Of a stretch of 49,688 bases of DNA, positions 1-49,688 are shown piece after piece. Location of the stretch: NCBI GenBank assembly GCA_913044215.1, contig CAJWOT010000002.1, positions 1 to 49,688 on the forward strand, written 5' to 3'. Source of the stretch: an uncultured Rhodospirillaceae bacterium. Lineage in GTDB: Bacteria > Pseudomonadota > Alphaproteobacteria > UBA8366 > GCA-2717185. Position 1 is the first letter of the stretch. Each line of letters opens with the position of its first letter. Below the pieces are notes generated by a model. The model saw only the letters and a program-made list of their open reading frames with translations. It did not search any database and was not told where the DNA came from. The position numbers and the translations under genes were made by a program.

Positions 1-847
1 CGACGCCGAGCCACGTCGTCGCATCGGGAAAATCGTTGAACAGGATGAATCCATAGGCCGTCGCCGCAACGATTTCGAGATACTGGAACGGCGCCAGAAT
101 AGCTGCTTCGGCGCGGCGAAAGGCATGCACCACCATCTGGTGGCCGACCGTGGCGACGATGCCGACCAGCGCCAGCAGGCTCCAATCCTGCAATGAAGGC
201 CAGACCGGTGTGAGCACTTCGATATCGAGCGCCCAGCCGAAAGCAAGGCCCGCCGACATCACCAGAAAGCCGTAAAACCCGGCATAGAACTGCATCGTCG
301 TCGGGTCCTCGCGCGGTGCAATCCGGCGTGTCAGGATCAGGTAGAGCGCAAAGCAGAACGCCGCCCCTAGGGGCAGCAGCGCATGCGGGCCGAAGACTTC
401 GTAGCTCGGCCGGATGATGATCAGCGCACCGGCGAAACCAACCGCGACAGCGCTGATCCGGCGCCAACCGATGGACTCCCGCAGCAACACCGCCGACAGC
501 AAGGTCAGGATCAGCGGCTCGACGAAGAATATGGAGATCGCCTCTGCCAGGGGCAGCACCCGGACCGCGGCGAAGAACATCAAGGTCGTCAGGGCCAGCA
601 GCGCGCCACGCGCCGCATGCGTCAATTGCAGTCCGCGTTGCGCGGTGCGGCGCTTCTGCATCGCGGCAGGGGCCAACAGCGAGGTCTGAAAAGCGAAACG
701 GCTCCAGGCGATCAATCCGGCGGGAACCGTGGCGGCCAGCACTTTGGCCAGCGCATCGATCGCCGGCAGCAGCAGCATGGCGGCAACCATGATCATCATG
801 GCGCGTTCGACATTGCGCGCGGCGATGCGATCTTCGCCGATACTCAT
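1..847 (-). CDS. DMT/EamA-family transporter (about 282 N-terminal codons; the 3' end lies beyond the window start)
   Basis: It is absent from the ORF track because it is open to the window edge. Reverse-complement reading from the ATG at 845-847 gives MSIGEDRIAARNVERAMMIMVAAMLLLPAIDALAKVLAATVPAGLIAWSRFAFQ..., followed by repeated hydrophobic spans typical of EamA. The + strand ORFs 383-901 and 414-689 are Arg/Gln-rich antisense artefacts. Confidence 0.7.
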   Translation of the reverse strand, partial: MSIGEDRIAARNVERAMMIMVAAMLLLPAIDALAKVLAATVPAGLIAWSRFAFQTSLLAPAAMQKRRTAQRGLQLTHAARGALLALTTLMFFAAVRVLPLAEAISIFFVEPLILTLLSAVLLRESIGWRRISAVAVGFAGALIIIRPSYEVFGPHALLPLGAAFCFALYLILTRRIAPREDPTTMQFYAGFYGFLVMSAGLAFGWALDIEVLTPVWPSLQDWSLLALVGIVATVGHQMVVHAFRRAEAAILAPFQYLEIVAATAYGFILFNDFPDATTWLGV

Positions 848-862
848 TGGCCTGTCCTGGTT

Positions 863-1609
863 CTAAGCGATGAGCGACCGGGCAATGATGTAGAGCCCTA
901 GGATCAGAATGGAAGAGAAGAAAACCTTGCGAAACTTGTCCTCCGACAAACGCTGCCGCAGCTTCTGGCCGAGGACCATACCGATGATCGCCGGCACGAC
1001 CGAGATGATGGAAATCGTGCCAAGCTCTGCCGACAGCAGGTTCTGCCCCCCGAGCGAGACCGCCAGGGCGACCGTCGAAACCGTGAACAGCATGCCCATG
1101 GCCTGGATCAGTTGATCGCGCGGCAGGCCGATCGCCTGGAGATACAGCACGCCGGGCACGACAAACGACCCCGTCATCCCGGTCAACACGCCGTTAATCG
1201 TACCTGTCAGGGGGCCGGCCCAGCTCTCCCAACGGCTTGGCAGTGAGACGGCCGGGCGCGTCAGGCTCAACGCGGAATAGGTCACGAGCAACAAGCCCAG
1301 CAGGGCGGAGAGCCAGGATACGTCGACCGCAACCAAAACTAGGCCGCCTACCCAGACCGTCACCGTCGCCATCAGCAGAAAGAACCAAGTCCGCTTCAGG
1401 ATCGTGAGGGAATTCCCGCCGACCACGCCTTGCCACAGATTGGTGACGAAAGACGGCACCAGCAACAAGGCCATCGCCGGCTGCAAGCCCACGGTCGCCG
1501 TGAGGATCGCCAGCGAAACCGTCGGCAGGCCGAGACCGATCACCCCCTTTACACCGCCAGCGAGCAGGAAAGTGGCAGCGACCAAAAGCAGGATGGGGAG
1601 TTCGGTCAT
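863..1609 (-). CDS. TauE/SafE (DUF81) family sulfite/anion exporter-like membrane protein
   Basis: MTELPILLLVAATFLLAGGVKGVIGLGLP... has the Gly-rich TM1 typical of TauE/SafE and multiple TM spans. I chose the internal ATG at 1607-1609; the upstream part of the 279-aa ORF has no membrane character. Confidence 0.75.
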   Translation of the reverse strand: MTELPILLLVAATFLLAGGVKGVIGLGLPTVSLAILTATVGLQPAMALLLVPSFVTNLWQGVVGGNSLTILKRTWFFLLMATVTVWVGGLVLVAVDVSWLSALLGLLLVTYSALSLTRPAVSLPSRWESWAGPLTGTINGVLTGMTGSFVVPGVLYLQAIGLPRDQLIQAMGMLFTVSTVALAVSLGGQNLLSAELGTISIISVVPAIIGMVLGQKLRQRLSEDKFRKVFFSSILILGLYIIARSLIA

Positions 1610-1660
1610 GCTAGAGTGAGGCCCGGAATCATAAGACACGATAGGGAACGACGCGCCAAG

Positions 1661-2095
1661 ATGACTGTGACCGTAAGGAAAGCGACACCGGACGACAAAC
1701 AAAAATGCCTGTCCTTTCTCGCCGCATTGCGCGGCGAGGAGCAGCAGCCAGGCTGGGCTGAAACCTACGACATGCTGATGGCCGGCGACCGGGGATCGGT
1801 GCTGGTCGCCGATGATGACGAGCTGGGTGTGCTCGGTTCAGCCTCGATCTCCTATAACATCGCCATGCGGTATAGCGGCGAGTACTGCCAGCTCGAGGAG
1901 CTCTTCGTCGACCCGGCCGCACGAGGCAAGAATGCCGGCGGGTTGCTCATCGAGGGTATCATCGCCGCGGCGCGCGAACGCGGCTGCGCCGAGATCGGGC
2001 TCTACCTGCTTGAATGGACGGCGCACAATCAGCCCTTCTACGAGAAATACGGCTTCGAAGTGGTCGGCGCGGAAATGCGGCAGCGGCTGGACTAG
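1661..2095 (+). CDS. GNAT family N-acetyltransferase
   Basis: The ATG at 1661 starts MTVTVRKATPDD.... The acetyl-CoA binding-type segment is LEELFVDPAARGKNAGGLLIEGIIAAARERGC, and the C-terminus carries FYEKYGFE. Confidence 0.8.
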   Translation: MTVTVRKATPDDKQKCLSFLAALRGEEQQPGWAETYDMLMAGDRGSVLVADDDELGVLGSASISYNIAMRYSGEYCQLEELFVDPAARGKNAGGLLIEGIIAAARERGCAEIGLYLLEWTAHNQPFYEKYGFEVVGAEMRQRLD

Positions 2096-2102
2096 ATCCG
2101 GT

Positions 2103-2555
2103 CTAACGCCGATCCTCGAAGAAGGTTTTCAACAACGTGGCGGCCCGGCTCTCCTCGATACCGCCGATCGCTTCAGGCGCGTGATGGCAGGTCGGCTGCT
2201 GAAAGAATCGCGCGCCATGTTCGACCCCCCCGCCCTTGGGATCATAGGCGCCGAAATAGAGCCGGCGGATCCGCGCGAAGGATATGGCCGCGGCGCACAT
2301 CGCGCAGGGTTCCAATGTGACATAGAGATCCGCGTTCGTCATACGCGGCGCGCCTGCCATCGACGCTGCCTGCCGGATCACCAGCATTTCCGCATGCGCT
2401 GTCGGATCGTTATCCGCTTCCGTCCTGTTGCCGGCGCGGGCGAGGATTTCACCGCTGTCACCGTCGACGAGAACCGCTCCCACCGGCACCTCACCGCGCG
2501 CGGCAGCCATCTCCGCTTCTTGCAGGGCGACCGTCATGGGGGAGTCTTCATTCAT
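2103..2555 (-). CDS. tadA: tRNA adenosine(34) deaminase
   Basis: CMP/dCMP deaminase zinc motifs are present: HAEMLVIRQA and LEPCAMCAAAI. The size is about 150 aa from the ATG at 2553-2555 (MNEDSPMTVALQEA...). Confidence 0.85.
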   Translation of the reverse strand: MNEDSPMTVALQEAEMAAARGEVPVGAVLVDGDSGEILARAGNRTEADNDPTAHAEMLVIRQAASMAGAPRMTNADLYVTLEPCAMCAAAISFARIRRLYFGAYDPKGGGVEHGARFFQQPTCHHAPEAIGGIEESRAATLLKTFFEDRR

Positions 2556-2637
2556 ACGCCGCACCCTGCCGTCGTCATCACAACCGGTCAAGGCGACCAT
2601 TGCCACATCAGACAAAACCGGGTACTCGTCTCGCCCC

Positions 2638-3391
<754 letters not shown>

Positions 3392-3411
<20 letters not shown>

Positions 3412-3952
3412 ACACCGCGGCCGGCCGCTCGCCGCACCGCCCGGGCCGGACATCCGTCCCACTTCCGACCGCGCCCGCGAAGGAGTGTACAACATCCTAG
3501 AACATGGCCGAATCGCCATCGACCTGAATGATGCGCACGTTCTCGACGCCTTCGCAGGCACCGGTGCGCTGGGTCTGGAAGCGCTCAGCCGCGGTGCGCG
3601 CCACGTGACCTTTATCGAGAACGCCCGCGGCGCACGGCGCGCACTCACCGAGAATATCGCGGCTTGCGATGAAGAGGATCAGGCCACGGTCGTTCAAGCG
3701 GACGCAACCAATCCGCCGCCGGCCAGCCGCCCCGTCGATCTCGCCTTCCTCGATCCGCCCTACAAGACCGGGCTGGTCGCACCCGCCCTGATCGCCCTCG
3801 ACCGGCGGGGCTGGTTTCACGATGACACGTTGATCGTCGCGGAAATGAGTTCGGGAGAGGACTTCGCTTCACCGGAATTCCTGGAAGAAATCGACCGCCG
3901 CAAATACGGCGCAGCGCAGATGTTATTCCTCTGCCGCCGAGGGAGCGCGTAA
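3392..3952 (+). CDS. rsmD: 16S rRNA (guanine966-N2)-methyltransferase
   Basis: (M)RIVAGKHRGRPLAAPPGPDIRPTSDRAREGVYNIL, the SAM motif DAFAGTGALGLEALSRGA and the DPPY motif are all present. An in-frame TTG at 3392 gives the canonical RsmD N-terminus and overlaps the upstream stop (3409-3411). The ATG at 3287 would overlap 125 nt. Confidence 0.8.
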
Positions 3953-5068
3953 GAGCGGCAGCGCGGCCAGCGCCACGGGAACCAGCAGGATCGCACCGAT
4001 GAAATAGGGCCAATGCAGACCAATGCCAGCGAACACGGCACCGGCCCAGGCGGGGCCGGCGATACGGGCTGCGCTGGCGAAGGATTGTGCGATCCCCATG
4101 ACCCCGCCTTTCAATTCAGCCGGTGCGACCTGCGACATCAGGCTCTGGGTTGCCGGGCCGATCACGCTGAAACCGAAGACGATAAGCCCCATCGGTCCTA
4201 ACACAAGCCAAGGCGTCACCGCAGCTGGCAGGAGTGCAAGGCCAAGCCCCAGGGTCAAAATTCCCAGCAACACGGTGCGCGCCTCGCCCAACCGTTTGAC
4301 GATGGGACCGATCATGCCGCCCTGCACCAGAGCCGCCACGATACCGATGAAAACGAAATACGGCGTCACCTCACGCGGTCCGAATTCGAACAGATCGCGG
4401 CACCACAACGCGAAAGTCCCTTCGAGACCCGTGAAAGCGAGGAAAATCGCGAAATAGATTGCGAACAGACGGAACAGGCTGGGGGTCCGAAAAACCGCAA
4501 AATTGAAACGAACGCCGCTACGGGTCTCATGCTTTTCCGGTTCCTTGATCAGGAGGAACGCCAGCAGCAAGCCCGTTGCCGTGCAACCCGCGGCAACATA
4601 CGCCGGCAACACAAGATCGCCGCCCCCGCCCAGCACCATGTAGGTGATACCCGGGCCAATGACGAAGGCGATGCCGAAAGTCGCCCCCAACATACCCAGC
4701 CCCTTCGCGCGGTTTTCCGGTGTGGTGATATCGGCGATATAGGCCTGCGACGCGGTCAGCCATCCAGCCGTGGCCCCCGCGAAACAGCGGCTTGCAAATA
4801 CATCAAAGAGTGTATCCGCGTTGGCTAGCCAGATGTAGGACAGACAGGTTCCCGCGACACTGACGAGCAGAACAGGCTTACGGCCAATACGGTCTGACAG
4901 ACGTCCCCACCAGGGTGCCGTCAACAGGCTCGCGCCCGAAAATATCGAGAAAATTAATACGGCAATTTCCGGTCCTGCGCCGAACTTGGTCACGTAGAAC
5001 GGCAATACCGGCAGGATGATGCCCAGCGCGATCAGATTGACGCAGGTGGCGATAAGCAGGGGAACCAT
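3923..5068 (-). CDS. MFS transporter (drug/H+ antiporter-like, TCR/Tet-like)
   Basis: MVPLLIATCVNLIALGIILPVLPFYV... has MFS motif A (GRLSDRIGRKPVL) and about 12 hydrophobic spans. The start is the ATG at 5066-5068. Its 3' end overlaps the rsmD 3' end by 30 nt in convergent orientation. Confidence 0.8.
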   Translation of the reverse strand: MVPLLIATCVNLIALGIILPVLPFYVTKFGAGPEIAVLIFSIFSGASLLTAPWWGRLSDRIGRKPVLLVSVAGTCLSYIWLANADTLFDVFASRCFAGATAGWLTASQAYIADITTPENRAKGLGMLGATFGIAFVIGPGITYMVLGGGGDLVLPAYVAAGCTATGLLLAFLLIKEPEKHETRSGVRFNFAVFRTPSLFRLFAIYFAIFLAFTGLEGTFALWCRDLFEFGPREVTPYFVFIGIVAALVQGGMIGPIVKRLGEARTVLLGILTLGLGLALLPAAVTPWLVLGPMGLIVFGFSVIGPATQSLMSQVAPAELKGGVMGIAQSFASAARIAGPAWAGAVFAGIGLHWPYFIGAILLVPVALAALPLLRAPSAAEE

Positions 5069-5100
5069 GCGGGACAAGGGTGTCTTCTTTTTCTTGCGGG

Positions 5101-6903
5101 CTATCGGCGGCCGAAAAGCCGCTCGATATCGGCGAGTTTCAATTCGACATAGGTGGGCCGGCCATGATTGCACTGACCCGAATGCGGCGTTGCTTCCATC
5201 TCACGGAGCAGTGCATTCATCTCCTCCGCGTTGAGACGCCGGCCGGCGCGTACCGACCCGTGGCAGGCCATCGTACCGCAGACTTCTTCCAGCTTCTCTT
5301 TAAGACTGTAGGCATCGCCGAACGCGGCGAGCTCGTCGGCCAAATCCCGAACCAACCCCTTGGCATCGATCTGGCCCAACAACGCAGGAACTTCGCGAAC
5401 CAGCACGGCGTCCTCACCAAACGCTTCCAGAACCAAGCCCAGCTCCGCCAATTCCTCAGCCCGCGCGGTAATCCGCGCCGTTTCGGCTTCACCCAGCTCC
5501 ACGACTTCCGGAATGAGCAGCGCCTGCCGGGAAACCCCCGTCTCGCTCAGGGACCGCTTCATACTCTCATAGACCAGCCGCTCATGCGCCGCATGCTGAT
5601 CGACGATGACGATGCCGTCATCCGTTTGCGAGACGATATAGGTCTCATGCACCTGCGCCCGCGCCGCGCCGAGCGGAAATTCCTCGACGCCCTGCGGGAC
5701 CGGCGCCACATCGGACATGGCCGACGGCGCGATGGGTGCATCGAGCGGTGCCTGGAACGCGACCGCGGCCTCCGACAGACCGCGAGAGGGTGTCACCGGG
5801 CGGTACTGGTACCCGCCGCCGTAGCCACCGCGCGCCGAGAGCGGCTGCTGGACCGGCCGAACCGCGCCCAGTGCCGCGGCGCTGACGGTGGTCGACGCCC
5901 GATGACCTGCCTCGGCCAACGCATGTTTCAAAGCGCCGATGATGAGGCCGCGTACGGTACCAGCATCGCGGAACCGCACTTCCGCCTTGGCCGGATGCAC
6001 ATTGATATCGACGAGCCGCGGATCGACCTCCAGGAACAATGCCACCATCGGGTGCCGGTTACGGGCGAGGAAGTCCATATAGGCAGCGCGCACCGCGCCG
6101 AACAGCAGCTTGTCCCGCACCGGCCGGTCGTTGACGAACAGGAATTGCTGCATCGCGTTGGCGCGGTTCAGGGTCGGCACGCCGGCATAGCCATCAAGAC
6201 GTACCCCGTCGCGTTCCGCCTCGATGCGCAGCGCGTTTTCAGCGAATTCCCGACCCATGATCGCGCCAAGCCGGTCGAGCCGGCTGTCCAGAAAATCGCC
6301 GTTCGCCGGGCTGACCCGCAGCCGTTCGCGCGCGCCATCATGCACGGAGTAAGCGACATCCGGACGCGCCATGGCCAGCCGTTTGACCACGTCCAGGATT
6401 TGGCTGGTCTCGGCCCGATCGCTCTTGAGAAATTTAAGGCGGGCCGGCGTCGCGTAGAACAGGTCGCGGATCTCAACCCGCGTGCCCGGCGGATGGGCGG
6501 CGGGTGCCGGCTCGCCGACCCGGCCGCCTTCCACCTGGGTCGCCCAGGCACTTTCCGCGTCCGGCGGCCGGCTGGTGATTGTCATGCGGCTGACCGCGCC
6601 GAGCGACGGCAGGGCCTCGCCGCGGAACCCCATCGTGTGAATATCGAACAGATCGTCACCGGTGAGTTTCGATGTCGCGTGCCGCTCGATGGCGACGGAC
6701 ATGTCGTCCGCTGTCATCCCTGACCCATCATCGGTCACCGCGATCAGCGATTTACCGCCATCGCGCAAGGCGACTTCAATGTGGGAAGCGCCAGCATCAA
6801 GGCTGTTCTCGACCAGCTCCTTGACCGCGGACGCGGGCCGCTCGACCACCTCGCCGGCGGCAATCCGGTTGATAACGGTCTCGGGCAGTCGCCGGATCGT
6901 CAT
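5101..6903 (-). CDS. mutL: DNA mismatch repair endonuclease MutL
   Basis: The GHKL ATPase N-terminus is [39 protein letters not shown]. The C-terminal part carries DQHAAHERL and CNHGRPT motifs. The ATG at 6901-6903 overlaps the pgi stop (ATGA). Confidence 0.95.
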
Positions 6904-8201
6904 CGCGCTCTGCCTTTCATCTCGTCCAGATAACGCCGCACGCGTTGCTTGCCATCCTCGACGGCAGGCTGATCGAAGGGATCGATTTCCAGAAGATGGG
7001 CGGCGACAATCGTTTCCAGCATGAAATGCATCATAAGCGCACCCAAACTCCGCGCGTCTACGGCATCCACCGAAATGGTCCGAACAGGCCGGCCTGCCGC
7101 CGCCAAGCTGTCCATCGTTCCCCGCTGGCATGCGTCCAGCAGGTCGCCCATACTCCGCCCGGTCAAATAGTCGAGCGCCGGGTCGGCAGCGATCCCGGTA
7201 TCCAACGGCGCGCCGCCGACATCCGTCATGACTATCGTAAACAGTTTGTCGTTCGGCCCATCGAGGTAGAGCTGCAATTGGCTGTGCTGATCAACGGTAC
7301 CGGTCGCGTTGATCGGGGTTGTGCCCTTGCCACCCTTGCCCAGACTTTCCGCCCATAGCTGCTGAAACCATTGGGCCAGCGGTGCGAGCCGGTCGGAATA
7401 GGGCATCAGAACGGTCGCGCTCACGCCGCACAGCTCCGCCAGTGCGACGTTAATCGCGGCGCCCACGGCCGGCGGACAGTCGTCCGGGGAATCGGCGGAC
7501 ATTGTCTGATCGAGCACCGACACAGCGCCCTCGCGGACCGCCGCGGCGTCGATCCCCGCGATCAAGGCCGGCAGCATCCCGACCAGCGACAACACCGAAT
7601 AGCGTCCGCCGATGCCCGGGTCGTGATCCAGCATTGAAACGTCATGCCGCCCCGCGAGCCGGCGCAGCGGATTATCCGCATCCTCGGCGATCGCCACGAC
7701 ATGCGCCGAGACCGTTTCGCCCGCCCCCTGCAGCCAGGCGAAACAGGTCAGCGCCTGCGACAGGGTTTCCGCCGTGCCGCCGGATTTTGAAATCACCAGA
7801 AATCCCGTCCGCGCCGGTGTCAGCGCACCGAACAGCGCATCGAAACTGTGCGGGTCGACATTGTCCATGAAATGCAGCCGCGGGGTTCCCGGTAGCGGTC
7901 CCCAACCGGCATCGGCCAGGGCATAAAGGCTACGCCCGCCTAGGTTCGACCCACCGGTCCCGAGGACCACAACATCGTCGAACTGCGCACGAAACCTTTT
8001 CGCAATCGGCGCTAGCGCCTCAAGATCGGCGCGCGCATCGGGCAGGGACAGCAGAGGTAACCCGTCCGACTGCCGCCAGGCGCGTAACTGCTCGAGCGCT
8101 GGTGCGGCCCGCGCGAGCACCGCCGCATAAGCCACACGATCCAAGCCCGTCGGCCCGATCGCGTCCGCGAAACAATTGTCGATGGATTGCCGGTAGATCA
8201 T
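6900..8201 (-). CDS. pgi: Glucose-6-phosphate isomerase (short form)
   Basis: PGI signatures [11 protein letters not shown] and [13 protein letters not shown] are present, plus [12 protein letters not shown]. The start is the ATG at 8199-8201 (MIYRQSIDN...). Confidence 0.85.
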
Positions 8202-8265
8202 CTGGTCGCCATTTTCATCCACGATTCGCGGGGATGCAACGGGCGAAAACCGCAGGGACCGAAGC

Positions 8266-11200
8266 CTACCAGGTGTCGATCCAGGGCCTTTTCTTGCCTT
8301 CGCGCTTGGGCGGCGGCGGCGCCGACCGCAGACCCGCCATGATCCAATCGCGCGTATCGGCCGGATCGATGACATTATCCAATTCGAACAGGCTGGCGGC
8401 GTTGATCGCCTTGCCCTGTGCGTACATACCCGCAACCAGCTCCTCATAGCGGGCCATGCGTTCGTCGGGATCCTCGATCGCCATGAGCTCATCGCGAAAA
8501 CCCAGCTTTATGGCGCCTTCCAAGCCCATCCCGCCGAACTCGCCGGTCGGCCAGGAGATCGTGAAGAAAGGCGAATGGAACCCGCCGCCTGCCATGGCCT
8601 GCGCGCCAAGCCCATACCCTTTGCGCAGAACGATGGTGAAGGTCGGTACCGTGACGTTGGCGCCAATGACATTGAGGCGGCAACAATGGCGCACCAGCGC
8701 GGTCTTCTCCGCTTCCGGTCCGACCATATTGCCGGGCGTATCGCACAAAAACACCATTGGGATGTCATAGGCATCGCAGAGTTGCATGAAGCGCGCCGCC
8801 TTGTCCGACCCGTCCGAATCGATCGCGCCGGCCAGATGCACCGGATTGTTGGCAATGATGCCGACCGGACGTCCTTCGATACGAATCAGCGCCGTCACCA
8901 TGCCAAGACCGAATTCCTTGCGCAATTCCAGCACCGACCCTGTGTCGGCCATGGTCTCGATCACGGTCCGCACATCGTAGATGCGCAGCCGATCCTCCGG
9001 GATCGTGCGGCGCAGCAGCCGTTGATCCGGACAGTCCCAATCGTCTATCGCGCCCTGGAAGTAACTGAGATACTGTTTGGCGACGACGACCGCTTCTTCC
9101 TCGTCTTCGACAACCACGTCGATGACACCATTCGGTGACTGCACCGAAACCGGGCCGACCTCTTCCGGACGGAAGACGCCGAGACCACCGCCCTCGATCA
9201 TTGCCGGACCGCCCATGCCGATAGTCGAGTTCTGTGTCGCGATCACCACATCGCAGCAGCCCAGGATTACCGCATTACCGGCAAAGCAGCGCCCCGAGGT
9301 GATACCGACGATGGGGGCGAGGCCGCTCAGCTTGGCAAAAAGATTGAAGGCCGGCGTATGCAGATTGGCGGAAAAGGGAATGTCCGTATCGCCCGGCCGG
9401 CCGCCACCGCCTTCGGCGAAGAAAACGACCGGCAGGCGCCACTTTTCCGCAATTTCGAACATGCGGTCCTTTTTCTTGTGGTTCATCTTGCCCTGAGTGC
9501 CGGCCAGCACCGTGTAGTCGTAGGACAGGATCATGCAGCGCGCGGCTTCGTCGTCGAAGCGGTCGCCATTCACCCGTCCGACGCCGGCAATCATGCCGTC
9601 GGCCGGCGTCCGTTTGGTCAGTTCCTCGATCGAGTGCTTCTTGCGCCGTGCCGCCAAAACGAGCGAGCCGTACTCGGCGAAGGAACCGGGATCGCAGATA
9701 TCCTCGACATTTTCCCGTGCGGTCCTCTGCTTGGTCTTGCGCCGCCTTGCGACCGCGTCCGGCCGCTGCGCGTCCTGCGTCAGGGCCTGCCGTTCATTGA
9801 CTTCCGCCAGATCGGGGCGAATCGCGTCGAGATCGATCTCCTCTGCGGTCTCGGCATCACCGGTTTCTACCGCCGCCTCTTCAACGAAGGCGAGCGGCTG
9901 TCCCTCCAGCACCGTATCGCCTTCATGCGCTGCCAAACGGCGCACATATCCGCTGACTTCCGACGCGACCACATGCTGCATCTTCATCGCTTCCAGAATC
10001 AGTATCTGCTGGCCCTTCTGGACAGCCGCCCCTTCTTCGACCGAGAAACTGACGATGGTTCCCAACATGGGTGCCGGAATGGGCACCGTCCCGTCTGGCG
10101 CAACCGCCTCCTCCGCCGCTTCGGCCGGGTCCGTGGACGAACGGCCATGATGCAAAATGGCGAGCGGGTCGGAGGCGTCGATCTTAGCGCCCACCGTCTG
10201 TGTCTCCACCTCGAAATAGCGTTTGGGATAGGCGGTACCGTTCACCAAAGAGGGCATTTCCGCGTCCAGAAAGGTCGTATCGACCGCGCCTGCGGCGAAA
10301 GACTCATGCACCAGGATCGCCTGCAGGAAGCCCGCATTGGTCGACACGCCCTCGATCTTGAACTCCGACAGCGCGCGCTGCGTCTTCTGCACCGCGGCGG
10401 CGAAAGACGGGTTGCCCGAATGCACGATCAGTTTTGCGAGCAGGGAATCGAAGCTCGGACTCGTCTGGTATCCGGCATAGCCAAAACTGTCGACCCTAAT
10501 CCCAGGACCGGAAGGGATATCGAAGGCCGCGAGCCGTCCGCCGCTCGGCCGGACGCTGCCATCTTCACCCATCGTTTCCATATTGACGCGCACCTGGATC
10601 GCATAGCCACGCGGCTTGGCGGATAGGCCGCTTTCCAAACCAAGCGATTGCAAAGAGTCCCCGCGGGCAAGGTCGAACTGCAGTTGCACCAGATCCTGAC
10701 CAGTGACCGCTTCCGTCACCGTGTGCTCGACCTGAAGGCGGGCATTGGCCTCGATGAAATAAAAGGCATCGTCGGCGACCAGAAACTCGATTGTCCCGAC
10801 ATTGCGGTATTGCGCCGCGCCCGCCAGTTTGACCGCAGCGTCGGTCAATTGCTCTCGCACCGCGTCAGCCAGGTTCGGCGCCGGCGCAATCTCGATAATC
10901 TTCTGATGCCGCCGCTGGACGCTGCAATCGCGCTCCCCGAAATGGCAAACGGCACCGCTGCCATCCCCGGCTATTTGCACCTCAATATGCCGCGCTCCGG
11001 GCAAATACTGCTCGAGATAGACATCGCCGTTGCCAAAGGCCGCCTGGGCCTCGGTCTGGCAAATTTCGTAGGACGCCGCCAATTCTTCGATTGCCGTTAC
11101 CGGACGCATGCCTCGACCGCCACCACCGGCCGCGGCCTTGATCATCACCGCACCCCCGTCACCGAGCGCCGCCATAAAGGCCTCGGCATCGGCCAGCGAA

Positions 11201-11613
11201 GTGGGGCTCTCGGTTCCAGTGAGAACCGGGACGCCAGTTTCCTGAGCGAGCGAGCGCGCCGCGCCCTTGTCACCGAAAAGGTCGAGAGTTTCCGGCGCCG
11301 GTCCGATAAAGGTCAGGCTTGCTGCCGCGCAATCGCGGGCGAAACCGGCATTCTCCGAGAGGAACCCATAGCCGGGATGCACCGCATCGCAGCCGGCCTG
11401 CTGCGCCGCGGCGACTATTGCCGCGCTATCGAGATAAGCGGGGACGCCCCTGCCCTGCAGCGGCACCGCATCATCGGCCATCTTCGTGTGAAGCGAGGAT
11501 TTGTCGTCCTCGGAATAGACTGCAACAGCGGTGAGACCCGCGTCGGCAGCGCCGCGGATGACACGAATGGCAATCTCGCCGCGATTGGCGACCAGCACGC
11601 GTTCAAAACTCAT
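8266..11613 (-). CDS. Single-chain biotin-dependent acyl-CoA carboxylase (biotin carboxylase - BCCP - carboxyltransferase fusion)
   Basis: The N-terminus MSFERVLVANRGEIAIRVIRGA... is an ATP-grasp biotin carboxylase. The biotinylation motif is LEAMKMQH, with the Lys codon at 9982-9984. The C-terminal roughly 500 aa is a carboxyltransferase (crotonase-like repeats, MGGPAMIEGGGLG). Confidence 0.9.
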   Translation of the reverse strand: MSFERVLVANRGEIAIRVIRGAADAGLTAVAVYSEDDKSSLHTKMADDAVPLQGRGVPAYLDSAAIVAAAQQAGCDAVHPGYGFLSENAGFARDCAAASLTFIGPAPETLDLFGDKGAARSLAQETGVPVLTGTESPTSLADAEAFMAALGDGGAVMIKAAAGGGGRGMRPVTAIEELAASYEICQTEAQAAFGNGDVYLEQYLPGARHIEVQIAGDGSGAVCHFGERDCSVQRRHQKIIEIAPAPNLADAVREQLTDAAVKLAGAAQYRNVGTIEFLVADDAFYFIEANARLQVEHTVTEAVTGQDLVQLQFDLARGDSLQSLGLESGLSAKPRGYAIQVRVNMETMGEDGSVRPSGGRLAAFDIPSGPGIRVDSFGYAGYQTSPSFDSLLAKLIVHSGNPSFAAAVQKTQRALSEFKIEGVSTNAGFLQAILVHESFAAGAVDTTFLDAEMPSLVNGTAYPKRYFEVETQTVGAKIDASDPLAILHHGRSSTDPAEAAEEAVAPDGTVPIPAPMLGTIVSFSVEEGAAVQKGQQILILEAMKMQHVVASEVSGYVRRLAAHEGDTVLEGQPLAFVEEAAVETGDAETAEEIDLDAIRPDLAEVNERQALTQDAQRPDAVARRRKTKQRTARENVEDICDPGSFAEYGSLVLAARRKKHSIEELTKRTPADGMIAGVGRVNGDRFDDEAARCMILSYDYTVLAGTQGKMNHKKKDRMFEIAEKWRLPVVFFAEGGGGRPGDTDIPFSANLHTPAFNLFAKLSGLAPIVGITSGRCFAGNAVILGCCDVVIATQNSTIGMGGPAMIEGGGLGVFRPEEVGPVSVQSPNGVIDVVVEDEEEAVVVAKQYLSYFQGAIDDWDCPDQRLLRRTIPEDRLRIYDVRTVIETMADTGSVLELRKEFGLGMVTALIRIEGRPVGIIANNPVHLAGAIDSDGSDKAARFMQLCDAYDIPMVFLCDTPGNMVGPEAEKTALVRHCCRLNVIGANVTVPTFTIVLRKGYGLGAQAMAGGGFHSPFFTISWPTGEFGGMGLEGAIKLGFRDELMAIEDPDERMARYEELVAGMYAQGKAINAASLFELDNVIDPADTRDWIMAGLRSAPPPPKREGKKRPWIDTW

Positions 11614-11767
11614 TGATAAGGATCCCGGTATTTGCGGACAGCGCCGCCGACTTTAGTCGGCGAGCCGCAACCCTGGCAAATAAACCGCTACCCTGGCGGC
11701 ATCGACGCCGGGATGGGCCACCGAGCCGGCTAAGATGCGCGCGGATTAACGCTGGCTGCGCGTATCC

Positions 11768-13126
11768 TTAGCTCTCGATTTCAGGCGCATCGGCCGTCGG
11801 TTCGACCCTTTCCGGCTTCCCAACCACGACGACCGTCAACTGTTTGGGATCCAGAATGCGGCGGGCGACCCGTTTCACATCCTCAAGGCTAACCGCATTG
11901 ATGAAATCGTCACGCCGGTCGATATAGTCGATCCCCAGATCGTGATACTGCATGGCGACGAGCATACGGGCGATATTGCTGGTGCTGCTTAGACGCAGGG
12001 GGAAGGACCCGTTTAGATACGTCTTCGCGTCAGCGACCTCTTCCGCACTGGGTCCGGTTTCCCGCATGCGGCCCCACTCCTCGCGAATCAGAGCGATGGA
12101 TTGCGCGACCTGATCGTTACGGGTTGCGACACCGCCGGAAATGAGTGCCGCCCGCTGCATGGGGTTCAGATAACTGTACACGCTGTAGGCAAGGCCCCGT
12201 TTCTCACGGACCTCTGTATAGAGACGTGAAGAAAACCCGCCGCCGCCCAGAATGTAGTTCATGACATAGGCTGCGTAATAGTCCGGGCTGTCCCGCCGAA
12301 TTCCCTGCTGTCCGAAGACGACAACGCTTTGAGGGATATCCATTTGAACGACGTAGGTTTCGCCCTCGGCCGCCGTTTTCGCATTGTCCGGCACTGGCTG
12401 CGGCGTTTTCTCGGGCAAATCGCCGAAAATTCGGTCCAGCATATGGGCTAACTCGGCGGCCGTTATATCGCCAACGGCGCCCACGATGAGTTTGTCGCGT
12501 GCGAACCGGCTGGCTACGAACCCGCGCAAATCATCTGCGGTGATATCGGCGATCGATCCCAAGGTCCCATCGATCGGCCGGCCATAAGGATGTTCGCCGA
12601 AGACCGCGCGACGCCAGACCCGGCTGGCGACGATGTTCGGATCCGTCGATTTCCGCTTCAGGCCTGCGGTAATCTGGCGGCGCATCCGCTCGATCGCCTC
12701 TGCATCGAAGCGCGGCTCGTTCAAGGCCAACCGCAACAGCGATACGGCTTCATCGCGGTTCCGGTTCAACGTTTTGAAACTGCCGCGGAAGGTTTCCAGT
12801 CCCGCGCTGAAACTCATGCGGATTGAAAGCCGCTCCAACCGGTCTTGGAACGCCTGGCTATCCAGGTCACCCGCACCTTCGTCAAGCAAGCTCGACACCA
12901 TGCTTGCCAGCCCGGTCTTGCCTTTTGGGTCGCCTGCCGCACCGCCACGGAATGAAAACTCGATGGCCGTAATCGGGATGGAATTGTCGCGCACCAGCCA
13001 GGCTTCAATGCCGCCAGGACTGACAACTTTTTCGACCTTGACCGCGTGCGCCGGCGCAACGGAGACCAACAGAATCGTAAGGGTAGCCAGAGAACCGACA
13101 ACCCACGAATGGACTTGCTTCATCAT
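11768..13126 (-). CDS. M16 family (pitrilysin-like) peptidase, non-catalytic-type subunit, secreted
   Basis: The signal-like N-terminus is MMKQVHSWVVGSLATLTILLVSVAPAHA. The M16 fold segments lack an HxxEH motif. It is paired with the upstream M16 gene. Confidence 0.8.
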   Translation of the reverse strand: MMKQVHSWVVGSLATLTILLVSVAPAHAVKVEKVVSPGGIEAWLVRDNSIPITAIEFSFRGGAAGDPKGKTGLASMVSSLLDEGAGDLDSQAFQDRLERLSIRMSFSAGLETFRGSFKTLNRNRDEAVSLLRLALNEPRFDAEAIERMRRQITAGLKRKSTDPNIVASRVWRRAVFGEHPYGRPIDGTLGSIADITADDLRGFVASRFARDKLIVGAVGDITAAELAHMLDRIFGDLPEKTPQPVPDNAKTAAEGETYVVQMDIPQSVVVFGQQGIRRDSPDYYAAYVMNYILGGGGFSSRLYTEVREKRGLAYSVYSYLNPMQRAALISGGVATRNDQVAQSIALIREEWGRMRETGPSAEEVADAKTYLNGSFPLRLSSTSNIARMLVAMQYHDLGIDYIDRRDDFINAVSLEDVKRVARRILDPKQLTVVVVGKPERVEPTADAPEIES

Positions 13127-13141
13127 CGCGCAATTTCTCCG

Positions 13142-14485
13142 TTACGTCGTCGGCTTCGGCAACAGCAGCGACGTTACCGATTTACGATCCTTAAAGACAT
13201 GGGCGATCGCCCGGTTGACGGCGTCAACGGTCACCATACCGATCCGCTCGGGCCAGGATTCGACATCCTCCACCGTTTGACCGATCGCGAGCGCACCGCC
13301 GAGGACCCGTGCCGGGGTCCGGTAGGAATCGCGGGCATAAATCGCTGAATCCTGCAACCGCTGCACCGCTTTTTTGACCTCTTCCTCGGTGACTCCCTTT
13401 TCGATCAGCAGATCGATCTCTTCATTCATCGCCTTGCCAGCCTCTTCCAGGTCGCCGCCCGGAGGCGGCGAGATGTAGAAACCGAAGGTGCCGGGCCCTC
13501 GCAAGCGACCGCTATACCATCCGCCGGCACTGACCGCGGCTTTGCGTTCCACAACAAGCTTTCGGTACAATCGGCTGGTCGCACCGCCGGACAGGATTTC
13601 TCCCAGCACCTGCAAGGCGTCGGCATGCTCCGTCGCCCCATGCATTTGGCTTGGCGCGATGAAGCGCCGCGACCAGGACGGTTGCCGCACCCGTGCATGT
13701 TCCAAAACGACACGCAGATCGGCGTTCAGCGGTGGTTCGGCCCATTTCACGCGTTCCGGCAAAGGTTTGGCGGGAATGGGGCCGTAATATTTTTCCGCGA
13801 GCGGACGCACCTCGTCGACCGTTATGTCGCCGGAAATCACCAGGATCGCATTGTTGGGCGCGTACCAGGCCTTGTAGAAATCGATCAAATCCTTGCGGGT
13901 GAGCCCTTCAATTTCGTGCTGCCAGCCGATGATCGGTATCTGATAGGGGTGATTCTGGAACATCACGGCGCGAATCTGTTCCCCCAACATCGACGACGGG
14001 TCCCGATCGACCCGGCTGCGCCGTTCCTCGATTACGACGGCGCGCTCCGGTTCGATTATGTCATCGGTGAGAACCAGGTTGGTCATCCGGTCGGCTTCGA
14101 TCTTCATCATCAGCGGCAACCGGTCGACCGCGACGGATTGGAAGTAGCCGGTATAGTCCTGTGAGGTAAACGCATTCTCCCGCCCGCCATTCCGCGCCAC
14201 GATGGCGGAAAATTCACCGGGTTTCAGAGACTTCGTTCCCTTGAACATCAGATGTTCAAGGTAATGCGCCAAACCGGACTTGCCCGCAGGCTCGTCCATC
14301 GCGCCGATTTTGTACCAGACCATATGAGTCACGACGGGAACGCGATGATTGGTGATAACGACCACCTGCATCCCGTTCTTCAGCGTGAAGCTCTGCGGAT
14401 TGAAAACGGCGGCCCCTGCCACAGCCGGCATTCCGGCTAGTAGAAAAAACAGGGCCAATACATAGGAAAACGCACGGCGCGACAT
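13142..14485 (-). CDS. M16 family zinc peptidase, catalytic-type subunit, secreted
   Basis: The inverted zinc motif HxxEH lies in GLAHYLEHLMFKG. The signal-like N-terminus is MSRRAFSYVLALFFLLAGMPAVAGAA, from the ATG at 14483-14485. Confidence 0.85.
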   Translation of the reverse strand: MSRRAFSYVLALFFLLAGMPAVAGAAVFNPQSFTLKNGMQVVVITNHRVPVVTHMVWYKIGAMDEPAGKSGLAHYLEHLMFKGTKSLKPGEFSAIVARNGGRENAFTSQDYTGYFQSVAVDRLPLMMKIEADRMTNLVLTDDIIEPERAVVIEERRSRVDRDPSSMLGEQIRAVMFQNHPYQIPIIGWQHEIEGLTRKDLIDFYKAWYAPNNAILVISGDITVDEVRPLAEKYYGPIPAKPLPERVKWAEPPLNADLRVVLEHARVRQPSWSRRFIAPSQMHGATEHADALQVLGEILSGGATSRLYRKLVVERKAAVSAGGWYSGRLRGPGTFGFYISPPPGGDLEEAGKAMNEEIDLLIEKGVTEEEVKKAVQRLQDSAIYARDSYRTPARVLGGALAIGQTVEDVESWPERIGMVTVDAVNRAIAHVFKDRKSVTSLLLPKPTT

Positions 14486-14594
14486 GGGGCTCCTCACGCT
14501 TGCGACAAGGGATGCAGAAGAGATGGGGGGACCGCCCTCCATCCTCAAGGGGCCGTCAGTCACGGCGCACGGTATTTTGATCCACCAGCCCCGG

Positions 14595-15203
14595 CTAAAA
14601 CAGAAGGCCAGCTTCCTTGCGTTTGATGGTCGGCGTCACGCCAGTCGTGATCGGTTTTCCGAGAACCTTGTTTTCCCGGATGCGGCGCGATTCGCCTTTG
14701 GCATCCACGACGGTGTCTATGTTCACCGGCGGCTTCGGTTCCTTATCCCGCCAGAACAGCAGTGAATCGACAAAGCTTTCGTCGGATTCGTTGACCACGC
14801 CAACCGCTTCCCGGTTGACGACATCGCGAATATTCGGATCGACATCGATGGCGCCGGTTCGTTTCAACAGGGCGACTTCGCTGCCTGAGCGGGAGCCGAT
14901 GCGGCGCCGTTGCTCAGCCCGGACATTACGCCGCGTGCGCTGCGGCTTGGCGGCGCTTTTCCCGATAACGCTCTGTTGCGCCTCGTCGCGCGGCGACACA
15001 GCCTGCGGCCGCACAGCGCCGGGGCGCGGCGGCCGAAGACCATATTCCGGCGGCAACGTCAGCGGCGCCCGTTTGACGACCGCGAATTCGTCCGGCGCCG
15101 ACTTCTCAAACCCCAGGATATTGCCGCTTCTGTCGCCGCATCCCGCCAATCCGGCAATTGCGGCGAATCCGACAACAAAAGATAAGACACTGCGAATCTT
15201 CAT
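14595..15203 (-). CDS. DUF3035-like lipoprotein
   Basis: MKIRSVLSFVVGFAAIAGLAGC carries a lipobox (LAGC). The position immediately downstream of lspA is typical of alphaproteobacterial DUF3035 lipoproteins. The family name is from memory. Confidence 0.6.
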   Translation of the reverse strand: MKIRSVLSFVVGFAAIAGLAGCGDRSGNILGFEKSAPDEFAVVKRAPLTLPPEYGLRPPRPGAVRPQAVSPRDEAQQSVIGKSAAKPQRTRRNVRAEQRRRIGSRSGSEVALLKRTGAIDVDPNIRDVVNREAVGVVNESDESFVDSLLFWRDKEPKPPVNIDTVVDAKGESRRIRENKVLGKPITTGVTPTIKRKEAGLLF

Positions 15204-15243
15204 CAATCCTCGCGTGCTATCAACGTCGTGATACTGCACCATA

Positions 15244-15714
15244 TTACTTGGTTTGTTTTTGGCCGGCAAACAATCCCTCAGCGATTATGAATATCACGCC
15301 GACGGTTATTGCCGAATCCGCAATATTGAAGGCAGGCCAGTGGTAACCGGCTACATGAAAGTCGAGAAAATCGATGACCGCTTTATGGGCCAGTCGGTCT
15401 ATCGCATTGCCAAGCGCGCCACCGATGACCAGCCCAAGCGAGACTGCCAAGAACCGGTTCTCAGCACGGCGCATCCAGAACCCCAGAAATACTGAGATCA
15501 GCGTCGCAAATGTAGCGAAAGCCGGTTGGACCCACCACGCGTCACTGGCGAACAGACCGAAGCTCACACCGCGATTGCCGACCAGGACGAAATTGAAAAA
15601 GCCAGTTACCTCGATGATCCGCGGTGGGTTCATGACTTCCGTCAGGATCACCCATTTACTGAGCTGATCAAGCGCGATGACAATCGCCGCACACCCCAAT
15701 CCAAGCGGGAGCAA
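15244..15714 (-). CDS. lspA: Lipoprotein signal peptidase II
   Basis: LDQLSKWV, NRGVSFG, GGALGNAIDR and FNIADSAI motifs are present. I prefer the TTG at 15712-15714, which is preceded by GGGAGA at 6-nt spacing and lies after the ileS stop. The track start at 15768 is also TTG and would overlap ileS by 43 nt. Confidence 0.8.
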   Translation of the reverse strand: MLPLGLGCAAIVIALDQLSKWVILTEVMNPPRIIEVTGFFNFVLVGNRGVSFGLFASDAWWVQPAFATFATLISVFLGFWMRRAENRFLAVSLGLVIGGALGNAIDRLAHKAVIDFLDFHVAGYHWPAFNIADSAITVGVIFIIAEGLFAGQKQTK

Positions 15715-15725
15715 GGCGTTTCTCC

Positions 15726-18614
15726 CTATTCGGCGGCCGTACGCATGGTACGAACCACGTCGGCGCAACGGCCGCAGACACCGGGCAATGCAGGATCGGC
15801 ACCCACGTCAGGAAGGACCCGCCAACAGCGCTCGCACTTCTCACCGGCCGCCGGGTTCACGACGACGCCGATTCCCGGCACCTCAGGCAGAGTAAAAGCG
15901 TCGTCGGGCGGCGAGCCTTCCACCAGGCTTACGCCCGACGTAATCGCAATTTCCGCCGCATCGACGCCCTGATAGGCGGCGAGCGCTTCCGCCGTCATAT
16001 ACACGGTCGGCGATGCCTGCAGGCTCGATCCGATCCGTTTCTCGGCGCGTTCAATCTCCAGCGCCCCGGTCATCACGCGCCGGACCTGACGTACGGTCTC
16101 CCACTTGGCCGCCAACTTTTCGTCCCGCCAGTTATCAGGTAGCTCGGGAAACTGCCGTAGATGCACGCTGTTGTCCGCCGCATCGCCGGTGCGCGCGAGC
16201 CAGGCTTCCTCCGCCGTGAAACAAAGAATCGGCGCGAACCAGGCGGTCAGACAGCTGAAGATCTCGTCCAGTACGGTCAATGTCGCGCGCCGGGTCGGGT
16301 TCTCCTCAGCGTCGCAATACAGGCTGTCCTTGCGGATATCGAAATAGAATGCCGAAAGATCGACCGCGCAGAAATCGTGCAATTCCCTGAAAATACGGTG
16401 GAAATCGTATTCCGACGCGCAAGACCGTACCAGCCCGTCGAGCCCGTGCAGCCGGTGCAGAATCCAGCGTTCCAATTCCGGCATATCCTCGACCGCCACC
16501 CGTGCCGACGCATCGTAGGTCCGCAAGTTTCCGAGCAGCCAGCGCAGCGTATTGCGCAGACGCCGATAGGAATCGATCAGGCGCTTGATGATCTCCGGTC
16601 CGATCTTCAGGTCTTCCGAGTAATCGGAGGCGACCACCCAGAGGCGGAGCGTCTCCGCGCCGTACTGATCGGTAACTTCCTGCGGCACCACCACGTTGCC
16701 GAGCGACTTCGACATTTTGCGGCCGTCCTCGGCCATGACGAAGCCATGGGTCAGCACGCTTTCGAACGGCGCCCGGTCGCGCGTTCCGCAGGCTTCCAGC
16801 AAAGAGGAATGAAACCAGCCGCGATGCTGGTCGGAGCCCTCTAGATAAAGCGAGGCAGGCCAATGCAAATCATTGCGGTTTTCCAGCACGAAACTGTGCG
16901 TCGAACCCGAATCGAACCAGACATCCAGGATGTCCGTGACTTGCTCATAGGCGTCCGGGTCCCGTCCGTCGCCCAGGAACCGCGCCGGCGGACCGGCGAA
17001 CCAAGCGTCCGCGCCCTCCGCTTCGAAGGCGTCCACGATCCGTTGACTGACTTCCGCATCGACCAGGATCGCACCGGTCGCTTTTTCCACGAACACGGTG
17101 ATCGGCACGCCCCAGGCCCGCTGCCGCGAGATGACCCAGTCGGGCCGCTGCTCGATCATGCTGTAAAGTCGGTTGCGGCCGCTCGCCGGGTAGAACGCCG
17201 TCTCGTCGATCGCCTTCAGCGCCTTGCCGCGCAACCCTTCCGCACCCTTCTCGTCGCCCATGGAGATGAACCATTGCGGCGTATTACGGAAGATCAGCGG
17301 CGCTTTCGAGCGCCAGGAATGCGGATATTGGTGATTCAGGCGGCCCCGCGCCATCAACGCACCGGCCTGCACCAGCATATCGATCACAGACTGGTTGGCA
17401 TCGCCTTCCTTGCCGTTCTCGTCATAAATCCGTTTCCCGGACAGAAGGGGGACGTGATCGTAATATTCGCCTCGTTCGCCCACTGTGTGCGGCACTTCCG
17501 TCAGCCCGACATCGGTGAAGACAGCGCGGTTCTGCACGAACGTATTGTAGTCGTCCGCACCGTGGCCGGGCGCGGTGTGCACGAACCCGGTGCCGGCATC
17601 GTCGGTGACATAGTCGCCCGGCAACATGGGCACGTCGTAGTCCCAGAATCCCTCACCGTCGGCAAAATCGCGGAACGGGTGCGCGCACCGAGCGATGGTG
17701 GCCGGATCGACATCGCCCTGGCGCGTCCAGGACTCAATCCGGGCCGCCTTCTGAACGCTTTCGGCCAGCATATCCGCAAGAATCAGCCTCTCGCCGGGTT
17801 TCGCCCAATTGTCTTCCGGCGCTGCCGTGATCTCATAGACGCCATATTTGATGCTGGATGAATAGACGATGGCTCTGTTCGCCGGGATCGTCCAAGGGGT
17901 CGTCGTCCAGATCAGAACGGCGGCACCGTTCAGCGCGTCCTCGGCCGTTTGGACGATCGGAAACTTCACCCAGATCGTCGGCGAGACGTGGTCTTCATAT
18001 TCGACCTCCGCCTCGGCCAGGGCCGTGCGCTCGACGACGGACCACATGACCGGCTTGGAACCGCGATAGAGCTGTCCTGATTCAGCGAATTTTAGAAGTT
18101 CCGCGGCGATCTGTGCTTCGGCGTGATAGGCCATCGTCGTGTACGGATCATCCCAATCGCCGACGACGCCCATGCGCTTGAATTCCTCGCGCTGCACATC
18201 GATCCAGTGATCGGCAAATTCGCGGCACTCCTGCCGAAATTCGACGATCGGCACTTCGTCCTTGTCGCGGCCTTCTTCGCGATACTTTTCCTCGATCTTC
18301 CACTCGATCGGCAAGCCGTGACAATCCCAGCCCGGCACGTAGTGCGCGTCCTTGCCGCGCATCTGCTCAAACCGATTGATGATGTCCTTTAGGATCTTAT
18401 TGAGCGCGTGGCCGATATGCAGATGGCCGTTCGCGTAGGGCGGGCCGTCATGCAGGATAAAGGGGTCGCGCCCCGCCGACTGCGCGCGCATCTGCCCCCA
18501 GAGGTCGATATCCGCCCAGCGCGCCAGCAATTCCGGCTCGCGTTTCGGCAAGCCGGCCTTCATCGGGAAATCCGTCTTCGGCAGGAAGACCGTATCCTTG
18601 TAATCCGCGCTCAT
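15726..18614 (-). CDS. ileS: Isoleucine--tRNA ligase
   Basis: The class I HIGH motif (PYANGHLHIGHALN) and KMSKS motif (RKMSKSLGN) are present, with C-terminal Cys pairs (CERCWR...CGRC). The protein is 962 aa. Confidence 0.97.
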   Translation of the reverse strand: MSADYKDTVFLPKTDFPMKAGLPKREPELLARWADIDLWGQMRAQSAGRDPFILHDGPPYANGHLHIGHALNKILKDIINRFEQMRGKDAHYVPGWDCHGLPIEWKIEEKYREEGRDKDEVPIVEFRQECREFADHWIDVQREEFKRMGVVGDWDDPYTTMAYHAEAQIAAELLKFAESGQLYRGSKPVMWSVVERTALAEAEVEYEDHVSPTIWVKFPIVQTAEDALNGAAVLIWTTTPWTIPANRAIVYSSSIKYGVYEITAAPEDNWAKPGERLILADMLAESVQKAARIESWTRQGDVDPATIARCAHPFRDFADGEGFWDYDVPMLPGDYVTDDAGTGFVHTAPGHGADDYNTFVQNRAVFTDVGLTEVPHTVGERGEYYDHVPLLSGKRIYDENGKEGDANQSVIDMLVQAGALMARGRLNHQYPHSWRSKAPLIFRNTPQWFISMGDEKGAEGLRGKALKAIDETAFYPASGRNRLYSMIEQRPDWVISRQRAWGVPITVFVEKATGAILVDAEVSQRIVDAFEAEGADAWFAGPPARFLGDGRDPDAYEQVTDILDVWFDSGSTHSFVLENRNDLHWPASLYLEGSDQHRGWFHSSLLEACGTRDRAPFESVLTHGFVMAEDGRKMSKSLGNVVVPQEVTDQYGAETLRLWVVASDYSEDLKIGPEIIKRLIDSYRRLRNTLRWLLGNLRTYDASARVAVEDMPELERWILHRLHGLDGLVRSCASEYDFHRIFRELHDFCAVDLSAFYFDIRKDSLYCDAEENPTRRATLTVLDEIFSCLTAWFAPILCFTAEEAWLARTGDAADNSVHLRQFPELPDNWRDEKLAAKWETVRQVRRVMTGALEIERAEKRIGSSLQASPTVYMTAEALAAYQGVDAAEIAITSGVSLVEGSPPDDAFTLPEVPGIGVVVNPAAGEKCERCWRVLPDVGADPALPGVCGRCADVVRTMRTAAE

Positions 18615-18696
18615 TGCACGGGCTCCATTTCCGCCATAATCCTTGGTTTTCCGCCTATTGGCGGGCGCGCGATCCTATGCGTGGCCCGTTATGAGG

Positions 18697-19653
18697 TCAA
18701 GACGCGCCAGCGGCGCGTACGGTGAGGACTCGGCGGGCCGTCGCACCGTCTTCGTCGATCTGGGCCTTCAGCGCCTCCAGACCGTCGAATTTCCGTTCCG
18801 GCCGCAAATATTCGATCAGTGCAATCCGCAGGTTCTGGCCGTAGAGATCGCCCTCGAAGTCGAAAAGATGCACCTCCAACAGCAGGCTGTCACCGCCGAT
18901 GGTCGGCCGGTTGCCGAAATTGGCGACACCATCGATCCAACGCAGATCACCGCCTTCCTCCAGTCCGGCCCGAATAGCGTACACGCCGCGCGCCGGCCGT
19001 ATGTAGTCCGCAATATCAATGTTGGCGGTTGGAAATCCGAGGGTGCGGCCGCGCTTGTCGCCATGTTCGACCGTGCCTTCGATTTCGAAGGGCCGGCCCA
19101 GCATCGCTGCGGCATGACCCGGTTTCCCGGTTTCCAGTTGCTCGCGGATATGGCTGGAGGAATAAATCTCCGCGTCGGCGGACGCGACCGGGGCTACCGT
19201 CATAACCGCATATCCGTTCTTTTCGCCCAGCGCTTCAAGCAACGCGGTATCACCGCTGCGCTGATGGCCGAACCGGAAATCCTGCCCGACGACGACCTGT
19301 TTGGCGGCGAGACCTCGGACAATCACATGCTCGATGAACGCTTCACCGCCCAATTGCGAAAGCGCTTCATCGAAGGTCAGTGCGATCAGGGCATCGACCC
19401 CCAACGCTTCGATGTGGTGCGCCTTGTTCTGAAACGGCGTCAGTCGGAACGGCGCATCGTGCGGCCGGAAAAAACTTCGTGGATGCGGTTCGAATGTCAA
19501 AACAACCAAGGGGGCTTCCGCCTGACGCGCCAGATCGCCGCCGCAACCGATAACAGCCTGATGCCCGCGATGCACACCGTCGAAATTGCCCAGCACTACG
19601 ACGCCCGCGCGCGCGCTTTCCGGAACTTTTTCAAGGTCCCTGATGATTTGCAT
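18697..19653 (-). CDS. ribF: Bifunctional riboflavin kinase / FMN adenylyltransferase
   Basis: GNFDGVHRGHQ (FAD synthetase) and the C-terminal riboflavin kinase segment GFPTANI are present. The ATG at 19651-19653 gives MQIIRDLEK.... The track start at 19659 is a TTG two codons upstream. Confidence 0.92.
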   Translation of the reverse strand: MQIIRDLEKVPESARAGVVVLGNFDGVHRGHQAVIGCGGDLARQAEAPLVVLTFEPHPRSFFRPHDAPFRLTPFQNKAHHIEALGVDALIALTFDEALSQLGGEAFIEHVIVRGLAAKQVVVGQDFRFGHQRSGDTALLEALGEKNGYAVMTVAPVASADAEIYSSSHIREQLETGKPGHAAAMLGRPFEIEGTVEHGDKRGRTLGFPTANIDIADYIRPARGVYAIRAGLEEGGDLRWIDGVANFGNRPTIGGDSLLLEVHLFDFEGDLYGQNLRIALIEYLRPERKFDGLEALKAQIDEDGATARRVLTVRAAGAS

Positions 19654-19760
19654 ATTCAATCCGCCTTTCGTCCCCCGGATGGGCCGAACCTATCGCGCCC
19701 GTGCGAAACTGTGTAGCGGAATTCCGTAGCGACGGATTCTGTGGCTGCTATAATCCGGCC

Positions 19761-20252
19761 ATGCCACTGCCGCATGCGTTCAAAGCCGACCCCCATGACC
19801 ATCAGCTTTGCGTCGATGAAGCGATCGAGGTCGCGACCCGAATCTGCGCCGAGCGCGGCATGCGGTTCACAAAAATCCGCGAGCGCGTGCTGACCCTGGT
19901 CTGGAGCGGCCATCAACCGATCGGCGCCTATGCGATCCTGAAGGCTCTGCAGTCGGAGTATCCGCGCGCGGCTCCACCAACCGTCTACCGCGCGCTCGAC
20001 TTCCTAATCGAGATCGGTCTGATTCACCGGATCGAATCGATGAATGCCTTCGTCGGCTGCACCCACCCCGATGAGCGACATGCCGGCCAGTTTTTAATCT
20101 GCAAAAACTGCGGTGCCGCGGCCGAATTGGACGATCCGCAGATAAACGATGCGGTACAGCGCACTGCCGGCGCGCTTGGCTTCCTGGCGCAACGCCAGAT
20201 GATCGAAGTTACGGGATTGTGCCCGGATTGCCGGCCCGCTGCGACCGGATAG
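19761..20252 (+). CDS. zur: Fur-family zinc uptake regulator
   Basis: A winged-helix segment (RFTKIRERVLTLVW...PPTVYRALDFLIEIGLIHRIE) is followed by CxxC pairs (CKNCG ... CPDC). It sits immediately upstream of a His-rich COG0523 GTPase, the classic Zur context. Confidence 0.75.
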   Translation: MPLPHAFKADPHDHQLCVDEAIEVATRICAERGMRFTKIRERVLTLVWSGHQPIGAYAILKALQSEYPRAAPPTVYRALDFLIEIGLIHRIESMNAFVGCTHPDERHAGQFLICKNCGAAAELDDPQINDAVQRTAGALGFLAQRQMIEVTGLCPDCRPAATG

Positions 20253-20256
20253 AAGC

Positions 20257-21312
20257 ATGACCGAAGTTCAAATTCACGAATCCGGCGAACGGATACCGAT
20301 TTCTGTTCTCACCGGCTTCCTGGGCAGCGGCAAGACGACCTTGCTGTCGCGCCTGCTGCGCGACCCCGCGATGAGCGACACAGCCGTCGTTATCAATGAG
20401 TTCGGTGAAGTCGGCCTGGATCACATGCTGGTCGAGTCGTCGAGCGACGATGTGATCGTGATGGATAGCGGCTGCCTGTGCTGTACGATTCGCAGCGATT
20501 TGGTCGACACGCTGCGCAGCCTGTTCCGCCGCCGGGTGACCGGCGAGATCCCGGATTTTGCGCGGCTGGTCATCGAAACGACAGGCCTGGCCGATCCCGC
20601 CCCGATCCTGCACACCTTGATGACGGACCCGCTATTGGCGGCACGCTATAGGCTGGACGCCGTCATCACGACGGTGGACGGCGTAAACGCGTTCAATCAG
20701 TTGGATACCCAATTCGAGCCGATCAAACAGGCCGCGGTCGCGGACCGGCTGCTCATAACCAAACGCGACCTGATCGATGAGGACAAAACGGCAGCGCTGA
20801 CCGAGAGGCTGCGCGCGATAAACCCCGCCGCGCCCATTCACCCGATCACGCAAGGCGCGATCGATCCGGACACGCTGTTCGGCGCCGGCCTGTACGACCC
20901 CGAAACCAAATCTCCGGATGTCGCCCGCTGGCTCAAGGAGGAGGCCTACGCGGCGGCGCATGACGACCATCATCACCATCACGAAGACGTCAATCGCCAT
21001 GATGACCGTATCCGGTCCTTTTGCCTGACGTCGGAGACGCGCATGCCCTGGGACGCGTTCGCGGACTGGATGGAAGCCCTGATCTCGACCCATGGCGAAG
21101 CCTTGCTGCGAATAAAGGGCATTCTTCACGTCACGGATACGGACAATCCGGTGGCGGTGCACGGGGTACAGCATATCTTTCATCCGCCGGCGATGCTGGA
21201 CGCTTGGCCCGACGACGACCGGCGCAGCCGTATCGTGATGATTACCCGCGATCTCAATCGGGAGCCCGTCGAGCAAATGTTCCGCGCCTTCGTCGAAGCG
21301 AACCAAACGTGA
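20257..21312 (+). CDS. CobW/COG0523-family metal-chaperone GTPase with His-rich insert
   Basis: The P-loop is GFLGSGKTTLL and the CxCC motif is GCLCCT. The His-rich stretch is AAHDDHHHHHEDVNRHDD (about 20957-21007). A CobW C-terminal domain follows. Confidence 0.88.
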   Translation: MTEVQIHESGERIPISVLTGFLGSGKTTLLSRLLRDPAMSDTAVVINEFGEVGLDHMLVESSSDDVIVMDSGCLCCTIRSDLVDTLRSLFRRRVTGEIPDFARLVIETTGLADPAPILHTLMTDPLLAARYRLDAVITTVDGVNAFNQLDTQFEPIKQAAVADRLLITKRDLIDEDKTAALTERLRAINPAAPIHPITQGAIDPDTLFGAGLYDPETKSPDVARWLKEEAYAAAHDDHHHHHEDVNRHDDRIRSFCLTSETRMPWDAFADWMEALISTHGEALLRIKGILHVTDTDNPVAVHGVQHIFHPPAMLDAWPDDDRRSRIVMITRDLNREPVEQMFRAFVEANQT

Positions 21313-21927
21313 GCGAGGCTTCTGCCCCGCGTACCGTTGTTTTCGACCTCGGCGGCGTGCTATTCGACTGGAATCCGCGCCACCTGTAACCCAAAATGTT
21401 CGACGATGAAGCCGAAATGGAACGGTTTCTTCGCGAAATTTGCAGCAATGCGTGGAACCTCCAGATGGATCGCGGGATGCCATTCGAAGAGGGCGTCGCG
21501 ACATTGTCGCAGAAACACCCCGATATGGCCCCTTACATCGAGGCTTTCTGGATTCGCTGGGAGGAGAAGATCGAGGGCCCGATCGACGGCACCGTGGAAA
21601 TCCTGAGGCGGTTGCAAGCGAGAGGCGTTCCGCTATATGCGCTGAGCAACTGGTCCGCCCAGACCTGGCCAATTCGCCCGCGACCGGTTTACGTTTCTCG
21701 AACTGTTCAAAGGGCTGGTCATTTCCGGCTTTGAGGGCACGATGAAACCGGAAGAAAAAATCTTCCGCATTCTTCTGGAACGCCACGACATCGACCCGGC
21801 GGCCGCCGTCTTCGTCGATGATCGGGTAGAGAACGTTGCGGTCGCGGAACGGCTTGGAATTCGCGGCGTTCATTTTACCGGCCCGGCCGAACTTTCTGCC
21901 AACCTGTCGCGTATGGGCCTGCTCTGA
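21309..21927 (+). pseudogene. HAD-superfamily hydrolase (subfamily IA) disrupted by an in-frame TAA and a 1-nt frameshift
   Basis: A GTG at 21309 overlaps the COG0523 stop. HAD motif I is VVFDLGGVLFDWNPRHL, then TAA at 21387-21389 where a Tyr codon is expected. The same frame continues as PKMFDDEAEMERFL...YALSNWSAQTWPI. Frame +1 then resumes at about 21675 as ARDRFTFLELFKGLVISGFEGTMKPEEKIF...VFVDD. Confidence 0.8.
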
Positions 21928-21957
21928 ACCGTTGCGTCAACCGCGGTTAACGGGAAG

Positions 21958-21986
21958 TTGACAGGGTTCCGGCAAGTGCGGATACT
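21958..21986 (+). promoter_or_regulatory. Candidate sigma70-type promoter upstream of argD
   Basis: TTGACA (21958-21963), a 17-nt spacer and GATACT (21981-21986) lie 55 nt upstream of the argD ATG. This is a pattern match only. Confidence 0.35.
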
Positions 21987-22040
21987 CCGCGCCTTTCGCA
22001 ACGGAAACGCCGATTACAGGCATATTTGGGAGGCTCTGCG

Positions 22041-23219
22041 ATGTCCGCAGTCATGTCGACATATGGTCGTTACGATCTGGAGTTCGAAAGAGGCGAAGGC
22101 CCCTATCTCTACACGACCGACGGACGACGATTCCTCGATTTTGCGGCCGGCATTGCCGTCAATTCACTGGGCCATTCCCACCCGCATCTGGTGAAGACGT
22201 TGCAGGATCAGGCGGCCAAACTGTGGCATGTCTCGAACCTCTACAATATTCCCGACCAAACCCGATTGGCCGACCGGCTGGCGGAAGCGACATTCGCCGA
22301 CAAGGTGTTCTTCTGCAGCACAGGGTTGGAAGCGATGGAAGGCGCGATCAAACTGTGCCGCCGCTATCATTTCGCCAATGGCGCACCGGAGCGCTGGCGC
22401 GTCGTGACGGTCGAAGGAGCATTCCATGGCCGTTCGTTGGCGACCATCGCCGCGGCCAAGAACGAGAAGCATCTGGAGGGCTTCGGCCCGCCGTCGGACG
22501 GTTTCGATCAAGTACCCTTCAACAATCTGAACGAACTGCGCAACGCCATCGGGCCAGAAACCGCAGCGATCGCGTTTGAGCCTATCCAGGGCGAAGGCGG
22601 TATCCGCCCGGCGGACCTGGATTATCTGCGCAGCCTGCGGGAAATCGCCGACGAGTTCGGTGTGCTTCTATTGTTCGACGAGGTGCAGTGCGGCTATGGA
22701 AGGACCGGCAAACTCTTCGCCCATGAATGGGCCGGCATTACGCCCGATGTCATGGCGATCGCGAAGGGTCTCGGCAGCGGCTTCCCGATCGGTGCCGTCA
22801 TGGCAACCGAAGAGGCGGCGAAGGGCATGGTACCCGGGACCCATGGAAGCACCTTCGGCGGCAACCCACTCGCCGTCTCCGTCGGCAATGCCGTGCTCGA
22901 TGTGTTGCTCGAAGACGGTTTCCTGGATGGCGTCGAAAAGAAGGGCAAAATTTTGTGGGATCGCTTGAGCGAGGTCGTGAGCCGCTATCCGGAGGTCTAT
23001 AAGTCGGTCCGCGGTGCCGGTCTCATGGTCGGCATCAAGTGCGTCGTCCCGGCGGGCGACGTTGTCGTCGCATTCCAGAAAGAAGGGATGCTGACTGTCC
23101 CAGCCGGCGAGAATGTGGCGCGTCTGTTGCCCCCGTTGAACATCGAAGAAAGCCATATCGACGAAGCGATCAAAATCGTTGACCGGGTCGGAAAAAACTG
23201 GACCGCGGGCGATGGCTGA
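22041..23219 (+). CDS. argD: Acetylornithine aminotransferase (class III PLP aminotransferase)
   Basis: [48 protein letters not shown]..., [12 protein letters not shown] and the PLP-Lys context IAKGLG are present. GGGAGG lies upstream of the ATG at 22041. Confidence 0.9.
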
Positions 23220-24117
23220 GCCGAAGCACTTCCTCGATATCGAGCCCTTCGATGAGGACACGCTGCGGGACATGTTCGCCCTCAGCAGGGGGTTCAAGGA
23301 CGGCACGGCCGCGAATATGCGGCCCCTGGAAGGAAAGTTCCTGGCGCTGGTGTTCGAGAAGCCGTCGACCCGCACACGGATCAGCTTCGATGTCGGCATG
23401 CGGCAGTTGGGCGGCGAAACGGTTCATCTGACCCACAGTGACGCGCAGCTTGGGCAAGGCGAAACGGTGGCCGATACGGCACGCGTCCTTTCGCGCTTTG
23501 TTGATATCATCATGATGCGGACGACCTCGCCCGATAAGCTGCACGAGATGGCGGAATACGCCTCGGTGCCGGTGATCAACGGCCTGACCGACGACACCCA
23601 CCCGTGCCAGCTGATGGCGGATGTCATGACCTTTGAAGAGCACCGCGGACCAATCCGCGACCGCGTGGTCGCCTGGAGCGGTGACGGCAACAACATGGCG
23701 CTGAGCTGGATCCAAGCCGCGGTTCGCTTCCATTTCGAGCTGCGTCTTGCTTGTCCGCCCGAATTGTCTCCGGATCCCGAGACCCTTGCCTGGGCGAAAA
23801 AGCAGGGAGCGCGTGTCGAGCTGACGACGGACCCGCACGCGGCGGTCGAAGGTGCGGACTGCGTTGTCACCGATACCTGGGTGTCGATGAACGATTCCAA
23901 AAGCGAATCCCGCCACAATCTGCTGCGCGCCTACCAGGTCGATGACAAGCTGATGGCGGAGGCGAAGCCGGACGCGATCTTCATGCACTGTTTGCCCGCC
24001 CATCGCGGCGAAGAGGTAACGGAGAGCGTGATCGACGGGCCGCAGTCGGTGGTCTGGGACGAGGCGGAAAACCGCCTGCATGCCCAGAAGGGCATCCTCG
24101 CCTGGTGTCTTTCGTGA
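23212..24117 (+). CDS. argF: Ornithine carbamoyltransferase
   Basis: The carbamoyl-phosphate motif [12 protein letters not shown] is present, with HPCQ and HCLPA motifs. The ATG at 23212 overlaps the argD stop. Confidence 0.93.
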
Positions 24118-25016
24118 CAGAGGCGACGCTGCCCGAGGGCGCCGACGATTTCATACGGCCGTTCATGATCGATGCGAATGGGCTGCACGGCCGGCTTGTC
24201 CGGCTGGGTCCGGCATTGGATACGCCCTTGTCCGCACACGACTACCCGCAAGCCGTGGCCGAGCTTCTCGGTGAATCCTTGGCGTTGGTTTCAGGCTTGT
24301 CCGCGGGGTTGAAATTCGACGGGGTCTTCAGCCTTCAGGCGCGCGGCGACGGACCGGTTAAAATGCTGGTCGCCGATGTCACGACGGACGGCGCCATTCG
24401 CGGCTTCGCCGACGTGCGCGACCCAATCCCGGAAGATTCGGCCGATGCGCCCGTACCGCGGCTGATCGGCGCCGGCCGTCTCGCCTTTACGGTGGATCAA
24501 GGCCCGGATACCGAGCAACACCAGGGCATTGTCGACCTGCAAGGCGCCAGCCTGGCGGATTGCGTCCACCATTACTTCCAGCAGTCGAGCCAATACACCG
24601 CTGCGGTCAAGCTCGCCTGCCGCCACGATAGTAAGAATGGCTGGCGCGGCGGCGCACTGGTGTTGCAGCGCCTGCCGGAGGACGAAAAACCCTTCGAACG
24701 GGAGCGGTTGGAAGAAGGATGGCGCAAGGCGTTGGCGATGATGGGAAGCTGTACGCCAGAAGAGCTCTGCGATATCGGTCTCGATGCGGACGCGCTGCTT
24801 TTTCGCCTGTTTCATGAGGACGGTGTGCGTGTCTTCCCGGAGCGGCCACTTCGGTTCTCCTGCAAATGTTCGCCCGCCCGGATGCAGGCAGCGGTCTCCA
24901 TGTTGAGTCCGGAAGAGCGCGAAGAGATGACGATCGATGGAAAAATTATCGTCACCTGCCAATTTTGCAATGCGGAGCAGAGTTTCGACCCGGCTGCCCT
25001 GTCACCACCGACTTGA
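24105..25016 (+). CDS. hslO: Hsp33-family redox-regulated chaperone
   Basis: The C-terminal zinc centre is CxC ... CxxC (FSCKCS ... VTCQFCN). The argD-argF-hslO synteny is conserved. The GTG start at 24105 overlaps the argF stop. Confidence 0.85.
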
Positions 25017-25080
25017 AGCGGCATTGCCGCCCCCGCATATTGCAGGGGCGCACTACAACTGAACTACAGAGGAATTGTTC

Positions 25081-25668
25081 ATGCGGCTCAACTCGTTCCG
25101 GACCGCTTGCGTCGTTGCATTGTTCACGTTGACCGCCTGCGTGACCGCCGGACCGCAGCCGTCTTATCCGGAGATCACATTCTCGCACCTGCCGCCCATT
25201 GAACTGAAGGTCGCGGAGATCGTTTACGAACCGCGTTACCAACCGCCCATCGCCGCGCCGAACATCGGGCACGAATTTCCGACACCGCCCGCGAAGGCGG
25301 TGGAACGCTGGATTTCCGACCGGCTGAAAGCGGTCGGGACGGTCGGGCAGGCGAAGATCGTGATCCGGCGCGCGACCGGGACCGAGACCAAATTGAAGGT
25401 GACGAAAGGGTTGACCGGCGCCTTCACCACGGACCAGGACTGGCGCTATGATGCGCATGTCGAAGTGGCGATCGAAGCCGTGGATCCCAATCGAAAAATC
25501 ACCGCGCAGGCCAGCGCGGCAGCGCAGCAAAGCCGCACAATGCCGGAAGATGCGAGCCTATCCGAGCGGGAAGATATCTGGTTCGCGCTGACCGAGACCG
25601 TCATGCGTAAATTCGACACGGCGTTTGAAGCCCAGATTCGCAAGGATCTCGCGAAACTCATAAAATGA
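25081..25668 (+). CDS. Hypothetical lipoprotein
   Basis: MRLNSFRTACVVALFTLTAC carries a lipobox (LTAC). AGAGGA lies upstream of the ATG at 25081. I recognise no domain. Confidence 0.6.
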   Translation: MRLNSFRTACVVALFTLTACVTAGPQPSYPEITFSHLPPIELKVAEIVYEPRYQPPIAAPNIGHEFPTPPAKAVERWISDRLKAVGTVGQAKIVIRRATGTETKLKVTKGLTGAFTTDQDWRYDAHVEVAIEAVDPNRKITAQASAAAQQSRTMPEDASLSEREDIWFALTETVMRKFDTAFEAQIRKDLAKLIK

Positions 25669-25700
25669 CGCCGAAGAATTCGGCGACAGGAGGCAAGACC

Positions 25701-26021
25701 ATGACAGTGCAGGCCGATATCGAACAGAAGCTCGCGGAAACGCTTACGCCCGCCCATCTGGAAGTCATCAACGAAAGCCACATGCACAACGTGCCGCCCG
25801 GCTCGGAATCGCATTTCAAGGTCGTCATCGTGACCGACGCCTTCGACGGCGTCTCGCGGGTTCGCCGCCATCAACAGGTGAACGGGATCCTCGCCAAGGA
25901 GCTGAAGGAAGATATTCACGCGCTCTCCATGCAAACCATGACACCCGACGAATGGACGGCCCGCGGCGGCCAGGTCATGGCGTCACCGGAATGCCTGGGT
26001 GGCAGCAAGCACGACAAATAG
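25701..26021 (+). CDS. BolA-family protein
   Basis: The BolA core is LEVINESHMHNVPPGSESHFKVVIVTDAFDGVSRVRRHQQVNGIL...IHALSMQTMTPDEW, from the ATG at 25701. Confidence 0.85.
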   Translation: MTVQADIEQKLAETLTPAHLEVINESHMHNVPPGSESHFKVVIVTDAFDGVSRVRRHQQVNGILAKELKEDIHALSMQTMTPDEWTARGGQVMASPECLGGSKHDK

Positions 26022-26050
26022 ACATTTCCCGGTAACGGTAACACACGCAT

Positions 26051-26078
26051 TGGCGCGCGCGGCGCGCCATCTTTTATT
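26051..26078 (+). terminator. Rho-independent terminator downstream of the bolA-like gene
   Basis: A GC-rich hairpin (TGGCGCGC-GCG-GCGCGCCA, 26051-26069) is followed by TCTTTTATT. Confidence 0.7.
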
Positions 26079-26093
26079 CAGGGAGGACTCAAT

Positions 26094-26726
26094 ATGACCA
26101 TCGACTTGTACACCTGGGCCACGCCGAACGGCCGCAAAGCGTCCGTGATGCTCGAGGAGGTCGGCCTCCCCTATACGGAACATGCGATCAACATCAGCAA
26201 GGGCGACCAATTCGAGCCGGAGTTCCTGAAAATTTCACCGAACAACAGGATCCCCGCCATCGTCGATCCCGACGGACCGGACGGCAGCCCGATATCGGTT
26301 TTCGAGACCGGCGCGATCCTGATCTATCTCGGTGAAAAGACAGGCAAGTTCATTCCGACCGATGCGCGCAAGCGAGTCGCCGCCATGGAATGGCTGATGT
26401 GGCAGATGGGCGGCTTCGGTCCGATGCTGGGACAGGCTCACCATTTTCTCGGCCTCGACACCGAGGTGCCTTATGGCAGCGAACGCTATGTCAAGGAATC
26501 GCACCGGCTCTATGGCGTGATGGACCGGCGTCTGGCGGACAATGAGTATCTTGCCGGGGACGAATACTCGATCGCCGACATCGCCTGCTATCCGTGGGCG
26601 CACCGCCATCCGCGGCACAAGGTCGATATTTCGCAGTTCGAGAACGTGCAGCGCTGGTATGACGCGATTGGCGTGCGGCCAGCCGTGCAAAAAGGCATGC
26701 CGACCCTCGGCGGCATCAATATGTAA
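26094..26726 (+). CDS. Glutathione S-transferase (Nu-class/YfcG-like)
   Basis: MTIDLYTWATPNGRKASVMLEEVGLPY...ISPNNRIPAIVD...VFETGAILIYLGEKTGKF resembles the YfcG/YghU-type N-terminal thioredoxin fold. Confidence 0.85.
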   Translation: MTIDLYTWATPNGRKASVMLEEVGLPYTEHAINISKGDQFEPEFLKISPNNRIPAIVDPDGPDGSPISVFETGAILIYLGEKTGKFIPTDARKRVAAMEWLMWQMGGFGPMLGQAHHFLGLDTEVPYGSERYVKESHRLYGVMDRRLADNEYLAGDEYSIADIACYPWAHRHPRHKVDISQFENVQRWYDAIGVRPAVQKGMPTLGGINM

Positions 26727-26740
26727 CCGAGGGAGTCACT

Positions 26741-27526
26741 ATGCGTTACGCACGGTTCGAAAAGGACGGCACGATCGCTTGCGGCATTGTCGAGGGCGAT
26801 ATCATCAAGGTCATTGCAGGCGAAATCCTCGACGGCGGGGCACCGACCGGGGAAACCCATGCGCTGGACAGCGTCCAACTGCTGCCACCGATTATTCCGG
26901 AAACCTTTTATGCCGCCGGCTTGAACTATGTTGCCCACATTAAGGAACAGGCGGAGTCGCGGGGGGCGAAACCGAACATTCCGGAAAAACCGGACATCGG
27001 CTATCGCGCCAACAATGCGCTGATCGGCCATAACGAAACCATTGTCATTCCGAAAGACGCCACAGACTTGGTGGAATACGAAGCGGAGTTGGTGGTGGTG
27101 ATCGGCAAACAGGCGAAGTACCTGTCGGAAGCGAACGCGCTGTCCTGCGTCTTCGGCTACACCATCGGCAACGATGTCAGCGAGCGGACCTGGCAACGGG
27201 GCGACCGCACCTTTTGGCGCGGCAAGAACGCCGACACGTTCAAGCCGATGGGCCCCTGGATCGAAACCGACCTCGACCTGGACAGTCTCGAGACAACGGT
27301 GCGGCTGAATGGTGAAGAGACGATCCGGTTCGAGACCAACAACATGCTGTTCGGGGTCGAACGCTATATCAGCGCCATGTCGCAATATCTTACGCTCTAT
27401 CCCGGCGACGTGATCTGGATGGGCACCGAGGGCAAGTCGCCGCAGATGAAGCATGGCGACGTGTGCGAGATCGATATCACCGGCATCGGTACCCTGCGCA
27501 ATCCTGTCGTGCGAGAGGGCCACTAG
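26741..27526 (+). CDS. Fumarylacetoacetate hydrolase (FAH) family protein
   Basis: The FAH-fold core is NYVAHIKE..., EAELVVVIGK and GYTIGNDVSERTWQ. It is 261 aa and probably co-transcribed with the GST gene (14-nt gap). Confidence 0.85.
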   Translation: MRYARFEKDGTIACGIVEGDIIKVIAGEILDGGAPTGETHALDSVQLLPPIIPETFYAAGLNYVAHIKEQAESRGAKPNIPEKPDIGYRANNALIGHNETIVIPKDATDLVEYEAELVVVIGKQAKYLSEANALSCVFGYTIGNDVSERTWQRGDRTFWRGKNADTFKPMGPWIETDLDLDSLETTVRLNGEETIRFETNNMLFGVERYISAMSQYLTLYPGDVIWMGTEGKSPQMKHGDVCEIDITGIGTLRNPVVREGH

Positions 27527-27753
27527 GCAGCAAATTCTTCTGACTCCGGAGGAATCGCGGCCGCCGAATCGTCGGTCGGTTCGGGAGTCACCGTCAATAA
27601 GGCGACGCCGCCGGGCGCGTGAGCCTTGTACCACTGTCCCCGGGGCACGATCGCAATAATTCCGGCGTGCAATTCCAGAACGCGCTTCTCGCCCGCGGCA
27701 AGGATCGTCAGCCGCACGCTCCCTTCGAGCACCTGAACGAATTGATCGCCCAC
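27523..27753 (-). CDS. Cupin-domain fragment (76 aa, probably an N-terminally truncated remnant)
   Basis: GDQFVQVLEGSVRLTI...IVPRGQWYKAHAPGGVALLTVTP matches only the C-terminal two thirds of a small cupin. The start is GTG with no clear SD. Upstream in the same frame there is a TAG after 3 codons, and only 27 codons separate it from the GntR stop. Confidence 0.4.
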   Translation of the reverse strand: MGDQFVQVLEGSVRLTILAAGEKRVLELHAGIIAIVPRGQWYKAHAPGGVALLTVTPEPTDDSAAAIPPESEEFAA

Positions 27754-27834
27754 AAAACACTTCTACGGCAAACCGCCATTCGAGAATCGTTCGATACGAT
27801 CGTTCGAGCCTTTTCCCGACCCGGTCCGTCCTAA

Positions 27835-28512
27835 TTATCGCGGAGGCGTATCCAAGGTCGCGCGGGTAAAGGTTTCGATGTAATCGAGCAGCCGGTCGGA
27901 CGCCGCGCATGCGCGAATCCGGTCCCCATCGCCGATAGCCCGAGCTACTTCCGCGTGAAGCCGTGCGCAGAGGGGTAGGTCCGCCACCTCTTGATAGTGG
28001 ATGAACCAGAACCGCCGCGACAGGGGCTGCATCAATTGCATCGCCTTGGCCGCAAATCCGTTGCGCGCCGCATCCACCGAGAGATCGTTCAACTCCCGGT
28101 CCAGCCGCAGGAAGGATCGGTCGTCATCGGTTTCCGCGGCATGCGCCATTTCGCGAGCAATGCCTTGAAATCGCTCTCGTTCAGCCTCGGTCGCCCGCTC
28201 CGCGGCATTTCCCGCGATAAGCCGCTCGACCTCCCGGCGCACTTCCAGGAGCTGCAATTGCGCCCGGATATCGATTTCCGAAATCAAGATTCCCCGGCGC
28301 GGCAGAACCACAACCAACCCCGCATGCGCCAGACGTTGCAGCGCTTCGCGGATCGGCGTACGGCCGATGCCGACATGTTCGCTCAATTGCGCTTCCGAGA
28401 CGATGCTGCCGGGTTTGAGCCGCAGCATCACGATTTCCTCTTCGATCCGTTCATAGGCCAAATCGGTAAGCGAGGCATATACTTCGGTATCGTTGGCGGA
28501 GGCGATCGCCAT
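27835..28512 (-). CDS. GntR-family transcriptional regulator (FadR/FCD subfamily)
   Basis: The winged HTH is LKPGSIVSEAQLSEHVGIGRTPIREALQRLAHAGLVVVLPRRG, followed by an all-helical FCD-like C-terminal domain. The ATG is at 28510-28512. Confidence 0.88.
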   Translation of the reverse strand: MAIASANDTEVYASLTDLAYERIEEEIVMLRLKPGSIVSEAQLSEHVGIGRTPIREALQRLAHAGLVVVLPRRGILISEIDIRAQLQLLEVRREVERLIAGNAAERATEAERERFQGIAREMAHAAETDDDRSFLRLDRELNDLSVDAARNGFAAKAMQLMQPLSRRFWFIHYQEVADLPLCARLHAEVARAIGDGDRIRACAASDRLLDYIETFTRATLDTPPR

Positions 28513-28530
28513 GGGTGTGTCCTTGTCGCT

Positions 28531-28542
28531 CTGATATATCAG
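28531..28542. promoter_or_regulatory. Perfect 12-bp palindrome CTGATATATCAG, candidate GntR operator
   Basis: It is the only strong palindrome in the 106-bp divergent GntR/PhyH intergenic region. It lies 19 nt from the GntR start codon. Confidence 0.4.
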
Positions 28543-28618
28543 CAATATAGTTCAGGGATTATCGCCGCGAAAGCGCCGACAGGTTAAACGCCGACGTCAC
28601 GACCGAGGAACGACCATC

Positions 28619-29560
28619 ATGTATCCCGAACGCGTCCAGGACCATGCTCCGAAAATTCTGACCCAGATGCAACGGGACTTCTATTTCGAGAACGGCTATG
28701 TGATGCTCGAGTCCGTCGTGCCGATGGAAACCATCGAGCGGCTTCGCGCACTGACCGACGCGATGGTGGATCGCAGCCGATCGGTCGTCACATCCGACGC
28801 AATTTTCGATCTCGAGCCTGCCCACAACGCCGACACCCCACGCTTGCGCCGCCTGTCGTCGCCCGTCGCACAGGATCCGCTTTACTGGGAGTTCGCCTCT
28901 GAGTCGGTGATCGCCGACATCGCGGCCGATCTGGTCGGCCCGGACGTCAAATTCCATCACTCCAAGCTCAACTTCAAATGGGCCGAAGGGGGCGAGGAAG
29001 TGAAGTGGCATCAGGACATCCAGTCCTGGGCGCACACCAATTACAGCCCGCTGACCATCGGCACGTATCTGTACGATGTCGGCCCTGAGCAAGGACCGCT
29101 GGGCGTCATTCCCGGCAGTCACAAAGGCCCCCTGTTCAGCCAGTACAACGACAAGGACCAATGGACCGGCGATATTACCGACCGGGATTTGGAGACGGTG
29201 GCACTCGACACGGCGGAATATCTGATGGGACCGGCCGGATCGGTCACGGTGCACAATTGCTGCACCATCCATGGGTCGAAACCGAATCTGTCGGATCGGG
29301 GCCGGCCGTTGCTGCTCAACGTCTACTCGGCAGCCGACGCCTTCACCTACATGCCCAACCCCTTAAATACCGAGTTCGCCGGCGCCATCGTGCGCGGCAA
29401 CGCGGTCCGCGAAGCCTTCATCGACCCGCGTCCCTGCGTCATGTCGCCGGATTGGTCGAAAGGCTACACCTCGCTCTTCGCCTTGCAGCAAAAGGAAGAA
29501 TGGGGCGAGGATCAGATGGACCGGGTCGAACGGCAGCACCGCGAGACGGTCAGCGGCTGA
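28619..29560 (+). CDS. Phytanoyl-CoA dioxygenase (PhyH) family Fe(II)/2-oxoglutarate-dependent oxygenase
   Basis: FYFENGYVMLESVV is a PhyH-type N-terminus. The HxD facial-triad context is VKWHQDIQSW, and the distal His is in VHNCCTIHGSKPN. Confidence 0.8.
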   Translation: MYPERVQDHAPKILTQMQRDFYFENGYVMLESVVPMETIERLRALTDAMVDRSRSVVTSDAIFDLEPAHNADTPRLRRLSSPVAQDPLYWEFASESVIADIAADLVGPDVKFHHSKLNFKWAEGGEEVKWHQDIQSWAHTNYSPLTIGTYLYDVGPEQGPLGVIPGSHKGPLFSQYNDKDQWTGDITDRDLETVALDTAEYLMGPAGSVTVHNCCTIHGSKPNLSDRGRPLLLNVYSAADAFTYMPNPLNTEFAGAIVRGNAVREAFIDPRPCVMSPDWSKGYTSLFALQQKEEWGEDQMDRVERQHRETVSG

Positions 29561-29590
29561 CAGCCCTCACCGCGGCGACTGCCAATCTGG

Positions 29591-29779
29591 CTAGCCGCAG
29601 CGCCGACAGCGAACCTTCGCGAAGATTTCGTCCCAGTCGCCATCGGTTGCCGCGTAATCCAGCAGACAGCGCAAGGCTTTCGACTCATCCGGCAGCTTGT
29701 AGCGTTCGGCAATCGTCTTCAGCATCTCATGCGCATCCGGATGGACCTCGTAGCCCATCTTGACCTTTGCACCCGCCAT
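29591..29779 (-). CDS. Hypothetical 62-aa protein, last gene of the TRAP operon (possible ribbon-helix-helix-like fold, C-terminal CxxC)
   Basis: A strong SD (GGGAGG) lies 8 nt before the ATG at 29777-29779, and the gene starts 15 nt after the dctM stop. Third-codon positions are G/C-rich. The sequence is MAGAKVKMGYEVHPDAHEMLKTIAERYKLPDESKALRCLLDYAATDGDWDEIFAKVRCRRCG. I recognise no family. Confidence 0.55.
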   Translation of the reverse strand: MAGAKVKMGYEVHPDAHEMLKTIAERYKLPDESKALRCLLDYAATDGDWDEIFAKVRCRRCG

Positions 29780-29794
29780 GTGAGCCGCCTCCCG

Positions 29795-31138
29795 CTAAAA
29801 GCCCCGGAACAGAATCGTCGGCAACCAAAGTGCTAGATTCGGCATCGCCAGCACGAATGCCAAAACCACCATGTGCAAGAAGATAAACGGCACAACCCCT
29901 TTGTACATGTGCATCAGAGTGATCTCCGGTGGGCTGATACCGCGCAAGTAAAAGATAGCGGGCGCCATCGGCGGTGTCAGATAGCTTGTCTGGATCATGA
30001 TCAGGAAGCAAATAGAGAACCACACCTTCACAGAACCCGGATCCAGTTCGTAGAACGGGAAACCAACAATGATAGGCATAGCGATCGGTACGACGATTAG
30101 CATCAATGAGATCAGGTCCAACACGAAACCAGCAGCGAACGCCAACAATAGTAAAATCGCCAAGGTTTCCCAGTTGTTCAGCTGAGCCGCCTGCATCAGT
30201 TGTTGAACGCCAATCAACCCACCGGCAGCGGTAAATACACCCGCAAACATTGTGCCGCCGATCAGGATCAACAGGATCATTGCCGTAATTACGACAGTTT
30301 TATAAAGCGCTTCCTTCATGACCGCCACGGTAAGTGTGCGGTAGCACAAGCACATAATGACTGATCCCACAGCACCGCATCCAGCGGCTTCAGTCGGGGT
30401 CGCAAGGCCTCCTAAGATAGAGCCCAGGACCGTTGCGATCAGTAACGCCGGTGGGATAAGGGCGGTCGCCGTCATAGTCAGCTTCCGCATGAAGGGCGGA
30501 TCGTTTTCGTCTGCGGTTACGCGCGGGCCGTCTTCGGGCCGGATTATGCAGCGACAAATGATATAGATGATATAGCTGCCCGCAAGCATCAGGCCTGGCA
30601 GGATCATACCGGCGAACAGATCGCCGATTGACACGTCCGCGACGGGACCGAGAATGACCACGACAACCGACGGCGGGATAATGGTACCCAACGATCCACC
30701 GGCGCAGATCGTGCCGGAAATCAGCGACTTGTTGTAGGCGTATCGCATCATCACCGGAATCGCGAGTAGCCCAACGACAGTTTCGGTTGCGCCTACGATA
30801 CCCGTGGATGCAGCGAACACGACACATAGCAAAACCGTGCCAACGGCCAAGCCGCCGGGCAATCGTCTCGTCCACATATGTATCGCTTCAAATAATCGTT
30901 CAGCAACACCCGAACGCTCAAGCAACGATCCCATAAATATGAATAACGGAACAGCGCCTAGCACGTAATTTGAAGCGACATCGTCTACTTTCGCTAAGTA
31001 AAGTGCAACTGCGGCTTCATTGAAGCGAATAACCCCCCAAACAAGTGCAACACCCATCAGGGAAAACGCCACAGGAAATCCCATAAACAAGCAAAATAGC
31101 AGCGCCGGGAACATCCATAACGCAAATTCGACACTCAT
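29795..31138 (-). CDS. TRAP transporter large permease subunit (DctM family)
   Basis: MSVEFALWMFPALLFCLFMGFPVAFSLMG... is about 447 aa and polytopic. The ATG at 31136-31138 overlaps the dctQ stop by 1 nt (TAATG). Confidence 0.9.
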   Translation of the reverse strand: MSVEFALWMFPALLFCLFMGFPVAFSLMGVALVWGVIRFNEAAVALYLAKVDDVASNYVLGAVPLFIFMGSLLERSGVAERLFEAIHMWTRRLPGGLAVGTVLLCVVFAASTGIVGATETVVGLLAIPVMMRYAYNKSLISGTICAGGSLGTIIPPSVVVVILGPVADVSIGDLFAGMILPGLMLAGSYIIYIICRCIIRPEDGPRVTADENDPPFMRKLTMTATALIPPALLIATVLGSILGGLATPTEAAGCGAVGSVIMCLCYRTLTVAVMKEALYKTVVITAMILLILIGGTMFAGVFTAAGGLIGVQQLMQAAQLNNWETLAILLLLAFAAGFVLDLISLMLIVVPIAMPIIVGFPFYELDPGSVKVWFSICFLIMIQTSYLTPPMAPAIFYLRGISPPEITLMHMYKGVVPFIFLHMVVLAFVLAMPNLALWLPTILFRGF

Positions 31139-31839
31139 TATTCGAAGCCTCCCGGCAGATCTGGTTCTGGTACAACACGGCCCATGAGGACCAGAATGCA
31201 CTTCAAAGCTTCAACAACCACTTGAAGGGTGAACAAATAGAAACCGAAGGTGAACGTAAATTTAAACGGCCATATCAACGGGTTCCAGGCCGATTCCCCA
31301 GATTGCTCGTTAAATTTATAGGCCTCGATAAAATATTCAAAAAGGCCCCACGAAACCCAAATAATCATTGGTAATAGTAGGAAAATATACCCTGTCAGAT
31401 CGATTAACGCCTTCTGCTTCTCAGAAACACTATCGAAAAAGAAATCCACCCGGATGTGGCGGCGGAGCTGCGTGCAATAGGCAATCCCAAGCATAAGACT
31501 GGTGCCCATCATCATGTAAGATACTTCAAATGCCCAGAAGGTCGGCGCTCGGAATGCGTATCGCATAATAACTTCGTAGACGATTAGCATTGCAAGAAAT
31601 GGAATTATACAGCCAGCAATAATTCCAAAAACTTTCACCATCTTTTCGATTGGTCGAACGAAATTAAATACATCACGCCCGATAAACGCATGTGCTAAGC
31701 CCCACAAGGCATAAAGAGCCGTAATGTAGAAAATTCCGACTAATACTCCGAGAAACCAGCCGTGTCCCTTTGGTTCACCCGAAAGGATCAACGAATGCGT
31801 TTCCGACCATACGCTAAGTACCGCGTCCATTACCCACAT
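31138..31839 (-). CDS. TRAP transporter small permease subunit (DctQ family, long form)
   Basis: It has four or more hydrophobic spans and lies between the DctP and DctM genes. The start could be 31839 or the ATG at 31830. Confidence 0.8.
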   Translation of the reverse strand: MWVMDAVLSVWSETHSLILSGEPKGHGWFLGVLVGIFYITALYALWGLAHAFIGRDVFNFVRPIEKMVKVFGIIAGCIIPFLAMLIVYEVIMRYAFRAPTFWAFEVSYMMMGTSLMLGIAYCTQLRRHIRVDFFFDSVSEKQKALIDLTGYIFLLLPMIIWVSWGLFEYFIEAYKFNEQSGESAWNPLIWPFKFTFTFGFYLFTLQVVVEALKCILVLMGRVVPEPDLPGGFE

Positions 31840-31917
31840 CCAATTTAGAATTACATAAACGGAATAAAGGGGGAGCGCTCTTCACGCTCCCCCTAAATTG
31901 TTCTTCTAATAATCGGT

Positions 31918-32994
31918 TTACTTAAGTATGTCGCCGATTGCCGTGCGCGTACCCGGACCTGAACGCATCTTCGAATATACGCTCATGTCATGCTGGAACT
32001 TACGCTGGTGGTTCAATGCCTTCTTGAACCATGCATTGCCCTCGATCTGCTTGTCCGCCCACTCGTTGCCGGCCTTCTGAGCGGCATCGATGAAGGATTG
32101 CTCCAAGCGAAGCATAGTATTGCCACCCTTCGCCATACGACGATACGCGAACAGATCGTTATAGGCGTGATTACGCCATGCACGGAATGTCCGCAGTTCA
32201 CCCGCCAGTTCGATTAAATGCTGGTCGCGTTTAGAAATTTTATCCCAAGCTTTTTTGTTGAATTCACACTCTTGTGTGGCACCCGGTTGATGCACGCCCG
32301 GGAAAATAATGTATTTCGCAATTTTGTGGAAACCTACCGGCTCATTCACCGAAGGCGAACTCCACTCCGTGGCGTCGATAACACCGCGTTCCAGCGCCGG
32401 ATAGACTTCCGCACCTGGCAGAATAACCGTTGTGGCTCCAAGGGAACCACCTACCTCTGCCCAAGCACCAGCCGTCCGCTGTTTAAGGCCTTTGTACTCG
32501 GCGAGATTGGTAACCTTGCGTTTAGAGTGCAGAAATATTTCTGCTGGGAAGGTACCACATGGAATCGACACAACACCGAACTTTTCCATCCGATATTGTT
32601 TCCACAGGTCAACGCCGCCAGCTTGATATAGCCACAAGAAAAACTCTTCTTCCGTCAAGCCGCCAACATAGCCACCGAAGATAACAGTCGTCTTATCGAT
32701 CCCCCAGTCGTAGCCCATCCAATTATGGCCAGCCTGGCCTACACCGGATTTAACAGAATCCGTAACCTTAAGAGCCTTACCCAGCGTGCCTGCCGGGAAA
32801 ACCGTAATGTTAACTCGACCCTCCGTCAGGTCTTTCACGACTGCTGCAAAAGATTTTGCGTCTTCAAGAGGCTTACCGCCGCCCCAAGGTGTCGCCATGC
32901 TCCAGTTGGCTTGTGCGAGAGCCGAGCCGGCCATCGCCATCATGCCCAGACCGGCGGCCGCGCCGACCGCCGTTTTGATGACATTTTTTAACAT
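31918..32994 (-). CDS. TRAP transporter substrate-binding protein (DctP family)
   Basis: The signal peptide is MLKNVIKTAVGAAAGLGMMAMAGSALA, followed by NWSMATPWGGG.... GGGAGGA lies upstream of the ATG at 32992-32994. Confidence 0.85.
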   Translation of the reverse strand: MLKNVIKTAVGAAAGLGMMAMAGSALAQANWSMATPWGGGKPLEDAKSFAAVVKDLTEGRVNITVFPAGTLGKALKVTDSVKSGVGQAGHNWMGYDWGIDKTTVIFGGYVGGLTEEEFFLWLYQAGGVDLWKQYRMEKFGVVSIPCGTFPAEIFLHSKRKVTNLAEYKGLKQRTAGAWAEVGGSLGATTVILPGAEVYPALERGVIDATEWSSPSVNEPVGFHKIAKYIIFPGVHQPGATQECEFNKKAWDKISKRDQHLIELAGELRTFRAWRNHAYNDLFAYRRMAKGGNTMLRLEQSFIDAAQKAGNEWADKQIEGNAWFKKALNHQRKFQHDMSVYSKMRSGPGTRTAIGDILK

Positions 32995-33433
32995 TTGGTC
33001 CTCCCTGTTATGGACTGGTTTGAGACTAAAGGTAGATTCTGCTGCCTCCACCTCATTCAGGAAATCACTTGCAGGCCCACCTCAATCCCTGGCCGCGAGT
33101 GTTCACCATTGCTGAAAATTGGTCAACCTTGTCGCGCTCTTCCCAATGCCAGCCCATTTCTTATTCCAAAATTCGGGGCCGCCCGGTGCGCGACGCACTC
33201 TCCCCTGTGATTATTTGCCCGTACAATACAAGTGACATATGAGAACGACAAGACGTTAGCACGAAACCATTTTTATCAGTCTGAAACCCTGCCTGCGCCC
33301 CGCAATCGCAAATTTGTTACAGCTCGGCGCGACAGTGTTTAAAGTCTGTTCACCAGCTACGGCCCTACGCGCCATATGGAGAACGGCCGGAACGGTGCCC
33401 AGAAAAGGCGACGTTCAACCCCGAGGAGGCGAT

Positions 33434-34540
33434 ATGAACGACAAGGCGAACACCGCCAGCGACATCCGGATGAAAGGCAGCGGTTACTATTCGCTCGCCA
33501 CGACCGGCGCGAAGATCGTCATCGACAGCGCCATGCCCCTGATCCGCGGCGCCCTGGACAGGATGGATATCCGAGATGACGGCTCCGTCTTCGCGATGGC
33601 CGATATGGGATGCGCCGACGGCGGCACCTCGATCGATATGGTTGGCCAAGCCTTGCGGTACGTGCGTGAGAAGGCACCGTCCCGACCTCTGACCATGACC
33701 TATACCGACCTGCCGCGGAACGATTTCAGTCAGGTCTTTCACAATGTCCACGGCCTGACCGACCTGCCAGGCTACGCGCCGGATATCGACAATCTCTACG
33801 TCTTCGCGTCCGGCACCTCGTTCCATCAGCGCATCTTCCCGGACAATGCGCTTAATTTTGGCTTCTCCGCGACCGCCTCGCATTACATCAGCGAACGCCC
33901 CGGCCCGATCACAAATCACGTCCATATGGTCGGTGCCGAGGGGGCGGAGCTGGCCGCTTATACGGAACAGGGCCGCGCCGACTGGGAGCGCATTCTCGGG
34001 TGCCGCGCAGCGGAGCTGGTGCCCGGCGGGGGGTTGGTCTTGCTCAATTTCTGCCGCGACGAGAAAGGCCGCTATCTCGGCGGTACCGAGGGCGTGAACA
34101 TGTTCCACACCTTCGATCGTCTGTGGCGGGAGATGGCCGAGGACGGCGCGATTACCATGGCAGAATATGAAGCCACGGTCTTCCCGCAATATTACCGCGA
34201 CATCGATGAATGCAGCGCACCGCTGACCGATCCCAACTGCCCCGTGCACAAAGCCGGCCTTCGCCTAGATCACATCGAAACCAAGGTGATCGATTGTCCC
34301 TACCGGCTCGACTACGAGCAGCACGGCGACGCGGCCAAATTCGCCCGGGACTATATCCCGACCCTGCGCTCCTGGAGCGAAAGCGTCTTCTTCGCCGGCT
34401 TGTCAGAAGACCGGCCGCTGGAAGAACGCGCCGAACTTATCGATCACTATTTTGATTCCTACGGGACCTTCGTGCGCGAGAACCCGACCGGCCAAGGCAT
34501 GGACTATGTCCACACCTACATGGTCATGCACAAGGAGTAA
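33434..34540 (+). CDS. SABATH-type (Methyltransf_7-like) SAM-dependent carboxyl methyltransferase homologue
   Basis: Collinear matches to plant SAMT/JMT motifs run over the full length:
- RMKGSGYYS (plant HMKGGxGxxSY)
- ADMGCADGGTS (ADLGCSSGPN)
- TDLPRNDFSQVF (NDLPGNDFNxxF)
- SGTSFHQRIFPDNALNFGFSATASHYIS (GSFYGRLFPxxSLHFxxSSYSLHWLS)
- AAELVPGGGLVLL (EEVVPGGRMVLT)
- FPQYY (IPQYTP)
GAGGAGG lies upstream of the ATG at 33434. Confidence 0.8.
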   Translation: MNDKANTASDIRMKGSGYYSLATTGAKIVIDSAMPLIRGALDRMDIRDDGSVFAMADMGCADGGTSIDMVGQALRYVREKAPSRPLTMTYTDLPRNDFSQVFHNVHGLTDLPGYAPDIDNLYVFASGTSFHQRIFPDNALNFGFSATASHYISERPGPITNHVHMVGAEGAELAAYTEQGRADWERILGCRAAELVPGGGLVLLNFCRDEKGRYLGGTEGVNMFHTFDRLWREMAEDGAITMAEYEATVFPQYYRDIDECSAPLTDPNCPVHKAGLRLDHIETKVIDCPYRLDYEQHGDAAKFARDYIPTLRSWSESVFFAGLSEDRPLEERAELIDHYFDSYGTFVRENPTGQGMDYVHTYMVMHKE

Positions 34541-34554
34541 CCGCGCGGCCCCGC

Positions 34555-35415
34555 TCAGCCCGCGGCTATCTTCTCCGCCACGCGCACGGTGCGATACATC
34601 GTACGCAATACGGGCTTTTCGATCAGTTTGTTGTCGAGCACCACAAGACCGCTGTCGCCTTCCTCGAAGGCGGCGATAACCCGGCGTGCGTGGGCAACGG
34701 CCTCTTCAGATGGGCTGAAGATCGCGTTCAACGGTGCGATCTGCTTGGGATGGATAGACCCCTTGCCGGTGAAGCCGAGCTCCTCAGCAAGTTGTGCCTC
34801 GCGTTCCATCCCTTCCATATCGTCGAGATCGAGATAAGGCACATCGATCACATCGAGGCCCGCGCCGGCGGCGGCATGAACGACACGCGAGCGGGCATAA
34901 AGCAACGTCTCCCACCTGTTCGCCGCGCGCAACTCCGCCGCCATATCAACGCCACCGAAGAACATCGCATCGATCCGGCCACTCGATTGGGCGATGTCGT
35001 AGGCGGCTTCAAGGCCCGCATTGGTCTCGATGATAACGTGCAGGCGGGTCAGCATATCGTGCTCGGTCAGCAGTTCGTCCAGTGCCTTCACCTCATCCGG
35101 TGACACGACCTTGGGCAGCATCAGCGCCGGCGGCGCTGTCACGGCGGACACTGCCGCCTGCACGTCGGCCATTCCGTCGGCCGTGCGCAGGCAGTTGATG
35201 CGGACGATCCGTTCGACGCCGTCTTTCGCCTGCGGCGTCTCGAACAGCTTCATCGTGCGCTCGCGGGCGTCCTGCTTATGGTTCGGCGCGATCGCATCCT
35301 CAAGATCGATGCAGACAATATCCGCGCCCGTTGCCAACGCCTTGGGAAACATGTCCGGACTGACGCCGGGCATGAATATAAAGCTGCGGCGCGGCTGAAA
35401 CTCTTCGTTGTCCAT
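34555..35415 (-). CDS. HpcH/HpaI aldolase / citrate lyase beta (CitE)-like acyl-CoA lyase
   Basis: RRSFIFMPGVSPDMFPKALATGADIVCIDLEDAIAP is a CitE/malyl-CoA lyase-type N-terminus. The protein is 286 aa. Confidence 0.8.
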   Translation of the reverse strand: MDNEEFQPRRSFIFMPGVSPDMFPKALATGADIVCIDLEDAIAPNHKQDARERTMKLFETPQAKDGVERIVRINCLRTADGMADVQAAVSAVTAPPALMLPKVVSPDEVKALDELLTEHDMLTRLHVIIETNAGLEAAYDIAQSSGRIDAMFFGGVDMAAELRAANRWETLLYARSRVVHAAAGAGLDVIDVPYLDLDDMEGMEREAQLAEELGFTGKGSIHPKQIAPLNAIFSPSEEAVAHARRVIAAFEEGDSGLVVLDNKLIEKPVLRTMYRTVRVAEKIAAG

Positions 35416-35418
35416 GCT

Positions 35419-36618
35419 CTACAATCCGAGAACGGCTTTGGCGATGACGTTGCGTTGGATCTCGTTCGACCCGCCATAGATCGATGCGGCGCGCCGCAGC
35501 AGCCGCTCGCTCATCAATCCGACGCTGTGGTCCGGGCCGACCGGCGGTTCGTTCGCGTCGGGCCGCACCATGCTGGCATCGTAGGGCAGCGCGTAGAAAC
35601 CCATCGCTTCGACGAGCAATTCGTTAAGCTCTTGTTCGATGGTTGTCCCGCTGATCTTGAGGGTCGACGATTCCGGCCCCGGATTTCCGCCGCCGGCAAG
35701 CGCCGACATCATCCGCAAATTGGTGATCTCCAGCGCGGAGAGCGAGACCTCGACTTTCGAAATACGCGACTTGAACCCATGATCGTCGAGCAACGAACCG
35801 CCCTCGGCACGCTCGATCTCGGCGATCTGTTTCAGCTTCTTCACCTTCTGCTTCGACTTGCCGACCCCGGCGATCCCGGTCCGCTCGTGACCCAGCAGGA
35901 ACTTGGCGTAGGTCCAGCCTTTGTTTTCTTCGCCAATGCGGTTCTCTACCGGCACCCGCACATCGTCGAAGAAAACTTCGTTCAAGTAATGACCGCCATC
36001 CATTGAGATAATCGGCTTCACCGTCAGACCCTTGGTCTTCATATCGATCAAGAGGAAGGTGATGCCTTCCTGCTTCTTGACGTCAGGGTCGGTCCGGGTG
36101 AGGCAGAAGATCAAATCCGCCTTATGCGCCTGCGAGGTCCAGATCTTCTGGCCGTTGACGACATACTCGTCACCATCCAGTACCGCGCGGGTTTGCAGCG
36201 AGGCCAGATCCGAGCCCGAGCCCGGCTCCGAATAGCCTTGGCACCACAACTCGTCGCCGGAAAGAATGCTCGGCAGATAGCGGTCTTTCTGCGCCTGAGT
36301 GCCGAAAGTGTAAATAACCGGCCCGACCATGGTAATCCCGAATCCGCTGATCCGCGGCGCATCATTGGCGCTGTATTCCTCTTCGAAGATATGACGCTGG
36401 GTTACAGACCAACCGGTGCCGCCATACTCCACCGGCCAGGCCGGCGCGATCCAGCCACGCTTGTACAGCGCCTTGTGCCAGGCAACCATGTCGGACTTGG
36501 AGACGTAGGACGGCGTCCGCCGCACGACCTCGCGCACCGTTTCCGGCAGGTTTTCCTTGAAGAAAGCACGCACCTCCTCGCGGAACGCCAAATCTTCGTG
36601 GCTGAACAACATGTCCAT
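35419..36618 (-). CDS. Acyl-CoA dehydrogenase family protein (PimC/FadE-like large-subunit type)
   Basis: WCQGYSEPGSGSDLASLQTRA, NGQKIWTSQAHKADLIF and ISMDGGHYLNEVFFDDVRVP are present. The protein is 399 aa. The gene lies 3 nt upstream of the CitE-like gene. Confidence 0.85.
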   Translation of the reverse strand: MDMLFSHEDLAFREEVRAFFKENLPETVREVVRRTPSYVSKSDMVAWHKALYKRGWIAPAWPVEYGGTGWSVTQRHIFEEEYSANDAPRISGFGITMVGPVIYTFGTQAQKDRYLPSILSGDELWCQGYSEPGSGSDLASLQTRAVLDGDEYVVNGQKIWTSQAHKADLIFCLTRTDPDVKKQEGITFLLIDMKTKGLTVKPIISMDGGHYLNEVFFDDVRVPVENRIGEENKGWTYAKFLLGHERTGIAGVGKSKQKVKKLKQIAEIERAEGGSLLDDHGFKSRISKVEVSLSALEITNLRMMSALAGGGNPGPESSTLKISGTTIEQELNELLVEAMGFYALPYDASMVRPDANEPPVGPDHSVGLMSERLLRRAASIYGGSNEIQRNVIAKAVLGL

Positions 36619-36663
36619 GGGATCGTCTCCTTCGAACTCGGTCTATTCGTAAATTAGCAGCCG

Positions 36664-37617
36664 TTACTCGGCGGCATAGGCAAGAATCGGCTGACCAAGT
36701 AACGAGCTGGATTCCCGACCGTCAACACCCACCGGCACGTCACCCACCAAGGTGACGCGATAAAGCTGGCGGTCCGCATCAATCTGAAAGATATCGGATG
36801 GCGCCAGATGGCAGGTCGAGCGATTGTCCCAAAAGGCGATATCACCGGCCTTCCAGCGGAACCGCACCGTATAATCCTGACGCACCGCGTGTTCCCACAA
36901 CAACTCCAGCAGTTGCTCGCTCTCGCGCGGCGCCAGCCCGACGACCTCTTTCAAAAAGGACGGGCTAACATAAAGGGCCCGTTCGCCGGTTTCCGGATGC
37001 ACACGGACCAGCGGATGTTCGCTCTCCTGTCCCCGGGTGCGCAGCATCTCCTTATAATCTTCGGAGGATTCCGCCCCCTGCGGCGGCGCGAATTTGTGCA
37101 CGCCGCGTAGCGTGTCGACGAACCCCCGCAGCGTGTCCGACAGACCGTTATAGGCCGCAACCAAATTGGTGAATTGGGTATCGCCGCCATAGGGTGGGAT
37201 GTTCACACCGCGCAGAATCGATGCCGCCGGCGGGTTGATCGCCGCCGTGATGTCAGCGTGCCAGCCGGTCCAGGGTTTCTCCATCTTCGCGCCGGTCTTG
37301 TAGCGATTCGCCTTGCGGTGCTTGGCGATGGAGTAAATCTCCGGATAGTCCTCTACATTGCCAAACACGGCATGCCCGATCGTCAGTTCACCGAACTGTC
37401 TTGCGAAATCCAGGTGCTGATCGTGATCGAGATGCTGATCGTGGAAGAAAATCACCTTCCATTTCAGCAGAGCGGCACGAATCTCCTTCACCGCCTCGCT
37501 GGACAGCGGTTTTGTCAGATCGACACCACCGATTTCCGCACCGATATTAATCGTGACCGGATTGATTTCGATTTCCTTCGGTGCATCGGCCAATTCGAAT
37601 GCTGCCACGTTGCTCAT
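36664..37617 (-). CDS. TauD/TfdA-family Fe(II)/2-oxoglutarate dioxygenase, paralogue 1
   Basis: The HxD motif is in WTGWHADIT, and the distal His is in DNRSTCHLAP. The start is the ATG at 37615-37617 (MSNVAAFELAD...). The upstream part of the 410-aa track ORF is read-through into paralogue 2 in another frame. Confidence 0.85.
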   Translation of the reverse strand: MSNVAAFELADAPKEIEINPVTINIGAEIGGVDLTKPLSSEAVKEIRAALLKWKVIFFHDQHLDHDQHLDFARQFGELTIGHAVFGNVEDYPEIYSIAKHRKANRYKTGAKMEKPWTGWHADITAAINPPAASILRGVNIPPYGGDTQFTNLVAAYNGLSDTLRGFVDTLRGVHKFAPPQGAESSEDYKEMLRTRGQESEHPLVRVHPETGERALYVSPSFLKEVVGLAPRESEQLLELLWEHAVRQDYTVRFRWKAGDIAFWDNRSTCHLAPSDIFQIDADRQLYRVTLVGDVPVGVDGRESSSLLGQPILAYAAE

Positions 37618-37633
37618 ATCGTCTGTCCTCCTT

Positions 37634-38551
37634 CTATTCCGCCGCCCAGGCGGTAATCGGGTCGCCCTCGATCGCCTTTGAAGGCGTGCCATCGACCCCG
37701 ACCGGCACGTCGCCAACCAAGGTGATACGGTAGAGCTGCCGCTCGCCTTCGACTTCAAATATATCGGTAGGCGCGTGATGGCATGCCGCCCGATTGTCCC
37801 AGACAGCGATATCGCCATCGCGCCAGCGGAAGCGCACCGTGTATTCCTGGCGTACGGCATGCTCCCACAACATTTCCATGAAATACTGGCTTTCACGCGG
37901 CGTCATGCCAACGATTTCCTTGAGATAGGACGGGCTGACATAGAGCGCCCGCTCGCCGGTCTCCGGATGCACCCGGACGATTGGGTGTTCGCTGACCAGT
38001 TTGCGGCGCTTGAAATAATCTTCATAGGCTTTCGTGCCGGGCTCCACCGCAGGCGCCGCCGTGTAATGAAGCCCGCGCAATGTATCGACGAAGGCGCGCA
38101 GCGTTTCCGACAATCCATCGTAAGCTGCCGCCAGATTGGTCCATTGCGTGTCGCCGCCATAGGGCGGCAGGGTCACCCCTCGCAGGATCGATATGGCCGG
38201 CGGGTTGATCGCCGAAGTGATGTCGGCGTGCCAGCCCGTCCAGGGCGCGACCATCTTCGGAGCACCGAACTGGTTTGCCGCGCGTTTCTTGGCGATCGAA
38301 TAGATTTCCGGATAGCCGTCGATATGGCCGAACACCGCGTGACCGATGGTCGGCTCGCCCAGCTGTTTGGCGAAGGCGAGGTGGCTGTCGTGGTCGATGT
38401 CCTGATCGTGGAAGAAAATGACCTTCCATTTCAGCAACGCCGCGCGAATTTCCTTGACGGTATCCGCCGACAGCGGCTGGGACAGATCGACGCCACCGAT
38501 TTCCGCGCCGATATGAATGCTGAGGGGGTTAACGTCGATGCTCGACGCCAT
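37634..38551 (-). CDS. TauD/TfdA-family Fe(II)/2-oxoglutarate dioxygenase, paralogue 2
   Basis: It has the same motifs (WTGWHADIT, DNRAACHHAP). A hand-aligned N-terminal block has 51 of 64 residues identical to paralogue 1. The 3' end is 16 nt from the paralogue 1 start. Confidence 0.88.
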   Translation of the reverse strand: MASSIDVNPLSIHIGAEIGGVDLSQPLSADTVKEIRAALLKWKVIFFHDQDIDHDSHLAFAKQLGEPTIGHAVFGHIDGYPEIYSIAKKRAANQFGAPKMVAPWTGWHADITSAINPPAISILRGVTLPPYGGDTQWTNLAAAYDGLSETLRAFVDTLRGLHYTAAPAVEPGTKAYEDYFKRRKLVSEHPIVRVHPETGERALYVSPSYLKEIVGMTPRESQYFMEMLWEHAVRQEYTVRFRWRDGDIAVWDNRAACHHAPTDIFEVEGERQLYRITLVGDVPVGVDGTPSKAIEGDPITAWAAE

Positions 38552-38662
38552 GGGTCTTACTCCTGAAACTTACTGAGACCATGAGAACCTTTAGCGCAAT
38601 GCTAGTGCGAACAGCCGTGCTTCACAATTGTTGCGGCTAAAAAGTCGCAGCAAAGCAACAAA

Positions 38663-40036
38663 CTAGCCCTCGATCCATGCGTCCAGCGCGTCGTCATCCT
38701 CGCCCGGCACATGCACGACCGTGAAGGTAAAGGGGTCGCCGCCGAGAGGTTTCGTCGCGTCGAGACCCATCTTATCGACCCGCCCATCCGTCCCCGACGG
38801 GTCGAGACGGGACCCCTGTGCGCCGGCGACAACCATCAAATCTTCCGCCGCCTGAAACCGGGTCGCAACGGCCCATTCGACCGCATCCGGATTGAGGATA
38901 TCAACATCCTCGTCGACAATGGTGACCTGCTTGATATCGGCGTGTCCGGCGAAAGCGCCCATCATGATGTTCTTCGGCTCGCCGTCCCATCGTTTGGCAA
39001 TCTTGACGACCAGATGATAGCGGCAGACCCCGCCACGCGAGAGATGAACATCTTTGACGCTCGGAAATGTCCGCTGCAGATGGGCGATGAGTGACGCCTC
39101 TCGCGGGATACCGCCGAGCAGCAGATGTTCCATCGCCGCCGGCACGATGGTGTGGAACAGGGCGTCCTCGCGCCGTGTGATCGCGTCGATCACGATGACC
39201 TGACGCTTGCCCACCGGTCCATAATATTGCGGGAATTCGCCGAACGGCCCTTCCTCCTCGCGCACTTCCGGCAGCAATCGGCCTTCGATGACGATCTCCG
39301 CCTCGGCCGGCACGCGCACATCGTTCGTCTTGCATTTTACGACCGGCAAGGGCCCGCCATGCAGGGCACCGGCGACTTCCAATTCGTCCCGGTCTATTGG
39401 CAGGATCGCCTGCGAGGCGAGCAGCGTCAGCGGGTCGACGCCGACCGCGATAGCGACCGACAGCGGTTCGGCCGCTTCCTCTGCGGCATCGTAGAACCGA
39501 TGCAAATCTCGCGGCAGTATCAAGATACCAAGCCGGTCAGGCCCGTTGATCTGTATCCGGTTGATCGAGACGTTCTGCACGCCGGTTTTTGGATTGGCCG
39601 CGATCACCAGCCCCGCCGTGATATAGGCACCGGAATCATGTTCGTTATGCACCGGGATCGGCAGTTCATCTCGAATATCAAAACCACTTTCGATGACGAC
39701 CTGCTGCACAGGCGCGGATTCAGATGCGACTTCGGACCAGGGCAGCGGGTGCAGCACGGCATTGCGATAGCGGTCGAGCATATCGCTTTCATCCACCCCC
39801 ATCGCTTCCGCGATCCACGGCCGGGACGCGACCAAACCCGAAATCACCGACAATTCATGACCGCCCGGCGCGGGAAACAATGTCGCCTTCTCGCCGTCCA
39901 GACGTTTGGCGATCGCCGCCAAGGTGAATTCCAGCGGTACATACGGTTTGGTCCGAACCAACCGGCCAGTCTCGTCCAACCGGTCGAGCCATGACCGCAA
40001 GGTCGTGAAGGGGGCATTCGGTCGCGCAGTTGTCAT
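38663..40036 (-). CDS. UbiD-family (prFMN-dependent) decarboxylase
   Basis: Full-length UbiD architecture is present: LRSWLDRLDETGRLVRTK, NVSINRIQ, EGPFGEFPQYYG, RYHLVVKI, and MGLDATKP near the C-terminus. The protein is 457 aa. Confidence 0.88.
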   Translation of the reverse strand: MTTARPNAPFTTLRSWLDRLDETGRLVRTKPYVPLEFTLAAIAKRLDGEKATLFPAPGGHELSVISGLVASRPWIAEAMGVDESDMLDRYRNAVLHPLPWSEVASESAPVQQVVIESGFDIRDELPIPVHNEHDSGAYITAGLVIAANPKTGVQNVSINRIQINGPDRLGILILPRDLHRFYDAAEEAAEPLSVAIAVGVDPLTLLASQAILPIDRDELEVAGALHGGPLPVVKCKTNDVRVPAEAEIVIEGRLLPEVREEEGPFGEFPQYYGPVGKRQVIVIDAITRREDALFHTIVPAAMEHLLLGGIPREASLIAHLQRTFPSVKDVHLSRGGVCRYHLVVKIAKRWDGEPKNIMMGAFAGHADIKQVTIVDEDVDILNPDAVEWAVATRFQAAEDLMVVAGAQGSRLDPSGTDGRVDKMGLDATKPLGGDPFTFTVVHVPGEDDDALDAWIEG

Positions 40037-40818
40037 GCCTGGTCCGCCTTTCTCGTCTCGATTTCCGCTGGCACGTGCCAGGCGAGCGTCTCAGCGAATG
40101 CGGCCACCGCGCCGACGACGAACAAGGTCGGTGCCGACAGTTCGGCTTTTGCGATCTCGCCGGGCAATCTTGCCAAGGTCGCACTGATCACCTTCTGCGT
40201 CGGCAATGTGCCATTCTGGATTGCGGCTGCCGGCGTATCCTCCGGCAAGCCCGCTTGGATCAGGTTGTTGCAGATCCGATCGATCTTCATCAGCCCCATA
40301 TAGATGACCAGGGTCGTATCCGGGTCAGCGAGCCGGTTCCAGTCCAATTCCAGTTCGCCATTGTCCGCCATGTGGCCGGTGACGAAATGCACGCCCTTCG
40401 CAAGCCCGCGATGGGTGAGCGGGATACCGGCATAGGCAGCGCAGCCCATTGACGCGGTGATCCCCGGTACGATCTCGAATGGAATCCCATGTTGCGCCAG
40501 GTGCAATGCCTCTTCACTGCCGCGTCCGAATATGAAGGGGTCCCCGCCCTTCAGCCGCACCACGCGCCGGCCGCTGCGTGCCTGGGTCACCAAGACGCCG
40601 TTGATCGTTTCCTGCGGCATGTAATGCTTGCGCGACGCCTTGCCCGCGAAAATCCGCTCCGCATCTACCGGCACCAAGGCGAGGACGCTTTCCGAAACAA
40701 GCCGGTCATAGACCACGATCTCGGCTCCCTGCAGTACGCGCAAGGCCCGCACGGTCAGCAGATCCGGATCGCCCGGCCCCGCACCGACGAGAAAGACCCG
40801 TGGTTCGCTAGCGTTCAT
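40033..40818 (-). CDS. cobA: Uroporphyrinogen-III C-methyltransferase (SUMT)
   Basis: VFLVGAGPGDPDLLTVRALRVLQGAEIVVYDRLV and VVRLKGGDPFIFGRGSEE are present. The start is the ATG at 40816-40818. Its TGA overlaps the UbiD ATG (ATGA at 40033-40036). Confidence 0.88.
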   Translation of the reverse strand: MNASEPRVFLVGAGPGDPDLLTVRALRVLQGAEIVVYDRLVSESVLALVPVDAERIFAGKASRKHYMPQETINGVLVTQARSGRRVVRLKGGDPFIFGRGSEEALHLAQHGIPFEIVPGITASMGCAAYAGIPLTHRGLAKGVHFVTGHMADNGELELDWNRLADPDTTLVIYMGLMKIDRICNNLIQAGLPEDTPAAAIQNGTLPTQKVISATLARLPGEIAKAELSAPTLFVVGAVAAFAETLAWHVPAEIETRKADQA

Positions 40819-40917
40819 TCTAAGAGAATTCCCTCGAAAAACGCGACGATAGTACACGGGCTAATGCAGCGACCCAACAGGCGTTCGCGTGGAAATGCAT
40901 TGTGAAGTCGCTGTCTA

Positions 40918-41013
40918 CCCCACCCACCCCCATCAAGAGGGAGAGAAAATTTATGGCGAAAAATCTTCCTTTGTCCCTTCCCCCTCGAGGGGGGAAGGCT
41001 AGGATGGAGGTGG
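40918..41013. repeat. G/C-tract intergenic palindromic element (REP-like), copy A
   Basis: CCCCACCCACCCCC...AAGAGGGAGAG... is followed by an imperfect hairpin, CCCTTCCCCC-TCGA-GGGGGGAAGG, at about 40975-40999, then GGATGGAGGTGG. The ORFs crossing it (40820-41026, 40902-41279) look like repeat translations. Confidence 0.5.
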
Positions 41014-41055
41014 AACCACCATTCATCCGAAAATGGAATGCAACAGGAGACCGCT

Positions 41056-41832
41056 ATGCCTTATCAACCCTTCGACCTGACCGGCAAGGTCGCGCTGATC
41101 ACCGGCGGCAATGGCGGGATCGGGCTCGGCATGGCGGACGCCATCGCGCAGGCCGGCGGCAGCGTCTGTATCTGGGGCACCAATCCAGAGAAAAATGCCA
41201 CGGCGCTGGCGCAGATCGCAGCGCATGGCGCCGAGGCCGCGGCGATGGTTTGCGACGTCTCGCAGGAAGAAGAAGTTGAGCGCTGTTTCGCGGCAACATT
41301 GGAGCGGTTCGGCCGGGTCGATGGCTGCTTCGCCAATGCTGGCATCAGCGGCCGCGGCGCGCTGACGCCCTTCGTCGAAATGACCAAGGACTCCTGGGAC
41401 CGCATCATGGGGGTTAATCTGGACGGCGTTTTCTACACCTACCGCGCCGCCTGCCGGCACATGATCGAGCGCGGCGGCGGCGGCCGCCTGGCCGTGACGG
41501 CGAGTCTCGCCGCCTTATCCGGCGCGGCCCGAAACGAGCACTACGCCGCGACCAAGGGTGCGGTCGTCTCGATGACCTATGCGCTCTCGGTGGAGATGGC
41601 GCGCTACGGCATCACGGCGAACGCGATCCTGCCCGGATGGATCGAAACGGCGATGACCGAGAGCGCCTTCAACTGGGAGAAGTTCGCCAACAACGTCAAG
41701 CCGCGCATCCCGATGCGGCGCTGGGGCGAAGGGTCGGATTTCGGCGGGCTTGCGGTCTATTTGATGTCCGACGCGAGCGCCTATCACACCGGCGACACTC
41801 TTCTGATCGACGGCGGTTACCAGAAGTTCTGA
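41056..41832 (+). CDS. SDR-family oxidoreductase
   Basis: The cofactor motif is TGGNGGIGLG and the catalytic YxxxK is in YAATKGAV. The ATG at 41056 starts MPYQPFDLTGKVALITGG. Confidence 0.88.
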   Translation: MPYQPFDLTGKVALITGGNGGIGLGMADAIAQAGGSVCIWGTNPEKNATALAQIAAHGAEAAAMVCDVSQEEEVERCFAATLERFGRVDGCFANAGISGRGALTPFVEMTKDSWDRIMGVNLDGVFYTYRAACRHMIERGGGGRLAVTASLAALSGAARNEHYAATKGAVVSMTYALSVEMARYGITANAILPGWIETAMTESAFNWEKFANNVKPRIPMRRWGEGSDFGGLAVYLMSDASAYHTGDTLLIDGGYQKF

Positions 41833-42065
41833 TCGGCCACCTGTTTGCGGAACCGTCGGTCCCGCTTCAGGTACCACTCGCGGCTCATCGCTTCACCACG
41901 GTTCTTGAAACGCTCGGCGTAGAGCAAGCGCCAGTCGCGGCCGCGCGTCGACCGGGCCCCCTTGCCCGAATTGTGCGCCGCCAGCCGCTTCTCGAGATCC
42001 GTGGTCCAGCCGACATAGGTGCGCGTGCCGTCGGTGCTGCCGAGGATGTAGACGAAACAGGTCAC
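41817..42065 (-). CDS. Small stand-alone GIY-YIG domain protein (UPF0213-like)
   Basis: CFVYILGSTDGTRTYVGWTTDLEKRLAAHNSG is a GIY-YIG core. The GTG start overlaps the arfB stop by 1 nt. The 3' end overlaps the SDR 3' end by 16 nt in convergent orientation. Confidence 0.8.
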   Translation of the reverse strand: MTCFVYILGSTDGTRTYVGWTTDLEKRLAAHNSGKGARSTRGRDWRLLYAERFKNRGEAMSREWYLKRDRRFRKQVADQNFW

Positions 42066-42490
42066 TAATCGTCCGAGACGCCGCGCTTGCCGCGGGTCCT
42101 TTTGAGACCGGCGCGGCGTTTCTTGGCGTCGAGCCGGCGCTGCTTTGCCGCCTTGCCCGGCCGGGTCGGCCGCCGCCGCTTCGGCGTCACCGCGGCTTTG
42201 CGGATCAGATCCGCCAGCCGCTCACGCGCTTCCTCACGATTGCGCTCCTGGCTGCGGAACCGGTTTGCCGTGATCACCACGACACCGTCACGCGTCATGC
42301 GTCGTCCCGCCAGGGGTTTTAGCCGCAGAAACACGGCATGTGGCAGGTTCGGCGAATGCGCGGCATCGAACCGTAATTGCACAGCCGTCTCGACCTTATT
42401 GACATTCTGCCCACCCGGCCCCGGCGCGCGGATGAACCGCTCGACGAGTTCGTCTTCCGAAATCGTTATGGTCGCGGTGATGCGCAGCAT
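42065..42490 (-). CDS. arfB: Alternative ribosome-rescue factor B (peptidyl-tRNA hydrolase, YaeJ-like)
   Basis: The GGQ motif is in APGPGGQNVNKVETAV, followed by a basic C-terminal tail (KRRRPTRPGKAAKQRRLDAKKRR). The protein is 141 aa. Confidence 0.9.
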   Translation of the reverse strand: MLRITATITISEDELVERFIRAPGPGGQNVNKVETAVQLRFDAAHSPNLPHAVFLRLKPLAGRRMTRDGVVVITANRFRSQERNREEARERLADLIRKAAVTPKRRRPTRPGKAAKQRRLDAKKRRAGLKRTRGKRGVSDD

Positions 42491-42565
42491 GTGACTTCAA
42501 TCTATCTCGAGTTAGGTGTTATCATAGCGCTTGGGAGTGGGTTTTTGCGTTAGAGGGGGAACATC

Positions 42566-43366
42566 ATGCGACTGGCCACAATCTCGTCGATTTCTATCAT
42601 CTTTGGATTGGTGTTTGCAGCCGCGGAGAGTGTGTCCGCCGCACAAATCTGCAGCGGATTCGGCCCGCAAACACCGCGCGATATCACCAGTATTTCCGGC
42701 ACGAACAAGCGGCTTTTCACCCTCGCACCCGCGGCGACGCAACTGAACCTTTGCAACATCCACACCCATACCAACGCGGAACACAAAGGCCCTGGATTCT
42801 CCGTCTTCGCCGGCGCAGGCACGCATGGCGGCTACAAGTGCAACGACAGCGACAAGCTGACGGCTGCCGAACTCAAAGACCCGTCGAACGGCCATGGCGC
42901 CTTCCACGGCATCAAGCCAGGCGACACGATCGAGGTGCATTGGGTCCACAGCTCTTGCGACATCAAACCGGGCAAGGGTCTCGGTTCCTGCCTCAGCCCG
43001 AAATGCGCCAATCCGCAGCTGCGCGTCGAAACCCAGGTCTTCCTAGTGGTCAACGACAAGAGCGCGCTGAACTTCGCCGACTTCGCCTATGCGGGCAACG
43101 TGAAGAACGGTTTGCATCAGGCGAAGTCGCTCCCGTCGGGGACCGGCACGCCGGTCGTGTTCGCAGGTTCGACAACCGGCCCGAAATACACCCAGGCGCA
43201 ATGCTCACCCCTGCAGGTTACCTGGAGCGTCCGGCCGCAATGCGCCAAAGTCGATGTGAGTTCGCTTTACAAGTGGGCCAAGGACGGCAACGTTTTCCGG
43301 GAAGACCACTCGCACGGCGTGCGCCAGCTCGTCACGGCACCGGAACTGTTGTCGCCGATCCGATAG
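42566..43366 (+). CDS. Secreted protein with an alpha-CA-like zinc His triad; putative delta-class-like carbonic anhydrase
   Basis: The signal peptide is MRLATISSISIIFGLVFAAAESVSA. CNIHTHTNAEHKG parallels the alpha-CA motif QFHFHWG..GSEH, and IEVHWVHSS parallels ELHLVHWN. The rest does not read as a classical alpha-CA. The delta-class assignment is from memory and unverified. Confidence 0.45.
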   Translation: MRLATISSISIIFGLVFAAAESVSAAQICSGFGPQTPRDITSISGTNKRLFTLAPAATQLNLCNIHTHTNAEHKGPGFSVFAGAGTHGGYKCNDSDKLTAAELKDPSNGHGAFHGIKPGDTIEVHWVHSSCDIKPGKGLGSCLSPKCANPQLRVETQVFLVVNDKSALNFADFAYAGNVKNGLHQAKSLPSGTGTPVVFAGSTTGPKYTQAQCSPLQVTWSVRPQCAKVDVSSLYKWAKDGNVFREDHSHGVRQLVTAPELLSPIR

Positions 43367-43411
43367 GACGCAGCGTAAGAGATATCGACCTGATCGCAGA
43401 CCCATGCTGAT

Positions 43412-43525
43412 TTCCTCTCACCCCAACCCTGAATGGCCACCAAAGCCATTCAGCCCCAAGGAGAGGGGGCTTAAGGCGTACTCCACAAATAACCCTCTCC
43501 CTTGGGGAGAGGGCAGGGTGAGGGG
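43412..43525. repeat. Nested palindromic intergenic element (REP-like), copy B
   Basis: The outer arms are CTCTCACCCCAACCC (from about 43415) and GGGCAGGGTGAGGGG (43511-43525). Inner hairpin 1 is CTGAATGGC (43429-43437), a 7-nt loop, and GCCATTCAG (43445-43453). Inner hairpin 2 is CCCTCTCCC-TTG-GGGAGAGGG (43493-43513). Confidence 0.6.
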
Positions 43526-43606
43526 ATGAATTCGGCCACTTTGTGACTCCAAGGGCTCGTCTGCTAGGCTCGCCGCCAGCCATCATCCCGGACAGTGGAG
43601 ACAATC

Positions 43607-44536
43607 ATGAATGTGGGATTCATCGGCCTCGGCACCATGGGGGCCAGCATCGCGTTAAACGCGATCAAGGGCGGGCATTCGCTAACCGTGCACGACATTA
43701 ACAAGGAGGCAGCGGCCGAACATCTGAAGCTGGGCGCGGCCTGGGCCGACACGCCGAAAGCGGTCGCCGAGGCGAGCGACGTCGTTTTCACCTCGTTGCC
43801 GGGGCCGCCCGAAGTGCAAGCGGTCGTGTTGGGTGAGAATGGGCTGATCGAAGGCTTCAAGCCCGGCAGCGCCTATTTTGACCTCAGCACCAACTCGCCA
43901 ACAGTGATCCGCGACATCCATGCGGCGCTGGCCGAGAAAGACGTGCAGACGCTCGACGCACCGGTCAGCGGCGGCCCGGACGGCGCCCGCGACGGGCGGA
44001 TGGCGATTTGGATCGGCGGCGACGAAGACGCTTACAACAAGTACCTGCCGGTGCTGAACAGCATGGGCGACGCCCCCTACTATGTCGGCCCGATCGGCGC
44101 CGGTGCGGTGGCCAAGCTGGTGCACAATTGCAGCGGCTACATCCTGCAGACGGCGCTGGCCGAAACCTTCACCATGGGCGTGAAGGCCGGTGTCAATCCG
44201 GAAGGGCTGTGGCAGGCGCTGCGCAAGGGCGCGCTGGGCCGACGCCGGGTGTTCGACACGTTGGGACGCCAGTTCCTGCCGGGTCGTTTCGACCCACCCG
44301 ATTTCGCCCTCAAGCTCGCTCGCAAGGATGTGGCGCTGGCCTGCGAGGTCGGCCGTGAATTCGACGTGCCGATGCGCCTGGCGCACCTCACCTTGATGGA
44401 AATGACCGAAGCGTTGAACCGCGGCTGGGAAGGCCGCGATTCCCGCGTCGCCATGACCCTGCAAACGGAACGTGCCGGCGTCGATGTGCGCGTCTCCGAC
44501 AACCGGATCGCCGAGATCCTCGCGGAGGACTCATGA
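43607..44536 (+). CDS. NAD(P)-dependent beta-hydroxyacid dehydrogenase (3-hydroxyisobutyrate dehydrogenase family)
   Basis: The Rossmann motif is MNVGFIGLGTMGASIA. DAPVSGG and the GAGAVAKLVHN segment are typical of the HIBADH/6PGDH-like family. Confidence 0.85.
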   Translation: MNVGFIGLGTMGASIALNAIKGGHSLTVHDINKEAAAEHLKLGAAWADTPKAVAEASDVVFTSLPGPPEVQAVVLGENGLIEGFKPGSAYFDLSTNSPTVIRDIHAALAEKDVQTLDAPVSGGPDGARDGRMAIWIGGDEDAYNKYLPVLNSMGDAPYYVGPIGAGAVAKLVHNCSGYILQTALAETFTMGVKAGVNPEGLWQALRKGALGRRRVFDTLGRQFLPGRFDPPDFALKLARKDVALACEVGREFDVPMRLAHLTLMEMTEALNRGWEGRDSRVAMTLQTERAGVDVRVSDNRIAEILAEDS

Positions 44537-45279
44537 GCATGAAAGGAAAGACCGCGCTGGTCACCGGGTCCGGCCGCAATATCGGCCGCGGTATCGCGCT
44601 GCATCTGGCCGGTGCCGGCTGCAATGTGGTCCTCAATGGCAGCCAGGACCGGGCGGCCTGCGAGACGGTCGCCGAGAAGGTCCGTGCCGCCGGCGCGGAA
44701 GCCACCATCGAAATGTGCGATATCGGCGATCGCGAGGCGGTCTTGGCTATGGCCGCCTCCGCGCTCGATCAATTCGGTACAGTCGACATCCTGATCAACA
44801 ACGCGGCCATCCGGCCTGGCGGCGACTTCCTCGAGGTCTCCGAGGACGACTGGAACAAGGTGATGGATGTCAACTTCACCGCCGCCTTCCACCTCTGCCG
44901 TGCCTTCATGCCCGGCATGATCGCAAAGGGCTGGGGCCGCATCGTCAACTTCACCGGCATGAACGCACAGATGGGCGGGCACAGCCGGCCGGCGGTCACC
45001 GTCTCCAAACACGCCATGTGGGGCCTGACCAAGACGCTATCGCGGGACTACGGACCGAAGGGGGTGACGACGAACATCATCTCACCCGGCACCTTCCCCG
45101 ATATCAGCGTCGATACCTCGACACCGGATTTCGAGGCGATGCGCCAGGCCAACCCGTCAGGCCGTCTGGGTACACCGGACGATATCGCCGCCGTTGTCGA
45201 CCTATTGATGACCGACGAAGGCGGCTTCATCAACGGCCAGATGCTGCAGGTGAATGGCGGTGTCGTGAACCAGTTCTGA
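44533..45279 (+). CDS. SDR-family oxidoreductase (FabG-like)
   Basis: TGSGRNIGRGIA and NNAA are present, and the catalytic S...KxxxW context is VSKHAMWGLTK. The ATGA overlaps the upstream gene. Confidence 0.8.
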   Translation: MSMKGKTALVTGSGRNIGRGIALHLAGAGCNVVLNGSQDRAACETVAEKVRAAGAEATIEMCDIGDREAVLAMAASALDQFGTVDILINNAAIRPGGDFLEVSEDDWNKVMDVNFTAAFHLCRAFMPGMIAKGWGRIVNFTGMNAQMGGHSRPAVTVSKHAMWGLTKTLSRDYGPKGVTTNIISPGTFPDISVDTSTPDFEAMRQANPSGRLGTPDDIAAVVDLLMTDEGGFINGQMLQVNGGVVNQF

Positions 45280-45281
45280 CC

Positions 45282-46352
45282 ATGGTCGAAATCTGGACAC
45301 ACGCTGTCGCCTCGCCGCGCGGCGTGATGAAGACCGCAATCGATTTGGAGAAGAACGGCTGGGACGGGCTCTGTGTCGTCGATTCGCAGAACCTGTCCGG
45401 CGATCCGTTCGTTGCGCTGGCGATGGCGGCGACGGTCACGGAGCGGATCGGGCTCGGCACCGGGGTCTCGAACTCCGTCACGCGCATCGCCGCCTCGATG
45501 GCGAGCGCCGTTCTCAGCGTTGACCGCATCTCGAACGGCCGCGCCCTGATCGGGCTCGGCCGCGGGGACTCCGCGCTCGCCCATATCGGCCGGGCGCCGG
45601 CGCGCATGAAGCAGTTCGAGACCTATCTGCGGCATCTGCAGGCCTATCTGCGCGGCGAGGCGGTGCCCTTCGACGAAATCGAGATGCCGGACGATGTGGC
45701 GCCCGCGGTCAGTCATCTCGGCCTCGCCGACGAGCCGGAGGAGAGCCGGATCACCTGGCTGTCCGGCGGCGAGCGCAAAGTACCCGTCGAGGTTGCGGCC
45801 AGCGGCCCGCTCGCGATCAAAGTCGCTGCCCGCCAAGCGGATCGCATCATGTTCACCCTGGGCGCGGATGCGGACCGCATCGCCTGGGGTATCGAGCTGG
45901 CCAAGCAGGCGCGCCGCGATGCGGGCCTCGACCCGGACGGCATCGCCTTCGGCGCCTATATCAACTGCGTGCCGGGTGACGATCTGGACCGGGCGCGCGA
46001 CCTGGCGCGCGGCGGCCTCGCCACCTTCGCCCGCTTCTCGGTCATGCATGGCAAGCCGAACGGCCCGATGTCGCCGGAGGCGGCGCAGGCCCTGCAGAGC
46101 CTGTACGACACCTATGACATGAACAAACACACGCAAGACGACTCGCGGCAGGCGGCGGGCTTGCCAGCGGACTTCATCGACCATTTCGGCGTCGTCGGGC
46201 CGCCCGACCGCTGTATCGAGAAGCTGAAAACCCTGACAGCCCTCGGCCTCGACAAACTGTTCTTTGGCGTCATGTTCCGGTTGGTGCAGACGCCGGAAGG
46301 CCGCACCGCGAAGGCGTTGATGGAAAAAGAAATTCTGCCCGCCCTAAGGTAG
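45282..46352 (+). CDS. LLM-class (luciferase-like) flavin/F420-dependent oxidoreductase
   Basis: The ATG at 45282 lies 2 nt after the SDR stop. WDGLCVVDSQNLSGDPFVALAMAAT...RIGLGTGVSN...GRALIGLGRGDS is the TIM-barrel LLM pattern. The 626-aa track ORF (44472-46352) is this gene plus upstream out-of-frame read-through. Confidence 0.8.
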   Translation: MVEIWTHAVASPRGVMKTAIDLEKNGWDGLCVVDSQNLSGDPFVALAMAATVTERIGLGTGVSNSVTRIAASMASAVLSVDRISNGRALIGLGRGDSALAHIGRAPARMKQFETYLRHLQAYLRGEAVPFDEIEMPDDVAPAVSHLGLADEPEESRITWLSGGERKVPVEVAASGPLAIKVAARQADRIMFTLGADADRIAWGIELAKQARRDAGLDPDGIAFGAYINCVPGDDLDRARDLARGGLATFARFSVMHGKPNGPMSPEAAQALQSLYDTYDMNKHTQDDSRQAAGLPADFIDHFGVVGPPDRCIEKLKTLTALGLDKLFFGVMFRLVQTPEGRTAKALMEKEILPALR

Positions 46353-46433
46353 CGGGCCTCCGAGAGGCTTGTGGGCGCGGTACAAGGACGCCTATTTTCA
46401 ACAAAAGCTATCGCGACCGAAGGAAGATTCGAC

Positions 46434-47963
46434 ATGGCCGAACAAGCAGCCCAGGCGGAAATCGCACCGGCGATGGAGCATTTCGACGTCCTGATCGTCG
46501 GCGCCGGGATATCCGGGGTCGCAGGCGCCTATCATCTGCGCGAGAAATGTTTGGATACGAGCTTCGTCATCCTCGAATCGGAAGAAAGTTTCGGCGGCAC
46601 CTGGTGGACGCACCGCTCGCCCGGCATCCGCTCCGACAGCGACCTGCACACCTTCGGCTACGGCTTCAAGCCCTGGGTCGGCCCGCCCATCGCCACGGCG
46701 GAGGAGATCCTGTCCTACATGGGAGAGGTGATCGAGGAGAACGATCTGGCGCAGCACATCCGCTACCGCCACAAGATTCTGAAAGCCGATTGGTCGGAAA
46801 AGGACAGCCGCTGGACCGTCGAGGCCGTACGGCTCGATACGGATGAGACGGTCCGGATCAGCGCCGACTTCCTGTGGATGTGCCAGGGTTACTACCGCCA
46901 CAATGAGGGCTATACGCCCGACTGGGACGGCATGACCGACTTCAAGGGCCGCATCGCGCACCCGGAGAATTGGCCGGACGATATCGATTATGCCGGCAAG
47001 AAGGTCGTGGTCATCGGTTCCGGCGCGACGGCAGCGACGGTCGTCCCGGCGATGGCGCAGACCGCCGCGCACGTCACCATGCTGCAACGCACGCCGACCT
47101 TCTTCCGCACCGGCCGCAACGCCATCGAGATCGCCGAGCAGCTGCGCAGCTTGCGCATCGACGAAAGCTGGGTGCACGAGATCACGCGCCGGCAGATCAT
47201 GTCCGACCAGTCCGCCTTCACCCAGCGCTGCATGACGGATTCGCAGGCGGTCGCGGACGAGCTGATCGGCAATATCCGCAACCTTCTGGGTTCCGACTTC
47301 GACGTGGACACGCACTTCACGCCGCCTTACCGGCCCTGGCGGCAGCGCATCGCCTTCGTCCCCGACGCGGATATGTTCAAGGCGATCGCGGCGGGCAAGG
47401 CGTCGGTCGTGACCGACCATATCGACCGCTTCACCGAGACCGGCATCAAGCTGCAATCGGGCGAGGAGCTGGAGGCCGACATCATCGTCACCGCAACTGG
47501 CTTCAACATGAACGTTATGGGCGACATCGCGTTCGCCATCGACGGTAAACCGCTCGATTGGCACGATACCGTGACCTATCGCGGCATGATGTTCACCAGC
47601 GTGCCGAACCTGGCCTGGGTGTTCGGCTATTTCCGCGGCAGCTGGACCGTGCGCAGCGAACTGATCGCCGAATTCGTCTGCCGCCTACTTAACCACATGC
47701 GCGAAACGGGCGCGAAAACGGTACAACCGGCGCTGCGGGCCGAAGACGCGGATATGAAGCTGTTCGACTGGATGGACGAGGAAGACTTCAACCCGAACTA
47801 TCTGAAACGCGCCGTGTCCATCCTGCCGCGGCGGGGTGACAAGCGGGAATGGCGGCACACCCAGGATCACTGGAACGAGAAGAAGGAATTTCCCGCCATC
47901 GATCTGGACGGCGAGGAGTTCGTCTATCGCTCCGGCACGCGGTCGGATCTGGCCGCCGAATAA
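46434..47963 (+). CDS. Type I Baeyer-Villiger / flavin-containing monooxygenase (EthA-like)
   Basis: The FAD Rossmann motif is VLIVGAGISG, with FGGTW. The BVMO fingerprint is FKGRIAHPENWP, and the NADP Rossmann motif is VVVIGSGATA. The ATG is at 46434. Confidence 0.88.
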   Translation: MAEQAAQAEIAPAMEHFDVLIVGAGISGVAGAYHLREKCLDTSFVILESEESFGGTWWTHRSPGIRSDSDLHTFGYGFKPWVGPPIATAEEILSYMGEVIEENDLAQHIRYRHKILKADWSEKDSRWTVEAVRLDTDETVRISADFLWMCQGYYRHNEGYTPDWDGMTDFKGRIAHPENWPDDIDYAGKKVVVIGSGATAATVVPAMAQTAAHVTMLQRTPTFFRTGRNAIEIAEQLRSLRIDESWVHEITRRQIMSDQSAFTQRCMTDSQAVADELIGNIRNLLGSDFDVDTHFTPPYRPWRQRIAFVPDADMFKAIAAGKASVVTDHIDRFTETGIKLQSGEELEADIIVTATGFNMNVMGDIAFAIDGKPLDWHDTVTYRGMMFTSVPNLAWVFGYFRGSWTVRSELIAEFVCRLLNHMRETGAKTVQPALRAEDADMKLFDWMDEEDFNPNYLKRAVSILPRRGDKREWRHTQDHWNEKKEFPAIDLDGEEFVYRSGTRSDLAAE

Positions 47964-48002
47964 CCGACACGCGTCGTCGAAGACGCGGGAGGGATCGACC
48001 GC

Positions 48003-49202
48003 ATGATCTCAGGATACGAGCCGCCGGCCTTGCCCGAGACGCACTATCTCGACAACCGGATCTTCACCGACGCGACGATCTTCGCGCAGGAGCAGAAGGA
48101 CATCTACGAGCGGGTCTGGCTGTTCATCTGCCATGAAAGCGAGCTCACCGCGCCGGGCGATTTCCGCACCGCGTCGGTCGCCGGCAAGCCGGTCGTGCTG
48201 GTGCGTGGGACCGATGGCGTCATCCGCGCCTTCTACAATGTATGTCGGCATCGCGCCGCGCCGGTGGTGCGCGAGGAAGCCGGCAACGCCACCGAATTCC
48301 AGTGCTTCTACCATCTCTGGACCTACGGGCTCGACGGCGCCTGCACCGGCATCACCAAGCCCGGCGGCTACGATGCGGTGCAGCTCGACCGCAGCAAGCT
48401 GGGGCTGATCCCGGTGCGCTGCGACAGCATCGCAGGCCTGGTGTTTGTCTGTTTGAGCGAAGAGACGGAATCGCTCAAAGATTATATCGGTCCGATCATC
48501 GACTCGGTGCGCGAACCGCTCGGCACGGCGCCGCTTTCAGTGTTCCACTACAACAAGGCGGAGCTGGGCGCGAACTGGAAGCTGTGGCAGGACAACAACA
48601 GCGAGCGCTATCACAGCCTGCTGCATTTCATAAACCGCAAGACCCAGCCCTGGGTCATCGCCAAGACCAGCCCGATGAAGCTGCGGCTGTTCGACAACGG
48701 CCATAGCGGTTACTGGTCGGATGCCGACGCCACGGTGACCTACGAAGCGGGCGGCTACAAAGACGCCTCGGTCGGTACCCTGCCCGGCATGCGCGACAAC
48801 GAGATGCGGGTCATCAACATCTTCCCCGACCTGATGATCAACATCCGCGCCAATGTGGTGCGGCTCGACCGCATGGTGCCGCTCGCACCCGGAAAGACCC
48901 TGGTCGAATGGCGCGGCCTCGGCCTCACCGACGTGCCGGAAGCGGTCGAAAAGGACCGGCTGCGCCACCACAATATGTTCTGGGGACCGGCCGGGCGCAA
49001 TCTTGGCGAGGATGTCATCGCCGTCGAGGCGCAATGGGCCTCGATGGCGACCGACGTGGTGCGCTACAGCATCCTGGCCCGCGAGGAAGACCTCAACCCG
49101 ACCGACGATGCCAATGTTCGCGCCTATTACCAGGAGTGGGGCCGCCGCATGGGCCGCCCCCCGCACGCGCCGCTCAACAGCGGCGAAGCGCAAGCGCTGT
49201 GA
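48003..49202 (+). CDS. Rieske [2Fe-2S] non-heme iron oxygenase, alpha subunit
   Basis: The Rieske motif is CRHR...CFYHLW. The catalytic-domain segment is ANWKLWQDNNSERYHSLLH. The protein is 399 aa. Confidence 0.88.
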   Translation: MISGYEPPALPETHYLDNRIFTDATIFAQEQKDIYERVWLFICHESELTAPGDFRTASVAGKPVVLVRGTDGVIRAFYNVCRHRAAPVVREEAGNATEFQCFYHLWTYGLDGACTGITKPGGYDAVQLDRSKLGLIPVRCDSIAGLVFVCLSEETESLKDYIGPIIDSVREPLGTAPLSVFHYNKAELGANWKLWQDNNSERYHSLLHFINRKTQPWVIAKTSPMKLRLFDNGHSGYWSDADATVTYEAGGYKDASVGTLPGMRDNEMRVINIFPDLMINIRANVVRLDRMVPLAPGKTLVEWRGLGLTDVPEAVEKDRLRHHNMFWGPAGRNLGEDVIAVEAQWASMATDVVRYSILAREEDLNPTDDANVRAYYQEWGRRMGRPPHAPLNSGEAQAL

Positions 49203-49675
49203 GTGACGCGGCGGTAGCGGCACTGCTGGAACAGGTCGCGATCTTCGAGATGATCCGGACCACGGCGGCGCGGCTCGACGACGAGGACCTGGAGGGCTGG
49301 CTCGCCCTGTTCGCCCCCGAGTCCTGCTACGAAATCAAGACCTACGGTCCCGAGATCCGGGCCGACATGTCCTGGTGGAACTCCGACCGGGACGAACTTG
49401 AGAAGATCCTGGCGGAAGCGAAGCTGCATGTACGCGACCCGGGCAAGCGCTTGCATCTGGTTACGCCGATCTCTGTCGACCTGTCCGGCGACCGCGCGAC
49501 GGCCCTGTCCCACTTCGCCATCATGCGGACCGATCCCGACGGCAACAGCGCGGTCTACGCCGCCGGCCGCTACGAGGATACGTTCGTCAAACGGGAAGGG
49601 CGCTGGCTGTACGAAAAACACATCGCCGTGCTCGACACCCGCAAGATCGAACCGTTCACGCACCTACCGCTTTGA
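49199..49675 (+). CDS. Ring-hydroxylating oxygenase beta subunit (NTF2/SnoaL-like)
   Basis: The GTG at 49199 overlaps the alpha-subunit TGA (GTGA). LDDEDLEGWLALFAPESCYEI...GRYEDTFVKREGRWLYEKHIAVLD is the typical beta-subunit fold signature. Confidence 0.8.
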   Translation: MSDAAVAALLEQVAIFEMIRTTAARLDDEDLEGWLALFAPESCYEIKTYGPEIRADMSWWNSDRDELEKILAEAKLHVRDPGKRLHLVTPISVDLSGDRATALSHFAIMRTDPDGNSAVYAAGRYEDTFVKREGRWLYEKHIAVLDTRKIEPFTHLPL

Positions 49676-49688
49676 TCGTCCGGCCGCC

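Follow-up and report, generated by a model that had tools for sequence, protein, structure and literature searches.

A 13-kb locus in the window, the whole 49.7-kb stretch of DNA that was analyzed, is best explained as three functional modules that make up a lineage-specific mosaic between housekeeping genes, and not as one dedicated pathway, a reading to which we give an even chance. The patchwork comprises at least three separate units, and two of the three juxtaposed modules point to heteroaromatic carboxylates. The most interesting piece of the locus is a plant-like methyltransferase (MT7), which elsewhere is found inside clusters for the breakdown of ring-shaped acids such as homarine.

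All 13 genes were verified by open reading frame calls, with which public gene calls on identical contigs concurred, and by Pfam matches that all exceeded the gathering score; the junctions and families given in an earlier note on this DNA were correct. NCBIfam placed the genes at the family or subfamily level only, and none of the 13 reached an equivalog cut-off. Housekeeping genes are present on both sides (ileS, mutL, argD/argF, hsp33, bolA; arfB, carbonic anhydrase), in agreement with the view of an accessory-looking locus within ordinary flanks. The genes do not form a single co-directional array: PhyH and MT7 are on the plus strand, each divergent from a minus-strand unit (GntR and dctPQM-orf62, respectively), and the minus-strand run from SUMT to CitE is convergent with MT7. 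No operator motif common to the four promoter regions was found. The full arrangement is limited to one narrow marine Rhodospirillaceae clade, in which MT7 is at least 81% identical.

Module 1 (27835-34540) contains two divergent pairs. In the first, a GntR+FCD transcription regulator (27835-28512, minus strand; Pfam GntR 58 bits and FCD 67 bits; 225 aa in the public gene call) diverges from a PhyH-family Fe(II)/2-oxoglutarate dioxygenase (28619-29560, plus strand; Pfam PhyH 101 bits), for which the closest solved structures, those of ectoine hydroxylases, score just 64 bits. In the second, MT7 diverges from a minus-strand TRAP transporter operon encoding the solute-binding protein DctP (31918-32994; Pfam DctP 109 bits), the small permease DctQ (31138-31830; Pfam DctQ 81 bits), the large permease DctM (29795-31138; Pfam DctM 222 bits; TIGR00786 273 against a cut-off of 268) and, 3' of dctM, a 62-aa small protein (orf62, 29591-29779) that belongs to no Pfam family. 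A G+C-rich hairpin with a 10-bp stem containing 8 GC pairs is located between dctP and dctQ (31868-31894). Orf62 was not found outside the clade, and its amino acid identity across all clade genomes is 91-100%. The best solved relatives of DctP are 5CM6, 7UG8 (a ketoacid-binding protein), 2HZK and TTHA0766 (a lactate binder), at 130-140 bits and with the Arg of the GLKxR motif aligned; DctP belongs to the TakP/keto-acid/lactate-binder clade and most resembles proteins that bind 2-oxo acids and lactate. In module 1, the TRAP transporter would import a small anionic organic acid, PhyH would hydroxylate this acid or a derivative, and MT7 would methylate it. Of the pairings here, just that of PhyH with MT7 is seen again outside the clade.

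We examined the deviant GC previously ascribed to part of the locus through the GC profile and nucleotide identity to a sister genome. The deviation is real and is limited to dctPQM and the dctP-MT7 spacer (29795-33433). GC3 is 0.50-0.62 in this tract (dctQ, 0.50; dctM, 0.62) versus 0.69-0.79 in the remaining locus genes, and orf62, at 0.75, is native. Nucleotide identity of the tract to the sister genome is 77-83%, compared with 95-98% for every other gene, and the nearest dctPQM allele is that of a 51%-GC relative (92% for dctQ and 95% for dctP at the nucleotide level; 80-87% for the flanks). The cassette and spacer are an allelic replacement via recombination. The TRAP cassette is found in all clade genomes, though exchanged in this way.

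MT7 (33434-34540, plus strand; 368 aa; PF03492, 123 bits) is a SABATH-like SAM-dependent methyltransferase of the Methyltransf_7 family, with more than 1,900 homologues of ~60% identity spread over Alpha- and Gammaproteobacteria. Its nearest structure is the Mycobacterium marinum fatty-acid O-methyltransferase 5F2K, and the SAM-site residues are retained. The Gln/Trp pair that clamps the carboxylate in plant SAMT/IAMT, however, is not retained: an invariant Tyr takes the place of the Trp, and the residue at the Gln site varies. The argument from SABATH membership to a carboxylate substrate is therefore weaker than was assumed.

Partner genes of MT7 in other genomes were recognized via the Phaeobacter locus pPGA2_239, whose order, R-D-C-T-B-A, mirrors that of homABCDER, the operon for homarine breakdown published in 2026. 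By gene order and annotation rather than alignment to published sequences, c1, DUF3726 and M19 proteins were equated with HomB, HomA and HomC, respectively. A HomB-like partner is present at 28 non-clade loci, plus that of a close relative (L009), and the non-clade loci also contain Ldh_2 (23 loci), M19/HomC-like (17) and DUF3726/HomA-like (at least 15) genes. MT7 elsewhere is translationally coupled to the homB/homA-like pyridine-ring-opening genes. At type-B loci, MT7 follows a furoyl-CoA cluster whose five genes match hmfABCDE of D. shibae and C. pinatubonensis in order, with identities of 41-59%. These partners suggest that the likeliest substrate class of MT7 and module 1 is a heteroaromatic (pyridine- or furan-type) carboxylate, with methylation at N no less plausible than at O. 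Since no hom or hmf lower-pathway genes are present in the 49.7-kb window, this theme is guilt by association from other genomes. At 11 type-A loci, MT7 and PhyH lie beside hydantoinase, SDR and glyoxalase genes without hom genes, suggesting that MT7 may act on something more general.

Module 2 (38663-40818) consists of a uroporphyrinogen-III C-methyltransferase gene (cobA/SUMT, 40033-40818, minus strand; TP_methylase; TIGR01469 310 bits, above the cut-off of 185) coupled, by a 4-bp overlap at the UbiD start, to a gene for a UbiD-family prFMN-dependent decarboxylase with UbiD N, core and C domains (38663-40036, minus strand). Judged by sequence, the latter is an HmfF-type (furandicarboxylate; heteroaromatic-acid) decarboxylase: it is 49% identical to HmfF of P. 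thermopropionicum (PtHmfF, 6H6V) over 441 aa without gaps (452 bits), shares 54% identity with the UbiD encoded in the hmf cluster of D. shibae, and conserves His296, identified in PMC7976604 as the furan-specificity residue. A ubiquinone-pathway UbiD was ruled out (163 bits versus a cut-off of 788). The enzyme would convert a heteroaromatic dicarboxylate by removing one of its carboxyl groups, with prFMN supplied by a UbiX encoded elsewhere. Together with the DctP relatives, the HmfF type makes the organic-acid theme of the earlier note reasonable. The UbiD found here and the hmfABCDE-like genes beside MT7 elsewhere are two independent hints that modules 1 and 2 could cooperate.

Module 3 (34555-38551, minus strand) encodes two tandem TauD/TfdA-family dioxygenases, TauD1 (37634-38551; Pfam TauD 205 bits) and TauD2 (36664-37617; 211 bits), which are 68% identical, an acyl-CoA dehydrogenase (ACAD, 35419-36618; three ACAD domains) and a CitE/HpcH-family acyl-CoA lyase-like protein (RipC/CLYBL-like, 34555-35415; Pfam HpcH_HpaI 139 bits). 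The best PDB matches of TauD1 are the uncharacterized 5HSX/5KEU (447 bits), followed by the sulfate-ester dioxygenases AtsK and Rv3406 (~200 bits). The TauD NCBIfam equivalog scored 204 bits against a cut-off of 313. ACAD resembles a PimC/FadE26-type alpha subunit: it scored 484 bits with pimC_large, below the cut-off of 624, and its best PDB matches, FadE26 (4X28) and Tcur3483, are both subunits of heteromeric ACADs; no partner subunit was found in the window. The CitE-like protein scored 246 bits with RipC_Ccl, below the cut-off of 375, and best matched Y. pestis 3QLL, then CLYBL and malyl-CoA lyase. Module 3 would carry out CoA-dependent oxidative cleavage of an aliphatic or side-chain acid. 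As noted earlier, CoA ligase, CoA-transferase and UbiX genes are missing, and this holds across the whole window; L009 fills the CoA gap with a family-III CoA-transferase between UbiD and TauD1. In L009, UbiD is followed directly by the CoA-transferase and TauD genes, so modules 2 and 3 may form a single operon, and the 111-bp UbiD-TauD1 gap with its weak terminator-like site does not prove separate transcription.

It is possible, though doubtful, that the units are together by pure coincidence, with MT7, PhyH, TRAP, UbiD and TauD/ACAD/CitE acting on different substrates and PhyH and MT7 being neighbors only. Orthologues of each gene, 60-75% identical, occur in many taxa in varied contexts, MT7 is found in at least five neighborhood types, and the TRAP cassette was swapped independently of its neighbors. 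However, a PhyH orthologue (45-52% identical) is near MT7 in 13 of 73 non-clade species: in 11 independent genomes it lies directly upstream and in the same orientation, and in two more it is no farther than 3.4 kb away. This is more than chance adjacency. The same applies to TRAP, which recurs with MT7 in three architectures: at one locus (L020), MT7 and PhyH are linked to a transporter of 77-81% identity; at another (L031), such a transporter accompanies MT7 and a less closely related PhyH paralogue; and more distant TRAPs are present at five further MT7 loci. No orthologue of the GntR/FCD regulator was found near MT7 outside the close clade. Within module 3, the TauD1-TauD2-ACAD-CitE gaps of 16, 45 and 3 bp indicate co-transcription.

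The earlier note, whose families, accessory status, organic-acid theme and CoA gap stand, had joined all 13 genes into one integrated system for carboxylic-acid import, repeated hydroxylation, methylation, decarboxylation and a CoA-intermediate finish, which we consider distinctly unlikely. It would fit the gene order, which indels and the gain of paralogues have left unchanged in at least six clade genomes, the CoA-transferase within the minus-strand run of L009, the furan/pyridine acid chemistry hinted at independently by UbiD and the MT7 partners, and an HpcH/CitE-like gene adjoining a UbiD orthologue (L089) and a TauD orthologue (L094). Conservation within the clade is uninformative, however, because the housekeeping flanks are conserved equally and in the same order, and the modules are separate in every genome outside the clade. 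CitE, ACAD, UbiD and SUMT were found within 10 kb of MT7 in none of the 73 non-clade species, nor was a TauD1/TauD2 orthologue found near it, the sole TauD-family match being 29-30% identical and ~10 kb away (L014). Small samples of UbiD (six orthologues, 59-76% identical) and TauD (four, 64-69%) show these genes in other contexts: an orphan DctP adjoins three of the six UbiD genes, SUMT adjoins none of them and accompanies UbiD exclusively in the clade, and two of the four TauDs are also tandem pairs, which recur without ACAD or UbiD. The genes moreover fall into at least four units or directions of transcription without a shared operator, and no role for SUMT in a pathway of this kind is conceivable.

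That the SABATH and 2-oxoglutarate oxygenase genes tune plant or algal hormone acids (salicylate, jasmonate, auxin or gibberellin type) is highly improbable: family resemblance and the label 'indole-3-acetate O-methyltransferase' that one source gives some MT7 homologues are all that speaks for it, but the bacterial fatty-acid enzyme is closer to MT7 than any plant enzyme, the plant clamp is not conserved, the partners elsewhere are homarine-type and furoyl-CoA-type catabolic genes and not those of hormone pathways, and the proteins closest to DctP bind small keto- and hydroxy-acids.

The gene map of the locus (27835-40818) was built from ORF listing and translation, GC3 scoring and public gene calls on identical TARA/ENA contigs. 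It begins with a GntR/FCD regulator (27835-28512, minus strand) and a PhyH dioxygenase (28619-29560, plus), followed by orf62 (29591-29779, minus) and the TRAP transporter genes dctM (29795-31138, minus), dctQ (31138-31830, minus) and dctP (31918-32994, minus). The SABATH-like methyltransferase MT7 (Methyltransf_7; 33434-34540, plus) comes next, and the remaining genes, all on the minus strand, encode a CitE/HpcH-like protein (34555-35415), an acyl-CoA dehydrogenase (ACAD; 35419-36618), the tandem TauD/TfdA dioxygenases TauD2 (36664-37617) and TauD1 (37634-38551), UbiD (38663-40036) and SUMT (40033-40818). The gene set as described in the earlier note was sound, and all of its family assignments were borne out by Pfam. 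An NCBIfam profile search assigned a function-level family to none of the catabolic proteins of the locus. The window comes from a lineage of marine Rhodospirillaceae represented only by MAGs.

The 13 genes had been read as one system for the uptake, oxygenation, methylation and decarboxylation of a carboxylic acid. This reading is partly supported: the gene families stand, whereas their integration into one pathway is not supported, and the locus does not hold up as a new 13-gene pathway. The best-supported reading is that it is a lineage-specific juxtaposition of three modules: GntR-PhyH-TRAP-MT7, which would provide uptake and tailoring; a putative HmfF-type decarboxylase coupled to SUMT; and TauD-TauD-ACAD-CitE, which would be CoA-dependent.

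At least four units can be distinguished. GntR and PhyH are divergent, as are dctPQM-orf62 and MT7, and MT7 converges with the minus-strand run from SUMT to CitE. Within this run, SUMT and UbiD share 4 bp. A spacer of 111 bp separates UbiD from TauD1 and contains a weak terminator-like hairpin directly after the UbiD stop codon, and the TauD1-TauD2, TauD2-ACAD and ACAD-CitE gaps measure 16, 45 and 3 bp, respectively. Comparison of five intergenic regions for a shared operator-like motif or a GntR-type operator revealed only 8-9-mers at chance level, so that a common regulon is neither supported nor opposed. Scanning for promoters and terminators gave site counts not above those of shuffled controls, and these sites are therefore weak hints only. 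The divergent SUMT-SDR intergenic region contains a nearly perfect palindrome, CTTCCCCCTCGAGGGGGGAAG (40977-40998).

MT7 has more than 1,900 homologues, which are typically 368 aa long and ~60% identical. Co-occurrence was assessed with one genome per species at 80 MT7 loci (given L-numbers here), including up to 10 kb on each side, and every window protein was searched against these loci. The full arrangement was found only in the clade, a narrow group of marine Rhodospirillaceae in which MT7 is at least 81% identical (L007-L011, L017 and also L101-L104). Since the gene order of the housekeeping flanks is likewise conserved in this clade, conservation of the arrangement is uninformative on function. 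The co-occurrence of the locus families in other genomes, on which the single-system idea had been staked, was largely not observed: CitE, ACAD, UbiD and SUMT were near MT7 (≤10 kb on each side) in none of the 73 non-clade species. No TauD orthologue was found near MT7 outside the clade, and the sole TauD-family match, in L014, was 29-30% identical and lay ~10 kb off. In 11 loci, a PhyH orthologue (45-52% identical) immediately preceded MT7 on the same strand, and in two more it was 3.4 kb away. A TRAP transporter 77-81% identical to that of the window was present in the MT7 clusters of L020 and L031, in the latter with a GC content again below that of its neighbours, and more distant TRAPs were close to MT7 in five further loci. 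On these counts, PhyH-MT7, with TRAP, is the sole recurrent module.

Even inside the clade the locus is plastic. A third TauD is present in L008 and L009, a second PhyH in L009, L010 and L017, and a family-III CoA-transferase between UbiD and TauD1 in L009. Remnants of these relatives' genes (second PhyH, HomB-like and CoA-transferase) were searched for and were absent, and this search also ruled out the 308-bp FAH-GntR spacer as a decayed PhyH.

MT7 matched PF03492 over its full length (123 bits, cut-off 29.8; profile positions 9-334 of 335). The SAM-site motifs checked were the Asp of the DxGCxxG loop, the Asp of DLPxNDF and the Ser-Phe pair. The corresponding residues (D57, D92-L-P-R-N-D-F and S129-F130) do not vary among 22 homologues, and they align with the motifs of IAMT and FAMT. 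With the full-length match and these residues kept, the assignment of MT7 to a SABATH-type family is upheld. Carboxyl O-methylation had been deduced from this membership; it is not established, because the plant Gln/Trp carboxylate clamp is not kept in MT7. In the SAMT structure, this clamp is formed by Gln25/Trp151 (SAMT numbering). The place of the clamp Trp (S-L-H-W motif) is taken in MT7 by an invariant Tyr151 (S-H-Y), and the position of the clamp Gln is variable among MT7 homologues, being Ile in the window and Asp in the consensus. The SABATH family also includes N-methyltransferases acting on pyridine and purine substrates. The closest solved structure to MT7 is the M. marinum fatty-acid O-methyltransferase (5F2K), followed by plant SAMT, IAMT, LAMT and xanthine N-methyltransferases. 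A full-length Pfam match and an aligned SAM site are common to MT7, the plant SABATH enzymes (SAMT, IAMT, caffeine and trigonelline synthases) and 5F2K, but MT7 is distant from this comparison set (E ~1e-21 with a single sequence and 7e-36 with a profile), and its genomic context, unlike theirs, is catabolic. The suggestion that the module acts on plant hormones found no support. The literature on bacterial SABATH proteins, Methyltransf_7, DUF3726 and picolinate N-methyltransferase was searched, and nothing relevant was found. The MT7 branch constitutes a large, well-conserved and uncharacterised bacterial group of the plant-type SABATH methyltransferases, mostly from marine Proteobacteria.

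The partners of MT7 were defined by neighbour clustering and Pfam scans. The commonest were c1, an unannotated protein of ~560 aa encoded directly downstream of MT7 with overlapping gene ends, DUF3726, an M19 "membrane dipeptidase", Ldh_2, a family-III CoA-transferase and MttB. A plasmid protein search with c1 led to Phaeobacter inhibens pPGA2_239, which carries, in order, LysR, aldehyde dehydrogenase, membrane dipeptidase, BCCT transporter, a hypothetical protein of 563 aa, DUF3726 and Ldh. This order is a gene-for-gene mirror image of the homarine operon, homE-A-B-T-C-D-R (homABCDER; Ferrer-Gonzalez et al. 2026, PMC13236597). The resulting equivalences (c1 as HomB-like, DUF3726 as HomA-like and the M19 dipeptidase as HomC-like) rest on gene order and annotation, not on published hom sequences.

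The MT7 loci were queried with the P. inhibens Hom, BCCT and Ldh proteins. HomB-like proteins were detected at 29 MT7 loci (28 non-clade loci and L009), Ldh at 23, HomC-like proteins at 17 and HomA-like proteins at no fewer than 15; HomD and BCCT were detected at none. The HomB-like protein (~560 aa, no Pfam family) is encoded within 10 kb of MT7 and directly adjacent to it in most such loci; in the close relative L009, its gene lies just upstream of MT7. MT7-linked clusters have HomB-, HomA- and HomC-like and Ldh_2 genes in common with homABCDER but, unlike it, are without homD and BCCT (0/29), with a TRAP transporter sometimes in place. The window itself contained no match to P. inhibens HomA-D, BCCT or Ldh. 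The identification of MT7 as homE, which is reported in about two thirds of hom operons (PMC13236597), was rejected because MT7 is far rarer on plasmids than the hom genes (only 2 plasmid records versus 168 for the HomB-like protein). The homarine operon paper mentions no methyltransferase (PMC13236597). The MT7 association extends the homarine gene set, and homarine is an abundant ocean metabolite.

In the type-B neighbourhood (L020, L031, L032, L037 and, in part, L040), an MT7-homB-homA-PhyH-PhyH-...-TRAP run comes directly after five genes that match hmfABCDE of D. shibae pDSHI01 and C. pinatubonensis in order, with 41-59% identity; hmfABCDE specifies the furoyl-CoA route to 2-oxoglutarate (PMC8091172). 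The MT7 branch thus lies within variants of the recently described homarine (N-methylpicolinate) operon and also beside furoyl-CoA-type clusters. The presence of a methyltransferase in a catabolic cluster may mean that a heteroaromatic acid is activated or disguised.

Another context, type A, was without hom genes (L014, L015, L018, L021, L026, L030, L039, L045 and L054). Here hydantoinase/oxoprolinase A and B genes are divergent from a run that typically contains SDR, Glyoxalase_3, PhyH and MT7; an endonuclease/exonuclease/phosphatase-family gene then lies 3' of the run in L014, L015, L018 and L021, and L014 and L015 additionally carry XDH-family molybdenum hydroxylase subunits. In L050, on a contig labelled Leptospira interrogans LS0056 (NODE_5), the order is TRAP-M19-Ldh_2-MT7-homB-homA, with an MT7 58-59% identical. 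This cluster is typical of marine Proteobacteria, and its occurrence there reflects either horizontal transfer or assembly contamination.

UbiD contains the N-terminal, core and C-terminal domains, and HmfF is its closest characterised relative: it matched the structurally characterised PtHmfF with 452 bits and 49% identity over a gap-free alignment, and the next best match, AnInD, scored 219 bits. It shares 54% identity with the UbiD from the hmf cluster of D. shibae, and its His304 aligns at the active-site His (H296/H297) that determines furan-type specificity in HmfF (PMC7976604). The window UbiD thus shares HmfF identity and the specificity His with the HMF/furoate pathway of Cupriavidus basilensis HMF14 (HmfF, a UbiD-type 2,5-furandicarboxylate (FDCA) decarboxylase, with HmfG/UbiX and hmfABCDE; survey in PMC8091172), and MT7 homologues elsewhere follow the hmfABCDE-like block in canonical order. 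Unlike that pathway, the window is without hmfG/UbiX, hmfABCDE and hmfH, and UbiD, whose function is predicted, is coupled to SUMT instead. Searching the window by tblastn with D. shibae UbiX and HmfA-E-like queries detected none of these genes, which agrees with the earlier remark that no UbiX was present to supply prFMN. In a ubiquinone-producing proteobacterium, UbiX is expected elsewhere in the genome, and if it is encoded there, its absence from the window is a minor gap. SUMT scored above the cut-offs of TIGR01469 (310 vs 185 bits) and NF004790 (312 vs 198 bits). A role of UbiD as the ubiquinone decarboxylase was rejected on its NCBIfam score.

Six UbiD orthologues (59-76% identical) were inspected, and all were stand-alone genes at housekeeping sites, with TauD, ACAD, MT7, SUMT, hmfABCDE or hmfG (UbiX) near none of the six. 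Three occupied a syntenic housekeeping site beside an orphan DctP and aroQ-accBC, and one was preceded by an HpcH gene whose product shares 36% identity with the window CitE. In marine Rhodospirillales, stand-alone genes for HmfF-type decarboxylases are widespread, which suggests a natural substrate other than industrial FDCA. At L087, L100 and the P0159 contig, from three other lineages, UbiD orthologues 66-76% identical lie beside an orphan 358-aa DctP and aroQ-accB-accC-aat, and at two of these three sites a small cupin (CDO_I type) is directly downstream of UbiD; at L088, in a differing context, a DMSP_lyase-type cupin takes that position. Plasmid megablast of the 13-kb locus yielded short single-gene matches only and identified no source; it led to the Azospirillum and Paraburkholderia UbiD homologues.

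Two independent associations, namely the hom-like and hmf-like clusters that accompany MT7 in other genomes and the HmfF-type UbiD in the window, are suggestive of the first two modules being directed at heteroaromatic carboxylates. It is conceivable, although we consider it improbable, that MT7 is an N-methyltransferase for pyridine-2-carboxylates, converting picolinate to homarine or a close analogue, with import by TRAP and ring opening of the HomAB type. In such a scheme, TRAP would take up the anionic heteroaromatic acid in place of the BCCT carrier that serves the betaine homarine. The HmfF-like UbiD would first trim a dicarboxylate (dipicolinate, or a furan- or pyridine-dicarboxylate), and the product of MT7 would be a pyridinium, the ring of which would then be opened by HomAB-type enzymes. 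The lineage of the window would have retained the uptake, tailoring and decarboxylation half.

For the TauD-TauD-ACAD-CitE module, the C5-dicarboxylate CoA routes in which an ACAD or hydratase works with a CitE-like lyase (itaconate RipABC/Ict-Ich-Ccl, and Mcd/Mcl of the ethylmalonyl-CoA pathway) were the nearest comparison. RipC and CLYBL are the nearest relatives of the CitE-like protein, and the window shares with these routes a CitE-like lyase, with ACAD 3 bp upstream; relative L009 also has a family-III CoA-transferase. Unlike these routes, however, the window contains no hydratase and no CoA-transferase, has two TauD-type dioxygenases instead, and its ACAD is without a partner. ACAD looks like an alpha subunit of the heteromeric type (FadE26, PimC), and no second ACAD gene is present in the locus. 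The best structural relatives of TauD1 are 5HSX/5KEU (447 bits), both uncharacterised, with AtsK, Rv3406 and TauD farther away. These sulfonate and sulfate-ester dioxygenases belong to the same Pfam family (~200 bits to the window TauD), but the window TauD falls below the TauD equivalog cut-off (NF007104, 204 vs 313 bits), and no sulfonate transporter or ssu/tau genes adjoin the pair, unlike in sulfonate systems. Four TauD orthologues (64-69% identical) were examined; two were again tandem pairs, one was followed by an HpcH gene, and ACAD or UbiD was near none of the four. Pimeloyl-CoA dehydrogenase PimCD was rejected, as the large subunit scored below the cut-off (pimC_large, 484 vs 624 bits) and no PimD is adjacent.

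The window has a G+C content of ~61%. Low GC is limited to a tract (29795-33433; GC3 0.50-0.62) that covers dctPQM and the spacer between dctP and MT7; the other locus genes have a GC3 of 0.69-0.79, and the GC of orf62 is native. Compared with the sister genome L007, the low-GC tract is 77-83% identical in nucleotide sequence versus 95-98% for every other gene. Since the TRAP operon occupies the same position in all clade genomes, the tract represents an allelic replacement rather than an insertion. Of the alleles found, that of L103, a 51%-GC relative, was the nearest (dctQ 92% and dctP 95% nucleotide identity; flanks 80-87%). The replacement is a small, well-documented case in which close relatives have recombined at an uptake locus.

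DctP, DctQ and DctM are all encoded in one operon, and DctM scored above the TIGR00786 cut-off. The Arg of the DctP "GLKQR" motif aligns with that of "GLKMR" in 5CM6 and 7UG8; the Arg of GLKxR may be the conserved carboxylate-binding residue. The three-component DctPQM organisation is shared with TakP-type TRAP systems for 2-oxo/hydroxy monocarboxylates (TakP 2HZK, the lactate binder TTHA0766 and 7UG8). The window DctP is most similar to this clade, but with 130-140 bits only. Unlike TakP-type systems, the window-type cassette is associated with MT7/PhyH in three architectures. The ectoine hypothesis, with PhyH as EctD and TRAP as UehABC/TeaABC, was rejected, as PhyH scored 57 bits against an EctD cut-off of 336 and the window DctP is far from UehA/TeaA (3FXB, E = 3e-6).

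orf62 is a genuine small gene, restricted to the clade and strongly conserved there: its amino acid identity across the clade genomes is 91-100%, as against only 63-75% for the adjacent DctQ. Its product has no Pfam family, ends in CRRCG at the C terminus, and has an N-terminal half that by eye resembles a ribbon-helix-helix. The 87-bp dctP-dctQ spacer contains a perfect 10-bp G+C-rich hairpin (31868-31894; AGGGGGAGCG...CGCTCCCCCT), which could be an mRNA-stabilising or attenuating element setting the ratio of binding protein to permease.

Housekeeping genes flank the locus on both sides, with ileS, mutL, argD, argF, hsp33, bolA, GST and FAH in the left flank and SDR, GIY-YIG, arfB and carbonic anhydrase genes in the right. 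A metagenome scan anchored on the flanking FAH gene and seeking an island-less outgroup yielded clade members and distant paralogues of FAH only. The FAH-family gene (26741-27526, plus) is Rv2993c-like and has homologues 62-66% identical in many soil and other metagenome contigs (L109-L178), usually directly 3' of a gene for a distant TauD-family protein that shares 23-35% identity with TauD1/2. On this pairing, the "ordinary" left flank may have some relation to the locus dioxygenases. Further genes of catabolic type lie beyond the locus in the right flank (43595-49202, plus), including an NAD_binding_2 dehydrogenase and an SDR, an FMO/Baeyer-Villiger-like monooxygenase (46371-47963, plus) and a Rieske ring-hydroxylating alpha subunit (48003-49202, plus), and given these genes the accessory region may be larger than the earlier note had delimited. 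Farther away in the window (8266-11613, minus), biotin carboxylase, BCCP and carboxyltransferase domains are fused in one chain of 1115 aa, which is a single-chain acyl-CoA carboxylase.

Follow-up and report, generated by a model that had tools for sequence, protein, structure and literature searches.

A SABATH-fold methyltransferase of marine Alphaproteobacteria with a predicted rebuilt acceptor pocket

Enzymes of the SABATH fold have been treated as essentially plant-specific carboxyl methyltransferases (e.g. PMC10193983). The presence of a gene of this family in a marine bacterium raises the question of what its product methylates and in which pathway. We addressed this question for a stretch of 49,688 nucleotides from an uncultured Rhodospirillaceae bacterium (GCA_913044215.1, CAJWOT010000002.1:1-49688), here called the window, in which a SABATH-fold, SAM-dependent methyltransferase (MT) is encoded at 33434..34540 on the plus strand.

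The gene, its family and its fold

The MT reading frame, taken from the ORFs of the window, runs from an ATG at 33434 to a stop codon at 34538-34540 (included in the coordinates) and encodes 368 amino acids; its identification draws on the Pfam profile PF03492, an AlphaFold2 model, Foldseek and dN/dS. A Shine-Dalgarno (SD) sequence, GAGGAGG, lies at 33423..33429 on the same strand, 4 nt before the ATG, as read from the sequence, and purine-rich stretches of the GGAGG/GGGAG type occupy the same place before the MT start in the orthologous loci. A longer ORF beginning at TTG-33314 is not supported because the homologues start at the same Met, that of position 33434. The gene is monocistronic, and in the window it is co-transcribed with neither the PhyH gene nor the TRAP genes described below. 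An earlier, sequence-only reading had given this same layout, a monocistronic plus-strand gene with the SD GAGGAGG, divergent from a TRAP operon, and the layout holds, the spacer measuring 439 bp. All the sequence blocks listed there are likewise found in the 368-residue product, as MKGSGYYS, ADMGCADGG, DLPRNDF, GTSFHQRIFP...FGFSATASHYIS, VPGGGLVL and FPQYY.

In a Pfam search, MT matches PF03492 (Methyltransf_7) at a level far above chance (E 1.4e-35; 123.5 bits, where the gathering cut-off is 29.8), and the match joins residues 47-366 of the protein to positions 9-334 of the 335 in the profile. This is the sole significant Pfam match, with no other methyltransferase family matched, and no NCBIfam model matches MT. 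The full-length SABATH membership that had been proposed by eye is thus confirmed end to end. Among PDB sequences searched with phmmer, the best match is the Mycobacterium marinum fatty-acid O-methyltransferase (FAMT; 5f2k; E 1.5e-21), and Clarkia SAMT (1m6e) is found at E 1.5e-15, with IAMT, LAMT and N-methyltransferases of tea and coffee after it. An AlphaFold2 model made with 27 orthologues (mean pLDDT 86, pTM 0.85) was compared with the PDB by Foldseek. The top 29 matches are all SABATH chains (E 6e-26 to 9e-18, TM 0.64-0.81, 360-390 aligned columns), with a TM of 0.81 to FAMT (5f2n) and 0.73 to Clarkia SAMT (1m6e), and the superposition includes the helical cap, the domain by which the sequence-only reading had proposed that the fold be checked. 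Other class I methyltransferases rank after the SABATH chains, with E values of at least 4e-10 and TM of at most 0.44. By profile, fold and SAM site, MT is a member of the SABATH/Methyltransf_7 superfamily.

The plant framing of the earlier reading is, by the same comparisons, misleading: the plant enzymes are about 20% identical to MT and are distant cousins. Nor are bacterial members sparse, as had been supposed. We found at least 1930 homologues at E ≤ 1e-3 among the 8000 candidates scored, the best 120 of which are all at least 56% identical to MT, relatives occur in 322 species-representative genomes, and a bacterial member, M. marinum FAMT (5f2k/5f2n/5f2o), has already been solved with substrates. 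Clusters at 50% identity number 2037 at E ≤ 1e-3, 965 at 1e-10 and 218 at 1e-30. Most carriers belong to marine Rhodospirillaceae, SAR116, Thalassobaculaceae, Hyphomicrobiales or sponge-associated MAGs, and some are Gammaproteobacteria; one cultured carrier is Pelagibius sp. Alg239-R121 (L080). In the nearest locus (L001), from a Rhodospirillaceae MAG, the MT is 96% identical, and about 60% identity is kept across orders. MT is shown to be under purifying selection, with dN/dS of 0.05-0.10 against four orthologues.

SAM site and acceptor pocket

Pocket residues were assigned from the in-register phmmer alignment to SAMT (1m6e). The residues that contact SAM/SAH are kept in register, namely Asp57, Asp92-Leu93 (Asp98-Leu99 in SAMT) and Ser129-Phe130, and all of them are invariant among 27 orthologues. 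MT is predicted to bind SAM through the same residues as the plant SABATH enzymes.

The acceptor side differs. The carboxylate-clamp residue Gln25 of SAMT corresponds to Ala26 in MT, preceded by Gly25, and Met150-Trp151 of SAMT corresponds to His150-Tyr151; Tyr131 is replaced by His131, and the Gly of DLPGNDF by Arg95. MT thus has neither of the residues with which SABATH carboxyl methyltransferases clamp the substrate carboxylate, the N-terminal Gln, which hydrogen-bonds it, and the Trp in the motif S-x-x-W-L-S. Among the 120 closest homologues, each at least 56% identical, the combination Gly25-Ala26/His150-Tyr151 (GA/HY) is present in 117 of the 119 that have all four positions aligned, Gly-Ala at 25-26 in all 119 that have a residue there, and Tyr151 (SHYIS) in 118 of 120. 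The two departures that the sequence-only reading had pointed out, Tyr in place of the clamp Trp and an N-terminal Gln that did not align, are thus real and nearly or fully invariant in the orthologous group.

The further suggestion, that the altered clamp points to a different acceptor, stands only in part. The substitutions are there, but the change from Trp to Tyr is weaker evidence than had been implied, because the wider microbial clade has both residues. Among the 150 best representatives of the 50%-identity clusters, counting only sequences with the residue aligned, 109 have Trp and 24 have Tyr at position 151, His150 is near-invariant (131/135), and position 26 is mostly Cys (38), Ala (37), Gln (20) or Pro (6) in the 105 aligned. 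By these counts, the invariant His150 and the loss of Gln mark the microbial clade more distinctively than does Tyr for Trp, and GA/HY is a derived state of one orthologous group. The predicted acceptor pocket is rebuilt, with Gly25-Ala26 in place of the Gln clamp, His150-Tyr151 in place of Met/Gln-Trp, and Arg95 in the DLPxNDF loop. Tyr151 could still donate a hydrogen bond, so the clamp function may be retained.

Genomic neighborhood and fused relatives

To characterize the gene context, ORFs of 80 related loci and of the window were clustered and the recurrent clusters annotated. The most consistent genomic partner of MT is a PhyH-family Fe(II)/2-oxoglutarate (2OG) dioxygenase (28619..29560, plus strand; PF05721, E 1e-28). 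The pair occurs in 18 of the 81 loci, most MT loci being without PhyH, and in 10 lineages PhyH lies directly upstream of MT, in the same orientation and only 2-29 bp away, usually preceded in turn by a Glyoxalase_3 protein and an SDR. The window PhyH is 45-52% identical to these MT-adjoining copies and the MTs of the same loci are 56-61% identical; PhyH diverges in step with MT. The facial triad (H131-x-D133 and H218) and the 2OG-binding R229 are invariant in 20 PhyH sequences, and among solved structures those of ectoine hydroxylase and leucine hydroxylase are the nearest. In the window, PhyH lies 3.9 kb upstream of MT as a separate transcription unit, with the TRAP operon between them.

This TRAP transporter operon, dctP-dctQ-dctM (29795..32994, minus strand; Pfam DctM, DctQ and DctP), is divergent from MT, and the likely start of dctP is the minus-strand ATG at 32994, behind GGGAGG. 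In the window and close relatives the operon lies between PhyH and MT, and its GC content, 0.46-0.53, is below the 0.59-0.61 of the flanks, which suggests an insertion. The linkage of TRAP genes to MT is confined to close relatives and two further loci in which DctP is just 32-34% identical. The DctP protein (31918-32994) is closest to TakP and to lactate-binding and keto-acid-binding proteins (E 1e-37 to 1e-40); one of its relatives, PDB 4yic, was reportedly solved with picolinate bound, which is not counted as evidence here.

The 439-bp spacer between dctP and MT (32995..33433) was aligned from 7 loci. Two conserved blocks are shared by close relatives, one at about 33097-33129 that contains TTGGTCAACC and the other at about 33223-33255, of the form ACAATACAAGTGACATAT...GACAAGAC; we infer that these are candidate operators. 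No riboswitch or RNA family was found with Rfam, either in the whole window at gathering scores or in the spacer at E ≤ 1, and scans for promoter and terminator consensus sequences returned chance-level counts with nothing usable. A candidate regulator of the locus is a GntR/FCD-family protein encoded divergently from PhyH (27835..28545, minus strand); the assignment is based on the L001 orthologue, which matches Pfam GntR and FCD. The cluster to which this gene belongs (c30) adjoins PhyH in the window and in L001, L004 and L011, and a regulatory link to MT is conceivable on this basis.

On the other side, the MT transcription unit is bounded by a convergent gene for an HpcH/CitE-like CoA-ester lyase (34555..35415, minus strand; Pfam HpcH_HpaI), the stop of which lies 14 bp beyond the MT stop. 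It is the first visible gene of a minus-strand cluster HpcH-ACAD-TauD-TauD-UbiD, its product reaches 246 bits with the RipC-like NCBIfam model, under the cut-off of 375, and its linkage to MT does not extend beyond close relatives (81-96% identity).

The MT neighborhoods are heterogeneous. A gamma-glutamyltranspeptidase (GGT) lies directly downstream of MT in 9 SAR116-like loci, and a 570-aa protein, which had no match in Pfam, in NCBIfam or in the PDB by sequence or by fold, is present in 21 loci and directly downstream of MT in 11. Further recurrent neighbors are Ldh_2 dehydrogenases, M19 dipeptidases, hydantoinase/oxoprolinase A and B, a DAO flavoprotein, molybdenum hydroxylase subunits, a CoA ligase and an enoyl-CoA hydratase, and in a few loci the N-methyl catabolic genes MTTB and DMGDH-like are found near MT. 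These neighbors are suggestive of small amino-acid-derived or N-containing acids, and only suggestive; any pathway inference is soft because many of the 80 loci lack all recurrent partners. Four intermediate relatives (P0121, P0122, P0131 and P0165) are on short or gene-poor contigs with uninformative context.

More distant relatives, of a sister clade with Gly-Cys and His-Trp at the four pocket positions (GC/HW), add a different kind of context. Many of the representatives that are 30-42% identical to MT are multidomain, combining an ELFV amino-acid dehydrogenase, a DAO domain and Methyltransf_7. The ELFV domain is closest to Phe/Leu/Trp dehydrogenases, and the DAO domain belongs to the monomeric sarcosine oxidase (MSOX)/NikD/MTOX family, with similar scores against sarcosine oxidase (98 bits) and NikD (91 bits). 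Fused proteins were found in Shewanella surugensis, Porphyridium purpureum, a diplonemid, a Pavlovales haptophyte, the diatom Thalassiothrix antarctica and an amoebozoan. One metagenomic operon (L082) begins with an ELFV dehydrogenase gene, continues with a DAO-MT fusion and ends with a BCCT transporter gene. This arrangement ties the clade to the oxidation of an amino acid and, weakly, to a betaine-type product. A DMSP-type pathway would be a poorer fit for the fused relatives than an imine-oxidation route, because MSOX-family flavoenzymes oxidize amines rather than 2-hydroxy acids.

Candidate reactions and comparison with known systems

We lean, at somewhat better than an even chance, toward a model in which MT is an active stand-alone SAM-dependent small-molecule methyltransferase of a large marine alphaproteobacterial orthologous group. 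Under this model, the acceptor would probably be a small, polar, amino-acid-derived carboxylic acid, its carboxylate would be held by His150/Tyr151, possibly together with Arg95 or the backbone of Gly25-Ala26, and the methyl group would be transferred by direct SN2 attack. MT would share a pathway with the PhyH-type Fe/2OG dioxygenase, and in this lineage the substrate would probably be imported by the adjoining TakP-like TRAP transporter. A carboxylate is favored because all the closest characterized relatives methylate carboxyl oxygens, because Tyr151 and His150 can still donate hydrogen bonds, and because the adjoining DctP falls in the subgroup that binds monocarboxylates (2-oxo/2-hydroxy acids). 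An amino-acid origin is favored because of the DAO, Ldh_2, M19, GGT, hydantoinase/oxoprolinase, MTTB and DMGDH-like neighbors and because, in more distant relatives, the methyltransferase is joined in one protein with Leu/Phe-dehydrogenase-like and sarcosine-oxidase/NikD-like domains. The heterogeneity of the neighborhoods, the separate transcription of MT from PhyH and the TRAP genes in the window, and the narrow spread of the TRAP-MT link count against this model.

With regard to the acceptor atom, our preference is tentative, and falls short of even confidence, for the carboxylate oxygen, yielding a methyl ester; it leads nitrogen by a narrow margin only, and a smaller share of the weight goes to a hydroxyl installed by PhyH or to other chemistry. 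We lean this way because the closest characterized relatives of MT are all carboxyl O-methyltransferases and because hydrogen-bond donors remain in the pocket. This reading is weakened by the absence of the Gln clamp that defines the carboxyl-methylating SABATH enzymes.

The same absence can be counted in favor of a second reading, which we consider a serious but lesser possibility: MT would methylate a ring or alpha nitrogen beside the carboxylate in an imino acid or an N-heterocyclic acid, with picolinate, pipecolate and proline-type acids as examples, to give a betaine-type zwitterion, for example a homarine-like one. With the Gln lost, Gly-Ala leaves room beside the SAM methyl, and His150, retained in 131 of 135 sequences, occupies a position that we take to be equivalent to His160 of coffee DXMT. 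Coffee trigonelline synthase, a SABATH enzyme, N-methylates nicotinate. The presence of GC/HW proteins with ELFV and MSOX/NikD-like domains in a diatom, a haptophyte, a red alga and a diplonemid, the L082 operon ending in BCCT, and the MTTB and DMGDH-like genes near MT in some loci are all in line with nitrogen as the acceptor. However, the fusions and BCCT are found only in relatives 30-42% identical to MT, outside its orthologous group; the adjacency of BCCT amounts to essentially one locus; and the DAO domain scores alike against sarcosine oxidase and NikD, so that picolinate formation is a hypothesis. Moreover, the window locus looks oriented to catabolism and uptake rather than to biosynthesis. 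The combination of His150 and Gln loss is compatible with N-methylation, not diagnostic of it.

A more specific and quite unlikely proposal is that the GA/HY and GC/HW clades provide the methyltransferase step still missing from the synthesis of an abundant zwitterionic metabolite of the sea, in its cleanest version homarine. NikD-type four-electron oxidation converts a cyclic imine to picolinate, and by a chemically economical route the fused proteins would turn an amino acid into a cyclic imine, oxidize this to picolinate and finally N-methylate it, giving homarine. The window MT, with PhyH and the TakP-like TRAP transporter, would carry out the same N-methylation on an imported precursor, or yield a hydroxylated variant, and enzymes of this type would act in marine Alphaproteobacteria, SAR116 included. 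Literature searches on homarine biosynthesis returned no biosynthetic gene. The published homarine catabolic operon homABCDER includes no methyltransferase, and its comparison with the MT loci established no link.

The conservation of the PhyH-MT pair, with gaps of 2-29 bp in 10 lineages, raises a third reading, in which PhyH would hydroxylate an amino-acid-like substrate and MT would O-methylate the new hydroxyl to give a methoxy product. That the solved PhyH relatives are amino-acid or ectoine hydroxylases, and that MT has lost the canonical carboxylate clamp, would agree with such a tailoring pair. We nevertheless hold it to be very unlikely, given that most MT loci have no PhyH, that 3.9 kb separate the two genes in the window, where they belong to different transcription units, and that we know of no SABATH-fold enzyme that methylates an aliphatic hydroxyl. 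Finally, a recent gain of the gene from plants, or its survival as a decaying relic, for which only the family name speaks (PF03492 being best known from plants), is rejected as scarcely credible: plant structures match at E 1e-15 or weaker with about 20% identity, the 150 best cluster representatives are microbial or protist-type sequences, the GC content of MT (0.61) equals that of its flanks (0.59-0.61), and MT has a dN/dS of 0.05-0.10, invariant SAM-site residues and relatives in 322 species genomes.

Returning to the favored model of a methyltransferase for small amino-acid-derived acids, its closest counterpart of established structure is FAMT (5f2k/5f2n/5f2o), which has a bacterial SABATH fold and the same SAM-site motifs and is the best PDB match both by sequence and by structure (361 aligned columns). 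However, FAMT is only 22-23% identical to MT and has Gln154-Trp155 where MT has His150-Tyr151. Furthermore, the FAMT-like relatives, which form a separate minor group among the cluster representatives, keep the N-terminal Gln (FAMT Gln31; signature IQ/QW) that is Ala in MT. The substrates of FAMT are hydrophobic fatty acids; for MT, the gene context points instead to small polar acids. MT and FAMT are not orthologues.

The plant carboxyl methyltransferases (SAMT 1m6e, IAMT 3b5i, LAMT 6c8r, GAMT 8wwq) share the Pfam family and fold of MT (TM 0.64-0.73), but are about 20% identical to it, and MT belongs to a marine bacterial host and has no link to plant hormone or volatile metabolism. The plant N-methyltransferases (coffee XMT/DXMT 2eg5/2efj, tea CkTcS 6lyh, yerba mate IpCS3 8uzd) also have the MT fold (TM 0.67-0.75) and show that the scaffold can methylate ring nitrogens; they are 16-20% identical to MT, represent a derived plant lineage and keep the Trp. 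By Foldseek and identity, MT is no closer to them than to the carboxyl methyltransferases.

The fused proteins (e.g. Shewanella surugensis WP_248942631.1, at L081:5676-9188; Porphyridium purpureum KAA8497474.1) belong to the same microbial SABATH subclade, with 31-37% identity, and have in common with MT the motifs GxYS..T.G, ADGGTS, FSATAMH[WY]LS, NF..D..G..LG, FP[QN]YYR, CPY, T.R[ST]WS and MDYVH. They differ in combining GC/HW with EDQP where MT combines GA/HY with TDLP, and they are multidomain, uncharacterized proteins of algae, protists and bacteria, whereas MT stands alone.

Literature searches, some of them clouded by Sabath as an author name, found no paper that characterizes the MT clade. 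The MT group is found in hundreds of species of marine bacteria, among them SAR116-type and sponge-associated Rhodospirillales. If its substrate were identified, thousands of genes now annotated as hypothetical or by similarity would gain a function, and the known catalytic range would widen for a scaffold that already serves in biocatalytic esterification. If the fused relatives make a betaine-type osmolyte, their gene would be a marker for the production of a major constituent of the dissolved organic matter in the sea. Compared with the known systems, bacterial SABATH enzymes as such are not new; what is new is a large, ecologically prominent and uncharacterized group in which both carboxylate-recognition residues are replaced.

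Genomic surroundings of the methyltransferase gene

Genes for MT, the SABATH-fold methyltransferase (window 33434-34540, + strand), and PhyH, a PhyH-family Fe(II)/2-oxoglutarate dioxygenase (28619-29560, + strand), are adjacent in 10 other lineages; in the window, a TRAP dctPQM operon (29795-32994, − strand) lies exactly between them. The GC content of this operon is 0.46-0.53, compared to 0.59-0.61 in the surroundings. Given its low GC and its position, the operon appears to have been inserted into an ancestral PhyH-MT pair, separating the two genes, although part of the GC dip may be explained by the lower GC of membrane-protein genes.

The 439-bp spacer between the divergent dctP and MT starts (32995-33433) contains two blocks, at approximately 33097-33129 and 33223-33255, that are both kept among loci with an MT 81-96% identical. 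The first block includes TTGGTCAACC, a GGT-N2-ACC inverted repeat. The two blocks are possible operators for the GntR/FCD regulator encoded at 27835-28545.

Convergent to MT is a minus-strand cluster (34555-40857) encoding an HpcH/CitE-like (RipC-like) lyase, an acyl-CoA dehydrogenase, two tandem TauD-family dioxygenases, a UbiD-family decarboxylase and a tetrapyrrole-methylase-family protein; its synteny with MT is confined to close relatives.

A recurrent neighbor of about 570 amino acids

A protein of about 570 amino acids, absent from the window, is encoded near MT in 21 loci of other genomes (for example, L014:9104-10774; also L025, L031, L034, L037, L049, L063 and L068; and P0282). In 11 related loci its gene comes immediately after MT, its start overlapping the MT stop or lying a few bases beyond it. 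It has no sequence match in Pfam, NCBIfam or PDB, and its homologues, at least 8000, are all annotated as hypothetical. Its AF2 model is confident (pLDDT 84, pTM 0.88), and a fold search of PDB with this model gave no match (best E 0.14, TM 0.10). Away from MT loci, the protein belongs to a conserved module, Peptidase_M19 - 570-aa protein - DUF3726, which is located behind ABC or TRAP transporters and has SAR324 among its carriers.

One of these loci, L049, is on a 370-kb contig (JBNOAI010000005.1) labelled Leptospira interrogans strain LS0056. Its gene order, dctPQM-DAO-M19-Ldh_2-MT-570aa, is identical to that of the Hyphomicrobiaceae locus L037, and the contig is probably a contaminant or mislabelled rather than a source of a spirochaete gene.

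Fused relatives of the methyltransferase

Some MT relatives form part of larger proteins, joined to an ELFV amino-acid dehydrogenase and a sarcosine-oxidase/NikD-like flavoenzyme (L081:5676-9188, Shewanella surugensis; L082:7084-11906; P0186, Porphyridium purpureum). A BCCT transporter gene comes after the fusion in L082. Members of this clade occur in a diatom, a haptophyte, a red alga, a diplonemid and an amoebozoan.

Follow-up and report, generated by a model that had tools for sequence, protein, structure and literature searches.

A cobA gene sharing an ATGA stop/start overlap with an HmfF-type UbiD-family decarboxylase gene in an uncultured Rhodospirillales genus: probable lineage-specific juxtaposition of two unrelated genes

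The DNA analysed here (the window, 49,688 nt) belongs to a metagenome-assembled genome of 525 contigs that is 93% complete with an estimated contamination of ~5%. On its minus strand a stand-alone uroporphyrinogen-III C-methyltransferase (SUMT) gene, cobA, is followed directly by the gene of a UbiD-family decarboxylase, P0001. Direct reading confirmed the claim of an earlier note on this DNA that the two genes share four nucleotides, which read TCAT on the plus strand and ATGA on the coding strand. The two family calls made in that note were borne out as well, with 353 bits for P0001 on TIGR00148 (cut-off 245) and, for the cobA product P0002, 310 bits on the SUMT model TIGR01469 (cut-off 185) and 312 bits on NF004790 (cut-off 198). 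The features of the locus are listed in Table 1.

Table 1. Genes and other features around the cobA-decarboxylase junction (window coordinates)
Feature	Coordinates	Strand	Remarks
CitE/RipC-like acyl-CoA C-C lyase	34555..35415	-	PF03328 139 bits; NF038242 246 bits, under the 375 cut-off
Acyl-CoA dehydrogenase (PimC-like)	35419..36618	-	three ACAD domains; TIGR03204 484 bits, under the 624 cut-off
TauD/TfdA-family 2-oxoglutarate dioxygenase (b)	36664..37617	-	PF02668 211 bits; start likely the in-frame ATG at 37617
TauD/TfdA-family 2-oxoglutarate dioxygenase (a)	37634..38551	-	PF02668 205 bits; taurine dioxygenase equivalog 204 bits, under the 313 cut-off
111-nt spacer 3' of the decarboxylase gene	38552..38662	-	weak terminator-like hairpin at 38659..38644 (5-bp stem, then T run)
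Predicted HmfF-type UbiD-family (prFMN-dependent) decarboxylase P0001	38663..40036	-	457 aa; UbiD_N, UbiD and UbiD_C domains
ATGA stop/start overlap (cobA TGA, decarboxylase ATG)	40033..40036	-	direct sequence reading
cobA, stand-alone SUMT	40033..40818	-	261 aa with the start taken as the ATG at 40818; upstream GTG at 40857 in the same open frame; TIGR01469, NF004790, PF00590
Divergent intergenic region, cobA / SDR gene	40819..41037	.	presumed promoter region; no riboswitch
Short-chain dehydrogenase (SDR), divergent from cobA	41038..41832	+	PF13561 204 bits

A promoter scan called no sigma-70-like site in the divergent intergenic region. The counts from the promoter and terminator scan of the region equal the shuffled expectation, and the hairpin behind the decarboxylase gene is therefore taken as a hint only. 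A search for a foreign-DNA signature at the locus found a flat GC content of 0.58-0.63 throughout. Overlaps of the ATGA type also join three successive gene pairs of a cluster on contig C44 and two pairs of a cob cluster on contig C30, and the one between cobA and the decarboxylase gene reflects tight packing and, probably, co-transcription, with no further meaning.

P0001 belongs to the UbiD superfamily both by its domains, which match over the full length of the protein (PF20695 45 bits, PF01977 220 bits, PF20696 114 bits), and by its catalytic network, in which none of 78 orthologues departs from the E-R-E triad (E262, R160 and E267; the E(D)-R-E motif was defined in PMC8988006) or from N155 and E218, all of which align with PtHmfF. 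Its best solved relative is PtHmfF of Pelotomaculum thermopropionicum (6h6v/6h6x), a 2,5-furandicarboxylate (FDCA) decarboxylase (PMC8988006; PMC7976604). The match is ungapped over residues 12-452 (E 2.6e-134, 452 bits), with ~215 identities in 441 aligned positions, or ~49%, as counted from the alignment midline. The next best solved family, AnInD, reaches 219 bits, and AroY, UbiD and VdcC reach at most 165. This placement, made with bit scores against PDB entries and with the genome's own UbiD paralogues in place of labelled reference enzymes, puts P0001 in the HmfF clade, one of several characterised clades that the earlier note had listed. The two proteins share the three-domain architecture, a similar length (457 aa for P0001 and 448 for PtHmfF), the triad, the metal ligands and, at PtHmfF 296, 304 and 331, the His and Arg residues. 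The His at PtHmfF 296/297 is key to furan specificity (PMC7976604). Its counterpart, H304 of P0001, aligns with 6h6v chain position 296 and is invariant in 78 orthologues, as is R339, and R312 is Arg in 77 of the 78. Close relatives of P0001 carry the JGI name '2,5-furandicarboxylate decarboxylase 1'. By these sequence features P0001 is an HmfF-type UbiD-family enzyme. Its substrate, predicted from its likeness to a Firmicute enzyme (~49% identity) and from the genes around its orthologues elsewhere, is most likely 2,5-furandicarboxylate or a close heteroaromatic dicarboxylate, which would be converted to 2-furoate.

A role as the ubiquinone-biosynthesis UbiD was ruled out for P0001, which scores 163 bits on the equivalog NF008175 against a cut-off of 788; a far better candidate, with 720 bits on that model, lies on contig C50. 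P0001 shares with canonical UbiD (4-hydroxy-3-polyprenylbenzoate decarboxylase) the superfamily and the prFMN chemistry, but a long tree branch separates it from the C50 paralogue. The genome holds an expanded set of eight UbiD paralogues and a single UbiX.

As the earlier note had stated, no UbiX or ubiquinone gene stands beside the decarboxylase gene, and the one ubiX copy of the assembly was located on contig C175. The description of P0001 as an orphan holds at the locus but not genome-wide, since ubiX and an hmfABCDE-like cluster are found elsewhere. That cluster, on C44, has genes for a molybdenum large subunit, FAD and FeS subunits, a CoA ligase and a crotonase in hmfABCDE order.

The cobA product matches the SUMT equivalog models over its full length, and PF00590 at 184 bits; no other protein of the assembly exceeds the SUMT cut-off. 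It resembles CobA and the C-terminal domain of CysG in this full-length match and, at 261 aa, is of the stand-alone CobA type. It covers only positions 216-449 of NF007922 and is not a trifunctional CysG; for the CysG N-terminal domain, PF13241 gave only weak Rossmann-type matches, elsewhere in the genome. The earlier note was also right that no cob gene, sulfite or nitrite reductase gene or B12 riboswitch accompanies cobA. The other corrin methyltransferases of the genome are all on C30, Rfam gave no match at gathering score in the window and none at E<=1 within 38400-41200, and a search of the whole assembly, 93% complete, gave no NIR_SIR domain. The window cobA differs from its known counterparts in lying apart from the cob cluster on C30 (cobM, cbiG-cobJ, cobI, cobL and cobH). 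Because that cluster lacks a SUMT gene and cobA is the only one found, cobA presumably supplies it. It probably serves cobalamin only, the assembly having yielded no sirohaem-dependent reductase. A sirohaem rationale for the locus was also considered, in which TauD would yield sulfite, sulfite reductase would need sirohaem and sirohaem would need cobA. It was dropped because the search of this 93%-complete assembly gave neither a NIR_SIR domain nor a clear CysG N-terminal domain.

The adjacency is not peculiar to one strain. It occurs in all six same-genus genomes that hold the UbiD orthologue, and the paired UbiD orthologues of the genus form a single clade (support 1.0). It is confined to that genus; UbiD is beside none of 23 SUMT loci in relatives, and at 74 orthologue loci from other genera there is no case of cobA within ~6 kb. 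The ATGA overlap is present in five of seven genus members, and the other two, L045 and L046, have a spacer of 37-39 nt. Members of a single genus are related, and their agreement has the weight of one event only. The adjacency has outlasted a divergence of 15% in the decarboxylase and 23% in cobA, which leaves room for some selective advantage of co-expression. In the sister genus, G008 carries cobA, TauE/SafE, TauD, ACAD and TauD genes in series without a UbiD gene, its ACAD being 76% identical to the acyl-CoA dehydrogenase of the window, and G012 keeps the divergent SDR/cobA arrangement. This order suggests that the decarboxylase gene has taken up a position within an older backbone.

The 74 orthologue loci (62-75% identity; Alpha-, Beta- and Gammaproteobacteria outside the genus) show where such genes stand otherwise. 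In 35 of them the neighbouring genes are homologous (>=40% identity) to those of C44 and/or to UbiX, with UbiX itself next door in ten, and these layouts agree with the published hmfABCDE and hmfFG arrangements (PMC8091172). P0001 thus has orthologues within hmfABCDE- and hmfFG-type clusters, as in the HmfF systems of P. thermopropionicum and Cupriavidus basilensis, whereas the window gene lies away from hmfG/ubiX and hmfABCDE, in the presumed cobA transcription unit. The remaining 39 loci, among them the closest outgroup (~75% identity), have no hmf-like neighbour within ~6 kb, and part of the orthologue group may therefore act on other acids. De novo clustering of the neighbours yielded no conserved partner gene, no family being present at more than 19 of 80 loci. 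The pairing of the genus clade with a gammaproteobacterial hmf-cluster clade has a support of only 0.32 and was not relied on.

How, then, is the arrangement to be read? The earlier note had left the choice between a fusion of operons by chance and a role outside the canonical one for either enzyme, for instance decarboxylation of a pyrrole- or tetrapyrrole-derived acid. Chance fusion is the favoured half of that choice; a non-canonical role fits poorly with a cobA that has an obvious SUMT task, and nothing points to a pyrrole or tetrapyrrole acid as substrate. A metabolic link, with P0001 acting on such an acid tied to precorrin-2 metabolism and the ATGA coupling fixing the stoichiometry, could appeal to the retention of the overlap in most of the genus and to the presence of both orthologues in six genus genomes and the absence of both from the seventh, G005. 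G005, however, lacks the whole locus, the ACAD orthologue included, so that the co-absence amounts to one deletion or insertion and not to correlated loss. The overlap is also lost, or was never present, in two genus members, cobA and UbiD are not neighbours at any of the loci compared in other genera, and all residues checked, the furan-specificity His included, are identical to those of orthologues inside hmf clusters. The known decarboxylases of sirohaem and haem d1 metabolism (AhbA/B, NirDLGH) are of a different family, which also counts against the link. We regard it as very improbable, and equally so the version in which the overlap marks selected co-production of SUMT with an HmfF-like enzyme recruited to a pyrrole- or tetrapyrrole-derived acid instead of a furan; if true, that recruitment would be the first link of prFMN-dependent decarboxylation to modified-tetrapyrrole metabolism.

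Less far-fetched, though still unlikely, is that the decarboxylase works with the two TauD-family dioxygenases, the PimC-like ACAD and the CitE-like lyase in an uncharacterised organic-acid catabolic pathway, with cobA as a bystander upstream. All six genes share one strand and the block is conserved throughout the genus. Moreover, 12 alphaproteobacterial loci that group in a clade of their own have a CitE-like gene (36-38% identity) immediately upstream of the orthologue, and at one of them, L074, TauD- and ACAD-like genes also occur within 6 kb. The 12 loci form one tight clade and so count as a single event, and the rest of their surroundings (M17 peptidase, sulfite-oxidase-like Mo domain, MFS, lactonase) is unlike that in the window. 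In the sister genus cobA is followed by the TauD-ACAD backbone but by no UbiD gene, the spacer with its weak hairpin parts the decarboxylase gene from the first TauD gene, and in the genus member L043 an insert of ~1.3 kb stands at that point. That the pairing arose by misassembly or misbinning in a fragmented metagenome-assembled genome can practically be dismissed. The number of contigs and the estimated contamination would allow for one, but the same junction recurs in six independently assembled genus genomes with synteny on both flanks, and GC is uniform across it.

The reading we prefer, with a probability of roughly 0.78, is that two unrelated genes, a housekeeping cobA and an HmfF-type decarboxylase gene, became packed together in one lineage. 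In the genus ancestor the decarboxylase gene would have arrived directly downstream of cobA, in the slot held by a tauE-family gene in the sister genus, and the spacer would later have collapsed to ATGA in most members; this direction of rearrangement is what we infer from the sister-genus gene order. Lying directly behind cobA with the spacer collapsed, the decarboxylase gene probably relies on the cobA promoter for its transcription, and its translation may be coupled to that of cobA. The housekeeping SUMT would make precorrin-2 for the cobalamin ring-synthesis genes on C30. P0001 would obtain its prFMN from the single UbiX, and the 2-furoate would be used by the C44 cluster through a furoyl-CoA ligase, a three-subunit molybdenum dehydrogenase and a crotonase-type hydrolase. 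An hmfA-like orthologue was not found in two other carriers of the cobA-UbiD pair, G001 (87% complete) and G007 (92% complete).

For annotation, P0001 should be named HmfF-type (FDCA-decarboxylase-like), neither a ubiquinone UbiD nor a cobalamin-linked enzyme, and cobA should be taken for the SUMT of a distant cob cluster; the pairing has little import beyond annotation. It serves as a caution that a stop/start overlap speaks for tight packing and is no proof of shared function. For the organism, the gene content suggests that this uncultured Rhodospirillales genus carries a dispersed furan-acid pathway made up of hmfF, hmfABCDE-like genes and ubiX.

The UbiD-family protein encoded behind cobA (P0001) matches the UbiD_N, UbiD and UbiD_C domains and the generic TIGR00148 model (353 bits). 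The earlier note took firm clustering with ubiquinone-biosynthesis UbiD to speak against an unusual role; P0001 is not of that type, with 163 bits against a curated cut-off of 788. For VdcC (290 bits, cut-off 650) and menaquinone decarboxylase (200 bits, cut-off 496) it likewise scores far under the cut-offs. Among solved structures the best match, by a large margin, is 6h6v/6h6x (E 2.6e-134, 452 bits, gap-free over residues 12–452), followed by AnInD (219 bits) and by AroY, UbiD and VdcC (at most 165 bits). 6H6V is PtHmfF, the 2,5-furandicarboxylic acid decarboxylase from Pelotomaculum thermopropionicum (PMC8988006; PMC7976604), with which P0001 shares about 215 identities over 441 positions (49%, counted by hand on the printed midline). 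Near relatives carry the JGI label "2,5-furandicarboxylate decarboxylase 1". In an alignment of 78 orthologues the E-R-E network (E262, R160, E267), N155, E218, R339 and H304 are invariant, and R312 is Arg in 77. H304 aligns with PtHmfF His296, which was described as key for furan specificity (PMC7976604), and both this His and the E-R-E network of PtHmfF are kept in P0001. At each of these residues the cobA-linked clade is the same as the other clades. Judged by its sequence, P0001 is an HmfF-family decarboxylase.

A scan for orthologues in one genome per species gave 80 loci, six in the genus itself (85–99% identity) and 74 in other genera (62–75% identity). At 35 of the 74, homologues (at least 40% identity) of the Mo-hydroxylase large, FAD and FeS subunits, CoA ligase, crotonase-family protein and/or UbiX adjoin the orthologue, UbiX directly so in 10. 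These neighbourhoods are the same as the hmfABCDE, hmfABCDE-F and hmfFG arrangements reported for furan degraders (PMC8091172), and were found in Xanthobacteraceae, Azospirillum, a Burkholderiales MAG, Salinisphaera, Arhodomonas, Aquisalimonas and several gammaproteobacterial MAGs. The other 39 loci, mostly of marine alphaproteobacterial MAGs, have mixed neighbours, and "orphan" members are therefore common in this orthologue group.

The overlap of the cobA stop with the decarboxylase start was read correctly in the earlier note: the coordinates agree, both genes are on the minus strand, and the plus strand at 40033–40036 is TCAT, giving an ATGA common to the TGA stop and the ATG start. Because this genome routinely joins genes by 4-nt overlaps (three consecutive in the cluster on contig C44, two among the cob genes of contig C30), the overlap is unremarkable in itself. 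The absence of a riboswitch and of functionally related neighbours also held; no Rfam family matched anywhere in the window, nor in the vicinity of the two genes at E ≤ 1. By domain and family models, the gene divergent from cobA encodes an SDR, and the other neighbours encode two TauD-family dioxygenases, a PimC-like acyl-CoA dehydrogenase (ACAD) and a CitE-like lyase. Nothing in the GC content of the locus suggests that it was recently acquired from a foreign source.

Three other open reading frames of the window (see table) were also observed. The 408-aa frame, convergent with the CitE-like gene, matches the SABATH-type SAM-dependent carboxyl methyltransferases (PF03492, 123 bits), which are known mostly from plants. 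The 266-aa frame has a strong delta-carbonic-anhydrase-like match (PF10563, 242 bits) and no NCBIfam match. In the 626-aa frame a luciferase-like monooxygenase domain is confined to residues 275–594, and the frame is probably 5'-extended by an open high-GC frame.

Features of the window and of related contigs (G000, the window's own assembly; G008, a sister-genus genome)
Feature	Location	Strand	Remarks
cobA (product P0002)	window 40818..40033	minus	ATG start, 261 aa
UbiD-family gene (P0001)	window 40036..38663	minus	457 aa
SABATH-type ORF	window 33314-34540	plus	408 aa
delta-carbonic-anhydrase-like ORF	window 42566-43366	plus	266 aa
luciferase-like monooxygenase ORF	window 44472-46352	plus	626 aa
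hmfABCDE-like cluster	G000:C44:13171-19258 (L166:5172-11259)		five genes, 4-nt overlaps
ubiX	G000 C175:8951-9493		cut by contig end
BluB-type weak match	L167:7800-8474 (C175)	minus	224 aa
UbiD-family paralogues	G000 contigs C50, C64, C48, C6, C255, C296, C99 (loci L001, L002, L004-L008)
cobA-TauE/SafE-TauD-ACAD-TauD	L151:8088-13429 (G008:C45)		all one direction; TauE/SafE-family, permease

Conservation of the adjacency, a check proposed earlier, extends to the genus and stops there. Six of the seven other genomes of the genus carry a P0001 orthologue, with cobA immediately upstream in all six, and none of 33 genomes from other genera of the order does, the best matches there being paralogues of 32–38% identity. 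No cobA homologue lies within about 6 kb of the orthologue at any of the 74 loci of other genera, and a UbiD neighbour is absent at 23 further SUMT loci in relatives. In the tree the seven genus sequences form a single clade (support 1.0) nested in the orthologue group, and the adjacency therefore arose once. The ATGA overlap is present in five of the seven, the most divergent two (L045 and L046) having a 37–39 nt spacer. Sister-genus genome G008 has the order cobA, TauE/SafE-family gene, TauD, ACAD orthologue (76% identity) and TauD, with UbiD absent, and another, G012, retains the divergent SDR–cobA arrangement; thus the backbone SDR<>cobA-[one gene]-TauD-ACAD predates the genus. The decarboxylase gene sits in its variable slot. 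Linkage of a SUMT gene to sulfonate-type genes recurs in two genera; no sirohaem-dependent reductase turned up in G000.

P0002 scores 310 bits on the SUMT equivalog domain TIGR01469 (cut-off 185), and cobA is the sole above-cut-off SUMT gene in the assembly. On contig C30 lie cobM, a cbiG-cobJ fusion, cobI, cobL and cobH, with SUMT absent. Searches of this MAG (525 contigs, 93% complete) yielded neither a NIR_SIR (sulfite/nitrite reductase) domain nor a clear CysG N-terminal domain. The most plausible role for CobA is the first committed step of cobalamin synthesis, encoded apart from the rest of the pathway. The genome has several TauD-family dioxygenase genes even though that reductase domain was not found; assimilatory sulfite reduction may be absent, or its genes may have escaped assembly.

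The description of the decarboxylase gene as an orphan stands insofar as no UbiX gene is nearby, but the genome, with eight UbiD-family genes, has a single ubiX on C175 and an hmfABCDE-like cluster on C44. The C44 genes encode, in hmfABCDE order, a Mo-large subunit (801 aa), FAD subunit, FeS subunit, acyl-CoA ligase and crotonase-family protein, and are the clear best matches to genes flanking HmfF orthologues elsewhere (large subunit 50% identity, 791 bits; next paralogue 456 bits). The cluster is a candidate 2-furoate pathway. Of the six further genomes in the genus that carry a P0001 orthologue, four have an orthologue of its large subunit; none was found in the carriers G001 and G007, in G005 (without a P0001 orthologue) or in nine other-genus genomes, the MAGs being incomplete. 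The C50 paralogue (720 bits on NF008175) is, by this score, a ubiquinone-type UbiD. The C64 and C6 paralogues are nearest phenylphosphate carboxylase beta (267–280 bits, under cut-off), and those on C296 and C99 fall under even the generic UbiD subfamily cut-off. On C175, the gene immediately upstream of ubiX gives the weak BluB-type match (53 bits, cut-off 150).

Might the decarboxylase instead function with the TauD, ACAD and CitE genes that lie downstream? In one other clade the orthologue does adjoin a CitE-like gene, but we consider such a role unlikely: the sister genus has the TauD-ACAD backbone without UbiD, a 111-nt spacer and a weak hairpin lie 3' of the decarboxylase gene, and in one genus member 1.3 kb is inserted behind it. 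A true metabolic link between cobA and UbiD, the non-canonical role raised earlier, is far less probable still, as nothing beyond one clade supports it, and an assembly artefact is ruled out by six independent assemblies.

In a single genus, an HmfF-family decarboxylase gene has ended up behind the housekeeping cobA; we infer the direction of this rearrangement. Transcription of the gene probably starts at the cobA promoter, its translation may be coupled to that of cobA, and a distant UbiX would supply its prFMN. The proposed substrate of P0001 is 2,5-furandicarboxylate or a similar heteroaromatic dicarboxylate, and the product would be 2-furoate; activation of the furoate and its oxidation towards 2-oxoglutarate would fall to the C44 cluster.
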